This document shows positions 1-39,680 of a stretch of DNA of 39,680 nucleotides, in pieces. The notes under the pieces are model-generated. The model made no database searches. It saw nothing but the letters and a program-made list of their open reading frames with translations, and was not told where the DNA came from. Made by a program: the position numbers and the translations under genes. The stretch is from a virus (taxonomy: Duplodnaviria; Heunggongvirae; Uroviricota; Caudoviricetes), in the IMG/VR virus record IMGVR_UViG_650377934_000001. One strand, given 5' to 3'. Positions within the stretch are counted from its first letter, which is position 1. Each line of letters opens with the position of its first letter.

Positions 1-396
1 ATGAAAACGGTCATCACCTTCGGCACCTTCGATGTGTTTCATGTCGGTCATCTGCGCCTTTTACAACGCGCCCGCGCATTGGGCGAGCGGCTGCTGGTCG
101 GCGTATCGTCCGACGCCCTGAACATCGCCAAAAAGGGCAGGGCACCGGTTTACCATCAGGATGACCGCATGGCGATCATCGCCGGGCTGGCGTGCGTGGA
201 TGGCGTATTTCTGGAAGAGTCGCTGGAGCAAAAAGCGGAGTATTTGCGCGGGTACAGTGCGGATATTTTAGTGATGGGGGATGACTGGGCAGGGAAGTTT
301 GACAGCTTTGCGTATATTTGTGAGGTGGTCTATTTCCCCCGCACGCCGTCGGTGTCGACGACGGGGATTATTGAGGTGATTAGAGGGCTTTTATAA
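1..396 (+). CDS. tagD: Glycerol-3-phosphate cytidylyltransferase (TagD-type, CDP-glycerol synthesis); host gene
   Basis: 131-aa ORF beginning at window base 1; N-terminal nucleotidyltransferase motif GTFDVFHVGH (HxGH) plus MGDDWAGKFD and CEVVYFPRTPSVSTT blocks that I recognise as typical of TagD-family enzymes; stop TAA 394-396. Confidence 0.8.
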   Translation: MKTVITFGTFDVFHVGHLRLLQRARALGERLLVGVSSDALNIAKKGRAPVYHQDDRMAIIAGLACVDGVFLEESLEQKAEYLRGYSADILVMGDDWAGKFDSFAYICEVVYFPRTPSVSTTGIIEVIRGLL

Positions 397-435
397 AGTA
401 CTAAAACAGAGATGTATTTTCTTGCCGGATGCGGC
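397..435. repeat. Host intergenic REP/BIME-like palindromic unit, left part (interrupted by prophage)
   Basis: ...GCCGGATGCGGC at 424-435 continues across the prophage into GTAAACGCCTTATCCGGCCTAC at 37158-37179, forming a canonical REP-type imperfect palindrome. Confidence 0.6.
431..435. repeat. Target-site duplication, left copy (GCGGC)
   Basis: Identical pentamer GCGGC directly abuts both prophage termini (431-435 and 37153-37157). Confidence 0.9.
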
Positions 436-520
436 TGAAGCGGCGCACGAAAAACGCGAAAGCGTTTCACGATAAATGCGAAAACTTTAGCTTTCGCGCT
501 TCAAATGAAACAGATGTATT
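436..520. other. Mu right end (attR) with transposase-binding repeats
   Basis: TGAAGCGGCGCACGAAAAACGCGAAAGCGTTTCACGATAAATGCGAAAAC followed by an inverted GCTTTCGCG copy; repeated CGAAA(A/G) motifs as in the left end. Confidence 0.8.
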
Positions 521-550
521 AATTACTGCTTTTTATTCATTACATGGGGA

Positions 551-1276
551 TCACTTAGGGTATGGCTGAACCTTGAATAGTTTGGTATTTAGCCGCTTCC
601 TTGCTCGTTTGTTCAGGAATCTGATGTAGCGATACTGATTAAATTTGTGTACCACGGCACGCTCTTTATTAGCCCGTAAATACACGCCTCGTTGTCCACC
701 TCGCTTAATCGCGTTCATCGTTATCTCGTGATACCACTCACCATCCAGCTCGTAGAACGTACTTTCATGACTGCCAATAAAATCAAAATTCGACGCCTGA
801 TACACAACGCCTGCGCGTCCGCAGCGTTCATCTGCAAAGGACTGAACCCACTCCACTGACGGATACAGTAATCTGATAACTTTCAGCGCGTAGCTGATGG
901 CCCGTGATTCAGAGTTGCGGGGCATGTCGTCGTGTAGCCACATGCGGTTCAACTCCATATAGCCCCGGTTATCCGTTTCAAGCACGACACGACGACCTGA
1001 GTTGGGGTTAAGGGCATATCCCCACTGGAGAACGCCAACCAGATCGCGTCCGCTGAATACCCCCAGGTGAAGGTAAGAGTTATTCACAAAACGGCGGGAA
1101 TAGTGCTTTGTCTGAATAATTGTGCGGGCCAGCCAGCAGGATATGGTTTCAACGCGCAGCTCCTTTGAACCATAGCCAACAATCTGGCCTTCATACTCAA
1201 TAACGCACGGTTTCGTCAGAATGCGTGATTTTTTCTCTTTTCCCACAATGTTTCTCCGTGGGATGCTCGCAGGCAT
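551..1276 (-). CDS. mom: Mom DNA-modification protein (adenine modification, anti-restriction)
   Basis: 241-aa ORF; last gene before the right end; 5' end overlapped by com. Confidence 0.85.
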
Positions 1277-1385
1277 TCAGCATTATGATGTGACGTTTGC
1301 AACGCGGACACCTGATTTCAATGTGATCAAAGGAATCCGCCTTAAATAACAGTTTGTTGCAGTTTTTACAGCGAATTGATTTCAT
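1197..1385 (-). CDS. com: Com, zinc-finger translational activator of mom
   Basis: 62-aa ORF with CKNC...CPRC zinc ribbon; overlaps mom start by 80 nt; AAGGAGG Shine-Dalgarno just upstream. Confidence 0.85.
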
Positions 1386-1494
1386 CTCACCTCCTTTGCA
1401 TCAATTCGCCACTATCTTAAAAAACATCATGGGTTGAGTGTGGTTATTGGGGCATAATCGATCTGTATTACCGATCGATTTAATTGATTCGATC
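1386..1494 (-). promoter_or_regulatory. mom operon promoter/regulatory region with three clustered GATC (Dam) sites
   Basis: GATC at 1460-1463, 1473-1476 and 1491-1494 within 35 bp, upstream of com; the third lies in the last codons of gin. Confidence 0.7.
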
Positions 1495-2061
1495 GTCGTT
1501 TTCTATATGCGCTCGTTTCGCGGGGTGTTTTTTATACAGAGTTGACAGGGCCACATCGTAGATCAATGCAACCTGCTTGCGGGGGATTCCTTGTGCTAAT
1601 AAACGCCCGGCCTGCTCCCATTCCGCTTTGGTTAGTTTAGGTGGTCGCCCACCAATACGGCCTTTATTTCTGGCGGCAGCAAGTCCAGCCATCGTTCGCT
1701 CGATAATTAGTTCTCGTTCCATTTCAGCCAGGGCACCCATAACGTGGAAGAAAAAACGCCCCATTGGAGATGACGTATCAATACTGTCAGTAAGACTGCG
1801 AAAATTAATCCCTCGCTCTCGTAATTCCCCTACGAGAGAAATCAAATGTTTCATGCTTCGCCCGAGGCGATCCAGTTTCCAGACAACCAGTGTGTCACCT
1901 TTTTGAAGGCGCTTTAAAGCGCGTTTTAATCCCGGTCGGTCTGTCCTTGTTCCGCTTAATTTATCTTCAAATATTTGTTCACATCCTGCACAAACAAGAG
2001 CGTTTCGTTGCAGGTCTGTATTCTGGTCATTTGTTGATACCCTTACATAGCCAATCAGCAC
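1480..2061 (-). CDS. gin: Gin DNA invertase (serine recombinase)
   Basis: Resolvase-type N-terminus (L)IGYVRVSTNDQ with catalytic Ser, C-terminal HTH; probable GTG start at 2061 giving 193 aa (longest ORF extends to 2088); lies immediately outside the 34-bp inverted repeat. Confidence 0.9.
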   Translation of the reverse strand: MLIGYVRVSTNDQNTDLQRNALVCAGCEQIFEDKLSGTRTDRPGLKRALKRLQKGDTLVVWKLDRLGRSMKHLISLVGELRERGINFRSLTDSIDTSSPMGRFFFHVMGALAEMERELIIERTMAGLAAARNKGRIGGRPPKLTKAEWEQAGRLLAQGIPRKQVALIYDVALSTLYKKHPAKRAHIENDDRIN

Positions 2062-2115
2062 TCTGGATCTCCTGTTTAAAAGCGCCAATCATGCCATGCG
2101 TGCCAAAATCGACCA

Positions 2116-2149
2116 TTATCCAAAACCTCGGTTTACAGGAAACGGTAAA
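2116..2149. repeat. 34-bp inverted repeat (Gin recombination site) bounding the G segment, gin-proximal copy
   Basis: TTATCCAAAACCTCGGTTTACAGGAAACGGTAAA is the exact reverse complement of 5166-5199; identity stops on both sides. Confidence 0.9.
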
Positions 2150-3134
2150 CAGGGCTAGGAACGCCGTGCAAAAGAATGGCGATACCTTGTCCGGTGGGCT
2201 TACTTTTGAAAACGACTCAATCCTTGCCTGGATTCGAAATACTGACTGGGCAAAGATTGGATTTAAAAATGATGCCGACAGCGACACTGATTCATACATG
2301 TGGTTTGAAACAGGCGACAACGGCAATGAATATTTCAAATGGAGAAGCAAACAAAGCACCACAACAAAAGACCTGATGAATCTTAAATGGGATGCTTTGT
2401 CTGTTCTTGTCAATGCCATTGTAAATGGCGAAGTCATATCAAAATCAGCAAACGGCCTCCGTATTGCTTATGGTAATTACGGATTCTTTATTCGTAATGA
2501 TGGTTCAAATACATACTTCATGTTGACAAACTCCGGTGACAACATGGGGACTTATAACGGATTAAGGCCATTATGGATTAATAACGCTACTGGCGCTGTT
2601 TCGATGGGGCGTGGTCTTAATGTTTCAGGGGATACACTTTCAGACCGTTTTGCTATTAACAGCAGTAATGGTATGTGGATTCAGATGCGCGATAACAACG
2701 CTATCTTTGGGAAAAATATAGTTAACACTGATAGCGCTCAGGCGTTGCTTCGCCAGAATCACGCCGACCGCAAATTTATGATTGGCGGTCTGGGAAATAA
2801 GCAATTTGGCATCTACATGATTAATAACTCAAGGACAGCCAATGGCACCGATGGTCAGGCGTACATGGATAATAACGGAAACTGGTTATGCGGTGCTCAG
2901 GTCATTCCGGGAAATTACGCCAACTTTGACTCCCGCTACGTGCGTGACGTTCGGCTGGGAACTCAGTCACTGACTGGCGGCTTGTCTCGTGATTACAAGG
3001 CGCCATCCGGTCATGTTATTACAGGTTTTCATACCAATGGCGACTGGGAAATGCAGGGAGGGGATGACAAGGTTTATATCCGTCCGGTTCAGAAGAATAT
3101 CAACGGTACCTGGTATAATGTAGCGAGCGCCTGA
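2116..3134 (+). CDS. Silent alternative tail-fibre variable cassette (S' variable part), currently not fused to the constant S region
   Basis: Reading frame runs through the inverted repeat and encodes the same [11 protein letters not shown] junction peptide as S; the part of ORF 1890..3134 upstream of 2116 is antisense to gin and not genic. Confidence 0.75.
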
Positions 3135-3136
3135 TT

Positions 3137-3664
3137 ATGATGCATCTGAAAAACATTAAGTCAGAAAATCCAAAAACTAAAGAGCAATATCAGCTAACAA
3201 AGAATTTTGATGTTATCTGGTTATGGTCCGAAGACGGGAAAAACTGGTATGAAGAAGTAAATAACTTTCAGGACGACACCATAAAGATTGTATACGACGA
3301 AAATAATATTATTGTTGCCATAACCAAAGATGCCTCAACGCTTAATCCCGAAGGCTTTAGCGTCGTTGAGATTCCAGATATAACAGCCAACCGCCGCGCT
3401 GATGATTCAGGAAAGTGGATGTTTAAGGATGGAGCTGTAGTTAAACGGATTTATACGGCAGACGAACAGCAACAACAAGCCGAATCACAAAAGGCCGCAT
3501 TGCTTTCCGAAGCTGAATCAGTCATCCAGCCGCTGGAACGCGCTGTCAGGCTGAATATGGCGACGGATGAGGAACGCGCACGACTGGAGTCATGGGAACG
3601 CTACAGTGTTCTGGTCAGCCGTGTGGATACGGCAAATCCCGAATGGCCACAAAAGCCTGAATAA
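3137..3664 (+). CDS. Alternative tail-fibre assembly protein (U'), silent cassette
   Basis: 175-aa ORF, clear paralogue of U ([21 protein letters not shown]...DGKNWYEE shared N-terminus); convergent with U. Confidence 0.8.
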
Positions 3665-3669
3665 AAATT

Positions 3670-3689
3670 AAGGCCCGATAGCGGGCCTT
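3670..3689. terminator. Palindromic hairpin between the convergent U and U' stops (probable bidirectional terminator at the midpoint of the G segment)
   Basis: AAGGCCCG-ATAG-CGGGCCTT perfect 8-bp stem; followed by a T-run on the - strand (AATTTTTAT). Confidence 0.55.
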
Positions 3690-3692
3690 CTC

Positions 3693-4226
3693 TCATTCTG
3701 GTTGTTCTGGAAACGTTACTGGCAGGCTGGAGGTGTCTGTGGATTCGACCTTCTGCGCGTAGAGCATCCACTCTGTTAATTTTTGTTTATTCTCGTCGGA
3801 AATGATGCCCAGCCGTAGCTGTGAGTCCCATAGCTGTGTTTTATCCCTGACGAGCTGTAGCAGGCTTTGCTTTTCATTTTCCGCTTGTTGCCTCTGCTCT
3901 TCCTCGGTATAAGTTCGCTTTATCACTACACCATCTTTGAACATCCATTTACCCGAAATATCAGCCCGGCGATTTGCTGTAATATCAGGAACCTCAACGA
4001 CGTTTGCGCCTTCTGGATTAATTGCTGAAACATCCTTTTCAATACAAATAATAACGCCGTTGTGGTCATAGACCATTTTCAACGTATCAGGCTGAAAGTT
4101 CTTTTGTTCCTCATACCAGTTTTTCCCATCCTCTGTATAAAGCCATTTGATGTTAAATTGTTTCGTTAGCTGGTATTGCTCTTTTGTTTTAGGGTTGCCA
4201 GCAGTAATATTTTTTAAGTGCATCAT
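3693..4226 (-). CDS. U: Tail-fibre assembly protein U (expressed orientation)
   Basis: 177-aa ORF directly downstream of S on the late-operon strand; paralogue of U'. Confidence 0.8.
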   Translation of the reverse strand: MMHLKNITAGNPKTKEQYQLTKQFNIKWLYTEDGKNWYEEQKNFQPDTLKMVYDHNGVIICIEKDVSAINPEGANVVEVPDITANRRADISGKWMFKDGVVIKRTYTEEEQRQQAENEKQSLLQLVRDKTQLWDSQLRLGIISDENKQKLTEWMLYAQKVESTDTSSLPVTFPEQPE

Positions 4227-4228
4227 AA

Positions 4229-5695
4229 TTAAATACTCCCCGCGTTATACCACGTTCCATTAATGCAATACTGAATTGGCCTTGCCTGAGTTGTATCAAT
4301 TAATTCATCACGGTTTCCGTTAACTGAACCCGTAACGACATAACCTGACCTGTCAGACCAGCCGGGACCATTCCATGTCTGAACAGATGACAGACCGCCA
4401 AGACGAATACCTGTAATAAACCTTGAGTTACATTCTGCCTGCGTATATGCACCAACATCTCCCGCTGATGGCTTACGTGTTGTGGTGTAAATTTCTGACC
4501 AGTCAGCTTCGAATCCGTAACCATCACGCGCTGAACGATAAAAAATACCGCCGTTCCTGTAATTCACACGGAACTGTACGGCAGGGCAACTCCCCGTATT
4601 CATATTGAAGTGGAGGATTAATGTCGATGCGCCACCAATATTTGCGTTATAGACCCCGCTATTCCAGTTCCAGCCAACAGCTTTATCATTTCCGACAGTG
4701 CTTCCTGTTTGTCCTAAAGCAAATGCAGGCTGCTGGTTTTTCGTGTTGTAGTCTCGTCGCCAGCCAGGAGCATAAGCATCACCATGATTAATATAAGTGA
4801 ATTGAGCGTTAGTGATTCCGCCGCCGCTGGACGTACTCGGCGTAGTAACGCGTATGGTCATTGCGCCGCGAGTGCCAATAACTTCCACCACAGCACCTGC
4901 AAGACAAATATTTCCGCAACCTGTATCTGTAATGACCTTATTGTTTGCATAAGCCCATGAGCCTTTGCACATCCAGTAAGGATGGTTAAATGCCCCCTGA
5001 CTCTCCAGCCACGAAATAAATTGTGCGGTTGTCCAGACCTGACTATCGCCACCAATATTCAGCCATGCGCTATATGCGCGACAGGCCCCAATATTTTTGG
5101 TGAAGGTATCTTTTCCTGGAATATCTGCGCCGTTCTGGTTTTGCTGTAATGCGCCAGAAGCCTGATTTACCGTTTCCTGTAAACCGAGGTTTTGGATAAA
5201 CAGCGGCTTATTGGGAATATCTGCTCCGTTCCGGTCTTTTGCCAGACGGGCATTGGCATTATCCATTGCAATTTTCACCGCTTTTGCGGTGGCTGCCAGC
5301 GTTTCACTGGGGCTGTCAGTGGCACTGGTTAGCTGAACGAGTCCTTTTTTGTTCAGGCTGGCATCATAGATATCCAGATTTTCACGTGCTGTACGCTGTG
5401 CTGATGCCCCGGCAGTTTTAATTTCGCTGAGGTTATTTTTTATCAGCAGCGCGTTATTGCTCATAATGGCTTTAATGGACAGTGCAAGCTGGTTTAATTT
5501 TGTTTTATCCGGTTGAATACCGGCTTCTTCCAGCGTGTTTAATAACTCCGCCTGCACAATATTAAACCAGTCCATGCCGGGCCATGTGATAACATTATTC
5601 CCGTCACCTTCTGAAAACCAGCGAACGATAGCACTACGCTGGGCGGATACGGGCGGCATGACGGTTACGCCGCTGTCGTTATCAATATAAAACAT
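4229..5695 (-). CDS. S: Tail-fibre protein S (constant part 5200..5695 fused in-frame to the variable part inside the G segment)
   Basis: 488-aa ORF spanning the inverted repeat at 5166-5199; start overlaps the stop of the upstream baseplate gene (ATGA). Confidence 0.85.
   Translation of the reverse strand: MFYIDNDSGVTVMPPVSAQRSAIVRWFSEGDGNNVITWPGMDWFNIVQAELLNTLEEAGIQPDKTKLNQLALSIKAIMSNNALLIKNNLSEIKTAGASAQRTARENLDIYDASLNKKGLVQLTSATDSPSETLAATAKAVKIAMDNANARLAKDRNGADIPNKPLFIQNLGLQETVNQASGALQQNQNGADIPGKDTFTKNIGACRAYSAWLNIGGDSQVWTTAQFISWLESQGAFNHPYWMCKGSWAYANNKVITDTGCGNICLAGAVVEVIGTRGAMTIRVTTPSTSSGGGITNAQFTYINHGDAYAPGWRRDYNTKNQQPAFALGQTGSTVGNDKAVGWNWNSGVYNANIGGASTLILHFNMNTGSCPAVQFRVNYRNGGIFYRSARDGYGFEADWSEIYTTTRKPSAGDVGAYTQAECNSRFITGIRLGGLSSVQTWNGPGWSDRSGYVVTGSVNGNRDELIDTTQARPIQYCINGTWYNAGSI
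5166..5199. repeat. 34-bp inverted repeat (Gin recombination site) bounding the G segment, S-proximal copy, inside the S coding sequence
   Basis: TTTACCGTTTCCTGTAAACCGAGGTTTTGGATAA = reverse complement of 2116-2149. Confidence 0.9.
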
Positions 5696-6237
5696 TAGTT
5701 ATCTCCGTCATGGTAAACAAATTTATAAATCTGATGCGCGGGTTTATATTTCTCCAGTAAACATTCCAGCGCACCCGATTCATAAACACGTAACGGCGTC
5801 AGAACATTATCCAGCACCGTTGCGTTGCGATAATTTTTAATACCGTAAATATTGACCTGCGTAACCCACTGGCCTTCTGTGGAATCCGTCAGCCTGACGG
5901 TAAAACCGTACTGCGCAGCCAGCCATTCATAAAAGCGCCGACTCAGATTGCCGGTCATACGCATTTTATTCGCGGCAGCCCGCTGGCGTTCGGACAGGGT
6001 GCCGTTTTCGCTGGTACAGTCCGGCAACCCCAGAAATGATTCCCACTCCCCCAGATACCAGCGGGATGTGGACGGGAAACGCTCCCGCAGCATTTGCCGC
6101 GCATCATCCGCCGCAGTGGCAATCACGTCGCTGATGGCCTGCGCCAGCGCAGATAATTTGCTGTCGGGGCTTTTATTCCAGGCAAGCCCTGACGGCAGTA
6201 ATTGCAGAAAGGCCGTCTGCCAGGGTGTTACAGCCAT
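5695..6237 (-). CDS. Baseplate/tail protein (Mu gp48-like, P2 gpI-like)
   Basis: 180-aa ORF in baseplate block, coupled to neighbours. Confidence 0.65.
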   Translation of the reverse strand: MAVTPWQTAFLQLLPSGLAWNKSPDSKLSALAQAISDVIATAADDARQMLRERFPSTSRWYLGEWESFLGLPDCTSENGTLSERQRAAANKMRMTGNLSRRFYEWLAAQYGFTVRLTDSTEGQWVTQVNIYGIKNYRNATVLDNVLTPLRVYESGALECLLEKYKPAHQIYKFVYHDGDN

Positions 6238-7310
6238 TCAATTGTCCCCGCTGTTAAGAGTTCCGTATTCTCCGAACGCTGGATCTCTGTCGGGAAACGC
6301 ACTTCAAAATCATCCAGACCGGTAACACCTGCCACCGCACGGATAATACGGGAGGGGGCAAGTGCGCCGCCCGGCATCACCTCATTAAAAAACATGGTAT
6401 TAATGGCGTTGGTAATAGCCTGTTTCAGTTCGGCTGTCTTCGGTGATATATAAATCCGTGGATTTACCGGCTTTGCCTTTGGCGCAAATACCGTGACATT
6501 TACACCGTCAGGCTGTCCGACAATCAGACCAGTGATCGGGTCAGTATGACCGGCGATATAATCCGCCACGCGTTCCACGTCTGCCGGTTGCGGAAAAATA
6601 TTGCTCCGGTTATCCATAACAAACGTCACCCCGACTGTGCCACCGCCTTTCCATGTCGGAAAACACCAGGCACGGGTAACACCGCTGACTTCACGTGCCC
6701 AGCGAACGTAATCAAACTGATTACCGCCGAACGGAGGATACTGGACACGATATTCCAGCCGTGACAGCAGCTCCGCTGCACTCTCAATATCAGCTCCACC
6801 GGAAAACCCTTTTACAGTGATGGCATCGGAAACAACACAGGCAACCGGGGTGATCAACGTTAAAAGGGTATTCTCACCGGTATTTCCTGCTTCACCGGCA
6901 GCCAGTGCGGTAACGGTAATTTCCGTCGTTCCTGCACGGTCAATCACAATGGTATCAGCCAGGCTGTAAACCACACCATCAGCACGCTGCCAGCGTGTAC
7001 CGGCAGGAATGGTGGTCGCTGCCGATGTGGTGACAGTCAGCGGGCCGCTGGCGGCTGTCGCCTGTTTGCGGCGCACGCCCCAGAACCGGCAGTGCTCCAG
7101 CAACTCATCTTCATCTGCTGTCGACGGGATAATCTGCCGTCCAACCCATGAAATATGCTCGTGACAACCGGCAGCAAGGCCCGCCTGAGCATAAGCAATG
7201 GCACTCAGCGTTTTTTCACGGGCCTGAGGCCAGCTACCCGGCAGGCGCTGTTCAATATTCTGTTCTGTACGGGCAATCAGCGATGATAATGTCGGTGGTG
7301 AATAAGCCAT
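6228..7310 (-). CDS. Baseplate wedge protein (baseplate J-like, Mu gp47-like)
   Basis: 360-aa ORF, position and size typical of baseplate J family. Confidence 0.7.
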   Translation of the reverse strand: MAYSPPTLSSLIARTEQNIEQRLPGSWPQAREKTLSAIAYAQAGLAAGCHEHISWVGRQIIPSTADEDELLEHCRFWGVRRKQATAASGPLTVTTSAATTIPAGTRWQRADGVVYSLADTIVIDRAGTTEITVTALAAGEAGNTGENTLLTLITPVACVVSDAITVKGFSGGADIESAAELLSRLEYRVQYPPFGGNQFDYVRWAREVSGVTRAWCFPTWKGGGTVGVTFVMDNRSNIFPQPADVERVADYIAGHTDPITGLIVGQPDGVNVTVFAPKAKPVNPRIYISPKTAELKQAITNAINTMFFNEVMPGGALAPSRIIRAVAGVTGLDDFEVRFPTEIQRSENTELLTAGTIEWL

Positions 7311-7748
7311 TTAAACCCCGTTAAATGCTGCTTTAAACTCATAAGGAATAACGGAACCATCCGGTAATGTCAGTGCAATGTAGAGGTATAACCAGCCCTG
7401 ATGTAACTGTTCCGCTCTGACGTTAATCGCACTTACCCGGCCCGCTGTTTTCAGCCATTCCAGCGCCTCTTCGGCATACCCTCTGGCGCGTTCCAGCGTA
7501 TCCGGCGTGGCTTTTTCACGTGATAACAGCCACAACCGCGAACCGATGGGGCGGTCGCGGTAACTGTCACCCCACCATCCACGGCGATCATCTGAACCAT
7601 CCGGCAGCGTGTCAGAATCCAGCGCGCGCCGGTCGGTAAACAGGGAGATTGTCACATCGGTTGTCAGGCTGTCGTCGGTCAGCATATCAATACCATCCTG
7701 CGCAATATCGCCGCGTCCGTTCGTCCAGATAATGGCTAAATCGGTCAT
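7311..7748 (-). CDS. Baseplate protein (gp25/GPW-like, Mu gp46-like)
   Basis: 145-aa ORF in conserved baseplate order. Confidence 0.65.
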   Translation of the reverse strand: MTDLAIIWTNGRGDIAQDGIDMLTDDSLTTDVTISLFTDRRALDSDTLPDGSDDRRGWWGDSYRDRPIGSRLWLLSREKATPDTLERARGYAEEALEWLKTAGRVSAINVRAEQLHQGWLYLYIALTLPDGSVIPYEFKAAFNGV

Positions 7749-8338
7749 TGCATCGGCCCTGTGGTTCCGCCGCTGTCGCCACGGTGGATATGCTTATCCG
7801 TCGATTTGCCATTGATGATGGCATCCGGGGCAGTAATATTGCTGTCGAACTGGCTTTTACCTTTAACGCCCAGACCTTTCTGGATCTCAACGTCGCCGGT
7901 AAACGTGGTTCTGGGTGTGTCAACGGTCATACTTTCATCAGCGTAAACCTCAACCGTTTTACAGGTAATGATGCAGCGTCCGTCCTTTGTCAGCCTGATA
8001 CGATGCCCCTCGTGGTGGTAAATGCCTGCATCACCCGGTTCAAGATTTGTCGGGCGGTAGCGGCGGTCTTCCACCACAACAGCAATCCCCTGATCACGTT
8101 GTGCGCCTACACAGGCAATCAGCGCCTCTGCGCCCGGCAGGGGAACGCTGAAATGCCCGTAATTTTGCAGGCGCTCCACTTCATCGGATTCCTCATCATC
8201 CAGCAGACCGACCTGCAGGTTCTGAACCTTTCGCCCGTCGTTAATCACGTTAACAACAGCGCGCGCAAGCATCAGGCGCACACGACGCATCAGCGGCGTC
8301 AGCAGGCGGTTCAAGGCGGAATCATTTACTCTTTCCAC
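7745..8338 (-). CDS. Baseplate central spike / puncturing device (Mu gp45-like)
   Basis: 197-aa ORF following the hub gene. Confidence 0.65.
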   Translation of the reverse strand: MERVNDSALNRLLTPLMRRVRLMLARAVVNVINDGRKVQNLQVGLLDDEESDEVERLQNYGHFSVPLPGAEALIACVGAQRDQGIAVVVEDRRYRPTNLEPGDAGIYHHEGHRIRLTKDGRCIITCKTVEVYADESMTVDTPRTTFTGDVEIQKGLGVKGKSQFDSNITAPDAIINGKSTDKHIHRGDSGGTTGPMQ

Positions 8339-9465
8339 GGCGGCGTTTTCTCCGGGTGTCTGCGATAATAATCTTCAACCAGCGCATCAATACCGCCGTT
8401 ACTGTCGCCGCCTTTCCTGTTTTTACGGTCGCTTTCAACCGGCACCAGAAAGCCTTCGCGTGGTGCAAGGCTGACGCGGGTTTTCAGCCCGTCCTGGTCA
8501 TTCAGTATCAGGGTGACTTTGCTGACCAGTAATTCCGTGGTTTTGATGGCATATTTCGAGGCATCAATAGTGACCAGCAGGTTCGGCATCCAGAGTTGCC
8601 CGTCCTTGCGAGTCCATCCGTCAATTTCTGCCTCAAAGGTGATGGATTTTGCCAGTCTGCGGCGTTGCTCACGCAGGGCGCGGGCCTGTGCATCCTTCGC
8701 CGTAATCTTGCTGTCAGCAATGATGATCATCGGTCTGTAACGGGTCACATCACTGTCAGTGGCGGTCCCTTTCCGGGATACGATACTTTTCGCATCAATA
8801 TCATCACCCTCAGCACCATTTGCGCGGGCATACCCCTTGACGGTGTATTCGCTGAACCGGTCGCGGAAGTCTTCCTCAAAATCCAGTGTCAGCAGATTTT
8901 CTCCGAGAACCAGCTCATCAGTGGCTGTGCTGGCAGCCCGGCTGAATACCAGCTCTCCGGCGGCATTGCTGGTCATCAGTACACCGCGTGCGCGGGAGGC
9001 ACGCACCAGCGCCTCATAAACGGTTTCTGAATGGTCCAGCGTGAAGCCGGGAAAAGCTGCCGAACTTTCCTTATCGGAAAGCTCCCAGCGAACGGTAACG
9101 CCATAAGGAGCGCACAGGTCACGCGCAATCTGCTCCAGTGTGCGGTTTTTCCACTGTCCGCCACTGTAAACGGCAGCACAGTCAATCAGGTCAGCCGTTT
9201 TGTCACGTCCGGCGACAGTGATTTTCATACTGTCAGCGGTCATCTGGCGTCGCCGTGAATCGATATAACCGGTGCAGACAATCTGCCCCCCGATTTCCAG
9301 CGTGAACTTCTTCCCCGGAGCCAGCCCGGATAAATCCGTGCCCGGTGGCACGTTCACCCCCAGCTCAAAATATCCGGCTACGGATTCAATCGAGCGGGTG
9401 ACAGAGACTGACGTCCAGCCGGTAAACAGCCTGCCATCCGCTCGCAGTGTGACGGTATTACTCAT
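8326..9465 (-). CDS. Baseplate hub protein (Mu gp44-like)
   Basis: 379-aa ORF, size and position match the Mu baseplate hub. Confidence 0.7.
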
Positions 9466-10945
9466 TAATCACCTCAATACTGACACCACCGGGAACAAAT
9501 AACGGGTTGCTGATACCGTTCCTGCGGGCCAGCCGTTGCCAGTTCCGGCTGTTTCCGGTGAACCGGTACAGTGCAACCATTGCCGGGAGCGTTTCTGGCA
9601 GGTGGTGTGATTCACTACCCGCCAGTTGCAGCCCGCGTTTTTCCAGGTCGGCAACAACCAGCAGACGCAGTTGCGTAAGCTGAACACTGTCTGTCGAAAA
9701 ACCCTGCTCAGATGCCGTCAGAATGACGCTATCCAGCGCCGCCCCCAGCATGGCAGTGGTTTTTTCGATATCGGACACACTTTCAAATACCGGGGGCGTG
9801 GCTGTACCACTGTCTGAAAAGGATACCTGTGAAAAGCCGCCGTCCGGGGTTATGGCAGTTAACTGTAACTGTCCCTGTGTGACGGTAGCAGATGTGCTGC
9901 TGGCCCCGCTGGCTGTGCCGGTTGTGGTGGACGGGGCATCCAGTACAGGTGCACGGGCGGCATTATCCATCCGGCGACTGAAATCCAGTGCCGCAGTCAG
10001 TGCCTGGCTGGCAGCTTCTGCCCGGTATGTCTGCGCCGCTGCCAGCATGACGTAGTTCAGTGTGGCAATATTTTTTTCTGCAACCGGACTGTTGTACGAG
10101 GTTGTGATTGTCCCCTGTCTGCCTGCGGTGGCGGCATGGCGACGTTCGAATCGCTGCGCCAGACGGTTCCATGTGGAAAATGCTGTCCGGGTATCGCATA
10201 ACGATGAAACGCCGGACAGCGCCCCCATCAGCGAGGAGGCCAGCATGGCAGGCTGGTTAATCAGGCTGGTCACAGAGCCTTTCATCGCAGAAAGCGATCC
10301 CATCAGACCGCTGACAGTCTGCGTAACCCCCAGATTGTCCACCGCATCACTGATATCATCGATGACACCGGTTACAGCTTCCATCACGGCGGTTGCCGCC
10401 GCAGTGCCATCTTTTACGGTTTGCCAGACAGAGGACAGCGTATCTCCCAGAGAACCGGTTACAGCAACGGCCTGTGCCGGTACGGCTGCACTGGTGTCTG
10501 TCTCTGCGTCCGGGGCAGTATCCTGCAACGACGGATAAACGGTAACGGTGAACGCGTAATAATTCAGTTCATCCGCTTTAGTGCGGCATTCCCATGAATC
10601 CACCATGACGTCCACAGTGCCGAAATCAGGATGTACCAGCTCACCGCTACCCGGAGCATCAAGAGCATCCATCAGCGCACCCGCTTCATCTCTGGCTGTT
10701 TCTGCGTTGCTGTTCAGAATGCAGGCGCTGAATGTACGGGAGCGAAGCTTTTTCCCCAGGTCATTGACGCCGCCGGTATCACGTAACGGGTACTCGCGTT
10801 TAACCAGGCGACGTCCGCCAGCCTGTTTTTGCTCCTCGATGACGAGAAACGGCACGTTACGGAACGTGCCTTTGCCGGTTGTTTTCCTGCCTCCACCGGT
10901 TTTATCCCGGACAGCATTAACGGCATTTAAAGCATCTTCAAACAT
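9458..10945 (-). CDS. DNA circularisation protein (Mu gp43-like)
   Basis: 495-aa ORF immediately downstream of the tape measure gene. Confidence 0.65.
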
Positions 10946-10949
10946 GGTC

Positions 10950-13022
10950 TTACCAGCCCGTAATGTAGTTATCGCCCGCGTAAATATTCAGCCCCATACC
11001 ATCCTCGGTGACGCGGGAACTGGTCAGACGTAACCCCTCGCCGAGTTCGACGCGCAGCGAGGCTTCCGCATTGACTTTTTGTTCCTGCGGTTCCTTATCC
11101 GTGGCCGTCCATTTCTGATACAGGTCGGTTACAAAACCGCCCAGATACTCCCCGGCGACACTGCCCAGCGTGGCACCAGCAACCGTACCCAGCGGTCCGG
11201 CAAGGCTGCCAACGGCACCGCCGAGCCATGCACCGGCTGTACTGCCAATTGCGCCTGCTTTTTCATGGGTTGACGCCTGCTCATCCATCAGGACGGGGGC
11301 AAGCTGGAGTGCCCCCATTACCGGGCCCCCCAGACGTGACAACGCACGACCGGCACCTTTCCCCATCCAGCCCAGCGCCCCGGCACCTTTTGTCACAACC
11401 CGACCGATCGCACTGCCTGCAAGTTTGTTTCCGATACCGGAAAACCACCCGCCAACGGCACGCCCGGCATCAGCCAGCTTTCCGACCGTTCCCGTAACCA
11501 GTTGCCCGGCAGCACTGCCTGCAAGCCTGCTCAGAAGACCGGATTTACCGGGTAAAGGTAATGGTGCAGGCCGTGCCGTTACCGGTACGCCGGGTGGGGG
11601 TAATGCCAGTACAGGGCGTGGTGCAGGTAATGCCAGCGGCTGTGGCCCGGACAGCAATAACGGCTGGCGGGGTAACAGCGGGGCCATTCTTCCGCCGCTC
11701 CGTACACGACGACCGCCGCCACTCCCGTAGTCACCAAATCCACGGGGCCAGTTGATGACAAACACACGCTGAATGCCGATACCCTGCAACAGCGTCTCAG
11801 ACGTCATGGCATCCGGGACCGGCAGACCTGCCTGCCCACGTTTGCGGTTTCGCATCCAGCGCCACATACGACGCCCGGTTTTAAACGGATAACTGGCAAC
11901 CTGCCATGAGGGTTTTGCCACGGCCCAGCCTGCTCTCAGGGCTTTATTGGCAAGCCAGACAGACACCAGAACAGCAGCCAGTTTTTTCAGGCTGACAATA
12001 TTCTGGTCAACCCATGCCAGCGCATCTTTACCCGGTTTCAGCCAGCGCCATAATTCCTGCGCCGAGATTTTTACCGTTCTGAACGTGGTCAGAAATTTCT
12101 GACCAATGTTTTCTGCCAGTGCGTCAAGTTCCCCGGATTTATCCGCCATGTCGTGCCAGTTAAGCACCCGGCGCATCTCGTTCTTGATTTCTTCAAAGGG
12201 GCCGCTGTTTGCCACCTTTATGCGAAATTCAAGCAGGTTGGCTTCCATCTGGGCGAACATCCCGTCCCAGGAGTTCATCGCACTGGCCTGTGCACCTTTT
12301 GACTGTTCTGACAGCGTTCTGAATACCGTCAGAATGGATTTCATGCCCAGCTTGCCCTTTGTACCCAGATCACGGATTTTTTTAACGTCCGTTCCCGTTG
12401 CATCCGCCAGCGCCTGATAAACGTTGATACCGTAACCGGTCAGCAGGTTGGCATCCGCCGCTGTGATTTGCTGGCGGGCAAACATCTGTTTCAGTTGCAG
12501 TGAGGCACCCTGTGCAGTGGGTAAATCCCAGCCGTGCATGGCCCCCTGATCCTGCAACATGGTGATGAACTGTTTCGTCTGTTCATCCGTCATGCCGAAG
12601 CCTTTCGACGAACGGATCTCATCCAGAACACCACTCAGCCCCCACGTGGTGTCCTTCGCGTTCTGCTTCGCCCAGGCCATCATGGCCTGCGCTCTGACCT
12701 TATCGCCGTGATACAGCGAGTTCATGGCGATGATCTGCTGCTCACGCTGGGCGGCTGCACCAATAAACAGTTTATTGGCGGTGTAACCCACGCCAGCGAT
12801 ACCCAGCGCCCCGGCTGACAGCATTCGGAATGTACGGGTTGACAGTGAACCCATTCTGTCAATGGCACCAGAAACGCGCACAACCTCCATACGCAGGGCA
12901 CGAAGGGAACTTTGCCCGCTACGGGACAGGGCGTTTATCTGGTTCGAATACTGGCGGGAACGCCGGGAAAGATTGCCATTAAGATCAATAATGACAGACG
13001 CCTTTAAGCGTTTCCCGGTCAT
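10950..13022 (-). CDS. Tail tape measure protein
   Basis: 690-aa ORF between tail chaperone and baseplate genes; long helical N-terminal part, Pro-rich linker and Gly/Ala-rich C-terminal segment. Confidence 0.8.
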
Positions 13023-13166
13023 AGATATTTCCTGATTTAACGGTGATATTGAGAGAGGGTTTTAGCCTGCTGGCAGTGCCGGAAAAAGCGGGACAGCGGG
13101 AGAGACAAGGCCCATTCCGGGCCACTTTTCAGAATAACGCCAATCGCTGTCGCCGCTTTCTCAATA

Positions 13167-13601
13167 TCATTCCGGCACCGCAGCCACTCGCCCCCGTTCT
13201 TGTGTCAGCGATGCCGCCACAGCCATGTCGTACATTTCTGTGGCCAGCGACAGACGCTGGAAGTCATCGACAGACAGTTTACGAATCAGCGCCATCGACA
13301 ACGGGCCTTTGATGCAGCCCACGCTGGCAATCTGTCGGCGCAGCATTTCCAGTCCCATCCGGGACGGGGAACTGACCAGCACCGGACCTTCCTTGCTCAT
13401 TACCAGCTTTTCAGCAGCCGCCTGTGCATCAATCATATCGCCTGCGGTCAGTTCACGCAGCGTCACGTCATACTGCATTTCAGTCTCGTCACCGGTGCCG
13501 AACGGCAGGCCGTCTTTCAGTTTCAGCACGCCGGACTGAATTTCTGCCACAATGCTGTCATGCAGTTCCTGTGCTTCAGGACCTAAATTCATTTCGTCCA
13601 T
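13167..13601 (-). CDS. Tail assembly chaperone-like protein (Mu gp41-like)
   Basis: 144-aa acidic ORF between tube and tape measure genes. Confidence 0.55.
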   Translation of the reverse strand: MDEMNLGPEAQELHDSIVAEIQSGVLKLKDGLPFGTGDETEMQYDVTLRELTAGDMIDAQAAAEKLVMSKEGPVLVSSPSRMGLEMLRRQIASVGCIKGPLSMALIRKLSVDDFQRLSLATEMYDMAVAASLTQERGRVAAVPE

Positions 13602-13610
13602 TGTTTCCCC

Positions 13611-13967
13611 TTATGCAATGCGTTTGCTTTGTTTTGCCATCAGTACCAGCGAAATTTCGCCGCCGTCGTTTTTCGGTTCATCCGCCTGCCAGGCATTCGC
13701 CAGCATCCAGGTTTCACCGGTATCAGCCTGGAATTCGACGGTGATGTTTTCCCAGTCGATAATTTCATCCAGCCCGATGGGACCACCGCCCGGAATTTTG
13801 CATTCCACTTTTGCGGCACGAGGTTTACCTTTCCAGCCATAAACCCGCGAGCCGGTCACTTCTTCACGGGTGATGCCGGAAGGCGTGAAGGAGGCACCTT
13901 CCATTGATTCAAGCTCCATGCCATTGACACGGATGAACGCCACCCCCTGACGCTGATTTCCAGCCAT
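13611..13967 (-). CDS. Tail tube protein
   Basis: 118-aa ORF directly downstream of sheath gene. Confidence 0.75.
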   Translation of the reverse strand: MAGNQRQGVAFIRVNGMELESMEGASFTPSGITREEVTGSRVYGWKGKPRAAKVECKIPGGGPIGLDEIIDWENITVEFQADTGETWMLANAWQADEPKNDGGEISLVLMAKQSKRIA

Positions 13968-13976
13968 AAATGCTCC

Positions 13977-15464
13977 TTACAGAATGAACTGAACTTGTGC
14001 CGCGAAAATGCGGAACTGGTTAATCAGATTCGGGCCGCACAGCACATCAAGACGGTCTTTGTCGTCCTTGTTACGTGCCACATACAGCTCCTCTTTGAAC
14101 GTGTCGAAATCCTCGACCAGTCCGGCGTTTTCCCATTCTTCAAACAGTGCCAGCAGCTCCGTTTTGATCACGGATGGCGTCACCACGGCCTGACCGGTGG
14201 CAAAGCGGGTGCCATCACTTGCCAGCTTGTAGTTCGGGAATTTCTGCGTGATGCGGGTTCGCAGCGAATAACGCAGATAACTCAGCGTGGCGATGGTATT
14301 CACGTTCAGATAAGACGGATCACTGTCACCGTACTTGTTTGTGCGGTACATCGTGATCATGCGTTCAATCTGCATTTCACCACCATCATTCACGTTAAAC
14401 GTGGAGATGCCGTCAAACAGCAGCGCATTACGTTCTGACCAGGTGAAACGATCCCCCACCGCAGGCGGCATTCTTCCGGGCAACGTCAGCGTCTGGAGTG
14501 GACGCGCCGGGTCGATGGAAAGCGCCTGGCTGGCAACGGCACACAGTGTGGCGGCGTACAGATATGACGGTTCCGGTGCACCGGCAATCCCCATACAGGA
14601 AATCAGATGGTCATTACGGCTGACACCAAACGTGGAAATGTCCCCATACGTGCCGGACAGCACTGTCACGGCAAAGCCATCAGCCTGATTGACCGGTCCC
14701 CAGCGTTCCTGCAATTCAGTGCGTAACAGATTCAGGTTCGGTTCATCGGTATAGGGCATCACAATATATTTATATTGCAGATCGCCCATTCCCGCGATAC
14801 TTGCGCTGATATCCGGGTTGCCATTTTTCCCGGAGGCGGCTTTGAATGCCGTGATAATCCCGTAAGGGGTCGTTTCACCCGCGTAATAGTTCCAGCGCAC
14901 GTCCACGGCAGATAATGCACCCGTAAATTTTGCACTCAGAACCACATCTGCATGGGTGTCATCATCCCCGCTGTCTGCGCGAACTTCTGCCGTCACCGGT
15001 AAATCAGGCTGGCCTTTGATTCGGGCAACCAGCAGGTCAGCCAGCGCCGCTCCCGTTGCACCTGCTGCGACAGATACCGCCAGTCGCTGACCGGCAATGT
15101 AAGTCACAAGCGAGCCGTTTTCGCCTGCCGTTCCTGACAGTGAAATTTCACCGACAGCAGCATTACCGGTGCCGTTCCCCTGCGGAATACACCACAGCTC
15201 CGCCACGCGGTTAGCGTTCAGGAATGCATCTGCCATCAGTGCCAGCATGGAACCCTGACCAAACGCCGCACTGGCCTGTGAGCCGGAACGGATACGGACA
15301 GGCACGTTTGGTGCCGCACTGGCTTTACTTCCGCTTTGCCCGAACATCAGCACGCGCTGACGGGGAGCCGGTGTTCCGCTGACGGCATTGCTGTTATCAA
15401 ATTCGATATACGTCAGAGGAACGCGAACATCTGACGGGATCGCGTTAAATGAAATATCGCTCAT
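13977..15464 (-). CDS. L: Contractile tail sheath protein
   Basis: 495-aa ORF, first large tail gene, followed by tube gene. Confidence 0.85.
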
Positions 15465-15667
15465 TTCGATTTACTCCGTTTTTTCGGCGCAGCGTCGGTA
15501 TCATCCGCCGTGTTTTCGGTGCTCCCGACTTCAACCACATCACCGGCTGCAAGGCGACGTATCCAGAAACTGTTACGGGGCTTTTCTTCTCCCTCAGACG
15601 CCAGTAATTTCATCGTGAGCGGGTCACGGATGGCTTTTCCCGCTGCGGGTTTAATTTTCAGCATCAT
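15461..15667 (-). CDS. Small virion protein (Mu gp38-like)
   Basis: 68-aa ORF with ATGA-type overlap onto the sheath gene. Confidence 0.5.
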
Positions 15668-16199
15668 GATCCTTTTCCTGATTCACATTGATATGTGCGG
15701 CAAATTCCGGGGTTTCGTCCGGGAATTTCCAGGTCTGCCAGTGACGCTCGTAATCATCCAGCGAATCCAGGTCCACTACGGACGGCAGCGGGGTTGTGCC
15801 ACTGAACAGAACGCCGTAAAGCACCACACCGGCATTGATACGGTTGTCGTCACAAAGATTTCTGACCTGCGTCAGCCTCATCCCGGTGGTCGGGCCAAAC
15901 GTCTGACCGTTAACACCGGCAATCAGTCGCTCCACAATCTGATAAATACCGGGCCGGTTTACCGGTTCCCCGTTCAGCAACTCCGCCACGACAAAAAATG
16001 CCCAGCGACTTTCAACTTCCCGACGCGTACGCCCCTCACCACAGCCCATCCATGCCAGAAATACCGATGGCGGGGCCAGAAAGAGACGGTGCACATCCTC
16101 ATTAGTCCATGTGCCGGTAAGGGGTTCCACCTGCCGCAGGGTTGCCCCAAACAACTCACGAACGCGCGCCAGCAGTGCGGCTTCGGTTTCTTCCAGCAT
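15651..16199 (-). CDS. Head-tail joining / virion morphogenesis protein (Mu gp37-like)
   Basis: 182-aa ORF in the neck gene block. Confidence 0.55.
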   Translation of the reverse strand: MLEETEAALLARVRELFGATLRQVEPLTGTWTNEDVHRLFLAPPSVFLAWMGCGEGRTRREVESRWAFFVVAELLNGEPVNRPGIYQIVERLIAGVNGQTFGPTTGMRLTQVRNLCDDNRINAGVVLYGVLFSGTTPLPSVVDLDSLDDYERHWQTWKFPDETPEFAAHINVNQEKDHDAEN

Positions 16200-16624
16200 C
16201 AGATAAACCCCTTCTGTTTTCGTGAAAAAACAGGCGGATCAGACTGAACCTGCACAAGATCCTCTCCCTCCGGCGACGCTGCCGTTCTGCTTTCCACGCC
16301 GGGATCTGTTTTGCCATCGCGCACCTGTTCCAGCCAGCGCACCGTGTCCCTGTAAGTTGCGGTGATCTGCTCGGTGGGTTGTGATTCATTCAGATAAAAC
16401 CAGGCCACCACGCAACACTGCCGTTTCAGCAGTGAGGGGACGACGGTAAGCGGCAGAACAAAGCGCGCGGCGAGATAGCCATCAATAAAGGCCGAAGCAT
16501 CTGCCAGTGCCTGTTCTGCCACGGCATCATCCGGCTGCCCGTCCGCTGTTTTAGGGCGGGTGAGAATATCCAGCCGCGTACGTGTATAGCGGGCGCACAG
16601 GTCATTTACCGTCGCGTAATTCAT
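16199..16624 (-). CDS. Head completion protein (Mu gp36-like)
   Basis: 141-aa ORF, ATGA overlap with the downstream gene. Confidence 0.55.
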   Translation of the reverse strand: MNYATVNDLCARYTRTRLDILTRPKTADGQPDDAVAEQALADASAFIDGYLAARFVLPLTVVPSLLKRQCCVVAWFYLNESQPTEQITATYRDTVRWLEQVRDGKTDPGVESRTAASPEGEDLVQVQSDPPVFSRKQKGFI

Positions 16625-17031
16625 GCATCCGCCTCAGCCAGCGCCGCTTTGATTTGCGCACTGCTCACCGGTTCCCCCAGCGCCGCACTGACGGCTTTCA
16701 CTTTGGGTTCTCCCCCTGCGGTAAAGTGCTCCGGGTTTGCCTTATCCAGACCGGCAACGGTCGCACGGATACGGGTATTCAGATCGCCCACACCCAGAAC
16801 GTCCAGCCCCCCAGCCTCAGCGAGCGTTTCTGCTGACGATGCAGATACCACAGACAGCACGCTGTCGGCACGAATGATCGCCAGTTGTTCTTCGGTGACT
16901 TCCACGGTGTTTTCGCCACGCGTAAAGGCGATTCCGGCGCGGCGGTAGACCGGACGAAGGCATTTAATAATCGCCGTGCAAGTGATGCGAGAAGTGTCCA
17001 GCCGTTGTGAATTAAGCGAAGTGCCTGACAT
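16621..17031 (-). CDS. Head-associated protein (Mu gp35-like)
   Basis: 136-aa ORF preceded by AAGGAGGAG Shine-Dalgarno, just after the capsid-gene hairpin. Confidence 0.55.
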   Translation of the reverse strand: MSGTSLNSQRLDTSRITCTAIIKCLRPVYRRAGIAFTRGENTVEVTEEQLAIIRADSVLSVVSASSAETLAEAGGLDVLGVGDLNTRIRATVAGLDKANPEHFTAGGEPKVKAVSAALGEPVSSAQIKAALAEADA

Positions 17032-17066
17032 AACACATGCTCCTCCTTTTCCTTTAAATCAGGTTA

Positions 17067-17088
17067 AAAGGCGGTCTGAACCGCCTTT
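17067..17088 (-). terminator. Stem-loop immediately downstream of the major head gene (attenuator/terminator-like)
   Basis: AAAGGCGG-TTCAGA-CCGCCTTT on the - strand, 9 nt after the T stop codon; weak U-tract. Confidence 0.45.
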
Positions 17089-17097
17089 TAATGACGG

Positions 17098-18015
17098 TTA
17101 CAGGTAGTCAGCGACAACCAGTTGCAGCTTGCCCTTCATCTCGTTGGAGACGGTGGTATTGCCATCCGCGAACAGTTCACGGTTAAGCAGTTGCTCTGCG
17201 GCTTTTTCCAGCCCGACCGGTACAACGATATGCGTCGGCTTCAGGCCCAGTTTCTTACCGCCATCACCTTCAAAAGAGCGCATCAGTTGCCAGCCCTTCC
17301 AGAGGTTATCCAGCGTCAGATCGCCTTTTACCGCGACAGCCATCTGCCAGAAGCCGTAACCGGCAGCACGGCGGGTGCTGGCACCAAACAGGAACTCGTT
17401 ATCCATAAAAACGTGGTCGTCATCGATACGGGTACGTGCGACCAGTTCCGGTTTGCGGCGCTCCTGGAAAATCAGCGGTTTGACTGCGCGGGAGCAGTCC
17501 AGCAGATAGAATGGCAGACCGCTGAAGCTGTCCTGCTCAACGATGTTGGAGGTATTAACCGCGCTGCCCGTGCCATCCACATTCGGATATACCGGATGCT
17601 CCTTGTCGAAGAAGTTCTGACCGTCATAGCAGGGCTGGGTAAAGCCATCTTTCAGAAGTTTAAAAATCAGCTCATCCGGCTGAACTGCCGCAGAACGGCC
17701 CATCTCCTGAAAAATCGGCGCATAAATACCCAGATTGTCATCCTCGAAGTCATCACGGGAAATACCCACGGTGCCTTCAAACGTTTTATTGGCGATGGAG
17801 TAGCCATGCGCTTCCATTTGCTGAATGGTTCGCTTACCCACCCATTCTTTCAGGGTCGGGAATTTACCCAGCCAGCCATAGGTATTACTGCGGGTGGAAG
17901 AGTTCACCACCATTGCAATTTTGTTGTACTGCGACGGGGCGTCTTCAAGACCGCCCTGAAAATCCTTACGCCAGGAGGTCATCAGGGCTTTAATGGATGC
18001 CGGGGTGACAATCAT
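17098..18015 (-). CDS. T: Major head (capsid) protein
   Basis: 305-aa ORF following the protease/scaffold gene, ATGA overlap with I. Confidence 0.85.
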   Translation of the reverse strand: MIVTPASIKALMTSWRKDFQGGLEDAPSQYNKIAMVVNSSTRSNTYGWLGKFPTLKEWVGKRTIQQMEAHGYSIANKTFEGTVGISRDDFEDDNLGIYAPIFQEMGRSAAVQPDELIFKLLKDGFTQPCYDGQNFFDKEHPVYPNVDGTGSAVNTSNIVEQDSFSGLPFYLLDCSRAVKPLIFQERRKPELVARTRIDDDHVFMDNEFLFGASTRRAAGYGFWQMAVAVKGDLTLDNLWKGWQLMRSFEGDGGKKLGLKPTHIVVPVGLEKAAEQLLNRELFADGNTTVSNEMKGKLQLVVADYL

Positions 18016-19097
18016 TTTTCTTGTTCCTGTTTCATTTTCAGATACTCAGCCTCTGTAATGCCGAGCGCCTTCACTGCTGCCTGTTCATCAGCAGACAGCA
18101 CCGCCACCGCCGTTTTTTCCTGCGACGGAATTTTCGCTGTGGTGGTCTGCATGGCAGATAACGCAGCGATGGGCTGTTTTTTCTCAAGCTGTGCCGACAG
18201 TGCCGCCACGCCAATCTGACCGCCAAGCTGTTCCAGGTAAGTGCGTTCGCTTTTGAAAATGCGGCCTTCCTGTTCCGCCTTGTCCAGAACGGCGCTCAGG
18301 CTGGCTGTGGCGCTTTGTGCAGTCGCCTGTGCCAGTTCATCACGCAGGGCGTTGTAGCTTTCCACCGGGACGTATTTCGTCAGGTCAACGGCGGCTTTCT
18401 GTGCCTTTTCCAGTTCGGCAGACAACGCCGCCACTTTCCCGGCATTAATTTCCAGCGTGTCCAGCGCGGTCAGTGCCGCTGTTGCCTGTTCATCGGTGAT
18501 GTCTGCATTTTCGGGGACCGTCACCCCAAGACGCGCAAGCAGCTTGCGCAGCGTTTCATTCATGGGTTTGTTCTCCTGTTGAAGGATGTCGGGAAGGTCT
18601 GCCGCCAGTGCGGTCAGCTTTTTCATGCCGGTGGCACCGGGGTCATTGGTCAGCGCAGCAAGGCGGATTTGCAGCACCGCACCGGTGGCGGTGTCATACG
18701 GAAAAACCGCAGAGAGATAACCAAATTCGCCGTCATCGATGCGCTGCTGGGCCGCCGCCGTCCAGCGTGGGTGGATAAATAACCCTTCACCTTCACGCCA
18801 CTGCATTTCATCGGCGTTAAACCAGCCAGCCGCGACGAGTTGTTCCGGGGGTAATCCTTTGTCCTTACGTAGCTGGTTATGCTCGTAATCAATCAGCACG
18901 TCCTGGTTGAGCGCGCGAACGCCTTCAACCAGACGCCCGGCAATCTCACCGTCGATGAACCACCCCTGACCGCCTGTCACATCAAACGGACGACCATCAC
19001 GGGCACTGAAATGACCGGCAGGCAATAGCTGGCACCAGCCGTCATCGTCAATGGACAGCGCATTCAGTGCGGCAATGCCAATCGCGTGTTTTTTCAT
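18012..19097 (-). CDS. I: Head maturation protease / scaffold protein
   Basis: 361-aa ORF with Ala/Glu/Gln-rich coiled-coil C-terminal half (scaffold-like). Confidence 0.8.
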   Translation of the reverse strand: MKKHAIGIAALNALSIDDDGWCQLLPAGHFSARDGRPFDVTGGQGWFIDGEIAGRLVEGVRALNQDVLIDYEHNQLRKDKGLPPEQLVAAGWFNADEMQWREGEGLFIHPRWTAAAQQRIDDGEFGYLSAVFPYDTATGAVLQIRLAALTNDPGATGMKKLTALAADLPDILQQENKPMNETLRKLLARLGVTVPENADITDEQATAALTALDTLEINAGKVAALSAELEKAQKAAVDLTKYVPVESYNALRDELAQATAQSATASLSAVLDKAEQEGRIFKSERTYLEQLGGQIGVAALSAQLEKKQPIAALSAMQTTTAKIPSQEKTAVAVLSADEQAAVKALGITEAEYLKMKQEQEK

Positions 19098-19293
19098 GTC
19101 CTGCTGCTCATCATGGTTTGTGAGCAGTCAGTTTGCGGGAGGTGCGGGAAAATCTGGGGTTATGCTATTTGAGTACTGGAGAAAGAAAGTGAAAGGAAGA
19201 TAAAACGGGATTCATACACCGTTAAATACCGGTTTAAAAATCCCGTGGCGCGTTTTAAAAAATCTGTGCGGCTGATTTTATGCCTGATTCTGT
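19098..19293 (-). promoter_or_regulatory. G-I intergenic region: late promoter for the head operon and expected location of the central strong gyrase site
   Basis: 196-bp non-coding gap at the exact centre of the prophage, about 17.9-18.1 kb from the left end. Confidence 0.55.
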
Positions 19294-19764
19294 TTATTGC
19301 CTCAGAGCGGCGCTGACGCGTTTTCTGATGGCATCAAAAATTTCCTGTTCCCCGGTCTTATCCAGCCCCATATAAGGACGCGCAGGAACGCCTGCCGGGC
19401 GGGGTGCCATATCGGGTGTACCGCCCCACTGATGAATGGCAGCATAAATTTTTGGCGAACCAATCAGGGCATAATCCTGTCCATAATCGGTGGTAATACT
19501 GCGTGCCAGATCGCCATGCAGGGTAAGGATACTGCCCGGAACAAAACCATGATCCTGACGCCATGCCAGCCACGAATCGCTCCACGCTTCCCAGCCTTTC
19601 CCTGTATCCGGGTCTGCCTGCCGTTCAAATGCCTGTTCCGTGGATGACAGCAGCGCCGCAGCCATCACTCGGGGAATGGCGCGGTCACGTGTGACGGTTC
19701 CCAGTTCATCCAGCGCAAGCTGAATACGTCGCACATCCACGGCAACGTTCATATCAAGACTCAC
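19294..19764 (-). CDS. G: Virion morphogenesis protein G
   Basis: 156-aa ORF between F and I. Confidence 0.75.
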   Translation of the reverse strand: MSLDMNVAVDVRRIQLALDELGTVTRDRAIPRVMAAALLSSTEQAFERQADPDTGKGWEAWSDSWLAWRQDHGFVPGSILTLHGDLARSITTDYGQDYALIGSPKIYAAIHQWGGTPDMAPRPAGVPARPYMGLDKTGEQEIFDAIRKRVSAALRQ

Positions 19765-21116
19765 TTATTCACCTCCACATGCCCCTCCAGTACGTCAATC
19801 ATCCCGTCAGCAATCGCGGCTTCAAGCGACTGTGCAGATACGCGGCTGATACTGACCAGCACATCCGCCCGGTCATTCTGCCTGCCGACTGTCTGTGATG
19901 TTCTGACCACAATCCGGGCCGTGCCGTCACGGGTTGCCACAACATACAGCAACTGGTGGTTCTCCCTGTCCCACAATACCGCCTGTGGTTTTGCCATCAG
20001 CGACGGCAGACGCTGTAAATCCTCCGGTTTCAGGGCGGCATCAGCAGTGGTCGCCAGACTTTTCCCGTTCATTACAAGCAGACGGGCTGGCATATTCCCG
20101 GTGCGCTGATATACGGCTTCAGCCACGGATCCCGTCATAAACCCCAGCGCCCGGATTTCATGACCGGTCTGACGTGATCCTGCCAGGCGTTTAAGCCAGA
20201 GGGAAAAAGCAAGCTGACGCTCCCGGCTGTTATTCAGCGTCTGAACAACCTGCTCACGCAGCTGCGCGTCACGAACTTCCACCAGTTTTCGAATCAGTGC
20301 CTGATCCGTACCAAATGCCGCCGAACCGGGGTTATATGACCAGCCCACATCTGGCGTCATTTTTACCCGACCGTTGTCAAACGTGGTTGACGATGTGCGG
20401 AAAATCTCTCCGGTGCTTTCATCCGTACCGGCATCCACTTCGCGGGTATTCATGAATGACGCACCATAACTGACCTGTAGCCCCAGTTCTTTCATGCGGG
20501 CCGCAGACAGCGCCCGGACGCGACAGCGGCAGTTCCAGCCATTGGGCGGGTAATGCGTCTGCCAGAAAATGTCGTCATACTGGAAAACCATATTGTGCAG
20601 CCGCGCATGTTCCGGGCGTGTTCTGCCATCCATAACGGCAACGTACTGCCAGTACGGGTACAAATCGGCGGTATTCATCATCTGCGCATAACGTCCTGCC
20701 CCATACGCCGTACGGGTATTGACGTTATAAATGGTTGCCAGACGACGCGGACTGCCCAGTTCGATTTCCTTCGCGTTTCCCTCTGCATCCACGATGATTT
20801 GTTTTCCCCACCATCCGAGTTTTTGCAGCCGGGGGGCCAGTGTGCGGGTAAATTCCTCACGGGTGATGCCTTCACTGACAGCCCGCTCCACTTCCTCACG
20901 GATTGTGGTCAGGACATCCATCCGGGTGGCTTTGGCAACGGTAAAGGCGCGGGCGTGCGCGTCTGCCAGTTGTTCGTACCAGTTCCAGGTGATGTTGTAG
21001 CCTTTGGCGCGGAAATACGCGACAGCCTCCTTTGGCGGGAGGCGCGCGGCATACGCCAGATCAATGGTCTGCTGCGGCATCCAGACGCCCCCATATATCG
21101 GCAACAAAAATGGCAC
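19761..21116 (-). CDS. F: Head morphogenesis protein F (Mu F-like minor capsid protein)
   Basis: About 430-451 aa depending on start (alternative start at the MPQQT Met); follows portal gene. Confidence 0.75.
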   Translation of the reverse strand: MPFLLPIYGGVWMPQQTIDLAYAARLPPKEAVAYFRAKGYNITWNWYEQLADAHARAFTVAKATRMDVLTTIREEVERAVSEGITREEFTRTLAPRLQKLGWWGKQIIVDAEGNAKEIELGSPRRLATIYNVNTRTAYGAGRYAQMMNTADLYPYWQYVAVMDGRTRPEHARLHNMVFQYDDIFWQTHYPPNGWNCRCRVRALSAARMKELGLQVSYGASFMNTREVDAGTDESTGEIFRTSSTTFDNGRVKMTPDVGWSYNPGSAAFGTDQALIRKLVEVRDAQLREQVVQTLNNSRERQLAFSLWLKRLAGSRQTGHEIRALGFMTGSVAEAVYQRTGNMPARLLVMNGKSLATTADAALKPEDLQRLPSLMAKPQAVLWDRENHQLLYVVATRDGTARIVVRTSQTVGRQNDRADVLVSISRVSAQSLEAAIADGMIDVLEGHVEVNK

Positions 21117-22599
21117 GGGTCAGCATGTCGATAAGTTCTGCATCATCCATCTGCGGATATAATGAAGCGGCTTTGTTCATGGCGGCTTCCGGGCCATCTT
21201 TCAGCACAGAAAAAATGACGGGTTTCAGCAGGGGGTCAACCGAACGCTGCCAGTCTTCCGGTGAGACGCCCATCCGGTCGATATCATCCTCCTGCGGGAT
21301 ATCTTCAGCGGATAATGCGGCCTCTTTCTGCGAACCGTTATCCGGGACAACCGGTTGTATAGTAAACACGGCTTCATCACCGACCGGCTGTGGAATATGA
21401 AGTTTTTCCTGTATCCAGGAGACCGGAATACGCATTCCCGCCGCCAGTTTCGGAATGGCGTCAGACAGTGCCGTAATATCACCCGCTTCACTGGTATCAA
21501 ATACAATGCCCGGCAGGCGGTTAATATCAATGGTGCTGTCACTGTTCAGTGCCAGCAGGGGATAAATCAGGTCACGGTTAATACTGCGGGCAAGCTGGCC
21601 CACATCCGCGTTACGGATTTCCCGGCGAACCTCATCATGCACTTCACCCAGCGACCGCGCACCTTTATCGCCAGCCTCTGTGGTCAGGGTGCCGCCCAGA
21701 ATGGCTTTTGAAATCGCTTTTTCTGCCCAGCCAATCATCGCCATAAAAGGGTCTGACTGACCATCTGCGGCGCTCTGAAAATCCAGCGTCATCCCCATCG
21801 GAATAATGCCACCGGCACGTCGCCCGATATCCATCACGGCCTGCATCAGCGTGGCTTTCTCGCGGTTCGTTGAGCCGGTCGGATATTTACCGACGCGCAT
21901 GGGGAGTCCGTAAATTTCCAGAAACTCTGCAAAATCACGCACGGAATAGTTTTTAAAAATAAAAGGCCAGATAAGCGTGCGCACAAGGCCATTGGTGCCG
22001 ACATACCCGGTGCGGGATTTGGCCCGGTGCATAAACCAGCCGAACGGTTGCAGCTCCAGCCCGTGATAAGACGCATCACGCAGGCGTAATTCGTTCAGAT
22101 TGTCGGGGTTCGCGCAGAACAGCGCCGGATCGCGATGATGCAGCGCCACCGGCACGCGCATTTTCCCCAGCCAGCCCCATTCAATCTCCTGCATGGAATA
22201 GCCCTTGAGAATGGCATCACCGGCATCAAACAGGGCATCTTCAAACCACGCCGCATCATGCAGATATTCATTCAGCATGTCGGCGTCTTTTTTCTCCTGT
22301 GCGCTGGCATCACGTGCCGGAGCGATGCGCCATTCCAGCGCCTGAATGGCAAGGCGGCGTTTGCTCAGTTCGGAAAAAAGGTGGGTGTCCTTTTCTTCCA
22401 TATCAAAGGCCAGGTCAGCCTGTGCTGTCAGATCACCGCGTTCGGCATCACGCAGCATCTGCGCGGCCCGGTTCGGCGTCACACCACTGGAAGGATGCTC
22501 CTGCGTGCGCTTCATGACCATTGCCAGCTCATCGCTGCGGCTCTGCATTTCATCGTCAAAATCAAACGGCTGCCCGGAAATATCCAGAATACGGCCCAT
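21061..22599 (-). CDS. H: Portal protein
   Basis: 512-aa ORF directly downstream of the large terminase gene with ATGA overlap. Confidence 0.85.
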   Translation of the reverse strand: MGRILDISGQPFDFDDEMQSRSDELAMVMKRTQEHPSSGVTPNRAAQMLRDAERGDLTAQADLAFDMEEKDTHLFSELSKRRLAIQALEWRIAPARDASAQEKKDADMLNEYLHDAAWFEDALFDAGDAILKGYSMQEIEWGWLGKMRVPVALHHRDPALFCANPDNLNELRLRDASYHGLELQPFGWFMHRAKSRTGYVGTNGLVRTLIWPFIFKNYSVRDFAEFLEIYGLPMRVGKYPTGSTNREKATLMQAVMDIGRRAGGIIPMGMTLDFQSAADGQSDPFMAMIGWAEKAISKAILGGTLTTEAGDKGARSLGEVHDEVRREIRNADVGQLARSINRDLIYPLLALNSDSTIDINRLPGIVFDTSEAGDITALSDAIPKLAAGMRIPVSWIQEKLHIPQPVGDEAVFTIQPVVPDNGSQKEAALSAEDIPQEDDIDRMGVSPEDWQRSVDPLLKPVIFSVLKDGPEAAMNKAASLYPQMDDAELIDMLTRAIFVADIWGRLDAAADH

Positions 22600-24254
22600 T
22601 ACCAGCCCCCTCGTTCAAACTGGTGATAATCATCAAAATCATCGTTATCAACATCATCACCACGGTGGCGTGGTGGCAGCGCCTGTATGCTGTCCTCGTC
22701 GATAACAAAACCATTCATATAAGACGCCCTGACAGCCATACAGAGCGCCACGGCAAAGTCGCCATGTCGTCGGCCTTTACCGCCTTCATCTTTTGTGCGC
22801 CCCTTGTCAATCTGCGGGATCCCCTTATCCACCTTGATATGAAGCAGGTCATCAAGTGTGGTCTGATGCCTGGCAATCGTGATGTTCTGCGCTTCAAACT
22901 CGCCTTTCAGTTTTGGCATCCACTCCTGATACCAGGCGGGGGTCAGACTGATGCAGTCGATCATCTCCGGGCCATAAATCAGACGGGCGGCCTCTGCCAG
23001 ATAACCGCCGTTACCGGTGGCATCAAATGCAGCGCCGGTAAAACGGGGCAAACGGGACAGAATGAATAAAAGGATTTGTCGCTGCTGGTCATAGGTCACA
23101 TTACGCAGCTCCACGCGGAAACATTCGCGTTTGCGTAAGTCAGGCGTGATGGCAAGCGGCACAAACACCGTCAGGTCGCCACGGCGTGCAAAGTCTTCGC
23201 CCAGTACGTGTTTATTGAGCGGCGACAGCGCATCGAGCAACGGGAGCAGCTCCTGTTCACACCAGTCCTGAACGATGCCGTGGCGCATTTGTGGTGTCAG
23301 CGATTCAAAATCGTCCGGGGCTTCAAAACGCAGAACCGGGATATCCCGCGCTGGCGTCATGGCGGCTTCAATCAGCACGCGTGACAGATAAGCGCCCCCG
23401 GATTTTTTAGGAATGCAGCCGTATTCCTCGTCGGCACTCTCTTTATTCGGCGCATTCCGGTACAGGCCATCACGCCAGGCTTTTTCCGCTTCCGGCGACC
23501 ACGGCTGATTCGTGACGTAACAGATACGTCGGTATAACCCGTCAGCGATGGCATCATCCAGCGTGATGCGGTGAACGCTGTAATCCTTGCGCCCCTCGCG
23601 CGCATCCTGAATGTACTGATTAAACAAATTATCGACGCCGTTATGTGTCGATATGATGCGCACGCTGGCACCCCACATGTTTAGTGCAAAGGCCGCTTTC
23701 AGGAGTTCGTCCAGGGCTTCATGGAATGCCGCCTCATCAATCACCACGTCCCCCTGCAAACCACGCAGGTTAGACGGGCGGCTTGACAGCGCCTGTATCT
23801 TAAATCCGCTGTTCGGAAAGCGGATCATATAAGTGAGGATTTCTTCTTTTTTATCGCTGTCCCAGAAGGTCTGCTCCCAGACATCAGCCTTTGCCAGCTG
23901 GTTAAAGGCGCGGGCAAACAGGGCACAGGCGGCGATGTATTCCAGCGCCATTTCCTGACGGGAACCCACATAAAAGACATTGCGACCACCGCGACGCTTC
24001 GGCTTCGCTGCCGTCATGACATTGCGGCCTGCTTCGGCCCACGTCAGGCCAGTACGACGGGATTTTTCAGCAATACAAATCTGGCTTTCATCCTCAAACC
24101 AGCGGCGCTGATAGCCCAGAAAAACCGGTTCATTGCGGGGCTGTGCTTCCCCGATATCGGTCACGATATCCACGCCGAGCAGTCCGGCTTCCTCACGCAG
24201 GTTGATTTTGCGGGGCGCATGAAGGGCTTTAAGGTTGTTTTCTCTGGTGTTCAT
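22599..24254 (-). CDS. Terminase large subunit
   Basis: 552 aa from the MNTREN Met (longest ORF 615 aa overlaps the upstream gene); between the small-terminase-like gene and the portal gene. Confidence 0.85.
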   Translation of the reverse strand: MNTRENNLKALHAPRKINLREEAGLLGVDIVTDIGEAQPRNEPVFLGYQRRWFEDESQICIAEKSRRTGLTWAEAGRNVMTAAKPKRRGGRNVFYVGSRQEMALEYIAACALFARAFNQLAKADVWEQTFWDSDKKEEILTYMIRFPNSGFKIQALSSRPSNLRGLQGDVVIDEAAFHEALDELLKAAFALNMWGASVRIISTHNGVDNLFNQYIQDAREGRKDYSVHRITLDDAIADGLYRRICYVTNQPWSPEAEKAWRDGLYRNAPNKESADEEYGCIPKKSGGAYLSRVLIEAAMTPARDIPVLRFEAPDDFESLTPQMRHGIVQDWCEQELLPLLDALSPLNKHVLGEDFARRGDLTVFVPLAITPDLRKRECFRVELRNVTYDQQRQILLFILSRLPRFTGAAFDATGNGGYLAEAARLIYGPEMIDCISLTPAWYQEWMPKLKGEFEAQNITIARHQTTLDDLLHIKVDKGIPQIDKGRTKDEGGKGRRHGDFAVALCMAVRASYMNGFVIDEDSIQALPPRHRGDDVDNDDFDDYHQFERGGW

Positions 24255-24261
24255 AACCCTC

Positions 24262-24852
24262 TCATGCCTTACCCAGCAGTACATCACGGATACGCTGCTC
24301 CAGCTCTTCGCTGATGCCATCCTGCCCGCGCAGTTCTTCACTGACGGCGTTTGCCGCTTCTTCTGCGAATGCCTGGCGGATTTCTTTCTCGCGCCGGTGG
24401 CTGGACATTGCCGTGGATTCCAGACGCTGTGCCGCCAGCATGGCATTTTTCAGCAGGTCAATATCCACGTCAGATTCCGGGTTTTCGATTTGCCGCATCA
24501 TGGCCTTAAAAAGCTGGCTGCGGGCCATTTCCAGAATCAGCTTTGTGGTTTCTCCCATTGGCTTGTCGCCAAGTTCTGCGGTCAGTGCTGACGTCATTTC
24601 ACGCATCTGTCGCAGGTTATGGCCTACCTGCTCGACGTTCGTCGCGTAACGATTCAGACCGGAACGGGAGAGTTTCATCTCATCCGGCAGGCCTGCGTCT
24701 TCAATCAGTGCGTTAATTTCTTCCAGAATGCGGGCCTGTGGGATCGCTTTATCACGCAGCATTTCATGCAGCGTTTTACGTACGTTTTCCGGCAGTAAAT
24801 CCACTTTTGAAGCCCGGCCCCGTGTTTTCCTGTCCATCACGCCTCCTGTCAT
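24262..24852 (-). CDS. Terminase small subunit-like protein (Mu gp27-like)
   Basis: 196-aa ORF immediately upstream of the large terminase gene. Confidence 0.6.
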   Translation of the reverse strand: MTGGVMDRKTRGRASKVDLLPENVRKTLHEMLRDKAIPQARILEEINALIEDAGLPDEMKLSRSGLNRYATNVEQVGHNLRQMREMTSALTAELGDKPMGETTKLILEMARSQLFKAMMRQIENPESDVDIDLLKNAMLAAQRLESTAMSSHRREKEIRQAFAEEAANAVSEELRGQDGISEELEQRIRDVLLGKA

Positions 24853-25139
24853 GCACGGGGACGAGGACGCTTGACACCGGCAACGCGGGCACGACCTTCT
24901 GCCACATCCTGACCTCGGGAGGTCAGCGTTACGACATAAAAGCCGCGCAGGTTTTCCACGGTGACCAGTTGCTGCTCTGCCAGCCAGTCAATCTGGCCGC
25001 GAACCACATCGCGGGAAACGTTGTGTCCGTATGCATCCAGACAGTCCTGAAGGATGGATTCGTTTGCTTCGTTATTGCAGTCCATCAGGGAACGCAGGAT
25101 GACCAGACGACGGTCTTCGGTCAGAATATCGTTAATCAT
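24849..25139 (-). CDS. Small conserved Mu late protein (gp26-like)
   Basis: 96-aa ORF, 4-nt overlaps with both neighbours. Confidence 0.55.
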   Translation of the reverse strand: MINDILTEDRRLVILRSLMDCNNEANESILQDCLDAYGHNVSRDVVRGQIDWLAEQQLVTVENLRGFYVVTLTSRGQDVAEGRARVAGVKRPRPRA

Positions 25140-25453
25140 GAATTACTCCGGTTTACTGCGTTTTCAAGCAGCAGCTCCAGTTGATGGGAAAATGACTGCA
25201 CCCGCTGGGACAGCACCCGGATATCGCCGGACAGCTCTGCAATTCGCAGGCGCATTTCGTGTACATCTTCTGTGCCAGGGATGCTGGCGTAGCGGGTTTC
25301 CATTTCGGTCATCCGGTTTTCAAGACGCTCCACACGCTCGGTGCTGGCAAAACTACGACGCATCGCCCAGACGGCCCCACCGGCCACAACAGGCAACAGG
25401 TAAGGCCATAACGCTAAAACTGAAATCAAATCCATTATTCTGCTCCACGGCAC
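25136..25453 (-). CDS. Small membrane protein with N-terminal TM helix and coiled-coil tail; candidate lysis regulator (releasin-like)
   Basis: 105-aa ORF; hydrophobic segment ISVLALWPYLLPVVAGGAVWAM followed by a charged helical region. Confidence 0.55.
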   Translation of the reverse strand: MPWSRIMDLISVLALWPYLLPVVAGGAVWAMRRSFASTERVERLENRMTEMETRYASIPGTEDVHEMRLRIAELSGDIRVLSQRVQSFSHQLELLLENAVNRSNS

Positions 25454-25629
25454 CAGTGGCAGTAGTTCGCCATCGGCTGCTGTCTCAGCACATCAGGCCG
25501 CAGCTCACGACCGCAACCGGCACACAATACAGGCGGGTCATACGCCGCCGGGCGGGGAATATCACGGGTATCCCCCTGCCAGAGTTCAGCGAGCAGCAGC
25601 GCCACCGCCCGGTTCTGGTCTTCGTTCAT
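25435..25629 (-). CDS. C4 zinc-finger protein (TraR/DksA-type spacing)
   Basis: 64-aa ORF with CAGC-x17-CHWC (Cys36, 39, 57, 60). Confidence 0.6.
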   Translation of the reverse strand: MNEDQNRAVALLLAELWQGDTRDIPRPAAYDPPVLCAGCGRELRPDVLRQQPMANYCHWCRGAE

Positions 25630-25927
25630 AAATTTCTTTCCTTCGGATCTCCTGTTCCCGGACTGATGCCTTGTCGCGGTTGCACTGCCCGAGCGCCATC
25701 AACAGGTCAGCATTCCAGAGAAGGGATGCTCCCCACGTCAGGGGCTGTGGCATGGGCGGAACGGGCGTTGCTTCCGTCAGTTCTGTATCAATTTCGGGCA
25801 GGATCACCACCGATGGCACGGGTGCGTTTTTCGAGTTCCCGCAACCTGTCAGCAGCAACGGCAGGCACAGGACGAGTGCTGCAATTGTCACCAGTAATGG
25901 CGGTTGTAATTTTTTCTTTTGCATCAT
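25586..25927 (-). CDS. Outer-membrane lipoprotein spanin component (o-spanin), overlapping the i-spanin gene
   Basis: Signal peptide plus lipobox LLTGC (MQKKKLQPPLLVTIAALVLCLPLLLTGC), Pro-rich mature part; start taken at the Met at 25927. Confidence 0.7.
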   Translation of the reverse strand: MMQKKKLQPPLLVTIAALVLCLPLLLTGCGNSKNAPVPSVVILPEIDTELTEATPVPPMPQPLTWGASLLWNADLLMALGQCNRDKASVREQEIRRKEIYERRPEPGGGAAAR

Positions 25928-26174
25928 GATGTTCTGTCTCATCTGCCAGCCGTGCGGCACGATTTGCGGCACGGATAGCGGAAAATACCTGCATCGTCTG
26001 TTCCTGACCGTGTAACAACCATTCAGCAGTGTGGCGGGCCTGTTGCTCCGTCTGTAATTCACGGCGCAGCGTCTGGTTATCGTGGCGGGTGCTGTCCAGC
26101 CTGTGCCACAACCCCCCGGACAGAACGGCGGTAAACACGGCTGCCAGTAGTAAACTTTTACTGGCGAAGGTCAT
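25788..26174 (-). CDS. Inner-membrane spanin component (i-spanin)
   Basis: 128-aa ORF with N-terminal TM helix (SLLLAAVFTAVLSGGLW) and helical periplasmic domain; directly after lys. Confidence 0.7.
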   Translation of the reverse strand: MTFASKSLLLAAVFTAVLSGGLWHRLDSTRHDNQTLRRELQTEQQARHTAEWLLHGQEQTMQVFSAIRAANRAARLADETEHHDAKEKITTAITGDNCSTRPVPAVAADRLRELEKRTRAIGGDPARN

Positions 26175-26676
26175 CCGCCCCCCTGATATTCCAGATTGCC
26201 ATTTCCACTTCGCGACGGTTCATCAGTCCTTTCCATTTATGGCCTGCGGCAAACACCCAGCGGGCCATCTGGTCACGCGCTCCGGCGTAATCACCGGCAT
26301 TGAGTTTTTTCAGCAGCGTTGATTTACTGAATGCGGTAACACCGGTGTTGAAAATAAACGTTGCCAGCGCCGTTTTCTGATATGGCGTCAGCGGCACCCT
26401 GACAAGACGATCGATTGCCGCATAAACCGGTTTTAAATCACTGTCGAGGAGAGCCATACACTCCGCATGGCTGTAACGGCGCATTTCGATATCCGGCCCG
26501 GTATGTCCCACACAGACCGTAAGCACACCGGCAATATCGCGGTAAGGCATATAAGCGATATTTTCCAGGTGGATCAGAGACTGACGGGTCATTTCCTGAT
26601 AACCACCCACTCCGCCACCGGCAATCGTTACAGCCAGCAGTGCGGCTTTCAGTTTTTTTGGTATCCCCGCCATCAT
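26158..26676 (-). CDS. lys: Endolysin with N-terminal signal-anchor-release (SAR) domain
   Basis: 172-aa ORF; Gly/Ala-rich weakly hydrophobic N-terminus KLKAALLAVTIAGGGVGG, lysozyme-like body; first gene after C. Confidence 0.85.
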   Translation of the reverse strand: MMAGIPKKLKAALLAVTIAGGGVGGYQEMTRQSLIHLENIAYMPYRDIAGVLTVCVGHTGPDIEMRRYSHAECMALLDSDLKPVYAAIDRLVRVPLTPYQKTALATFIFNTGVTAFSKSTLLKKLNAGDYAGARDQMARWVFAAGHKWKGLMNRREVEMAIWNIRGADDLRQ

Positions 26677-26767
26677 GCTTCCCTGAAAAAATTCTCTGAT
26701 GGCAGTCTAAAAAATCAGGTGGCAGGTGCGGGATTATGGTGACAGGAAATAACCGGCAGGATGCCGG
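26677..26767 (-). promoter_or_regulatory. C-dependent late promoter region upstream of lys
   Basis: 91-bp gap between C and lys. Confidence 0.5.
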
Positions 26768-27190
26768 TTATTTTGGGGTTTCAGGTGAGAACAGATCAGG
26801 CTGATGACGTCGTGTATGCAGCTTTCTCTGGCGGGCAATAATCTGGTAGATCTGCGGCTGGGACAGGCGGTACTGGCGACGCAGTTCTTCCATGTTACGA
26901 CCATTAAACTGGCAGTAAAGCAAATCGTCGCGTAACGCGGTCAGGATCGTATCGCCGCAGGGGATGTAAAACTGCCGTCCACCCAGAAAACAGGACAGGG
27001 CAACGGCCTGTTTACGGGCAAGTTCACGGGGATTGCTGACGTTCTGGCGTTTCAGTTCGTTTTCCAGAACATCAATCAGATCAACCACCGAACGGGGCCA
27101 GCGTGATTCCAGTTCCGGGGCCGGGATGTTATCAATATGTCCGATTAACTGGCGAATTGCCGGATCGTGTTCAAATAAATCATGCTGCAT
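26768..27190 (-). CDS. C: Late transcription activator C (Mor/C family)
   Basis: 140-aa ORF; shares the GG.Q.YIP.G...FNGRN...EL block with Mor. Confidence 0.9.
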   Translation of the reverse strand: MQHDLFEHDPAIRQLIGHIDNIPAPELESRWPRSVVDLIDVLENELKRQNVSNPRELARKQAVALSCFLGGRQFYIPCGDTILTALRDDLLYCQFNGRNMEELRRQYRLSQPQIYQIIARQRKLHTRRHQPDLFSPETPK

Positions 27191-27202
27191 ATTTTCCCCC
27201 GG

Positions 27203-27322
27203 TTAACAGACAGAAAGATACACCACGGCACTGATGGTTATCAGAACCACAAGGGCAATCACTTTTATCGCATTAATCAGCGTGGACGGCCCGAAACATT
27301 CATCACTGAATTTTCTGTACAT
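27203..27322 (-). CDS. Possible 39-aa hydrophobic micro-protein
   Basis: ATG at 27322, stop TAA 27203-27205, GGGG Shine-Dalgarno-like motif upstream; predicted peptide MYRKFSDECFGPSTLINAIKVIALVVLITISAVVYLSVC; below the 60-aa cutoff of the ORF track. Confidence 0.35.
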   Translation of the reverse strand: MYRKFSDECFGPSTLINAIKVIALVVLITISAVVYLSVC

Positions 27323-27331
27323 GGTGCCCCT

Positions 27332-27694
27332 TTACCCGAACAGACGAGCGCGAAAACGAAATGAGAGCCAGAACGTCAGCAATCCGGCCAGCGCCCAGAT
27401 GACATGCTCAGGACCCGTTTTCAGTTGAGACGTTGCCATCACGGCTAATCCCAGCCCGGACAGACTCCCCAGCCAGGTCAGAGGCCAGACGAACCGGGCA
27501 AAATGTTCAGGCACCCGGCAGCTCATTATCAGCGCATCCAGACAATCAGCGGCAACACATAAAGCAACACTGAAAACCGAGGCACAGCAAAACATCAGCG
27601 CGCGCCAGCCACAAAACAGACTTATCCACAATAACAGCGCCAGTAACACCACCGATAAAAAATCAGGCCACTGACGAGCAGAACGCTCAGACAT
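27332..27694 (-). CDS. Polytopic small membrane protein (middle operon)
   Basis: About 120 aa from the MSERSARQW Met (AGGGAG Shine-Dalgarno upstream); several hydrophobic helices. Confidence 0.6.
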   Translation of the reverse strand: MSERSARQWPDFLSVVLLALLLWISLFCGWRALMFCCASVFSVALCVAADCLDALIMSCRVPEHFARFVWPLTWLGSLSGLGLAVMATSQLKTGPEHVIWALAGLLTFWLSFRFRARLFG

Positions 27695-27905
27695 AATGTT
27701 TCTCCCTGTAAAGCAGGCAATGATGAAGAATTTCCGGCATATCAACTGACTGCCAGCCTTTCATGTAATAACTGCCGTGGGTGCCATCATGACCGGTATA
27801 GTCGCGGGGCGCAGGACGTGGCCCACCGGCGACACGGTGCAAAACCTCCTGACGCAGCCGCTCACGTCTGCCAAGATGAAAGGATGCATTCCAGCCTTTA
27901 CCCAT
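27687..27905 (-). CDS. Small ORF (72 aa), first gene after the early terminator
   Basis: ORF MGKGWNASFHLGRRERLRQEV... overlapping the start of the membrane-protein gene by 8 nt. Confidence 0.45.
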   Translation of the reverse strand: MGKGWNASFHLGRRERLRQEVLHRVAGGPRPAPRDYTGHDGTHGSYYMKGWQSVDMPEILHHCLLYREKHYV

Positions 27906-27952
27906 GATGATTTTCCCCGGTACGGTTATTCATCACAGGATATTGAGGACGT

Positions 27953-27977
27953 AAAAAAAGCCGGATTAACCGGCTTT
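27953..27977 (-). terminator. Intrinsic terminator downstream of mor (end of early operon)
   Basis: On the - strand AAAGCCGG-TTAAT-CCGGCTTT followed by TTTT, 6 nt after the mor stop; about 9.2 kb from the phage left end. Confidence 0.75.
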
Positions 27978-27982
27978 ACTGT

Positions 27983-28372
27983 TTACAGAAGTGAGGGCTG
28001 GTACTGGCGGTATTTCAGCCGTCGCATCCGGCGAATGGCTTTGTACACCGTATTGAAAGTGACACCATAACGGGTGGTCAGTTCGCTGACGTTGCGACCG
28101 TTAAAATCATTCCAGATACGCAAATCCCGAATCAGCGAGTCCAGAGCCTGACCGCGTGGAATGTAGACCTGACCGCCGCCCAGATGCTTACAGATAGCCA
28201 CAACAATCTCCAGTGAATGGGCAGGATCAACACCCAGCCGGGACAATTCCCCGCGCAGTAAATCGTTCAGCTCCGCCAGCAGTGCCGGAAAGCGTGACGT
28301 ATCCTCGGCGGGATTGTCAAGATGTGCCAGGATGGTGTCATCCTGCAAATCACCAAATAAATCTTCCGTCAT
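27983..28372 (-). CDS. mor: Middle operon regulator Mor (Mor/C family activator)
   Basis: 129-aa ORF, paralogue of C, last gene of the early operon. Confidence 0.9.
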   Translation of the reverse strand: MTEDLFGDLQDDTILAHLDNPAEDTSRFPALLAELNDLLRGELSRLGVDPAHSLEIVVAICKHLGGGQVYIPRGQALDSLIRDLRIWNDFNGRNVSELTTRYGVTFNTVYKAIRRMRRLKYRQYQPSLL

Positions 28373-28920
28373 TGTGCCATCCTCCGTGTCTTTCTGGCAT
28401 GGGCATAAGCCGCCGTCATGGCATCATAGCCGCGCAGTTCACGACCGGACGGACTGACCGGCAATGGAAGCCCGTGACGGGAAAAGGCTTCACGAATACA
28501 GCGGATGTGCCACTGCTTGAGTGTTTCGAGGACTGTCAGCAGCGTGTCGCCATGACACCACGCCAGTGTGGAAACGCCCTGTCCGCCGTTGCGTTTCGCG
28601 GTCAGGCGCTGAACATATTTATCCAGCGCCACATCACCGCCATCGGTAATAAAACCGTCTTCTGCCATCTGCTGCCAGATTTTATACACCTTCTCACGGG
28701 GCGTGACATGCCCCTTAAAGCGGCGACGGGGGTATTTATTCTGCTTCTTAAAGCCGCGTTCTTTCATGGCACCGAGCACCTGTTCCAGTTGCGTGACCGT
28801 CAGCTCGCGGCAACTGATTTTGCCCGTTTTCTGCATCAGAAAAGCGCGGTAAGTGTCGTCGTCGAGTTGTAGCTCCCGACGGGCGACATGGATTAATTTA
28901 ATCAGGGATGTGCGACTCAT
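28369..28920 (-). CDS. gemA: GemA-like protein (Mu gp16 family)
   Basis: 183 aa from the Met at 28920 preceded by GGAGG with 7-nt spacer (longest ORF starts at 28956); 4-nt overlap with mor. Confidence 0.8.
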   Translation of the reverse strand: MSRTSLIKLIHVARRELQLDDDTYRAFLMQKTGKISCRELTVTQLEQVLGAMKERGFKKQNKYPRRRFKGHVTPREKVYKIWQQMAEDGFITDGGDVALDKYVQRLTAKRNGGQGVSTLAWCHGDTLLTVLETLKQWHIRCIREAFSRHGLPLPVSPSGRELRGYDAMTAAYAHARKTRRMAQ

Positions 28921-28990
28921 GATCGTACCTCCGGAAAGGGGGCGGTGCTGCAACACCGCCTGAATTTACACATCAATCAGAGAGGATTTT

Positions 28991-29257
28991 ATGGAAAATA
29001 ATGTACAACCTTATGATGTTGCAGGTTATGCGATTGCATCAGCACTGGTGCGCCTTCTGGTGAAGAAGGCGATCATCACCGCAGAAGAGGGCAAAGCCAT
29101 TTTCAGCTCTTCAGCAGAGATTTTAAAAGATGCGCCTGCAATGAGAACAAGCCGCCGCGAAAAACTGCAACTGTCAAAGATCATGGAAGACATTATCAGT
29201 TCGTTAGACCCAGATGCTGACGGATCTCAAAAGCCTCAAACACATGAGCGTCAGTAA
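28991..29257 (+). CDS. Candidate antisense ORF (88 aa) within the early operon
   Basis: ATG at 28991 preceded by GAGAGGA with 5-nt spacer; product looks protein-like (charged, amphipathic); opposite strand to all neighbouring genes. Confidence 0.3.
   Translation: MENNVQPYDVAGYAIASALVRLLVKKAIITAEEGKAIFSSSAEILKDAPAMRTSRREKLQLSKIMEDIISSLDPDADGSQKPQTHERQ
29026..29193 (-). CDS. Possible small early ORF (55 aa) filling the gap upstream of gemA
   Basis: ATG 2 nt after the upstream stop; low-complexity product; below the ORF-track cutoff; conflicts with the antisense ORF 28991..29257. Confidence 0.3.
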   Translation of the reverse strand: MSSMIFDSCSFSRRLVLIAGASFKISAEELKMALPSSAVMIAFFTRRRTSADAIA

Positions 29258-29513
29258 CAATATCCTGGTCTGATAGCCCCAGCCTGCGGCGGATGTACTC
29301 CTCGCGGGCTGTTTCATTTTGCAGTGCCACTACTGTTTCCAGACGATTCATTTCGCGGTTGATAATGTCACGGACTTCTCTGGCGGTGAGATTATGCTTA
29401 ATACCATATTCAACGATAGCGCGAACACGTTCCAGCATCCCTTTTTCAGCCATGACGTTATCAATATTAAGGGGAGTAAATTTAGTTTCATTATTCATAT
29501 TATTCACCTTCAC
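29196..29513 (-). CDS. Early accessory protein, function unknown
   Basis: 105-aa ORF in the semi-essential early region. Confidence 0.55.
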   Translation of the reverse strand: MKVNNMNNETKFTPLNIDNVMAEKGMLERVRAIVEYGIKHNLTAREVRDIINREMNRLETVVALQNETAREEYIRRRLGLSDQDIVTDAHVFEAFEIRQHLGLTN

Positions 29514-29682
29514 AATTCATGCACGCTGTGTCATCGCCCATATCGCAGTGGTTGCATTTCAGCCCGCCACAATGAGGGCACTCTTTCAGATATTCAGGGG
29601 ATTCATTACCGCAGGTCGGGCATTCCTGTTTCACCGTGGTGAATTTCCCCAGCCACGAATACGATGTTTTATTGTTTTCCAT
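29500..29682 (-). CDS. Cys-rich zinc-ribbon mini-protein
   Basis: 60-aa ORF with CPTC...CPHC...CNHC...CMNC. Confidence 0.55.
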   Translation of the reverse strand: MENNKTSYSWLGKFTTVKQECPTCGNESPEYLKECPHCGGLKCNHCDMGDDTACMNCEGE

Positions 29683-30199
29683 TGTTTACCTCCGCCTGTT
29701 TTTGCGCCCGGATAAATTCGTCAGAAAGGATTTCAGTCATGCGGCCTTGCGCGGGTGTCATCCCCGTCATGACGTAAATCACATCACCAACACGGAACCA
29801 CTGGAGCGGCCCGAATATTGTTGCGCTGAAATCCAGTCCCAGTGCGGGTAAAAGAGCGTCTGTGCGGGCGTAAGTGACCGGAATATTCTCCTGCCATATT
29901 TTCGCCAGCTCTCTTGCCTGCTCCCTGAGATGAGCAGGTATCCGCGAAGTTCTGGGCCTGCAACTGTTACCTGATGCGGGCCGTTGTACGGTCCACAGCT
30001 CCCGCGAGAAAGGGCGCTCATTCCCCGGAAAGTTCACACCATGAAAATAACGCCCACCAATACTTGTGCTGAATACTGACCGGCAACCACAACCCAGAAC
30101 CTTATCAAGATGGCGGGCTTCTTCGCGTAGTTTCAGACAGTCCGCCATAAACTGGTCCCACGCCAGCAGTGCTGCGGGATTTGACGTTTTAAAAAACAT
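29669..30199 (-). CDS. Early accessory protein, function unknown
   Basis: 176 aa from the MFFKTSNP Met, which forms an ATGA overlap with the upstream stop. Confidence 0.55.
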   Translation of the reverse strand: MFFKTSNPAALLAWDQFMADCLKLREEARHLDKVLGCGCRSVFSTSIGGRYFHGVNFPGNERPFSRELWTVQRPASGNSCRPRTSRIPAHLREQARELAKIWQENIPVTYARTDALLPALGLDFSATIFGPLQWFRVGDVIYVMTGMTPAQGRMTEILSDEFIRAQKQAEVNNGKQ

Positions 30200-30729
30200 C
30201 ACGCCACCTCCTGCACCGCTGCGGGAGCCGGAGAACAATCAAGAATGAGATAACGCAGTACATGGTCGGTGATATTCCAGACGCTTGAACTGCAAATAAA
30301 ACGCCCCAGCCGGATATCGATATAAGCCATCACAAAACGGGGCATTCCCTGTTCGCACATTCTGTTATCCACCTCAGCAACAATGTGGACTGACTCACAG
30401 GTCAGCACGCCCGTCGCAAACTCTTTTGCCAGCGCGGGGATGGTATTACCTTCCACCCAGGGTAATGAGCGACGCCAGTTGCACCACACCGCATCATCAA
30501 CAGCAGGCTGCTCAGTTGCGTTTCGTCTTACAGGCGGCGTCGGACGCGGGCGCGGAACGTCATAAAATCCGTTGCATTCGGTGAGCACTCCGGCATCAAC
30601 CGCATCACGCAGGAAATACACCATTGACGAGGGCAGCATATTCATTTTTTCAGCCAGAACTCCGCAGGTCAGGCGTCCGTAAGCCCGTAATAATGTGCTG
30701 ACACCATTCAGAATTTTTGCATCAACCAT
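30199..30729 (-). CDS. Early accessory protein, function unknown
   Basis: 176-aa ORF downstream of gam. Confidence 0.55.
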   Translation of the reverse strand: MVDAKILNGVSTLLRAYGRLTCGVLAEKMNMLPSSMVYFLRDAVDAGVLTECNGFYDVPRPRPTPPVRRNATEQPAVDDAVWCNWRRSLPWVEGNTIPALAKEFATGVLTCESVHIVAEVDNRMCEQGMPRFVMAYIDIRLGRFICSSSVWNITDHVLRYLILDCSPAPAAVQEVA

Positions 30730-30827
30730 GTTTTATTCCTCAGTAATCTGTTTCAGGCGCGAGCAATCTCCTGACGTATCGCGCCATAATTAAAAGAATG
30801 TGAATTAATTAAATATTAATGGTGGTA

Positions 30828-31352
30828 TTAAATACCGGCTTCCTGTTCAAATGGAATAATAGAAAAATCCTCAATGCCTGATTTAACTGTAATTCCGGCA
30901 ACGCCTGCGACCGCTTTCGGTTCCAGTAAAATCGCTTCCTTGTTGATTTCCTGCTTCGTGCGAATAAAGCGTTGCAGGCCAAGACGCTCCAGCGTTTCCA
31001 TCACTGCATCCATACCACGAATACTTACTGATGGTGGACGGACCCGCCACGATACATCACCGGTGACAAGATTCGCCGTCTTCACTTTGCCGCCGTTCGT
31101 CAGTTCGTCGCGGTTCGCTTCACACCATCCCTGAACGCCTTTTGAAAGGGTTTCAATATCGGTTTTAATCGGTGCAATCCGGGCCGCAAATTTCTCCGTA
31201 ATTTCCGCGATGGCATCATTCATTTCCGTTTCCAGACGTGATGCTTCGCGCTGTAAATCCCCGATGCGTTTAATATCGGTAATCACCGCATCGCGGTTTT
31301 GTGGCACATAAGCCGCTGCGGCACTCTTGATACGTTTTGCTGGTTTAGCCAT
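30828..31352 (-). CDS. gam: Gam, DNA-end-binding host-nuclease inhibitor (Ku-like)
   Basis: 174-aa ORF; sequence and size match my recollection of Mu Gam. Confidence 0.85.
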   Translation of the reverse strand: MAKPAKRIKSAAAAYVPQNRDAVITDIKRIGDLQREASRLETEMNDAIAEITEKFAARIAPIKTDIETLSKGVQGWCEANRDELTNGGKVKTANLVTGDVSWRVRPPSVSIRGMDAVMETLERLGLQRFIRTKQEINKEAILLEPKAVAGVAGITVKSGIEDFSIIPFEQEAGI

Positions 31353-31371
31353 AAATTAAAGCTCCTGTTAA

Positions 31372-31671
31372 TTAATATCCGCTGTATACAATGCTGGATA
31401 CAGCTCGATTGCTTAATTCCATCTTTCGGGCAATAACATGAATATCCAGTCCTTCTTTATAAAGTTCACGACATAAATATTTGTCGTGTTCACTGATTCG
31501 GTATACACACAATGATATTCCGTGCCTTCTGGCATGTGCCCGGAGGGCGGTTGTGGCGACTTTCAGTTTTTCCGCCATTTCTTCAACGGTCATTTTCCCG
31601 ACGTTGGCTTCGATAAATTCCCGGTCTTCGCGTGACCAGCGCTTACGATTACACTTCATGTCAGTCACCAT
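31372..31671 (-). CDS. Early accessory protein, function unknown
   Basis: 99-aa ORF. Confidence 0.5.
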   Translation of the reverse strand: MVTDMKCNRKRWSREDREFIEANVGKMTVEEMAEKLKVATTALRAHARRHGISLCVYRISEHDKYLCRELYKEGLDIHVIARKMELSNRAVSSIVYSGY

Positions 31672-32115
31672 TCAGTACAGCAGAGGCTCGCGCAGTGATG
31701 CCGGAATATGCCGCAGCGATAACTGAACCGCTTTCAGGGCAAGCGAGGAATAACAGCAGCGCGCCCAGCCTTTTGCCATTAACCGGTAATCGCGCCAGAT
31801 ACGCTGCCACATTTCACGGGCTTCAGGGTCTGATGCGCAGATGTATTCCCGGTCCATGACGTACTCCCATAAATCCACGTTAAACGCATCGCCAGACGCA
31901 ATGGCGCGGGATATGCTTTCGCCGCAATAACGCGCACAGATGCTGTAATGGTCGAAAGTAATCAGGTAAGTTTTTTCACCATAGCCATCAACTTCACGCG
32001 CACAAATAAACTCGCGTAATTCACCACCGTTGTTATTGCGTTCCTGAATTCGGATTAATGCCTGAATTTCATTTCGGATTTTGACATTCATTGTCAGCGT
32101 TCCTTTCAGTGACAT
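31672..32115 (-). CDS. Early accessory protein, function unknown (alternative start at 32091)
   Basis: 147-aa ORF, Cys-containing. Confidence 0.5.
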   Translation of the reverse strand: MSLKGTLTMNVKIRNEIQALIRIQERNNNGGELREFICAREVDGYGEKTYLITFDHYSICARYCGESISRAIASGDAFNVDLWEYVMDREYICASDPEAREMWQRIWRDYRLMAKGWARCCYSSLALKAVQLSLRHIPASLREPLLY

Positions 32116-32369
32116 GTTTTTTCAACAGCCATTTCAGTGACACGACCACTGGTGATGACACCATCGTTTTTCAAAATCTCAATAGCTTCATGGGCTGACT
32201 CATTAATTATTTTCTGGCTTTTATTAAGCACCAGTAACGCCACCATGCCAGCAAGTGTACCCTCATCACCGTCCAGTTCCGCACTACCGTCCACCGCAAT
32301 GCTGGTGCGCAAATTCCGTCCTTTAATTCCAGATACTGTATTTTTAATTTCAATAATTACTTTTGCCAT
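32106..32369 (-). CDS. Early accessory protein, function unknown
   Basis: 87-aa ORF. Confidence 0.5.
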   Translation of the reverse strand: MAKVIIEIKNTVSGIKGRNLRTSIAVDGSAELDGDEGTLAGMVALLVLNKSQKIINESAHEAIEILKNDGVITSGRVTEMAVEKTCH

Positions 32370-32380
32370 TTTGTTTCACC

Positions 32381-32611
32381 TTATTGATTCTGAATAACCG
32401 CGCTGGCTTTTACCTTCGCGCCTTTTACCTGTTTAAAGAAAACTGCGCTGCACCACGGACAACATGTCAGGGAATCCCGAATTTCCTTTTCGGGTGAGCA
32501 TTGCGTCATAATCTGTTCACCACATCCGGGGCATTTATATGTCGTCAGCGGCACCCCGTGGCACTGACAGTGTTTAACCCATTCAATATATTTTTCAGCT
32601 TTAATACACAT
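32381..32611 (-). CDS. Cys-rich small protein (putative zinc-binding)
   Basis: 76 aa from the Met at 32611 preceded by GGAG; CQCHG...CPGCG...CCPWC. Confidence 0.5.
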   Translation of the reverse strand: MCIKAEKYIEWVKHCQCHGVPLTTYKCPGCGEQIMTQCSPEKEIRDSLTCCPWCSAVFFKQVKGAKVKASAVIQNQ

Positions 32612-32613
32612 CG

Positions 32614-32838
32614 TTATCTCCAGATAATCTGGCAACCATTAAGACGGGCCGTCCATACAGAACGGGCCACCCCGGACTTATGCTCCATAATTCTGACCGC
32701 GTTTTTTACCAGTTCCACCGGTGGGTAAGTGATTTCAAGAATCGGACGCGCCACGCCGAGATATGATTCATTTACATGACTCCCGCGCGCCTGTAACCAG
32801 TTCTGCGCATCCGTTGCCATTTTTATATTTCGGGCCAT
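32614..32838 (-). CDS. kil: Kil-like host-killing/cell-division inhibitor
   Basis: 74 aa from second Met; first ORF downstream of B, assigned by position and size. Confidence 0.6.
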
Positions 32839-32856
32839 CATAATTTCTTCTCCTTC

Positions 32857-33795
32857 TTAATTACGCAGCAGCGTTGAAATATCAACGTCCAGGTCTAATT
32901 CACGGAAAGCCTGACGCAGATAATCTTCGTTAACACGCTCACCTTTACCGTGAGCCGTCATGGCTGCAAGGCGAAGTGAATGATTCAGAATGCGAAGCGC
33001 ACCTGGTTTCTGCGCAATCTGCTGTAATAACTCCAGTTCTTTTTCGCCGTTAATCTGCCAGGCATCCGCAATAGCTTTTACATCGGCTTTTTTGGTTTTA
33101 TTAATTGCAGTGCGCTTTGCAATACGGGAAAACAGACGGGCAAATTCAACCGTTCTGTTACCCCCCGTCATATTTGAATAAACCCGGTGATTTCCCATCA
33201 GCACAAGGCCAATACGGGTTGATTCCTGTAACAGGCGGAGTTCTTCCAGAACTTCGGCACCAAGATGATCAGCTTCGTCGATGATAACCAGCCCCTGTGT
33301 ACCTTCAAGGCGACGTCGCAGGGCGCGGGAGAGCGGCCCTTTACGGCGTGGTGCGTCATTCATTCCCAGCTCAAACGCCAGTTCAGTAAGACATTCCAGA
33401 ACGCTGGCACAGGATGGCGTAATGGTGATCATCCAGACATTGTTATTGGTGCGGCGATATTCACGGGCCGCTTCGGTTTTGCCCACACCAGGATTGCCAC
33501 ATACAACAGCAATACTTTCAGTCAGGCTGGCAAAACGCATACTTGTCCAGATTTGTTTTACCGTCTGCGTTTCCACAAAGCGGGGCGGTTCAGGTAGTTC
33601 TGCCACTGCATGATATTTTTCCAGCCAGCGTTGCAGCATTTGTGAAACACGCTCGTTATCCCCGTTGTACTTATCATTGATAAAACTACTGATAGTTCCG
33701 GTAGAAAGCCCGCTCTCAAGAGCAATTTGTTTAAAGGTGGTTTCTTCATTTTCTACAAGCGTGCGCAGTCCTGCGCGAATATCGGAAATATTCAT
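32857..33795 (-). CDS. B: Transposition ATPase / target DNA activator MuB (AAA+)
   Basis: 312-aa ORF; Walker A GNPGVGKT and Walker B LVIIDEADHL; N-terminus MNISDIRAGL. Confidence 0.95.
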   Translation of the reverse strand: MNISDIRAGLRTLVENEETTFKQIALESGLSTGTISSFINDKYNGDNERVSQMLQRWLEKYHAVAELPEPPRFVETQTVKQIWTSMRFASLTESIAVVCGNPGVGKTEAAREYRRTNNNVWMITITPSCASVLECLTELAFELGMNDAPRRKGPLSRALRRRLEGTQGLVIIDEADHLGAEVLEELRLLQESTRIGLVLMGNHRVYSNMTGGNRTVEFARLFSRIAKRTAINKTKKADVKAIADAWQINGEKELELLQQIAQKPGALRILNHSLRLAAMTAHGKGERVNEDYLRQAFRELDLDVDISTLLRN

Positions 33796-33833
33796 CTGAA
33801 TAACCTCGTAATTAAATTTTGTTTAAACGTTAA

Positions 33834-35825
33834 TTAAATGGCTTTTTTACGTCTGTTCTGTTCCAGAATATCCAGCGAATGATTCAGATATTCATCACGC
33901 TCAGTTTCGTATTCATCATCACGCTCCTGATTCTTCACCCGTTCCGTATTACCGGAAGGCCGGAAAATACCAACAATTCGTGATTCTGGTGCTGCTGGTT
34001 CGGCTATCTGCGGCAGCAGTTCAGCAACTTCCAGCGCGTCCATTTGTTTCTGCGCCTTAATGGCTGCTTTCGTCGCAGATTTCAGTTGTTTCTGGCGGCG
34101 GCGATATTCACGGCCTGCCGCAGCATCATTAAATGCAACAGGTGCCAGACATTCCGCTTCACAGATAAACCGACCGTCCAGGGTGTAGCAATAAACCGTG
34201 CTGTGTAGCTGCTGCGGATCAAACCTGACCACAACTTTTTTCACGCCGGCATTCATTAATGCCATGTTGTAATAAACGTTTTTCGCGCCTTTAAGGGAGC
34301 CGCCAACTTTAAGCGTAAACTCGCCTTTGCGTGAAACGTTCACCGCCTCGGCAGGCAGTAACAGCATCCGTTTTTGTTCTTCGGTTGGCTTACGCACAAT
34401 CGTTCTGGCGTATTCACGCTCGAAAACATCATCAAACGAGAGTTTGCCCCCGCACATTTCTGTTTCACGGCCTGTTCTGGCATTGAACATCGCCACACCT
34501 TCGGCAAGGGTTTTCAGAAACAGCTCTGCATCAACAGCGCGGTCGCCATAGTTATCAGGTTTTGCCTGCGGATTTGGCCCCGTATATGCGCCAGCCAGTG
34601 CCGGATGCTTATCAACGTATTCCTCAAGCCCACCAACACCGAAAGCACGTTCAACAGGTTTTGCCTGGCCCCAGCCTTTACCGGCAACAACGCTTGTCCA
34701 GTGCATTTTCGCCCCCATCAGTAAAAACAGTCCTTTTGGATCGTCCTCTTTTACCTTAAAGCGGTAGCGATTGGGCGCGCCTCCCGTCAGCCATTTATTC
34801 GCAGCACCACGGGTGTTATCAATGGTGATGTGAAAATCCTCCGGGATACCGTAGCGAGTCACAACATCCATGAACGAGAGGCGAATTGAATCAATGTTCT
34901 CGCTCACATCGCAGCGCCAGCCCAGAATTTTTCGGGTTTTCACATCCTGCCAGAACCATGTTTTCGGACGGATCACATCACCGTTAAACCAGCGTACAAA
35001 GACGTTATGCAGATAACCGTCGCCGTTGATCCACTGCATGGCGTCCAGGTGTTCCACAGTTCGCTGCTGTGCCGGTATCAGATGCATCAGTGCATGTTCA
35101 CCTTCACGACAGGCAACAACCATTGCCTCGTCCAGTTGCTGAATCCGGCGAAAGGCCGTGGCACGGGAGGGAATACTCCAGCCATGCTCGCGGGCTGCCA
35201 GTTCCAGACGCTCATAACATTTGCGGAAAGCGGGTTTTTCCGGTCGCAGATAATCTGCAATCAGAAACTGCCAGGCATCCTCGTCAAATTCACTTTTGTG
35301 AACATTGCGACGGGATGCTCCACGTCCATCAACAAGTGCAGCCGCCCAGTCAGGCTTCGCAAACTTCTGTACCTGGTAATACTTGTCCCGCAAAGTGGAT
35401 GCGCTGACCTGGTAATGCCCTGCAACGGTCGCAAAAGCCGTTTTCGTTGAAATCCCCTGGTTCAGCATTTCGTCTGCAGCCTGAACCGCAGGCAACCATT
35501 TTTCAGCAAGTCTGCGCTGGGAATCGCTGGCGTTATCCCATTTGCTCCACAGTGCCTCACGATCATAATCATGGGCTTCCAGCGTGGGGCGGGCGATTTC
35601 AAAATACCCCAGGCTTGTTTCAATCTCTCCTTGTCTCAGCAATAACGCCGCTTTCGCTTCAACAGGTAAAGAGTTCGCATTGTATTCAATTGCTTTACCA
35701 CCTTTGACACCTGCTCTAGTGCGGTTTTGCCATCCTTGCTTTTTAGCAACATAAATCACACCAGCCGATGTTTTCGGCAAACCAGGAAGATTCGCACACT
35801 CTTTCGGTGATACCCAAAGTTCCAT
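33834..35825 (-). CDS. A: DDE transposase MuA
   Basis: 663 aa from MELWVSPKE (longest ORF begins with a GTG at 35834); N-terminal enhancer-binding domain homologous to repressor c. Confidence 0.95.
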
Positions 35826-35826
35826 G

Positions 35827-36054
35827 TTATTCACCTGCTTGATATCGGCTAGGCCAGATTACTTCCGGTTTAGTTTCTAAGGCGTTAGCAATAATCTGCT
35901 CACCCTTTGGCCAGTGTCGTTCTAGCGCATTAGCTAATGTAGTTGGCGCATAACCAAACTGCCGGGAAAGAGCTGATAAAGAGAGCTTTCTTTTCTTAAG
36001 TCCCGCAATCACATCCGCACGATGCCAATCACGGGCCTTTTCGTTGGAACACAT
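35827..36054 (-). CDS. ner: Ner, negative regulator of early transcription (DNA-binding)
   Basis: 75-aa ORF directly upstream of A, divergent from c. Confidence 0.9.
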
Positions 36055-36223
36055 TTAAAAACCCTCCTAAGTTTTGTAATCTATAAAGTTAGCAATTTAA
36101 CTAAGTGTAAAAACTTAGCTAGCTTACTAAAAAGATAATTACTGAAAAGCTTTTTGTAAAGCTGCTTTTTGGTAAATTCCTTTGATTACTGATTAACGCG
36201 TTGATAAATAAGGAGTTTAAATT
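36055..36223. promoter_or_regulatory. c-ner divergent promoter/operator region (early promoter, repressor promoter, operators, transposition enhancer)
   Basis: 169-bp AT-rich gap between divergent c and ner genes, about 0.93-1.1 kb from the left end. Confidence 0.7.
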
Positions 36224-36814
36224 TTGAAAAGTAACTTTATAGAAAAGAATAATACTGAAAAGTCAATTTGGTGTTCGCCGCAAGAAATTATGGCTGCTGA
36301 TGGTATGCCTGGATCTGTTGCTGGTGTTCACTATCGAGCAAATGTTCAAGGCTGGACGAAGCGAAAAAAGGAAGGTGTCAAGGGGGGGAAAGCTGTTGAA
36401 TACGATGTGATGTCGATGCCCACCAAAGAACGAGAGCAAGTTATTGCGCACTTGGGGTTATCCACACCGGATACTGGTGCTCAAGCCAATGAGAAACAGG
36501 ATTCTTCGGAACTGATAAACAAATTAACCACAACCTTAATCAATATGATTGAAGAGCTGGAACCAGATGAAGCACGCAAGGCACTGAAACTTTTAAGTAA
36601 AGGGGGGTTGTTGGCGTTAATGCCTCTTGTATTTAATGAACAGAAACTTTACAGCTTTATAGGATTTTCACAGCAAAGTATTCAGACGTTGATGATGCTA
36701 GATGCATTACCTGAAGAAAAACGCAAAGAGATTTTGTCAAAGTATGGGATTCATGAACAGGAAAGTGTTGTAGTACCTTCACAGGAACCACAGGAGGTAA
36801 AAAAAGCCGTATAA
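36224..36814 (+). CDS. c: Lysogeny repressor c
   Basis: 196-aa ORF with TTG start preceded by AAGGAG; N-terminal domain clearly homologous to the MuA N-terminus. Confidence 0.9.
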   Translation: MKSNFIEKNNTEKSIWCSPQEIMAADGMPGSVAGVHYRANVQGWTKRKKEGVKGGKAVEYDVMSMPTKEREQVIAHLGLSTPDTGAQANEKQDSSELINKLTTTLINMIEELEPDEARKALKLLSKGGLLALMPLVFNEQKLYSFIGFSQQSIQTLMMLDALPEEKRKEILSKYGIHEQESVVVPSQEPQEVKKAV

Positions 36815-36949
36815 CAACCATGAACCAGCTAAAACATACTTCACCTCACATAATCACACATGTAACATACCTAAACGGCATAAGCTGATTTGTGATATGA
36901 GTCATTTGGTGACAGCTTGGTTGTTATCGGTTTTGAACGTTTTTTGAAG

Positions 36950-37152
36950 CTGTTATTGAAATGATTTGCAGTGTTTTTGTTTTTCGTATTTTCAATGAAA
37001 CAAAAGCAATTTTTTACTATCTTTCGCGTTTCATTGATTAACGACTAAAATTTGCACTACAGGCTTGCAAGCCCCACCAAATCTAATCCCATCAGATCCC
37101 GAATAATCCAATGTCCTCCCGGTTTTTTTCGTACTTCAAGTGAATCAATACA
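36950..37152. other. Mu left end (attL) with transposase-binding repeats
   Basis: Reverse complement reads TGTATTGATTCACTTGAAGTACGAAAAAAACCGGGAGGACATTGG...; repeated CGAAA(A/G) motifs. Confidence 0.85.
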
Positions 37153-37157
37153 GCGGC
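37153..37157. repeat. Target-site duplication, right copy (GCGGC)
   Basis: Identical to 431-435. Confidence 0.9.
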
Positions 37158-37235
37158 GTAAACGCCTTATCCGGCCTACAGGACGTGATCGATCCGTAGG
37201 CCTGATAAGCGAAGCGCATCAGGCAGTTGCGCGGT
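37153..37235. repeat. Host intergenic REP/BIME-like palindromic unit, right part
   Basis: GCGGCGTAAACGCCTTATCCGGCCTAC followed by its inverted partner GTAGGCCTGATAAGCGAAGCGCATCAGGC. Confidence 0.65.
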
Positions 37236-39680
37236 TTACCCCAGCGCCTCCACAATCACAATCGCCGCCCGTTCTCCCGCCTTGCCATCCATAAACGCAT
37301 CGCAATAGTGATGGCGAATCTCCGTAAGCCGCGCCTGCACCGACCCCCAGTCAAACGCCTCTGACAATAAGTAACGCAGTTCCGCAACCTCATGAGCCAC
37401 CGGCAATATTTCGCGAATCCGCTGGTCGGCGCTCTCCGGCGTGGAATAACTTTTCTCACCGTCGAGCAGTTCCGTCATGCCCGGGAAGTCGAGCAGGATC
37501 ACCCGTTTATCAACGTGGATCGCATCGAAAATAAACCCACTGTTATCGGTGAGCACGTAATCGGCCTTTGCCAGTAGCGCCAGCGTGTGGCGGGCGGAGT
37601 CGGTGAGCTGTTTTAAGTGCCTGCGCGCCAGGGCCAGCGATGCAGCTTCTTGCGGGCGCGAGCTGGTGCCGTGGTGCAGTTTGCAAATCAGGTTCACATC
37701 ACCGCTTAAGCGGCCCAATTTTTCTGCCCAGTGGGGCAGGGAGCTTAATGCGCCAAACGTGGGGGCGTAGAGCACCGTAGGTTTACAGGAATCGGGTTGA
37801 ATATTTTCCGGCAGAGCGCGGTCGAACGTGCCGTTATGCCAGGCGTCGAAGCGCGGGTTGCCAACCACTTTTGCATTGCCGAAATGTTCCAGCGCCCGCT
37901 GGCTGTAGTGGCTGTAACACAAAATACGCTGATAAAAACGGTTCCAGTCTGCATGGTTCCACGTCTCTTTAGCTAAGCCGTACATGGCGCGGATGTTCAC
38001 GGGTGAAAGGCCATTGAGCGCAGGCGTGTGGTAGGGGCTGACCAGGCATTTCACCCGCTGACTATGTGCCTGCATCTCAGACAAGCGCATACCTTTAAGC
38101 TGCGGATCGTCGATGTTTTTCAGTGTTTCCAGCATCTCATCAAGAAACGGTTTAAACACGCGGTCATTGATCACTAGTGTGCAGCTCTTCCCCTGCGCCT
38201 GTAGAGCGGTGATGATTGGACGATACAGCGCGTAGTGGAATGAGGTTTCCATAAAAAAGCCGATGGTGTCGGCGATGGGTAATGCGGATGGCTTTGTGGA
38301 TACAGGTAACTTATTGAAATAGTGACTAATGTTGTCGGTCACTTTTTTCTCGATATCGCTAAAGCCCGGTCGCTGGTAACAAAGGCTCGGGTAACAGGCC
38401 AGCCATTTGTCGGCGCGTAGCAGCGGCTGCCAGACGTCTTCCAGCGAGTGCTCATCGTTGCTCAACTGCTGCGCCAGTTGCGGGTAGTAGCGGCTGTTCA
38501 CCAGATAAGCGCACACTTTGCGGCAGTCCCGCGCGTGCACCAGCCCCGGCAAACTTTTTAGCATCGTTCCCTGCGAAATTTCGCCGCCGAGGATCATCAC
38601 CTGCCAGGGAATTTTCGCCAGGCTCGCCAGCAGCGTGTTCAGCACCTGAATATGTTTTTCCTGCTTGAGAATAACCGCGTCATCTTCCAGCAACAGGTAA
38701 TTTTGCCAGCCATGCTGTTGCGCCAGTCGCAGCGCCTGCAAGTGCGACAGGCGGCGGCCCCGTTGACCGTTTTCATCTTCACAGGCGGCAAGGCGGGTGA
38801 TCTTCTCGGGTGGAATATGCAGCAATGCCAGTTCTTCACGGATCTGTTGTAAGCGATCCGGGCGTTTATCCAGATTCACGACGACCACCTGATCGATCGC
38901 CTGATGGTTGATCGCCTGGTGATGAGTGGCGTTATGCAGACTCAGATAAGCATTGCGCAGCAGCGGATCGCGGACGATATCCGTAAGCGCCGTGTTTACT
39001 GGCGTGCTGGCCCCGATAATAAAGTCTTTATCAAAGGTGTTGTGGCTATGCGAGATACACAAAATCGTGCGCTCGCCGGGCAGTTGCAGCGGGTTAACGC
39101 TGAAATTGTCGGTGAAACTTTTCTCTTCGCCTAAATTGCAATCATCGTCGTAACGGTGCTTTTTCAGGTAGTTACGGTGATAGCAAAAGGTGCCGTTGAG
39201 GATATTATGTGGGCCAAAGCTGCGGCTTTGAAAGATACGGTTGATATGGCTGTACCAGATGGGGATCTGGTCGGAACCGGAGATGAGCGCCCGGTGTTTT
39301 TGCATCATAGCGATGGTGTAAGAGATTTTATCTGCCGGATAGTAGTCGTCATCATCCATGCAGAGGATGTATTCGCCGCGCGCCAGTTCGTTGAGCATGT
39401 TGCGTTTTTTGCCCAGCGGCAGTTTTTCCGGGTGATGGATGTAGCGGATGTTAAAGGCTTCCGGCGTGCCATTGGTCAGGCGGTCGATGATGTGTTGATG
39501 GCTTTGTGGGGAATCGTCGAGGATGATGAGTTCGCGGCGGTCTGCCGGGTAATCCTGATAGCGGTACATATAGAGCAGGTACGGCAGGAATGCGCCGCGG
39601 TTCCAGGTTGGCGTGACGACGCTGACAAACGGTTTTTCGCGGTGGGTGGCGAGTGTTTTGATGATGGTTGGTGTTGGCAT
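37236..39680 (-). CDS. Three-domain polysaccharide biosynthesis enzyme: N-terminal GT2-like glycosyltransferase, central GT25-like domain, C-terminal CDP-glycerol glycerophosphotransferase (TagB/TagF-like); host gene
   Basis: 814-aa ORF ending at the window edge; DxD-type CMDDDDYY in the first domain; VVVVNLDKRPDRL start of the middle domain; LYAPTFG and DYVLTDNSGFIFDAIHVDKRVILL motifs in the C-terminal domain. Confidence 0.65.
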   Translation of the reverse strand: MPTPTIIKTLATHREKPFVSVVTPTWNRGAFLPYLLYMYRYQDYPADRRELIILDDSPQSHQHIIDRLTNGTPEAFNIRYIHHPEKLPLGKKRNMLNELARGEYILCMDDDDYYPADKISYTIAMMQKHRALISGSDQIPIWYSHINRIFQSRSFGPHNILNGTFCYHRNYLKKHRYDDDCNLGEEKSFTDNFSVNPLQLPGERTILCISHSHNTFDKDFIIGASTPVNTALTDIVRDPLLRNAYLSLHNATHHQAINHQAIDQVVVVNLDKRPDRLQQIREELALLHIPPEKITRLAACEDENGQRGRRLSHLQALRLAQQHGWQNYLLLEDDAVILKQEKHIQVLNTLLASLAKIPWQVMILGGEISQGTMLKSLPGLVHARDCRKVCAYLVNSRYYPQLAQQLSNDEHSLEDVWQPLLRADKWLACYPSLCYQRPGFSDIEKKVTDNISHYFNKLPVSTKPSALPIADTIGFFMETSFHYALYRPIITALQAQGKSCTLVINDRVFKPFLDEMLETLKNIDDPQLKGMRLSEMQAHSQRVKCLVSPYHTPALNGLSPVNIRAMYGLAKETWNHADWNRFYQRILCYSHYSQRALEHFGNAKVVGNPRFDAWHNGTFDRALPENIQPDSCKPTVLYAPTFGALSSLPHWAEKLGRLSGDVNLICKLHHGTSSRPQEAASLALARRHLKQLTDSARHTLALLAKADYVLTDNSGFIFDAIHVDKRVILLDFPGMTELLDGEKSYSTPESADQRIREILPVAHEVAELRYLLSEAFDWGSVQARLTEIRHHYCDAFMDGKAGERAAIVIVEALG

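What the first reader, a model, noticed from the sequence alone, without database searches (positions are those of the whole stretch)
436..37152. Intact Mu-type transposable prophage with exact termini and a perfect 5-bp target-site duplication
The + strand begins 5'-TGAAGCGGCGCACGAAAAACGCGAAAGCG at 436 and ends ...CTTCAAGTGAATCAATACA-3' at 37152, i.e. the Mu right and left ends (5'-TG...CA-3') in inverted orientation. Both ends are flanked by GCGGC, which fits the Mu target preference N-Y-S-R-N. The element is 36,717 bp, which matches my recollection of the Mu genome size, and the gene order is collinear with Mu throughout. All transposition, regulatory and structural genes appear full-length, so the element looks competent for induction and replicative transposition. 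There is no room for extra cargo.
Basis: partly seen in the sequence, partly recalled or inferred. Interest (0 to 1): 0.55.

Follow-up and report, generated by a model that had tools for sequence, protein, structure and literature searches.

The report
Wild-type phage Mu prophage, E. coli W
This is a complete, apparently intact copy of the classic transposable bacteriophage Mu sitting in the second flagellar gene cluster of an Escherichia coli W-type chromosome, an insertion already described when that strain's genome was published, so it is real but ordinary.

Summary
Window 436-37152 is 36,717 bp, starts with the reverse complement of the Mu right end and finishes with that of the left end. 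GCGGC lies on both sides (431-435, 37153-37157). An uninterrupted copy of the site in E. coli ATCC 8739 has one GCGGC, so this is a true 5-bp target duplication.

The element is phage Mu itself. Against reference AF083977 it has no indels and three substitutions. Two substitutions are synonymous. The third makes repressor residue 47 Arg, as in the solved repressor domain, where the reference has Gln. I recall Gln47 as the cts62 heat-sensitive allele. If so, this prophage is c+ and should not be heat-inducible.

All 51 reference genes outside G are intact, as are S' and U'. The flanks and insertion site match E. coli W-lineage genomes exactly. Archer et al. 2011 already reported a Mu prophage in a non-coding part of W's Flag-2 locus.

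Competence for induction and transposition is inferred from sequence, not shown. Verdict: already known, low interest. One curiosity is that this copy equals the consensus of the laboratory Mu sequences compared.

The parts
431..435 (.). Target-site duplication copy 1 (GCGGC), next to the Mu right end
   Evidence: The empty site in ATCC 8739 has a single GCGGC.
436..515 (-). Mu right end (attR). The terminal ~80 bp carry the MuA-binding sites R1-R3. The extent of the sites is from general knowledge of Mu; the sequence equals the reference.
   Evidence: Identical to the end of AF083977.
551..1246 (-). mom, the DNA adenine-modification enzyme
   Evidence: Identical to reference Mu_53. Pfam Mom family, E=2e-75.
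1197..1385 (-). com, the translational activator of mom
   Evidence: Identical to reference Mu_52.
1480..2061 (-). gin, the serine invertase that flips the G segment
   Evidence: Identical to the reference. Pfam Resolvase plus HTH_7.
2116..5199 (.). Invertible G segment with its 34-bp inverted repeats (gix sites, 2116-2149 and 5166-5199), here in the G(-) orientation relative to AF083977
   Evidence: Inverting Mu 31954-35037 is the only rearrangement needed to restore identity. The inverted repeat was found. SL112, B-766 and S17-1 have the opposite orientation.
4229..5695 (-). S' tail fibre, 488 aa. The constant N-terminal 177 aa shared with S are fused to the S' variable part. This is the expressed form in this orientation.
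   Evidence: Pfam Phage_fiber_2 and gp37_C.
3693..4226 (-). U' tail-fibre assembly chaperone, 177 aa, expressed form
   Evidence: Pfam Caudo_TAP.
2150..3664 (+). Silent alternative cassette: the S variable part (ending at 3134) and U (3137-3664). It is promoterless in this orientation.
   Evidence: Matches reference S/U once inverted.
5695..16199 (-). Tail and baseplate genes (gp48 back to K)
   Evidence: All CDS intact. One synonymous change at 7644 in gp46.
16199..24837 (-). Head and packaging genes (D, E, H, F, G, I/Z, T, gp35, J), including the central strong gyrase site (cut site at 19273-19274)
   Evidence: All CDS intact. One synonymous change at 17881 in T. Gyrase site position mapped from the reference annotation.
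25136..28372 (-). Lysis genes (lys, spanins, gp25), late activator C (26768-27190) and middle activator mor (27983-28372)
   Evidence: Identical to the reference.
28369..32838 (-). Semi-essential early region (kil, gam, gemA and small early ORFs)
   Evidence: Identical to the reference.
32857..33795 (-). B, the AAA+ target-DNA activator
   Evidence: Identical to the reference. Pfam Phage-MuB_C plus AAA_22.
33834..35825 (-). A, the DDE transposase MuA
   Evidence: Identical to the reference. Pfam DDE_2, HTH_Tnp_Mu_1, HTH_Tnp_Mu_2 and Mu-transpos_C.
35827..36054 (-). ner, negative regulator of early transcription
   Evidence: Pfam HTH_35.
36055..36223 (.). Operator, early-promoter and transpositional-enhancer region between ner and c
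   Evidence: Identical to the reference. Promoter features at Mu 991-1101 are from the reference annotation.
36224..36814 (+). c repressor with Arg47. The codon is CGA; its middle base is at 36363. The reference has CAA (Gln).
   Evidence: PDB 1G4D/1QPM repressor domain has Arg47. The same protein accession, WP_000840061.1, is annotated in SL112, B-766, HBUT-L and S17-1.
36973..37152 (-). Mu left end (attL). The terminal ~180 bp carry MuA sites L1-L3. The extent of the sites is from general knowledge of Mu.
   Evidence: Identical to the start of AF083977.
37153..37157 (.). Target-site duplication copy 2 (GCGGC)
1..396 (+). Host flank: a cytidylyltransferase-family gene of the Flag-2 (second flagellar) locus. 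It is not part of the phage.
   Evidence: Pfam CTP_transf_like. RefSeq context is fliF-fliJ homologues upstream.
37236..39680 (-). Host flank: an 814-aa glycosyltransferase of the Flag-2 locus, uninterrupted. It is not part of the phage.
   Evidence: Pfam Glycos_transf_2. RefSeq annotation.

Best explanation
Window 436-37152 is a full-length prophage of bacteriophage Mu (Muvirus mu), inserted in reverse orientation into a REP-type intergenic repeat. The site lies between a cytidylyltransferase gene and a glycosyltransferase gene of the Flag-2 lateral-flagellar locus, on an E. coli W-lineage chromosome.

How it got there is inferred from established Mu biochemistry. MuA cleaved at the terminal CA dinucleotides and joined the 3' ends to target phosphates staggered by 5 bp. 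Gap repair then produced the GCGGC duplication.

In the lysogen, the c repressor (here with Arg47) should hold the early promoter off. When repression fails, MuA and MuB would copy the element to new sites by replicative transposition. The Mor and C cascade would then turn on lysis, head and tail genes.

The Gin invertase flips the G segment. This copy was sequenced in the G(-) state, which expresses tail fibres S'/U'.

Shown here: identity, boundaries, the duplication, intact reading frames, the G orientation and the repressor allele. Inferred: that the prophage is actually inducible and able to transpose.
For: Identity to Mu. The element equals AF083977 apart from inversion of the G segment and three substitutions, with no indels. 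Two substitutions are synonymous and the third is c Q47R. All 51 reference CDS outside G are intact, and S' (488 aa) and U' (177 aa) are intact. Pfam independently recognises MuA, MuB, c, Ner, Gin, Mom and the tail-fibre proteins.

Insertion site. The empty site has a single GCGGC. The same insertion is present in B-766, which is identical over all 39,680 bp apart from G orientation, and in SL112, which has one further SNP.

Prior publication. Archer et al. [quoted passage not shown]

Gin activity. G orientation differs between otherwise identical genomes, which is the expected footprint of an active Gin/gix system.

Mu rather than a relative. D108, SfMu and similar phages match at only 95-98% identity with partial coverage.
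Against: Nothing in the sequence argues against this reading. What is missing is functional evidence: no induction, plaque or transposition data were available here. In SL112 and B-766 only one copy of the Mu A gene was found, so there is no sign of recent spread in those genomes. A wild-type repressor also means the standard heat-induction test would be uninformative.
Confidence: 0.97

Rival explanations
1. The prophage is complete in sequence but functionally dead or permanently silent. Under this reading it is a domesticated remnant rather than a competent phage.
For: No functional data were obtained. SL112 and B-766 each show only one place matching the Mu A gene. The insertion has stayed at one site across separately kept W-lineage stocks.
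Against: Every reading frame and both ends match functional laboratory Mu. The Mu copy in S17-1 differs from it by one base. G inversion has occurred between sister genomes, so at least gin and gix work. A stable single copy is what a c+ lysogen is expected to look like.
Confidence: 0.07
2. The element is a Mu-like relative such as D108 or SfMu, or a wild E. coli Mu-like prophage, rather than Mu itself.
For: About 84 of 5,426 complete E. coli genomes carry a related transposase gene. Mu-like prophages are therefore not rare.
Against: Identity to AF083977 is 36,714 of 36,717 bases once the G segment is flipped. D108, SfMu, Mu_3F6 and the Yersinia Mu-like phages match at 95-98% with gaps in coverage. 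Most wild E. coli prophages match the A gene at 96-98%.
Confidence: 0.01
3. The junctions are an assembly chimera or in-silico contamination with the Mu reference sequence.
For: The length equals the reference exactly, and near-perfect identity could in principle suggest contamination.
Against: The sequence differs from the reference at three bases and in G orientation. Both junctions recur in four separate assemblies. An engineered derivative carries an FRT scar flanked by 70 bp of each Mu end at exactly this site, so experimenters physically targeted this prophage. The duplication matches the empty site.
Confidence: 0.01

Closest known systems
Bacteriophage Mu reference genome (AF083977 / NC_000929; Morgan et al. 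2002)
   Same: Same length (36,717 bp), same ends and same gene content. 36,714 of 36,717 bases are identical after the G segment is flipped.
   Different: The G segment is in the opposite orientation, G(-) rather than G(+). The c repressor has Arg47 where the reference has Gln47, which I recall as the cts62 allele. There are two synonymous changes, in T codon 45 and gp46 codon 35. At these three sites, the Mu copy in lab strain S17-1 agrees with the window, not with the reference (for the synonymous sites; for the shared c protein accession).
Mu prophage of E. coli W (ATCC 9637) as published by Archer et al. 2011, and the same prophage in B-766, SL112, HBUT-L and hubt-sl
   Same: Same chromosomal site in the non-coding part of the Flag-2 locus, same duplication and same flanks. 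B-766 is base-for-base identical over the 39,680-bp window apart from G orientation.
   Different: G orientation only. SL112 also has one extra SNP, at window 19815. In HBUT-L and hubt-sl the prophage has been caught up in a large inversion.
Mu copy in the laboratory K-12 conjugation donor S17-1 (RP4-2-Tc::Mu)
   Same: 36,717 bp with one base difference from the window's element after the G flip, and the same c protein accession.
   Different: It has a different insertion site, in the mhp region. Its flanks do not form a 5-bp duplication, as expected for one copy of a Mu-plasmid-Mu cointegrate. It is in the G(+) state and has one substitution in the S variable part.
Mu-like phages D108, SfMu, Mu_3F6, PhiR68_1 and Yersinia vB_YpM phages
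   Same: Same genome organisation and transposition module, with 95-98% identity over most of the genome.
   Different: Their immunity and early regions diverge, and parts of the tail-fibre and right-end regions do not align at all. Coverage is 75-96%.

Membership tests
Bacteriophage Mu (species Muvirus mu) | Near-identity to the reference genome along its full length | tested here: met
   Three substitutions, no indels and one programmed inversion over 36,717 bp.
Bacteriophage Mu (species Muvirus mu) | Termini 5'-TG...CA-3' with the Mu left-end and right-end sequences | tested here: met
   Both ends are identical to AF083977.
Bacteriophage Mu (species Muvirus mu) | 5-bp direct duplication of the target, verified against an unoccupied site | tested here: met
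   GCGGC lies on both sides, and ATCC 8739 has one copy at the same site.
Bacteriophage Mu (species Muvirus mu) | DDE transposase MuA and AAA+ ATPase MuB, both full length | tested here: met
   Proteins are identical to the reference. Pfam DDE_2 at E=2e-136 and Phage-MuB_C at E=5e-34.
Bacteriophage Mu (species Muvirus mu) | c repressor and Ner switch beside the left end | tested here: met
   c is intact with R47 and ner is intact. The repressor domain is identical to PDB 1G4D.
Bacteriophage Mu (species Muvirus mu) | Invertible G segment with gix repeats, a Gin invertase and two tail-fibre gene sets | tested here: met
   Orientation is polymorphic among sister genomes.
Bacteriophage Mu (species Muvirus mu) | com/mom DNA-modification module at the right end | tested here: met
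Bacteriophage Mu (species Muvirus mu) | Actual induction, replicative transposition and plaque formation | not testable with these tools
   This needs culture work. Only sequence intactness was shown.
Heat-inducible Mu cts62 (the usual laboratory allele) | Repressor substitution Arg47 to Gln. The assignment of this change to cts62 is from my recollection of Vogel et al. 1991, J Bacteriol 173:6568. I could not retrieve that paper here. | tested here: not met
   The window has CGA (Arg) at codon 47 and AF083977 has CAA (Gln). The solved repressor domain has Arg.

The most novel reading that the evidence does not exclude
The W-strain prophage may be the natural source of the canonical laboratory phage Mu, or its closest surviving witness.

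Supporting points:
- At every site where the three compared Mu copies differ (reference AF083977, S17-1's Mu and this one), this copy agrees with one of the other two. It therefore equals their consensus.
- The same insertion is shared by separately kept W-lineage stocks: ATCC 9637, B-766 and the KO11/LY180-derived SL112.
- W was isolated around 1943 and archived early (PMC3032704).
- Mu surfaced only in the late 1950s, in a single K-12 Hfr stock, and the account read here gives no source for that lysogeny (PMC3562280).
- Most other Mu-like prophages in E. coli genomes are 2-4% divergent in the A gene.

The alternative is that an early W stock was lysogenised by laboratory Mu. I cannot exclude this. 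I also did not establish when the stock lines separated, and I do not know whether the idea has already been stated in print.
Probability: 0.35. Interest if true: 0.3.

Novelty: already known. Interest (0 to 1): 0.08.

Why it matters
It matters little for discovery. Mu is one of the best-studied mobile elements, and this insertion is in the published E. coli W genome paper.

It has three practical uses:
- It flags that W-derived industrial strains carry a complete, wild-type, probably active transposable phage. At least one engineered derivative has had it deliberately deleted.
- It gives a clean c+ sequence. Three bases of the standard reference, including the Q47 repressor allele, are absent from all four other copies compared.
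- It offers a worked natural example of a Mu insertion with a verified empty site.

If the W prophage proved to be the original source of laboratory Mu, that would be a modest historical footnote.

Tried and rejected
Literature on cts62. I tried to confirm 'cts62 = R47Q', and that AF083977 derives from a cts62 stock. Four full-text searches and one look-up by PubMed id found nothing usable. The allele name therefore rests on my memory. The residue difference itself, and Arg47 in the solved repressor domain, are tool results. M64097, an older Mu left-end record, also has T at Mu position 790 (Gln47), so it did not help decide which state is wild type.

RNA scans. The Rfam gathering-threshold scan and the tRNA scan of the whole window found nothing.

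Evidence of activity in W. A search for published evidence that W's Mu is released or active found none.

Other readings considered and rejected. I rejected a Mu-like relative because identity is too high, an assembly chimera because independent assemblies and an engineered scar share the site, and extra cargo because the length equals the reference with no indels.

HBUT-L. I first read the separated junctions in HBUT-L/hubt-sl as a possible sign of Mu replicative transposition. The breakpoints instead lie inside Mu and next to an IS10-like element and a truncated frdA. That points to recombination with an imported Mu/Tn10 remnant, so I do not count it as evidence of activity.
Full report
**Observation**

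TGAAGCGGCGCACGAAAAACGCGAAAGCG begins at 436 and ...CTTCAAGTGAATCAATACA ends at 37152. GCGGC sits immediately outside each end, at 431-435 and 37153-37157. The element is 36,717 bp long, the same as the Mu reference AF083977.

**Identity**

Megablast against phage records gave Escherichia phage Mu (AF083977 / NC_000929) at 100.0% displayed identity. The left-hand 16.7 kb of Mu matched in one piece. The rest matched in two pieces, with about 15% of the query placed elsewhere in the record.

A base-by-base comparison explains this. After reverse-complementing the window element, the only differences from AF083977 are these:
- An inversion of the G segment. The unique part is Mu 31988-35003. The flanking 34-bp inverted repeats allow any breakpoint between 31954 and 35037. 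In window coordinates this is 2116-5199.
- Three substitutions, at Mu 790, 19272 and 29509 (window 36363, 17881 and 7644).
- No insertions or deletions.

Relatives such as D108, SfMu, Mu_3F6 and the Yersinia Mu-like phages match at only 95-98% with incomplete coverage. This is Mu itself, not a cousin.

**The three substitutions**

| Mu position | Window position | Gene and codon | Change (reference to window) | Effect |
|---|---|---|---|---|
| 19272 | 17881 | T (major capsid), codon 45 | ACG to ACC | synonymous |
| 29509 | 7644 | gp46, codon 35 | TCT to TCC | synonymous |
| 790 | 36363 | c repressor, codon 47 | CAA (Gln) to CGA (Arg) | Q47R |

The solved DNA-binding domain of the Mu repressor (PDB 1G4D / 1QPM, residues 13-81) is identical to the window protein and has Arg47. 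The homologous domain of MuA also has Arg at the aligned position.

From memory, Arg47-to-Gln is the cts62 temperature-sensitive mutation (Vogel et al. 1991). I could not retrieve that paper, so the allele name is recollection. The residue states are tool results.

The practical consequence is that this prophage most likely carries the wild-type c+ repressor. It should not respond to the 42 C shift used for laboratory Mu cts lysogens (that procedure is described in PMC9239132, and PMC13219725).

At both synonymous sites, the Mu copies in lab strain S17-1, in SL112 and in B-766 have the window's base, and AF083977 is the odd one out. Those copies also share the window's c protein accession, WP_000840061.1. 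The three differences therefore look private to the reference.

**Gene integrity**

All 51 reference coding sequences outside the G segment translate without interruption. All are identical in protein to the reference except for c Q47R.

Within G, the orientation in the window fuses the constant part of the tail-fibre gene (177 shared N-terminal residues) to the S' variable part. This gives a 488-aa S' (4229-5695, minus strand). It is followed by U' (177 aa, 3693-4226, minus strand). The alternative S variable part and U (3137-3664, plus strand) are intact but face away from the promoter.

A 34-bp exact inverted repeat, extendable to 41 nt at 93% complementarity, bounds the segment.

Pfam independently recognises the following:
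- MuA: DDE_2, two Mu DNA-binding domains and Mu-transpos_C
- MuB: Phage-MuB_C plus an AAA domain
- c
- Ner
- Gin: Resolvase plus HTH_7
- Mom
- the tail fibre and its chaperone

No Rfam family or tRNA gene was found in the window.

That is a normal programmed state, not damage.

**Target site**

The flanks are host genes. A cytidylyltransferase-family gene occupies 1-396 on the plus strand. An 814-aa family-2 glycosyltransferase occupies 37236-39680 on the minus strand. In RefSeq genomes both lie inside a second flagellar gene cluster, between fliF-fliJ homologues on one side and flgN-flgE homologues on the other.

In E. coli ATCC 8739 the intergenic sequence reads cttgccggatGCGGCgtaaacgccttatccggcctacagg. 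It has a single GCGGC, and the two half-queries overlap by exactly 5 bp in that genome. This proves a 5-bp target duplication.

The target is a REP-type palindromic repeat. GCGGC fits N-Y-(G/C)-R-N on both strands; that consensus is from general knowledge of Mu.

**Source and prior knowledge**

Both junctions occur at 100% identity in four complete genomes: SL112, B-766, HBUT-L and hubt-sl.
- B-766 is identical to the window over all 39,680 bp apart from G orientation.
- SL112 has one additional SNP, at window 19815.
- SL112 descends from the ethanologenic strain LY180 (PMC9118994). From memory, LY180 is itself a KO11 derivative.
- KO11 is a W strain (PMC3032704).

[quoted passage not shown] It also says that among the four safe strains Mu is found only in W (PMC3032704). 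The finding is therefore already published.

**Mechanism**

Shown here: identity to Mu, exact ends, the duplication, intact genes, the G(-) state, the Arg47 repressor, and G-orientation polymorphism between otherwise identical genomes. That polymorphism implies working Gin and gix.

Inferred from established Mu biology (summarised in PMC3562280): MuA nicks at the terminal CA and transfers the 3' ends to target phosphates 5 bp apart. On derepression, the element replicates by repeated transposition with MuB choosing targets. Late genes then build particles.

Whether this particular copy is inducible was not tested and cannot be tested with these tools.

**How common it is**

The Mu A gene is matched in 84 of 5,426 complete E. 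coli genomes. It is 100% identical only in the W-lineage genomes and in the laboratory K-12 donors S17-1 and ST18. Most other prophages are 96-98% identical.

S17-1's Mu differs from the window's element by a single base, in the S variable part, after the G flip. At every variable site among the three copies compared (AF083977, S17-1 and this one), the window copy agrees with one of the other two. It therefore equals their consensus.

Three further facts bear on origin:
- W was isolated about 1943 and archived early.
- The same insertion occurs in separately kept stock lines.
- Mu was first seen in the late 1950s in a single K-12 Hfr stock, and the account read here gives no source for that lysogeny.

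This leaves open the modestly interesting possibility that W is the natural source of laboratory Mu. The reverse, that a W stock was lysogenised in the laboratory, is not excluded.

**Verdict**

The element is already known and the interest is low.

Noticed in passing
L004 (NZ_CP026085.1 3777900-3779500), corresponding to window 366-505 and 37083-37225: Two 4.83-Mb genomes labelled 'DH5alpha' (NZ_CP026085, NZ_CM135829) carry W-type flanks. In NZ_CP026085 the Mu interior is replaced by a Datsenko-Wanner-type FRT scar. The scar keeps 70 bp of each Mu end and both GCGGC copies. NZ_CM135829 shows the same match pattern but I did not read its sequence. This looks like a deliberately Mu-deleted W-like strain whose strain label is wrong.
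   Followed up: partly
L006 (NZ_CP104442.1 386000-432000) and L009 (980000-992000); also NZ_CP104206.1: In HBUT-L and hubt-sl the two Mu-host junctions are about 559 kb apart and inverted. In HBUT-L, the left junction keeps only Mu 1-2173. It is followed by 21 nt of an inverted Mu right end and then the frd region. The full Mu copy's left end abuts an IS10-like ISVsa5 and a truncated frdA. My reading is a large inversion by recombination between the resident prophage and a Mu/Tn10 remnant brought in with an frd allele. That is inference, not shown.
   Followed up: partly
window 421-435 and 37153-37230: The insertion splits a REP/BIME-type palindromic repeat (gccggatgcggc | gtaaacgccttatccggcctac). 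A second REP-like unit follows at about 37197-37225. Neither neighbouring gene is interrupted.
   Followed up: partly
window 1-396 and 37236-39680: The flanking host genes are a small cytidylyltransferase-like protein and an 814-aa protein. The larger one combines a family-2 glycosyltransferase domain with a weak, below-threshold CDP-glycerol glycerophosphotransferase-like match. Both sit inside the Flag-2 flagellar cluster. They may form a flagellin or surface glycosylation pair. Their function was not examined.
   Followed up: no
L001 (AF083977) positions 790, 19272 and 29509, equal to window 36363, 17881 and 7644: The standard Mu reference differs from all four other copies compared (window, B-766, SL112, S17-1) at these three bases. 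The two synonymous ones may be private mutations of the sequenced stock or reference errors.
   Followed up: partly
L007 (NZ_CP040667.1 3029771-3068487): The Mu copy examined in S17-1 has different sequence on its two sides (…GCAGACCCGC and CCGGCCGCGC…), with no 5-bp duplication. A Mu right end also lies about 73 kb from the left end of the copy examined. This fits a Mu-RP4-Mu cointegrate made by replicon fusion.
   Followed up: partly
window 551-1276: The RefSeq annotations of SL112, B-766 and S17-1 call mom a 'hypothetical protein' of 726 nt, using an upstream ATG. HBUT-L and hubt-sl annotate it as a 'tRNA(Gly)-dependent adenine aminoacyltransferase Mom'. That name fits a 2026 paper, 'A single viral enzyme drives tRNA-dependent hypermodification of DNA at adenine' (PMC13219725), whose methods use Mu mom+ and mom- lysogens.
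   Followed up: no

Follow-up and report, generated by a model that had tools for sequence, protein, structure and literature searches.

The intact com-mom operon at the right end of a full-length Mu prophage of the Escherichia coli W lineage

The region studied here is the mom operon of phage Mu, located at the right end of a full-length prophage of the E. coli W lineage, the one named 'WMu' in the E. coli W genome paper (PMC3032704), and we put the probability that this is so and that the operon works as published at about 97%. It lies in a window (the whole stretch of DNA that was analysed) of 39,680 nucleotides from the virus record IMGVR_UViG_650377934_000001, and the com and mom genes together with three upstream GATC sites occupy positions 551 to 1494. 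The operon is real, intact and ordinary, and it is already known as the reference Mu mom operon. As a classic, thoroughly dissected phage regulatory region present in its reference form, it has little discovery value. Its practical meaning is that E. coli W and its industrial derivatives, i.e., lactate and ethanol strains of the KO11/SL/HBUT type, harbour a wild-type Mu that is complete and whose anti-restriction function is intact.

Alignment of the whole window to the Mu record places a complete prophage of 36,717 bp at 436-37152 on the minus strand. The right (mom) end corresponds to position 436 and the left (c) end to 37152, and both are identical to AF083977. A 5-bp target duplication, GCGGC, flanks the prophage at 431-435 and 37153-37157, and a REP-like palindrome is split by the insertion. 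When window 400-2100 was searched with megablast against the phage collection, positions 436-2100 aligned to Mu 36717-35053 with 100% identity (AF083977/NC_000929). A sequence-only reading of the region had proposed a comparison with the Mu mom regulatory region; made here, the comparison leaves the module without any difference from Mu (Muvirus mu; Mu_52 com, Mu_53 mom and Pmom) in genes, promoter, GATC sites, C site and hairpins, and the GATC positions align with the known Mu regulatory sites. Other phages are slightly more distant. D108, SfMu, several Yersinia vB_YpM phages and Mu_3F6 have 96.5-97.8% DNA identity to the window over mom, com and gin (megablast), and modules of the D108/SfMu/vB_YpM type are set apart from it by a few substitutions. 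The flanks and junctions of the prophage belong to the E. coli W lineage, where strain B-766 is collinear with the entire window except for the orientation of the G segment. Strain hubt-sl differs by a chromosomal rearrangement next to the c end of its Mu, with an IS10 and a truncated frdA.

The mom gene lies on the minus strand and is annotated in two forms, as 551-1276 (241 aa, ATG at 1276) in RefSeq and as 551-1246 (231 aa, GTG at 1246) in GenBank. The start codon is thus inconsistent between the two databases. It is also ambiguous in itself: the GTG is accompanied by a Shine-Dalgarno sequence, and the ATG, on which RefSeq and the numbering of the 2026 structural paper are based, is without one. 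The protein matches the Pfam family Mom (PF25680) with 253.1 bits at a cut-off of 27.1, covering the profile completely (1-202 of 202), and has no match among the NCBIfam models. It is also found in the PDB as 8BV8 (E = 1e-158), the Delta10 S124A crystal construct of Mom, to which residues 11-241 are identical save for the engineered S124A; Mom with the Delta10 truncation is still active (PMC13219725). R111, S124, D149 and R151 as well as H58, Y59, W48, Y159 and W181 are described as essential or important for activity (PMC13219725), and all of these are present here, as is Y28 (241-aa numbering).

Mom is a dimeric GNAT-fold enzyme which moves glycine from Gly-tRNA(Gly) to the N6 of adenine in dsDNA (Silva et al. 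2026, PMC13219725). An on-base rearrangement then yields N6-carbamoylmethyl-dA (6-NcmdA), and the formation of 6-NcmdA on dsDNA has been demonstrated for the identical protein. About 15-25% of the adenines are modified, in the loose context SASNY, and the modification shields DNA against restriction (PMC13219725). The modified adenines of the sequence-only reading can therefore be specified as N6-carbamoylmethyl-adenine made from Gly-tRNA(Gly) (PMC13219725), and the RefSeq product name of Mom already matches this Gly-tRNA(Gly)-dependent aminoacyltransferase chemistry. FemX (4II9) and TacT (7F36) resemble Mom in having the GNAT fold and in using or recognising an aminoacyl-tRNA CCA end. However, only in Mom does the glycine go to the N6 of a DNA adenine, and FemX and TacT are without the HTH-like insertion that Mom carries at about residues 175-209 (PMC13219725).

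The com gene (1197-1385, minus strand, 62 aa) is directly upstream of mom, and its 3' part overlaps the mom start over 1197-1246 (50 nt, GTG form) or up to 1276 (80 nt, ATG form). The open reading frames agree with the GenBank and RefSeq annotation on this arrangement, which had been read earlier as overlapping com and mom genes preceded by GATC sites. The description of Com as a zinc-ribbon translational activator also holds. Com matches Pfam Zn_ribbon_Com (PF10122) with 36.8 bits at a cut-off of 22.9, contains two CxxC pairs, C6/C9 and C26/C29, and is listed in GenBank as 'translational activator Com', in line with the literature. An alignment of 14 relatives shows that C39 varies, which is consistent with C6, C9, C26 and C29 as the zinc ligands. 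A search of the PDB gave no structure of Com. RefSeq labels the protein 'DNA-binding transcriptional regulator', in contrast to the literature, where it is an mRNA-binding translational activator.

RNA folding and the alignment of 14 relatives delimit a putative translation-control RNA for mom at 1241-1276 (minus strand), consisting of two predicted hairpins at the mom start. A small one, AUGC-CUGCGA-GCAU at 1276-1263, stands ahead of a second at 1263-1241, which was predicted by MFE and centroid folding alike and encloses the GGAG Shine-Dalgarno sequence (1257-1254) as well as the GUG start codon (1246-1244). The stems of both hairpins and the Shine-Dalgarno sequence are unchanged in the 14 relatives; the variation is in the loops, including a 6-nt insertion in one relative. 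Invariant stems with variable loops would fit a constraint on RNA structure at this position. Compensatory base changes or covariation were sought in the 14 relatives and none were found, and the energy of the fold is unremarkable (z = -1.18), so the case for the RNA element comes from the published Com-mRNA experiments. The binding of Com at this RNA is described in literature that PMC3378877 cites.

The transcription start of mom was placed by aligning a published 78-mer to the window. The 78-bp Ptin7 fragment spans -58 to +20 (PMC3378877), and the sequence of the 78-mer Pmom/tin7 oligonucleotide is printed in PMC4461284. This gives +1 at 1407 and a Pmom core promoter at 1407-1444, both on the minus strand, with a -10 element TAAGAT at 1419-1414 (-12 to -7) and a -35 element ACCACA at 1444-1439 (-37 to -32). 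The spacer between them is 19 bp long and has a run of six Ts (1424-1419). In GenBank, the promoter feature corresponds to window 1394-1460. A consensus scan of 400-2200 detected no sigma-70 consensus promoter, as is expected for a weak, activator-dependent promoter.

The core dyad of the C activator site, TTATGCCCCAATAA, is at 1444-1457 (-50 to -37, minus strand), identical to Mu and also contained in the published Pmom/tin7 oligonucleotide. The footprint of C at Pmom reportedly extends from about -57 to -28. The late transcription activator C, which acts in trans at Pmom, is encoded at 26768-27190 on the minus strand (Mu 9963-10385) and is identical to the reference; its RefSeq name is 'Mor transcription activator family protein'. 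With a poor -35 element, an over-long spacer, an upstream C dyad and a cognate C gene, Pmom has the traits of a C-dependent late promoter of Mu. The published network around it consists of Dam, OxyR, C, Com, a divergent promoter momP2 and Fis, the last with sites at -123, -98, -49, -38 and +3 (PMC3378877).

Further upstream, three GATC sites starting at 1460, 1473 and 1491 had been noted within 35 bp, and they are located at just these positions. GATC I is at 1491-1494 (-87 to -84), GATC II at 1473-1476 (-69 to -66) and GATC III at 1460-1463 (-56 to -53), spanning 35 bp together. Of the three Dam sites, GATC III is nearest to the promoter and borders the C site on its upstream side. GATC I and II are each part of a PvuI site, CGATCG, and the 18 bp between these two sites agree with the 18-bp PvuI fragment reported for Pmom (PMC3378877). 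The 3' end of gin, the G-segment invertase gene (1480-2061, minus strand; Pfam Resolvase and HTH_7), overlaps the mom operator. Its stop codon is at 1480-1482 (-75 to -73), and GATC I falls within the last gin codons, so the distal site is not intergenic.

The same stretch resembles an OxyR operator. Positions 1461-1497 match 13 of the 20 specified positions of the OxyR tetramer consensus ATAGnTnnnAnCTAT-N7-ATAGnTnnnAnCTAT, which is tied best among about 39,600 window positions, and this match takes in GATC I, GATC II and three of the four bases of GATC III (1461-1463). Two more overlapping registers, at 1452 and 1470, match 12 of 20 positions each. The OxyR-C199S footprint at Pmom is said to reach from -104 to -46.

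For the same sequence, it has been published that Dam and OxyR act on Pmom via the three upstream GATCs, that the promoter depends on C, and that Com activates translation (PMC3378877, PMC2909390). OxyR control of Pmom goes back to Sun & Hattman 1996 as cited in PMC7549136, and methylation-sensitive OxyR binding with dam-dependent expression to Bolker & Kahmann 1989, Sun & Hattman 1996 and Hattman & Sun 1997, as cited in PMC3378877 and PMC7549136. By identity of sequence, the earlier proposal that mom expression depends on a host repressor, on Dam methylation and on C would apply to this prophage (PMC3378877, PMC2909390, PMC7549136). It can be refined in that the host repressor is OxyR, with Fis as an additional repressor.

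The operon very probably works as follows. Here, sequence identity, intact reading frames and catalytic residues, site positions and the conservation of the GATCs come from our own analysis, and the binding of OxyR, C, Fis and Com as well as the chemistry from literature on the same sequence. Transcription would start at 1407 on the minus strand from a weak promoter that should fire only when C occupies the dyad at about -50 to -37. The three GATCs (-87 to -53) would sit within the OxyR operator, so that methylation by Dam excludes OxyR, whereas sites that lack methylation, or to some extent those methylated on one strand, let it bind and repress; Fis would add further repression. Com, with its four-cysteine zinc ribbon, is then expected to bind the mRNA just 5' of the hairpin that hides the Shine-Dalgarno sequence and start of mom, opening translation. 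The Mom dimer would transfer glycine from Gly-tRNA(Gly) to the adenine N6 of dsDNA, where it would rearrange to N6-carbamoylmethyl-adenine, and the modification would guard packaged Mu DNA against many restriction enzymes.

This type of control is shared with several other switches. In agn43 (Ag43) of E. coli, gtr of the Salmonella phage P22 and opvAB, Dam methylation of operator GATCs blocks repression by OxyR, as in mom (PMC2909390). These three control cellular or lysogenic-conversion genes by heritable phase variation, which mom is not known to undergo (PMC2909390). Moreover, the mom switch, unlike that of agn43, gtr and opvAB, sits beneath the phage activator C and the translational activator Com.

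It could nevertheless be speculated that in dam+ cells the GATC/OxyR region acts more as a replication-coupled, heritable bistable switch of the agn43 type, by which mom would be on in a subpopulation of induced cells. The architecture is that of agn43, with three GATCs in a single OxyR operator, and the hemimethylated promoter is reportedly bindable by OxyR, going by the title of Hattman & Sun 1997. However, the transpositional replication of Mu falls late in infection, at a time of abundant C, and in the published network mom expression is mainly limited by C and Com (PMC3378877). The sequence fits both modes, and we consider the bistable switch unlikely.

Activity of the published operon in this lysogen also depends on the prophage itself. 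Compared with the Mu reference, the prophage has three substitutions, and com, mom, the promoter and the activator gene C are all free of them. One changes residue 47 of the c repressor, which is R here and Q in the reference; the major capsid gene and a baseplate gene carry one synonymous change each. The only further departure is the G segment (about 2116-5199), which is in the opposite orientation to the Mu reference. No loss-of-function mutation is therefore present in mom or com, and the claim that the module is intact is borne out, as its catalytic residues, the Pfam Mom match and the identity of C to the reference also indicate.

An intact module could still be silent if the prophage were defective or not inducible, so that modified virions are never made. 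With R47 in its repressor, where the sequenced reference has the thermo-inducible Q47, the prophage would not be induced by heat, and the E. coli W genome paper reports nothing of interest on its prophages (PMC3032704). On the other hand, the prophage spans the whole Mu genome, has both ends and the target duplication, and departs from the reference by a single amino acid, in c, besides the two synonymous changes. The late genes and C are all identical to those of a phage of known viability. In addition, both orientations of the G segment occur in assemblies of the W lineage, a sign that Gin is active. A silent prophage is for these reasons quite improbable. We infer that this lysogen is dam+ and inducible, as modification needs both induction and a dam+ host; the host genes dam and oxyR lie outside the window. 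Given these two, virions with modified adenines that resist restriction, as the sequence-only reading expected, would be produced, as the identity to Mu suggests.

The density of the GATC sites is by itself weak evidence for a function. GATC is depleted in the window, with 88 sites observed against 142 +/- 11 expected from a count shuffle. The prophage holds 72 of them, and the mom triplet is the sole triplet within 35 bp in the prophage. Yet when 72 sites were scattered at random over 36.7 kb, 10.6% of the trials contained one or more triplets this tight, so that the density is not significant (p about 0.11). The cluster is instead meaningful because of its identity to the characterised Mu region, its conservation and the match to the OxyR consensus.

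Conservation was examined in 44 com-mom loci, which gave 33 distinct 300-nt upstream sequences. The loci are mostly from viral contigs; a scan of genome contigs with Mom gave three of them. Most of the set consists of close relatives (85-100% Mom identity), and the yardstick for conservation was therefore the much more diverged non-coding sequence on either side, whose columns around the GATCs are conserved at about 40-60% only. GATC II is present in all 33 distinct sequences and GATC I in 32, with the I-II spacing of 18 bp also kept in 32 of 33. GATC III is found in 17 of 33, each time 13 bp from site II. All three sites, with spacings of 18 and 13 bp, are present in the modules of D108, SfMu, the Yersinia vB_YpM phages and Mu-like E. 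coli prophages. The GATCs at 1561 and 1325, which are within coding regions, are kept within the Mu lineage only. A purely accidental clustering of the three sites, or their origin as a side effect of the gin 3' coding end and two PvuI palindromes, with no regulatory role in either case, has a negligible probability: random placement does yield triplets and GATC I does fall in gin coding sequence, but sites I and II keep their spacing against far less conserved flanks even in lineages without gin, the nearby coding GATCs are not preserved outside the Mu lineage, and genetics and footprinting have been published for the identical sequence (PMC3378877, PMC2909390, PMC7549136).

The comparison also reveals a Mu-like lineage without gin (L028-L044), in which only the distal sites, GATC I and II, are retained and both the core promoter and the activator site are different. 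In 15 sequences of this lineage, the position of GATC III reads CATC. These relatives become homologous to Mu from about -105 to -111 onwards, near where the upstream edge of the OxyR footprint reportedly lies, and this suggests that the operator travels with the com-mom cassette. An alternative assignment of the lineage to lambdoid prophages, considered for the RusA-like and Q-like reading frames downstream of mom in one member (L038), was rejected, as another (L043) has a Mu right-end motif at the Mu offset and most members are proviruses of about 35 kb that end at mom.

From this pattern, the sole mildly new point of the analysis may be drawn, and it is a comparative one: the distal GATC pair appears to form an operator core that stays constant from one com-mom cassette to another, and the C-proximal GATC appears to be lineage-specific. 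We suggest, tentatively and with more doubt than confidence, that the Dam/OxyR operator belongs to the cassette ancestrally and has been inherited together with it, with two distal GATCs 18 bp apart as its core, and that GATC III, next to the C site, was added in particular lineages and links the occupancy by OxyR to the binding of C. If this were true, the minimal switch would consist of two GATCs and not three, and variants with two sites are predicted to be still dam-dependent.

Mu-like proviruses that carry com and mom without gin and without a G segment (IMG/VR loci L028-L044) have the gene order tail-fibre assembly gene, then com-mom. About 80-100 nt upstream of com they keep only the two distal GATCs, which correspond to 1473 and 1491 of the window (GACGATCGATAnCATCATATCGATCGTCG), while the third site reads CATC in place of GATC. 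The core promoter and the activator site in these loci are unrelated to their Mu counterparts; Mom, however, is still 92-97% identical to that of Mu.

Over the whole window, GATC is rarer than expected, with 88 sites observed against 142 +/- 11 in dinucleotide-preserving shuffles, and all 100 of 100 shuffles contained at least 88. The 36.7 kb prophage accounts for only 72 of the sites. A denser group than the one at mom lies in the host glycosyltransferase ORF, where seven GATCs fall within 170 bp (38799-38966), including a triplet at 38891, 38895 and 38910. These sites are located within coding sequence that includes a short internal repeat (HQAINHQAIDQ), and the cluster from 38799 to 38966 gave no sign of regulation. 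GATC triplets as dense as that of mom can thus arise without a known function.

Of 5,426 complete E. coli genomes, only 42 contain the Mu-type regulatory region of the mom promoter (window 1380-1520); the Mu-carrying laboratory strains S17-1 and ST18 are among them. A Mom homologue with 52% identity is present in a high-GC alphaproteobacterial contig from a Magnetospira sp. MAG (L006, positions 1-880 of JANQIL010000081.1). Its gene is preceded and overlapped by an ORF with a Com-like CxxC...CPRC zinc ribbon, and the visible contig stops short of the promoter. Judged from this overlapping arrangement, the com-mom pairing reaches well beyond enterobacteria. A methylation-sensitive operator at this locus, if present, would be of the GANTC/CcrM type rather than GATC/Dam.

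The database annotation of both genes differs between sources. RefSeq labels Com (1197-1385) as a "Com family DNA-binding transcriptional regulator", whereas in the literature the protein is a translational activator that binds mRNA. The start of mom (551-1276) is discordant, as GenBank uses a GTG at 1246 with a GGAG Shine-Dalgarno sequence, while RefSeq uses an ATG at 1276 that lacks one.

The invertible G segment (about 2116-5199) is in the opposite orientation to that of the Mu reference AF083977, so that S'/U' are the tail-fibre genes linked to the constant part. The W-lineage assemblies B-766, SL112 and HBUT-L carry the other orientation than the window and match it in two pieces at 88% coverage. 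From the presence of both orientations, the segment is flipping within the W lineage, which implies an active Gin invertase.

In the c repressor, codon 47 (window 36363, Mu coordinate 790) is CGA (R47) in the prophage versus CAA (Q47) in AF083977. R47Q would be the thermo-inducible cts62 allele of the laboratory phage; in that case the repressor of this natural E. coli W prophage is the wild type, and heat would not induce the prophage.

Mu is bounded by a 5-bp target duplication, GCGGC (431-435 and 37153-37157). Once Mu is taken out, the flanks (400-435 and 37153-37230) form a perfect REP-like palindrome (GCCGGATGCGGCGTAAACGCCTTATCCGGC). The palindrome is bordered on one side by a cytidylyltransferase-like gene (1-396), where the Flag-2 lateral-flagella cluster ends, and on the other by the gene of a large glycosyltransferase of family 2, encoded on the minus strand (37236-39680). 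In the engineered W derivative hubt-sl (NZ_CP104206.1, 3638000-3643200; locus L050), the Mu c end instead adjoins a transposase of the IS10 type (ISVsa5) together with a truncated frdA; the native glycosyltransferase is missing from this end, and the native junction lies 0.56 Mb away. These neighbours and the distant junction indicate that the hubt-sl chromosome has been rearranged, with one breakpoint at or beside the Mu left end.

Follow-up and report, generated by a model that had tools for sequence, protein, structure and literature searches.

The invertible tail-fibre region of a Mu prophage read as the bacteriophage Mu G segment in the G(-) orientation

Since about 1980 the bacteriophage Mu G segment has served as a textbook case of programmed DNA inversion. 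Its 34-bp repeats, the central crossover bases and the host ranges of the S/U and S'/U' fibres have been described, and induced lysates hold both isomers (PMC4406740). The mechanism, with Gin, gix, Fis and the enhancer, has been described as well (PMC3575834, PMC3798978). In the annotation of the Mu reference genome (NC_000929/AF083977), S and U are the G(+) genes and S' and U' are the G(-) genes. Here we compare these and related systems with the invertible region of virus record IMGVR_UViG_650377934_000001; the whole stretch of 39,680 nucleotides that was analysed is called the window. The Mu reference is identical to the window in the sequence of 2116-5199, in Gin, U, U', Sc, Sv and S'v, and has the same gene order, repeats and gin position; the difference lies in the orientation, G(+) in the reference record against G(-) in the window. 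The genomes of SfMu and D108 are likewise of the Mu type and include a G segment along with gin and mom, but in both phages one fibre cassette is divergent. SfMu matches 92% of the query at 93% identity, and its deposited sequence runs colinear with the window, i.e. as G(-); it is unlike the window in a 1-bp change in one repeat and in its O-antigen receptor (PMC4406740). The C segment of P1/P7 with Cin, and phage D6, match the query 1400-5800 within the invertible region (megablast, about 90-93% identity over about 56-65% of the query), and their records likewise hold an annotated invertible segment with S/U-type fibre and chaperone genes. However, these are plasmid prophages with another backbone and their own invertase, and the fibre module alone matches. 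The H segment of Salmonella also uses a Fis- and enhancer-dependent serine DNA invertase, Hin, on paired inverted sites (PMC3575834, PMC3798978), but what Hin flips is a promoter, which switches flagellin expression, and no exchange of fibre-gene 3' ends takes place.

A complete bacteriophage Mu of 36,717 bp occupies window 436-37152; by megablast its minus strand matches NC_000929/AF083977 at 100%. The flanks of the G segment match NC_000929 100% on the minus strand and 2116-5199 matches 100% on the plus strand, so that the inversion relative to the reference covers exactly 2116-5199. Once the reference G segment (31954-35037) is inverted, 3 mismatched bases are left, at window 7644, 17881 and 36363. 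One of these differences places Arg at residue 47 of the c repressor, where the reference has Gln, and the other two are synonymous. The repressor allele of the reference is presumably cts62, and a literature search on cts62/R47Q returned unrelated papers only. The identity to Mu and the orientation are direct observations. Because the reference is G(+) and the segment is inverted relative to it, the window is G(-). We put the probability at about 0.97 that the region is the Mu G segment, within an otherwise complete Mu prophage, captured as the G(-) isomer, and as far as the sequence can tell it holds nothing against this explanation. The features that define the locus are the following.

436..37152, minus strand: Mu prophage, with the right (mom) end at 436 and the left (c) end at 37152
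431..435, unstranded: 5-bp target-site duplication GCGGC at the Mu right end, with a second copy at 37153-37157 (flank comparison)
1480..2061, minus strand: gin, serine DNA invertase of 193 aa with a GTG start and catalytic Ser9, protein identical to reference Mup53
2116..2149 (Mu 35004-35037), unstranded: gin-proximal 34-bp inverted repeat (repeat search and reference alignment)
2150..3134, plus strand: Sv, variable 3' part of the G(+) fibre gene S, silent (ORF and reference comparison)
3137..3664, plus strand: U, tail-fibre assembly chaperone of 175 aa, silent, identical to reference U (Mup50), Caudo_TAP 6.7e-37
3670..3689, unstranded: GC-rich hairpin AAGGCCCGATAGCGGGCCTT within the 28-bp gap between convergent U and U'
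3693..4226, minus strand: U', tail-fibre assembly chaperone of 177 aa, identical to reference U' (Mup51) and not to U, Caudo_TAP 3e-37
4229..5695, minus strand: S' (Sc, repeat and S'v), 488 aa, tail-fibre gene of the expressed orientation, same as the fibre from the G-inverted reference
5166..5199 (Mu 31954-31987), unstranded: late-operon-proximal 34-bp inverted repeat (repeat search and reference alignment)
5200..5695, minus strand: Sc, constant 5' part of the tail fibre, outside G, equal to reference 31458-31953, annotated as the amino-terminal end common to S and S'

The two repeats are exact reverse complements over 34 bp on recheck, in agreement with the original prediction of perfect inverted repeats with about 3.0 kb between them. 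The match stretches imperfectly to 41 nt (93%), and the chance expectation for such a pair in 39.7 kb is about 3e-12. The DNA between the repeats measures 3,016 bp (3,084 bp with both repeats included). They fall within the fibre coding sequence, and both frames give an identical stretch of 11 residues (13 residues read per frame); this shared peptide had also been predicted and is present in the expressed and the silent translations. In both gix sites, two 12-bp half-sites flank an identical 2-bp core: 2116-2141 reads TTATCCAAAACC-TC-GGTTTACAGGAA, and 5174-5199 is the exact complement of this. With the known gix/hix architecture as a guide, we read 2116-2141 as the gin-proximal 26-bp gix core, with 2128-2129 as the crossover dinucleotide, and 5174-5199 (TTCCTGTAAACC GA GGTTTTGGATAA) as the late-operon-proximal core, with 5186-5187 as the crossover dinucleotide. 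The 'G-segment boundary' positions annotated in the reference, Mu 35025 and Mu 31966, correspond to window 2128 and 5187.

The ends of the prophage read GCGGC followed by TGAAGCGG on one side and CAATACA followed by GCGGC on the other. The 5-bp duplication supports a simple insertion; the basis is this duplication and not an empty-site comparison. A 'DH5alpha' record was considered as an empty site and rejected, as it is an engineered Mu deletion with an FRT scar. The gene order at the insertion is a fliJ-like gene, a cytidyltransferase gene, Mu and a glycosyltransferase gene. The G segment lies between the late tail genes and gin-com-mom, as in Mu, with the Com ORF at 1197-1385 and the Mom ORF at 551-1276. 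E. coli W carries a Mu prophage in its Flag-2 locus (Archer et al. 2011, PMC3032704). The prophage of the window is this published "WMu"; its host belongs to the E. coli W lineage, and Flag-2 is the locus of insertion. It has the Flag-2 host context of WMu in E. coli W (ATCC 9637), and the W-lineage strain SL112 shares its junction; unlike the window, SL112 carries the G(+) isomer. Strain hubt-sl, which matches window 1-5800 at 100%, was considered as the source of the window and rejected, as different DNA adjoins its Mu left end.

The orientation found in this one assembly might be taken as the predominant or selected state of the prophage in this lineage rather than a random snapshot. Such a state could come about, for instance, if E. 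coli W-type cells were the natural G(-) host and reinfection or superinfection dynamics favoured G(-). In that case the near-identity to laboratory Mu (repressor Arg47 and two synonymous changes) would suggest that Taylor's Mu had its natural reservoir in a W-like strain. We consider such a selected state very unlikely. Sister W-lineage strains are G(+).

The same strains bear on whether the segment still switches. SL112 has the same prophage at the same insertion junction in the G(+) state; after inversion of 2116-5199, no mismatch is left in 6,227 bp. Strain S17-1 is likewise G(+), and ST18, which derives from it, is G(-). Both isomers are thus seen in sister assemblies, and therefore the switch flips; for the occurrence of both orientations in lysogen populations, these other assemblies are indirect evidence. 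A frozen relic, in which the orientation is fixed in this prophage and switching has been lost, would fit the single orientation displayed by a single assembly, and a close relative, SfMu, is suspected of impaired inversion, with a 1-bp change in one repeat (PMC4406740). Here, however, neither 34-bp repeat has a mismatch, gin does not differ from the functional Mu gene (Ser9 included), and the enhancer-bearing 5' region of gin is identical to the reference. The intact gin and repeats are observed directly, and together with the opposite orientations of the prophage in SL112 and of S17-1 and ST18 they make a relic highly improbable.

The original prediction had placed gin just outside the repeat, and this is borne out: the start of gin is 54 bp off the left repeat, and gin is transcribed away from G. 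By its domains, Gin fits the class of Fis/enhancer-dependent serine invertases (Gin, Hin, Cin, Pin), with an N-terminal catalytic domain, Ser9 and a C-terminal helix-turn-helix. Pfam assigns Resolvase to residues 3-135 (6.7e-50) and HTH_7 to residues 138-181 (2.4e-17), and Ser is residue 9 in VLIGYVRVS. The Fis-dependent recombinational enhancer (sis) presumably lies inside the 5' part of gin, at approximately 1890..2061. A location inside gin is attributed to Kahmann et al. 1985 where that work is cited in PMC3798978. The first 200 bp of gin were scanned for Fis cores (15-bp G-N13-C pairs, 48 bp apart); the sole pair at exactly 48 bp is unconvincing, and the more plausible Fis-like cores, GTATCAACAAATGAC and GTGCAGGATGTGAAC, are spaced 49 bp. 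A consensus scan of 1300-6300 gave fewer promoter-like matches than shuffles and is thus uninformative; in the stretch from gin to the repeat (2062-2150) it gave no sigma-70-like promoter for gin.

Inversion by host homologous recombination (RecA) between the repeats, instead of by Gin, can in principle occur at any inverted repeat, and sequence comparison alone is silent on the enzyme. For RecA-dependent exchange, a 34-bp repeat is at the lower limit. An intact dedicated serine invertase adjoins the repeats, and the repeats show the layout of two gix half-sites with a central dinucleotide. Gin-dependent inversion of the same sequence has been reconstituted in vitro, according to literature cited in PMC3575834 and PMC4406740. 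We regard the RecA route as exceedingly improbable.

For the Mu G segment switched by Gin, the following mechanism can be proposed. In the present isomer, the late operon on the minus strand would transcribe Sc (5200-5695) and continue across the 34-bp repeat into the facing cassette, here S'v and then the chaperone gene U'. The virions would carry the S'/U' fibre and would adsorb to E. coli C, Citrobacter freundii, Shigella sonnei, Enterobacter cloacae and Erwinia. The Sv-U cassette on the other strand has no promoter and no 5' part. Gin is expected to bind the gix core of each repeat, with host Fis bound to the enhancer inside the 5' end of gin. Gin would then make staggered cuts at 2128-2129 and 5186-5187, rotate one pair of half-sites by 180 degrees and religate. 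This rotation would invert about 3 kb and so swap the cassettes. Lysogen cultures would be mixtures because inversion is slow, and the assembly of a mixed culture would report one isomer. We infer the Gin/Fis biochemistry, the dependence on the late promoter and the receptor specificity from established knowledge.

Inside G there are two convergent cassettes, each with a fibre variable 3' part and its own chaperone, and all are identical to the Mu reference proteins. On the minus strand, the ORF 4229..5695 spans the right repeat, and the ORF 3693..4226 comes next. The prophage is thus in the G(-) state, with S' and U' as the predicted expressed genes and Sv and U silent. Sv has been cut off from both Sc and the late promoter and is silent for that reason. 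The 488-aa S' has Phage_fiber_2 and gp37_C domains, and a Gp34_trimer domain is found in Sv. The architecture of the original prediction, an invertible G segment with constant S fused to one of two cassettes, stands, and so does its Gin mechanism, in which orientation governs the host range, as known for Mu (PMC4406740), but the cassette names were swapped. Orientation had been left formally open there, although the S and U labels implied G(+); comparison of the cassettes with the Mu reference, proposed as the way to name it, gives G(-). The view that S and U are expressed, that the prophage is G(+) and that its virions infect E. coli K-12 draws solely on that naming, since the layout of constant part, cassette and chaperone is the same in both isomers, and it has practically no chance of being right: direct comparison with the annotated G(+) reference refutes it, because the expressed chaperone (3693..4226, called U) is reference U', the silent one (3137..3664, called U') is reference U, the expressed fibre (4229..5695, called S) is the 488-aa product of the inverted reference, i.e. 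S', whereas reference S has 504 aa, and the segment matches the reference on the strand opposite to its flanks. Because the S/U and S'/U' labels are reversed, the predicted host range of this G(-) isomer is reversed as well, to E. coli C, Citrobacter, Shigella sonnei, Enterobacter and Erwinia rather than K-12.

The invertible tail-fibre switch of the window is already known and is the ordinary textbook Mu G segment, and it has little significance beyond correct annotation. In this record, which is G(-), the expressed fibre genes should carry the names S' and U' instead of S and U. On the silent strand, pipelines call 'tail fiber protein' ORFs, but these are 3' cassettes separated from the rest of the gene and do not stand as genes by themselves. 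Where strains are otherwise identical, a difference in this 3-kb block is a programmed flip and should not be taken for a mutation or an assembly error.

Sv and S'v have little similarity beyond the residues encoded by the repeat. The U and U' proteins are 56% identical, and so the predicted paralogy holds; the divergence had been assigned to their C-terminal halves, but it is the C-terminal third that differs, with 84/120 identical positions by alignment count in the first 120 residues and 16/57 in the last 57. Between the two chaperone genes, the hairpin at 3670..3689 is probably terminator-like for the expressed strand, as judged from its sequence.

The G segment, the fibre block inverted by Gin (2116-5199), stands in the G(-) state as judged against the Mu reference (NC_000929 / AF083977), and S' and U' are predicted to be expressed. 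We assign this state because both chaperone ORFs and the fibre ORF of the late operon match reference products. The reference is annotated as G(+): S (504 aa) and U (175 aa) lie on the late-operon strand, and the opposite strand has U' (177 aa) and the S' carboxy terminus, marked 'in G(-) phage'. Reference U' is identical to the product of 3693..4226 (minus strand), the gene after the expressed fibre, and reference U to that of 3137..3664 (plus strand). The 488-aa expressed fibre is identical to the product of the G-inverted reference.

Features of the window (genes and frames from the ORF list)
1480..2061, minus strand: gin, recombinase of 193 aa; left repeat 54 bp away
2116-2141: crossover site of the gin-side repeat, TTATCCAAAACC-TC-GGTTTACAGGAA
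ending at 3134, plus strand: open frame through the left repeat
3137..3664, plus strand: chaperone ORF of 175 aa, after the frame ending at 3134
3693..4226, minus strand: chaperone ORF of 177 aa, next after the 488-aa fibre ORF
4229..5695, minus strand: fibre ORF of 488 aa, passing through the right repeat
5174-5199: crossover site of the other repeat, exact complement of the 2116-2141 site
36363 (Mu 790): base difference from the reference, c repressor residue 47

In a megablast search of phage records, window 436-25000 is 100% identical to the minus strand of the reference except for about 3 kb, and 2116-5199 matches the plus strand, again at 100%. We inverted Mu 31954-35037 in the reference and checked each base of the result against window 436-37152. 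The inverted reference leaves 3 mismatches (window 7644, 17881 and 36363), while the uninverted reference leaves 2,207, all except those 3 within 2150-5165. Mu is flanked by GCGGC, a 5-bp direct duplication, and a short flanking direct duplication is expected of a Mu transposition product. One host flank has a cytidyltransferase gene with a fliJ-like gene beside it, and the opposite flank has a glycosyltransferase gene. The identity, the duplication and the flanks together identify the window as Mu itself, a prophage in W-lineage E. coli.

The repeats, the fibre ORFs, the oppositely facing cassette and gin all lie where the original prediction placed them (repeat finder, string comparison and ORF list), and both fibre frames do encode the same 11 residues across the repeat (ORF list and protein comparison). 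The repeat finder returned arms at 2116-2156 and 5159-5199 with 93% complementarity across 41 nt; direct string comparison gave 34 bp of exact reverse complement, 2116-2149 against 5166-5199, with the match ending directly outside and one base inside the 34 bp. By chance, a sequence of this length should contain about 3e-12 such pairs. The outer 26 bp of both repeats have the two-half-site layout of invertase sites. The reference annotates a 'G-segment boundary' at Mu 31966 and at Mu 35025; the corresponding window positions, 5187 and 2128, each lie in the central dinucleotide of a crossover site.

Systems of this kind have the enhancer within the invertase gene, ~100 bp away from one of the crossover sites. 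The enhancer region of the window is identical to that of Mu; a separate scan for paired Fis-like cores yielded no clear pair, and the predicted enhancer position is approximate only. The mechanism of Gin and Hin is well established (PMC3575834, PMC3798978). Each crossover site would be bound by Gin dimers and synapsed at the Fis-bound enhancer; double-strand cleavage would form phosphoserine links, one subunit pair would rotate by 180 degrees, and the strands would then be religated. The Gin of the window has a Resolvase catalytic domain (6.7e-50) and an HTH_7 domain (2.4e-17), and position 9 is a serine (N-terminus VLIGYVRVS). Ser9 of Gin has been reported to link covalently to DNA (Klippel et al. 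1988, as cited in PMC3575834).

Public assemblies provide an indirect test of switching. In strain SL112 (W lineage, University of Florida) the prophage lies at the same junction as in the window. Over 6,227 bp the two show 2,204 differences, all in 2150-5165, and 0 once 2116-5199 is inverted, which identifies the SL112 prophage as the G(+) isomer of the one here. By annotation, Mu in S17-1 is G(+), with a fibre of 1,515 nt and a chaperone gene of 528 nt, while in the S17-1 derivative ST18 it is G(-), with 1,467 and 534 nt; the strand relation of the flanks to the G segment supports both orientations. Because the window differs in orientation from SL112, and S17-1 from ST18, at least two flips of the G segment have taken place among laboratory lineages that are closely related. 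Lysates of induced lysogens hold both isomers in about equal amounts (PMC4406740), so the orientation in any single assembly most likely samples a culture in which the two are mixed. A frozen relic that no longer switches is unlikely: the parts are intact, with the 34-bp repeats perfect in the assembly and Gin identical to the reference, and sister strains hold the opposite isomer. Inversion by RecA is also unlikely, as the repeats are short, have the gix layout and adjoin a dedicated invertase.

The original prediction had proposed comparison with Mu to name the orientation, and had itself taken S/U as the expressed pair and S'/U' as the silent one; the direct comparison rules out this G(+) labelling, the silent chaperone being reference U. 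E. coli K-12 is infected by G(+) particles (PMC4406740). With the labels swapped, the predicted host range is therefore reversed, from K-12 to the G(-) hosts E. coli C, Citrobacter, Shigella sonnei, Enterobacter and Erwinia. The switch is the canonical example of its class in the canonical phage, at essentially 100% identity, and is already known. The sole value here is the corrected label and a warning that, where otherwise identical strains differ over these 3 kb, the difference is programmed.

Both U and U' match Caudo_TAP, a tail-fibre assembly family, and share 56% identity. They diverge at the C-terminus as predicted, over the last third more accurately than the last half (84/120 identical in the first 120 residues vs 16/57 in the last 57, counted from the alignment). 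The variable fibre parts, Sv and S'v, align by BLASTP at 36% identity over just 83 residues and have little in common besides the repeat-encoded residues; their domains differ, Gp34_trimer in Sv and gp37_C in S'. The C-terminal ends of S' and S (window 4229-4290 and 3075-3134) share a terminal motif, one reading ...RPIQYCINGTWYNAGSI, despite the otherwise unrelated fibre variants. The convergent U and U' are 28 bp apart at the centre of G, and a GC-rich hairpin (3670-3689) lies in that gap. In our scan the hairpin is terminator-like on the minus (expressed) strand; its T-run on the plus strand is only weak. The hairpin is the predicted end of the late transcript and could serve as terminator in either orientation.

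The silent Sv frame on the plus strand stays open upstream through the repeat, antisense to gin, to a GTG at 1890 (window 1890-3134), and pipelines therefore annotate a stand-alone 'tail fiber protein'. S'v is annotated likewise in G(+) records, as Mup52 in the Mu reference and as a 996-nt CDS in SL112 and S17-1; in the ST18 record the detached fragment is labelled a pseudogene without an N-terminus. Such silent-strand annotations arise from the switch and do not represent separate genes.

The sole non-synonymous difference from the reference is at residue 47 of the c repressor (196-aa form), Arg here and Gln in the reference; the remaining two, at 17881 and 7644, are synonymous, in major head gene T and gp46. 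Since we take the reference phage to be cts62, and cts62 to be R47Q, the prophage of the window would be c+ and differ hardly at all from laboratory Mu. Given such near-identity, one may ask how the prophage came to be in E. coli W stocks.

NZ_CP026085.1 ('DH5alpha', 4.83 Mb) has a W-type Flag-2 locus (3775500-3780000), and at the site of window 436/37152 an FRT scar with pKD-type priming sites lies between 70 bp of each Mu end. Mu was deliberately removed by recombineering from this W derivative, and the strain name looks wrong. Strain hubt-sl (NZ_CP104206.1; loci at 3.64 Mb and 4.24 Mb) carries a full Mu, Arg47 and G(-), which keeps the right-end junction of the window; its left end joins other DNA, next to a frdA fragment and the transposase gene of ISVsa5. 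The window's left-end junction is occupied by a truncated Mu left end that extends to Mu 2173 and has Gln47, as in the reference; this truncated end lies beside frdA and ~0.6 Mb from the full Mu. The arrangement suggests a ~0.6-Mb inversion by recombination of WMu, the published Mu prophage in the Flag-2 locus of E. coli W (PMC3032704), with a laboratory Mu-derived element.

Follow-up and report, generated by a model that had tools for sequence, protein, structure and literature searches.

The lysis genes in the DNA analysed here are almost certainly those of bacteriophage Mu, opening the late operon driven by Plys and relying on gp25, the releasin, instead of a holin. The whole stretch of 39,680 nt (the window) represents a phage Mu prophage inside an E. 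coli chromosome, and its positions 24500-28000 are 100% identical to positions 9153-12653 of Mu AF083977.1. Nothing was found that speaks against this identification of the cassette. Holin-less, releasin-dependent lysis of Mu is already known from experiments (Chamblee et al. 2022, mBio 13:e00813-22; PMC9239132), and the current GenBank annotation of AF083977 reads SAR endolysin, i-spanin, o-spanin and releasin, with Mu_25 labelled "releasin". As a discovery the result therefore has little weight, since the sequence is that of the reference phage and the pathway was published in 2022 and has entered the GenBank annotation.

The lysis cassette and its promoter

A sequence-only reading of this region had described five genes in a lysis cassette. 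All five were found where it had placed them, on the minus strand, and its sole errors concern two start codons. The case confirms that lysis genes of a non-canonical type can be recognised from the letters alone. Their identity, order and annotation are the same as in AF083977 and in the published description of Mu lysis (PMC9239132), and the DNA of the lysis region shows no differences. Window coordinates equal 37153 minus the Mu coordinate (AF083977), and the features are as follows.

26684..26750, minus strand: Plys, the C-activated late promoter driving the lysis/head operon (AF083977 annotation, Mu 10403..10469)
26158..26673, minus strand: gene 22 (lys), SAR endolysin, GH24 muramidase, 171 aa (Pfam, PHROG, catalytic triad, N-terminal segment)
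25788..26174, minus strand: gene 23, i-spanin (PHROG match, TMD, AF083977 annotation)
25586..25927, minus strand: gene 23.1 (Mu_55), o-spanin lipoprotein, 113 aa (Pfam LysC, lipobox)
25435..25629, minus strand: gene 24, 64 aa, CxxC-x17-CxxC (sequence; PHROG 3260, unknown function)
25136..25435, minus strand: gene 25, releasin, 99 aa, DUF2730 (Pfam PF10805, one TMD, AF083977 annotation)

A generic sigma-70 promoter/terminator scan missed Plys, as would be expected of an activator-dependent (C-activated) promoter, and is uninformative for it; the scan returned one promoter-like site, with 2.2 expected by chance. The gene order C-22-23-23.1-25-26-D is conserved in 31 of 33 related viral contigs. 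Elsewhere in the window, this copy departs from AF083977 in being integrated as a prophage, in having an inverted G segment and in four further small differences; its repressor c has Arg47 where AF083977 reads Gln47.

The SAR endolysin gp22

The product of gene 22 matches Pfam Phage_lysozyme PF00959 (E=1e-37, 129.7 bits with a cut-off of 22.3) and a PHROG endolysin family (E=4e-52), and its translation contains the catalytic triad E37-x8-D46-x5-T52. Residues 10-25, AALLAVTIAGGGVGGY, include 10 Ala, Gly or Thr out of 16 (4 Ala, 5 Gly, 1 Thr) and are preceded by K6, K7 and K9. The best 19-residue Kyte-Doolittle mean of this N-terminal segment is 1.09, where the true TMDs of gp25, gp19 and gp20 reach 1.8-2.8, so the segment is too weakly hydrophobic for an ordinary TMD. 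A lysozyme domain with an E-D-T triad behind a weak, Gly/Ala-rich TMD that follows basic residues bears out the SAR-type endolysin of the sequence-only reading. The Gly/Ala-rich signal anchor stands, and the start proposed at 26676 has to be replaced by the annotated one at the second Met, 26673, from which the published Lys residues take their numbers 6 and 7.

The solved structures nearest to gp22 are RrrD 4zpu (E=2e-37) and 3hde/3hdf (E=3e-37), the latter being chains that we take to be phage 21 R21. The likeness to the S21 68/R21 system of phage 21 extends from this close sequence relationship to the GH24 lysozyme family, the E-D-T triad and the N-terminal SAR domain. Experimentally, gp22 is a SAR endolysin that can be released either by the phage 21 pinholin S21 68 or by chloroform (PMC9239132). 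The two systems differ in that Mu has no pinholin, that release in Mu requires a cytoplasm-facing DUF2730 protein and is not set off by depolarisation, and that gp22 carries a dibasic K6 K7 lock together with an unusually Gly-rich SAR segment.

The spanins gp23 and gp23.1

The i-spanin gene is present as described: gp23 matches PHROG 214, "Rz-like spanin" (E=1e-34), and has one N-terminal TMD at residues 7-23 (SLLLAAVFTAVLSGGLW, Kyte-Doolittle 1.86), while its score against Pfam DUF2570 is 18.3, below the threshold of 26.6. The o-spanin gp23.1 matches Pfam LysC (E=4e-14) and carries the lipobox L-T-G-C with Cys29. Its gene overlaps the 3' part of gene 23 by 140 nt (25788..25927), is read in a different frame and extends 202 nt beyond the gene 23 stop, in agreement with the out-of-frame, overhanging arrangement that had been read from the letters alone. 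The same layout is seen in P2 LysB/LysC, where the o-spanin also begins within the i-spanin gene in another frame and outruns its stop. This overlapped arrangement is the P2 type, and lambda Rz1 is of the "embedded" type. P2 carries Y, a canonical holin, and K, a soluble endolysin, and Mu has neither.

With lambda S105/R/Rz/Rz1, Mu shares an attack in three steps, on the inner membrane, the cell wall and the outer membrane, all encoded in one late-operon cluster, and lambda RzRz1 rescues a Mu 23.1 amber mutant that otherwise produces spherical cells (PMC9239132). In contrast to lambda, Mu has no holin or antiholin, its endolysin leaves the cytoplasm through Sec and not through holes made by a holin, and the timing of lysis is not set by holin triggering (PMC9239132).

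Gene 25 and the genetics of release

Gene 25 is the fourth gene after lys, a position matched in 33 related viral contigs. Its product, the prototype of the DUF2730 family (PMC9239132), matches Pfam PF10805 with 50.4 bits (cut-off 24.9, E=2.5e-13). A single hydrophobic segment at residues 3-25 is followed by R26 R27 and a cytoplasmic domain of ~73 aa, and by the positive-inside rule gp25 would be a single-pass protein with N-out/C-in topology; about four of its residues face the periplasm (PMC9239132). Relatives keep basic residues behind the TMD, in 72% at position 27 and in 67% at position 32. The single-pass membrane protein of the sequence-only reading is thus present, at a length of 99 aa and not 105 aa: the annotated and experimentally used ATG at 25435 has GGAG 8 nt upstream and overlaps the gene 24 stop (TAATG), and the GTG at 25453 that opens the longest frame has no Shine-Dalgarno sequence. 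Some DUF2730 members are paired with non-SAR endolysins (PMC9239132), suggesting that the family may not all share one function.

The published genetics assign gp25 a central role. Lysogens carrying 22::cam or 25::cam do not lyse, chloroform rescues 25::cam, and lysis of the 25::cam lysogen is delayed until ~3 h, compared with ~40 min for the wild type, so that the protein is not dispensable (PMC9239132). From plasmids, gp22 and gp25 together cause lysis at ~50 min and either one alone causes none (PMC9239132). The dependence on gp25 requires both K6 and K7 of gp22, as K6A or K7A makes lysis gp25-independent and K-to-R exchanges leave it gp25-dependent; gp25 also aids unrelated SAR endolysins (PMC9239132). 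Addition of dinitrophenol (DNP) was not lethal with gp19, gp20, gp25 or a construct of all holin candidates, DNP delayed Mu lysis and did not trigger it, and expression of gp25 had no effect on growth (PMC9239132). The sequence-only reading had a small membrane protein, dedicated to this task, release the SAR endolysin of Mu in place of a holin or pinholin, and Chamblee et al. 2022 came to the same conclusion (PMC9239132); their tests of gp19, gp20, gp25 and the combined construct revealed no canonical holin elsewhere.

How gp25 may release gp22

In the pathway proposed here, C protein would activate Plys, and gp22 would be exported via the host Sec system and stay inactive while its SAR domain, weakly hydrophobic and rich in Gly/Ala, holds it to the inner membrane, with the basic K6 and K7 on the cytoplasmic side locking this domain in the bilayer. 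With no Mu holin or pinholin, gp25 would let the SAR domain exit the membrane. The freed gp22 would then refold into an active muramidase and degrade the cell wall, after which the two-component spanin gp23/gp23.1 would disrupt the outer membrane. Published experiments (PMC9239132) show what gp22, gp23/23.1 and gp25 do, the dependence set by K6/K7 and the lack of depolarisation-triggered lethality. For the release step itself, Chamblee et al. keep protease, host-partner and channel models (PMC9239132), and the later papers searched simply cite the releasin, adding nothing mechanistic. The mechanism that we prefer is that gp25 acts non-covalently on gp22. The help that gp25 gives to unrelated SAR endolysins (PMC9239132), its predicted all-helical build and the conservation pattern given below favour this mechanism; the weakness of the structure model, the partial conservation of H59 and D57, the pairing of some DUF2730 members with non-SAR endolysins and the nearly neutral cytoplasmic domain count against it.

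We examined the conservation and predicted structure of gp25 with these models in mind. AlphaFold2, given 15 close relatives, produced a model of low confidence (pLDDT 62.6, pTM 0.24), of which only the helical secondary structure was used; it predicts an all-helical protein in which the TMD would continue into a helix to residue 49, followed by a loop at 50-54 and a helix at 55-98. In a set of 123 diverse DUF2730 relatives, conservation falls on P53 (98%), G70 (87%), E46 (acidic in 86%), R41 (basic in 85%) and D71 (acidic in 78%). The cytoplasmic domain is nearly neutral, with 12 acidic and 11 basic residues, and the simple picture of an anionic domain neutralising the lysines is therefore not obviously right. 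Several SAR endolysins paired with DUF2730 proteins read IPKSLKAS, IPRSLKAS, IPNSLKAS or IPASLKAS at the K6/K7 site. As Mu needs both lysines, these sequences suggest that the releasin may have a role beyond overcoming a dibasic lock.

Among the alternatives to non-covalent action, gp25 could be an unusual one-TMD holin or pinholin forming a transient or substrate-gated channel that passes the charged N-terminus of gp22, in which case Mu would not be holin-less. We regard this as quite unlikely. It would fit a small late-operon membrane protein that is required for endolysin activation (PMC9239132), it resembles the TAT-like "channel assembled around the substrate" that the authors keep (PMC9239132), and the DUF2730 relatives conserve the basic pair that follows the TMD, with a basic residue at position 27 (R27) in 72% of them. 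However, gp25 is harmless to growth and is not triggered by depolarisation, DNP delaying Mu lysis, and just those four or so residues are periplasmic (PMC9239132); moreover, most of the conserved positions are found in the helices on the cytoplasmic side and not in the TMD.

Very unlikely, in our estimate, is a membrane-tethered protease that clips the K6/K7 tail off gp22 and so removes the charges locking the SAR domain, which is model (i) of the authors (PMC9239132). The dependence on two basic residues with K-to-R tolerated is reminiscent of trypsin-like specificity (PMC9239132), and the cytoplasmic domain of gp25 offers 9 Ser, 2 His and 12 acidic residues. A word-index homolog search returned relatives of at least 48% identity, in which Ser31, His84 and Asp57 are invariant, so that this set cannot test the protease idea and an exhaustive profile search was needed. 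In the 123 DUF2730 relatives no serine is conserved (maximum 24%), which weighs against a protease, and H84 is kept in 26%. H59 is found in 60% of them and D57 is acidic in 58%, leaving room for a catalytic role of gp25. In the low-confidence model the cytoplasmic part of ~73 aa would form two long helices, unlike a protease fold.

Genes 19 and 20

The sequence-only reading had found no multi-TM holin gene beside lys, and hydropathy scanning of all ORFs of 30 aa or longer agrees with it: downstream of Plys no coding-strand ORF has two or more TM segments, and the only one that does is gene 19, a middle-operon gene located upstream of gene C. The scan is a crude method, and holins with one TMD exist. 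The topology check that the reading had suggested gave one hydrophobic segment for gp25 and four for gp19. Single-TM ORFs in alternative frames of the large late genes were rejected as hydropathy noise, each having one weak segment and lying inside an annotated structural gene. The two membrane-protein genes of the middle operon are as follows.

27332..27694, minus strand: gene 19, 120 aa, four hydrophobic segments, middle operon (hydropathy, annotation)
27203..27322, minus strand: gene 20, 39 aa, single TMD, middle operon (annotation; hydropathy 2.77)

That gp19 and gp20 form a canonical holin and antiholin pair displaced to the middle operon is hardly credible: the four hydrophobic segments of gp19, the one strong TMD of gp20 and the distance of less than 1 kb from lys would suit it, and such roles were proposed from topology by Samanta et al. 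(as cited in PMC9239132), but both belong to the middle genes, with gene C, a terminator and Plys lying between them and lys, and neither behaved as a holin in published tests (PMC9239132). Natural plaque-forming relatives, moreover, lack gene 19: a precise deletion removes it in SfMu (window 27322..27690), and the genes of Yersinia vB_YpM_3 and PhiR68_1 are laid out as in SfMu. Nor is gene 19 matched in 25 of the 33 related viral contigs, which keep genes 22-25. Gene 19 is the only holin look-alike, and genes 19 and 20 stand outside the lysis system.

Gene 24 as a possible partner of the releasin

The 64-aa four-cysteine protein described earlier is present as gp24, with the spacing CxxC-x17-CxxC. 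A C4 zinc finger of the TraR/DksA type was considered for it and rejected, as only this spacing fits and neither profiles nor PDB sequences give support: gp24 had no match in Pfam or among PDB sequences at E up to 10, and it scored 15.3 bits (E=0.019) against NCBIfam DksA_like, whose cut-off is 105. One phage record annotates a gp24 counterpart as TraR/DksA.

A four-Cys protein of 65-68 aa lies immediately upstream of the DUF2730 gene in all nine translated relatives (9/9), down to ~63% gp25 identity. The gp24-like gene is absent in the two relatives that diverge most (L037/L038), whose endolysin and DUF2730 ORFs abut. Chamblee et al. 2022 do not mention gp24 (PMC9239132). We consider it unlikely, yet worth stating, that gp24 acts together with the releasin or regulates it, for instance as a timer or "anti-releasin". 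If true, a releasin timer would address what sets the time of lysis in a phage without a holin.

Genes of the lysis cassette

The lysis cassette, which the sequence-only reading had placed at 25136-26676 and described as having no canonical holin, holds all the elements listed for it on the minus strand, namely a SAR endolysin, an i-spanin, an o-spanin, a 64-aa four-cysteine protein and a membrane protein. This observation was confirmed, with two start codons corrected.

Genes of the Mu lysis cassette and the adjoining gene 26 (window coordinates)
26158..26673, minus strand: gene 22, SAR endolysin, 171 aa (Pfam Phage_lysozyme, E=1e-37)
25788..26174, minus strand: gene 23, i-spanin, 128 aa (PHROG 'Rz-like spanin', E=1e-34)
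25586..25927, minus strand: gene 23.1, o-spanin, 113 aa (Pfam LysC, E=4e-14)
25435..25629, minus strand: gene 24, 64 aa (CxxC-x17-CxxC)
ATG at 25435, minus strand: gene 25, releasin, 99 aa (Pfam DUF2730, 50.4 bits against a cut-off of 24.9)
24849..25139: gene 26 (NCBIfam 'VpaChn25_0724 family phage protein', E=5e-38)

The endolysin gp22 bears E37-x8-D46-x5-T52, and the solved structures closest to it are RrrD (4zpu, E=2e-37) and the lysozyme chains 3hde/3hdf, which we take to be R21 of phage 21. Its residues 10-25 (AALLAVTIAGGGVGGY) include 4 Ala, 5 Gly and 1 Thr, and the best 19-residue Kyte-Doolittle mean at its N-terminus is 1.09, versus 1.8-2.8 for true transmembrane domains (TMDs) nearby; such a weak Gly/Ala-rich segment is what marks a signal-anchor-release (SAR) domain. 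The i-spanin gp23 has a single, N-terminal TMD, and gp23.1 carries an L-T-G-C lipobox with Cys29. Gene 23.1 overlaps the 3' end of gene 23 by 140 nt, in another frame, and continues 202 nt beyond its stop, which is the 'overlapped' spanin layout read earlier.

For the endolysin gene, only the start had to be changed, from 26676 to the annotated second Met at 26673, and the published Lys6 and Lys7 numbering thereby falls in place. The membrane protein of gene 25 is present, at 99 aa from the annotated and experimentally used start and not at the 105 aa first proposed, which is the longest ORF, read from a GTG at 25453; no ribosome-binding site was found at this GTG. GGAG precedes the ATG at 25435 by 8 nt, and this ATG overlaps the stop of gene 24 in the sequence TAATG. 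The protein has one TMD at its N-terminus, followed by Arg-Arg. Gene 26 and the stop of gene 25 have 4 nt in common; the gene 26 product, annotated as a winged-helix protein, is 84-100% conserved in all 33 related viral contigs of our set, above every lysis gene.

The window carries an integrated phage Mu

Megablast against phage records matched all 3501 bases of window 24500-28000 to Escherichia phage Mu at 100% identity (AF083977.1 and NC_000929.1, positions 9153-12653, minus strand); other matches were D108 (99.1%) and SfMu with several Yersinia Mu-like phages (about 98%). Aligned over its full length to the Mu record of 36,717 bp, the window holds Mu at 436..37152 in reverse orientation (window coordinate = 37153 minus Mu coordinate), with three substitutions and two single-base indels, so that the lysis finding is located in the reference phage Mu.

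E. coli chromosome lies on both flanks, and a 5-bp direct repeat, GCGGC, brackets the prophage as a target-site duplication (window 431-435 and 37153-37157). The complete Mu is integrated in a chromosomal E. coli gene with a glycosyltransferase annotation; the identical Mu-host junction occurs in four complete E. coli genomes (SL112, B-766, HBUT-L and hubt-sl), and in two DH5alpha assemblies the match covers the flank and, of Mu itself, no more than about 70 bp at the left end. The 3.1-kb G segment (window 2116..5199) is inverted with respect to AF083977, aligning to the plus strand at 100% identity while the remaining Mu aligns to the minus strand; provided that the reference is G(+), the prophage is G(-) and its S'/U' tail-fibre genes are oriented for expression. 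In the repressor c gene (36224..36814, plus strand), the variant site at window 36363 gives Arg at codon 47 versus Gln in AF083977. If R47Q is, as we presume, the temperature-sensitive allele cts62, AF083977 would be cts62 and the prophage repressor wild type.

Published genetics of Mu lysis

The Mu holin question was addressed directly by Chamblee et al. (2022, mBio; PMC9239132), and gp25 is the small dedicated membrane protein that had been proposed to release the Mu endolysin in place of a holin. Normal lysis at about 40 min is lost in 22::cam and 25::cam lysogens; lysis of 25::cam comes only after about 3 h, and chloroform rescues it, so the protein read at 25136-25453 is not dispensable. 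From plasmids, gp22 and gp25 together lyse cells and either alone does not. The need for gp25 is abolished by gp22 K6A or K7A, not by K9A, and is retained after K-to-R changes; three unrelated SAR endolysins are likewise released with the help of gp25, and gp22, itself a SAR endolysin, can be released by the phage 21 pinholin. As for a canonical holin elsewhere, dinitrophenol (DNP) is not lethal with gp19, gp20, gp25 or a construct of all holin candidates, in contrast to lambda S105 and S21 68, and Mu lysis is delayed, not triggered, by DNP. The spanin subunits are gp23 and the newly recognised gp23.1, whose amber mutant forms spherical cells, a defect that lambda RzRz1 corrects. The same authors introduced the name 'releasin' for gp25 and the term holin-less phage for Mu, and updated the AF083977 annotation to match (PMC9239132); the later literature that we found merely cites this work.

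In the order shown there, late transcription from Plys, the C-activated promoter, comes first, gp22 inserts into the membrane via its SAR domain, locked by K6 and K7, and after gp25-dependent release gp22 degrades the cell wall and the spanin then disrupts the outer membrane (PMC9239132). Since both a holin elsewhere and the dispensability of gp25 have been tested in print, the interpretation of holin-less, releasin-dependent lysis stands and is supported.

Gene 19 and the search for a holin

All ORFs of 30 aa or longer, in the six frames of the window, were searched for 19-residue hydrophobic segments. In line with the earlier statement that no multi-TM holin adjoins lys, the only coding-strand ORF of Mu with at least two such segments is gene 19 (27332..27694, minus strand; four hydrophobic stretches), which lies in the middle operon upstream of gene C, with a terminator and the C-dependent Plys between it and lys. 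Downstream of Plys, outside the lysis cassette, the hydropathy scan found single weak segments only, inside large annotated structural genes.

SfMu has a clean gap at window 27322..27690 (gene 19) while genes 20 to 27 are still about 98% identical, and Yersinia phage vB_YpM_3 and Escherichia phage PhiR68_1 share this layout. Gene 19 had no match in 25 of the 33 related contigs and only a 38% match in two; of the 25 without a match, ten carry a gp25 at least 93% identical to that of Mu. The order C-22-23-23.1-25-26-D is preserved in 31 of 33, and no ORF with at least two TM segments was found between C and D in the 11 representative loci inspected. This pattern points the same way as the window scan, suggesting that gene 19 is not the lysis holin. 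Among Mu-like phages, the four-TMD middle gene 19 is a presence/absence polymorphism.

gp24 and the cassettes of relatives

The four-cysteine protein gp24 is not mentioned in PMC9239132 and is not required when lysis is reconstituted with just gp22 and gp25 (PMC9239132). In all nine relatives that we translated, a 65-68-aa protein with four conserved cysteines (CxxC-x16/17-CxxC) is encoded directly upstream of the DUF2730 gene, persisting down to about 63% gp25 identity; these nine relatives fall in the contig range L022-L035, and some of their proteins are too divergent for tblastn detection. It is absent in contig L037 and, judged from identical gene spacing, in L038. A role for gp24 as regulatory partner of the releasin appears unlikely. 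Membership of the TraR/DksA family was also considered; the cysteine spacing fits, but no profile or PDB match was obtained.

The divergent Mu-like cassette of L037 and L038 (3560..4300; gp25 41% identical) encodes a 142-aa endolysin, 40% identical to gp22, with the DUF2730 gene directly after it; no i-spanin, o-spanin or gp24 homolog was detected between the two, and upstream there is a divergent homolog of gene 19, with 38% identity. The K6 K7 pair, which makes Mu gp22 dependent on gp25 (PMC9239132), is not conserved in close relatives (contigs L022, L023, L025, L029 and L031), where several SAR endolysins paired with DUF2730 have IPKSLKAS, IPRSLKAS, IPNSLKAS or IPASLKAS at this position. 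The L023 endolysin (2626..3270) has an eight-fold SPK repeat (PKSPKSPKSPKSPKSPKSPKSPKSLKAS) in its cytoplasmic tail.

How gp25 may act

Three models of gp25 action were left open, a protease, an unknown host partner and a transient channel or chaperone, and those DUF2730 proteins that accompany non-SAR endolysins may have another role (PMC9239132). An exhaustive profile search returned 288 gp25 relatives at E<=1e-3, and conservation was taken from an alignment of 123 of them, each of 95-121 aa. P53 (98%), G70 (87%) and H59 (60%) are conserved, E46 and D71 are acidic in 86% and 78%, and R41 and R27 are basic in 85% and 72%. In the same alignment there is no conserved serine, the highest value being 24%, and H84 is retained in just 26%. 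The AlphaFold2 model, built with 15 close relatives, is all-helical and of low confidence (pLDDT 62.6). In it, a helix continuous with the TMD reaches residue 49, residues 50-54 form a loop, and another helix covers 55-98.

A protease acting on gp22 would have to work from this two-helix domain of 73 residues, in which the alignment shows no conserved nucleophile, and as a serine protease gp25 is a poor candidate. The same features lead us to favour a non-covalent role, in which gp25, at the membrane face, would mask or escort the charged N-terminus of gp22. The cytoplasmic domain of gp25 is nearly neutral (12 acidic versus 11 basic residues), so a purely electrostatic account is not self-evident.

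In conclusion, the lysis system of Mu is a known one that had been characterised by experiment, and the sequence analysed here is that of the reference phage itself.

Follow-up and report, generated by a model that had tools for sequence, protein, structure and literature searches.

The phage Mu prophage of Escherichia coli W interrupts a BIME-2-type pair of REP sequences between two convergent genes of the Flag-2 locus

The stretch of DNA analysed here (39,680 nt, hereafter the window) contains a complete prophage of phage Mu. This prophage is the one already published for E. coli W, and it lies in an ordinary BIME-2-type REP pair: Archer et al. (2011) described a Mu prophage within the Flag-2 locus of W, at a non-coding position (PMC3032704). 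We consider it very probable that one Mu genome integrated in the Flag-2 spacer of a W-lineage strain, that the y REP present in this spacer was cut incidentally, and that the duplication at the junctions was generated by Mu transposition.

The prophage occupies positions 436–37152 of the window (36,717 bp) on the minus strand. Both of its halves match the Mu genome (AF083977/NC_000929) at 100%, and a base-by-base comparison with NC_000929 revealed three SNPs and an inverted G segment. The termini are exact, with the sequence 5'-TG...CA-3' and the full Mu genome between them. The mom, com and gin ORFs are found at the left of the window and the c repressor ORF at the right, which places Mu in reverse orientation, with the R end (attR) at 436 and the L end (attL) at 37152. 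From position 436 the R end reads TGAAGCGGCGCACG... (in a longer reading, TGAAGCGGCGCACGAAAAACGCG...), while the L end reads ...GAATCAATACA up to 37152 (in a longer reading, ...CTTCAAGTGAATCAATACA). The host DNA ends with ...TTGCCGGATGCGGC at 435 and resumes with GCGGCGTAAACGCCTTATCCGGCCTAC from 37153 on. Other Mu-like phages and prophages diverge by 2–5%, and the prophage is therefore the laboratory-type Mu clone. The initial annotation had described a simple insertion with a target-site duplication, a description that stands, and had left the element without a name; it is phage Mu itself.

The three SNPs are located at window position 36363 (Mu position 790) and at Mu positions 19272 and 29509. 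The one at 36363 affects codon 47 of the c repressor gene, where the window encodes Arg47 and NC_000929 carries another allele, which we take to be the cts62 temperature-sensitive mutation (R47Q). With only three substitutions and Arg47 in the c repressor, the W prophage is essentially wild-type laboratory Mu. The G segment (window 2116–5199) has the orientation opposite to that of both the reference Mu and the copy in strain HBUT-L.

The left flank of the prophage is a cytidylyltransferase-like gene (positions 1–396, plus strand), whose TagD-like product of 131 aa (WP_000859525.1) matches Pfam PF01467 with an E value of 1.8e-19. The same protein is annotated in SL112, B-766, HBUT-L and the records from which Mu has been deleted. 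On the right, a convergent glycosyltransferase gene (positions 37236–39680, minus strand) encodes a protein of 814 aa (WP_001143092.1; Pfam PF00535, E value 3e-18), with a GT2 N-terminus and a C-terminus that weakly resembles TagF, the CDP-glycerol glycerophosphotransferase (PF04464, 19.4 bits, below the cut-off). Both ORFs are intact and convergent, as had been proposed, and their lengths of 396 and 2445 nt are the same in ATCC 8739, a genome with an empty site. From the stop codon of the plus-strand gene (394–396) to that of the minus-strand gene (37236–37238), the spacer measures 117 bp once Mu and one GCGGC are removed, in agreement with the gap of roughly 120 bp estimated previously. In ATCC 8739 (Crooks), the empty site follows fliE-fliJ and precedes flgN/flgM, i.e., it lies in the Flag-2 lateral flagellar cluster, in which the cytidylyltransferase gene directly follows fliJ/lfiJ. 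The TagD-like gene and the gene for the GT2/weakly TagF-like protein thus form a pair between fliJ and flgN of Flag-2 (window 1–396 and 37236–39680; L001, 5651–8608), which suggests a putative glycerol-phosphate-type modification module for the lateral flagellar system.

The 252-nt reconstructed empty site was searched in 5,426 complete E. coli genomes and was recovered in one piece in 571 of them. It was 100% identical and uninterrupted in all 25 genomes among the matches listed (at least 25), ATCC 8739 included. The initial annotation had held that absence of the reconstructed site from all genomes, or flanks mapping to different loci, would speak against a simple insertion; the search that it proposed found the site uninterrupted in E. 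coli, with one locus for both flanks. The same spacer, occupied or not, is present in 571 + 4 + 2 of the approximately 578 records that contain the gene pair. Occupied junctions were detected only in SL112 (University of Florida), HBUT-L, hubt-sl and B-766, the sequence of E. coli W itself (NC_017635.1) being outside the genomes searched. SL112 and the HBUT strains presumably derive from the KO11/W lineage, and at least three of the four genomes with an occupied site are E. coli W derivatives. The Escherichia-type host background suggested earlier can accordingly be specified as E. coli of the W lineage, the junctions of the window being identical to those of W-derived production strains.

Engineered derivatives of this locus were also encountered. 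Two records labelled DH5alpha, NZ_CP026085.1 (L003, 1585–1810) and NZ_CM135829.1, contain a pKD-type FRT scar between remnants of the two Mu ends, approximately 70 bp from R and 70 bp from L; in both, the scar is at exactly the site of the window and is accompanied by the same GCGGC duplication. This scar marks a deletion of the Mu prophage that was engineered with lambda-Red in a strain bearing Flag-2. The DH5alpha label appears to be wrong, since K-12 is without the Flag-2 locus. In HBUT-L (NZ_CP104442.1; L037/L039), a complete Mu is followed at one place by ACCGT..., IS10 and a truncated frdA, and the same pattern occurs in hubt-sl. At the other place in HBUT-L, a fragment of frdA is succeeded by a cloning-vector polylinker, about 21 nt of the Mu R end and ACCGT; next comes the part of Mu that extends from within gene A to the L end, and then the glycosyltransferase gene. 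The pattern in these two strains looks like a Mu-associated inversion of 559 kb in the engineered lineage.

The REPs of E. coli are imperfect palindromes of 30–40 nt with a GTAG foot and a mismatch in the stem; they fall into the classes y, z1 and z2, and their approximately 600 copies make up roughly 1% of the genome (PMC3333891). In a BIME-2, a y REP is paired across a short linker with a z2 REP of inverse orientation (PMC3333891). When positions 1–435 of the window are joined to 37158 onward, the sequence TGCCGGATGCGGCGTAAACGCCTTATCCGGCCTACA is obtained, followed by a 16-nt linker and then by GTAGGCCTGATAAGCGAAGCGCATCAGGC. The y REP is present in the window as a 5' fragment, TGCCGGATGCGGC (423–435, plus strand), whose last 5 nt are the left GCGGC copy, and a 3' fragment, GTAAACGCCTTATCCGGCCTAC (37158–37179, plus strand), with the conserved CTAC foot at 37176–37179. 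After the linker AGGACGTGATCGATCC (37180–37195) comes the z2 REP (37196–37224, plus strand), which is intact, inverted relative to the y REP, and opens with GTAG at 37196–37199, so that the two foot motifs face each other over the linker.

For reference, these sequences were compared directly with the classical malE-malF REPs and neighbouring REPs of MG1655. The 36-nt y REP formed by 423–435 and 37158–37180 is identical at 36 of 36 positions to a copy in the lamB-malM spacer of MG1655, and it is 94–97% identical to the copies after pgi, in the ubiA-plsB spacer and in the classical malE-malF spacer. Five y-type copies were counted in 27 kb of MG1655, all of them intergenic. The z2 REP has a 90% match to a REP in the ubiA-plsB spacer. 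The reconstructed y REP folds into a hairpin with one internal mismatch (inverted repeat I2) at -21.3 kcal/mol (z -5.7 relative to shuffled sequence), and the z2 REP into a hairpin (inverted repeat I1/I3) at -12.9 kcal/mol (z -3.0). The 252-nt query, which includes the REPs, found at least 158,482 matching places in 5,421 of the 5,426 genomes, with a median of at least 28 per genome. The search of Rfam, which has no REP family, gave as sole similarity a sub-threshold match to naRNA4, the REP325-derived RNA family. With its predicted hairpins, its foot motifs and its MG1655 copies, the interrupted sequence is best described as a genuine E. coli-type two-REP unit with the composition of BIME-2, a y REP and an inverted z2 REP. 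The two-REP palindromic unit that the initial annotation had claimed is indeed recreated when Mu and one GCGGC are deleted; its internal positions needed correction, to 37176–37179 for CTAC, 37180–37195 for the linker and 37196–37224 for the second REP.

The junctions are those of a simple insertion. The pentamer GCGGC, present once in the empty-site genomes, occurs in the window as a left copy at 431–435 and a right copy at 37153–37157, an exact 5-bp duplication, and both flanks come from a single locus, uninterrupted in 571 genomes. The target positions to which the two 3' ends of Mu are attached flank this GCGGC at a distance of 5 bp from each other. Mu targets follow the rule N-Y-S-R-N, for which the strongest in vivo form is C-Y-S-R-G and CGG is frequent (PMC7350765). 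G-C-G-G-C agrees with N-Y-S-R-N and has a CGG centre, although its outer G...C differs from the C...G of the strongest in vivo consensus. It is situated in the 5' arm of the y REP hairpin, adjoining the apical loop, and Mu divides the y REP into 13 nt and 22 nt (27 nt with the duplicated pentamer), without affecting the z2 REP or either coding region. In the proposed course of events, a single Mu genome would have entered the chromosome of a W-lineage E. coli at the Flag-2 cluster, in the 117-bp spacer that separates the convergent genes for the cytidylyltransferase and the glycosyltransferase. On the basis of established Mu biology, strand transfer catalysed by MuA would have made the joints and gap repair the duplication. 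The REP would have been an incidental target, given that GCGGC, with its common CGG centre, fits the degenerate rule and that an insertion between convergent genes is tolerated.

Twenty other independent junctions of Mu or Mu-like elements were read, 3 + 8 from E. coli genomes and 9 from metagenome contigs. Three of those from E. coli had been picked for a match of a few bases to the flank of the window, and the other eight where the match had no annotated host gene. In this small survey, scored with simple REP word patterns and mostly on one flank each, no REP was present at any of the 20 junctions. About two thirds of the junctions lie within reading frames: eight of the nine metagenome flanks are open over the last 150 nt and, of the 11 junctions from E. 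coli, six break an annotated gene and the others are in non-REP spacers. The flank pentamers mostly conform to N-Y-S-R-N (TCGGC, GCGGA, CCGGG, GCCGC, ACCGC, GCCGG, GCGGG, CTGGA and CTGGC, among others); several do not (GCTAC, CAGAT, TTCCC). The Mu-like prophages of MIN10 and RMDEC465, with flank matches of 7–8 nt, were considered as REP insertions at the same position and rejected, one being in a DKNYY-family gene and the other in the non-REP yihS-yihR spacer; their short matches reflect only CGG-type target pentamers. Approximately 190 E. coli records have a Mu-type mom/R end as their sole match (761 matching records less the approximately 571 with Flag-2 flanks).

A further group of matches was left out of the survey. 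Exact 29-nt matches to the Mu R end were found in species-representative genomes (L019–L035) from Nocardioides, Arthrobacter, Gracilimonas, Ralstonia, Vibrio, Shewanella and a Bacteroidetes MAG, and, except for L031 and L032, are located within about 100–200 nt of a contig end. They lie at or near contig ends of unrelated bacteria and are most likely untrimmed adapters of MuA-transposome libraries rather than prophages.

The junctions could in principle stem from a rearrangement or an assembly artefact that brought together flanks from different loci, as the engineered strains HBUT-L and hubt-sl might suggest, in which the left and right junctions are 559 kb apart on opposite strands. In the window, SL112 and B-766, however, the junctions are one Mu length apart (about 36.7 kb) on the same strand, and the arrangement in HBUT-L is secondary, because a second, partial Mu copy lies there beside engineered frd sequences. 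For the window this reading, to which we give practically no credence, is refuted by the exact duplication and by the contiguity of the joined flanks in 571 genomes, ATCC 8739 among them. It might also be argued that the REP was itself targeted, REP/BIME-2 sequences being favoured, for example through hairpin extrusion or gyrase bending, by MuB or by the transpososome of Mu with its preference for bent or distorted target DNA. The insertion is exactly in a hairpin arm adjoining the stem mismatch, REPs are established specific targets of IS1397, IS621 and ISKpn1, and BIME-2 is a gyrase site according to literature cited in the same work (PMC1525189). We nevertheless regard targeting as very unlikely, given that none of the 20 other junctions is in a REP and that Mu target pentamers are not enriched in the spacer or the REP: N-Y-S-R-N occurs at 13 of 113 positions in the spacer, five of them in the y REP, which is no more than the expectation of 1/8. 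Furthermore, deep sequencing with more than 120 million reads has identified the 5-bp consensus as the main determinant of Mu target choice and placed Mu among the least selective elements (Walker and Harshey 2020, PMC7350765). As REPs constitute about 1% of the genome, one REP hit would be expected by chance in about 190 Mu-type records. The wider proposal that REP/BIME-2 hairpin arms, for instance as gyrase-bent or hairpin-prone DNA, are structurally favoured or selectively retained landing sites of Mu-type transposable phages, a safe harbour of which the W prophage would be one case, is at least as improbable. Mu rather looks like an element without REP preference, and its insertion in the REP of W like a chance hit.

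With regard to the consequences of this incidental insertion for the host, the initial annotation had supposed that it was silent, and given the two intact coding regions a silent insertion is plausible. The opposing view is that loss of the y REP and of the y/z2 pair alters the stability of mRNA 3' ends, attenuation or the insulation of supercoiling between the two convergent Flag-2 glycosylation genes, and that host transcription enters the Mu ends. The insertion does destroy the y REP hairpin and the y/z2 pairing. For the plus-strand transcript, that hairpin (-21.3 kcal/mol) was the only strong one at the 3' end; the transcript now continues into the Mu R end, and no intrinsic terminator was found in the 117-bp spacer. 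Reported roles of REPs include mRNA stabilisation, transcription termination and the insulation of supercoiling (PMC3333891), and Archer et al. count the Mu prophage among the reasons to doubt Flag-2 function in W (PMC3032704). On the other hand, the minus-strand transcript retains the z2 hairpin ahead of the Mu L end, and Flag-2 may not be active in W. An effect on the flanking genes is considered rather unlikely, though more probable than the other alternatives to our interpretation.

The consequence of these results is mainly one of correct annotation: the window represents the W lineage with Mu at its published Flag-2 site. The analysis adds the exact target, GCGGC in the 5' arm of the y REP within a y/z2 pair, and describes a clean, textbook Mu insertion with a recoverable empty site. 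The exact junctions may be useful to strain engineers wishing to delete the prophage. In addition, as the prophage is nearly identical to laboratory Mu, it may be asked whether W shares a source with the original Mu-lysogenic K-12 Hfr stock.

The closest known counterpart is the Mu prophage of E. coli W (ATCC 9637) of Archer et al. (PMC3032704), which is at the same non-coding Flag-2 site; the REP/BIME nature of the target and the GCGGC duplication are apparently unmentioned in the available part of that paper and are minor added details. Compared with the BIME-2 elements of E. coli (Bachellier et al.; Ton-Hoang et al. 2012, PMC3333891), the interrupted unit has the same extragenic location, palindromes of 30–36 nt, GTAG/CTAC foot, mismatch and inverse y/z2 arrangement. 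BIME-2 elements often occur as tandem multiples, whereas the W locus has a single y/z2 pair, the y unit of which is split by Mu. The REP-specific elements IS1397, ISKpn1 and IS621 (PMC1525189) arrive at the same outcome, a mobile element within a REP between convergent genes with no gene broken. These elements, however, select REPs by means of their transposases and are found there repeatedly, whereas Mu follows a degenerate 5-bp rule, and repeated, specific REP insertion of the IS1397/IS621 type was seen at none of the 20 other Mu junctions.
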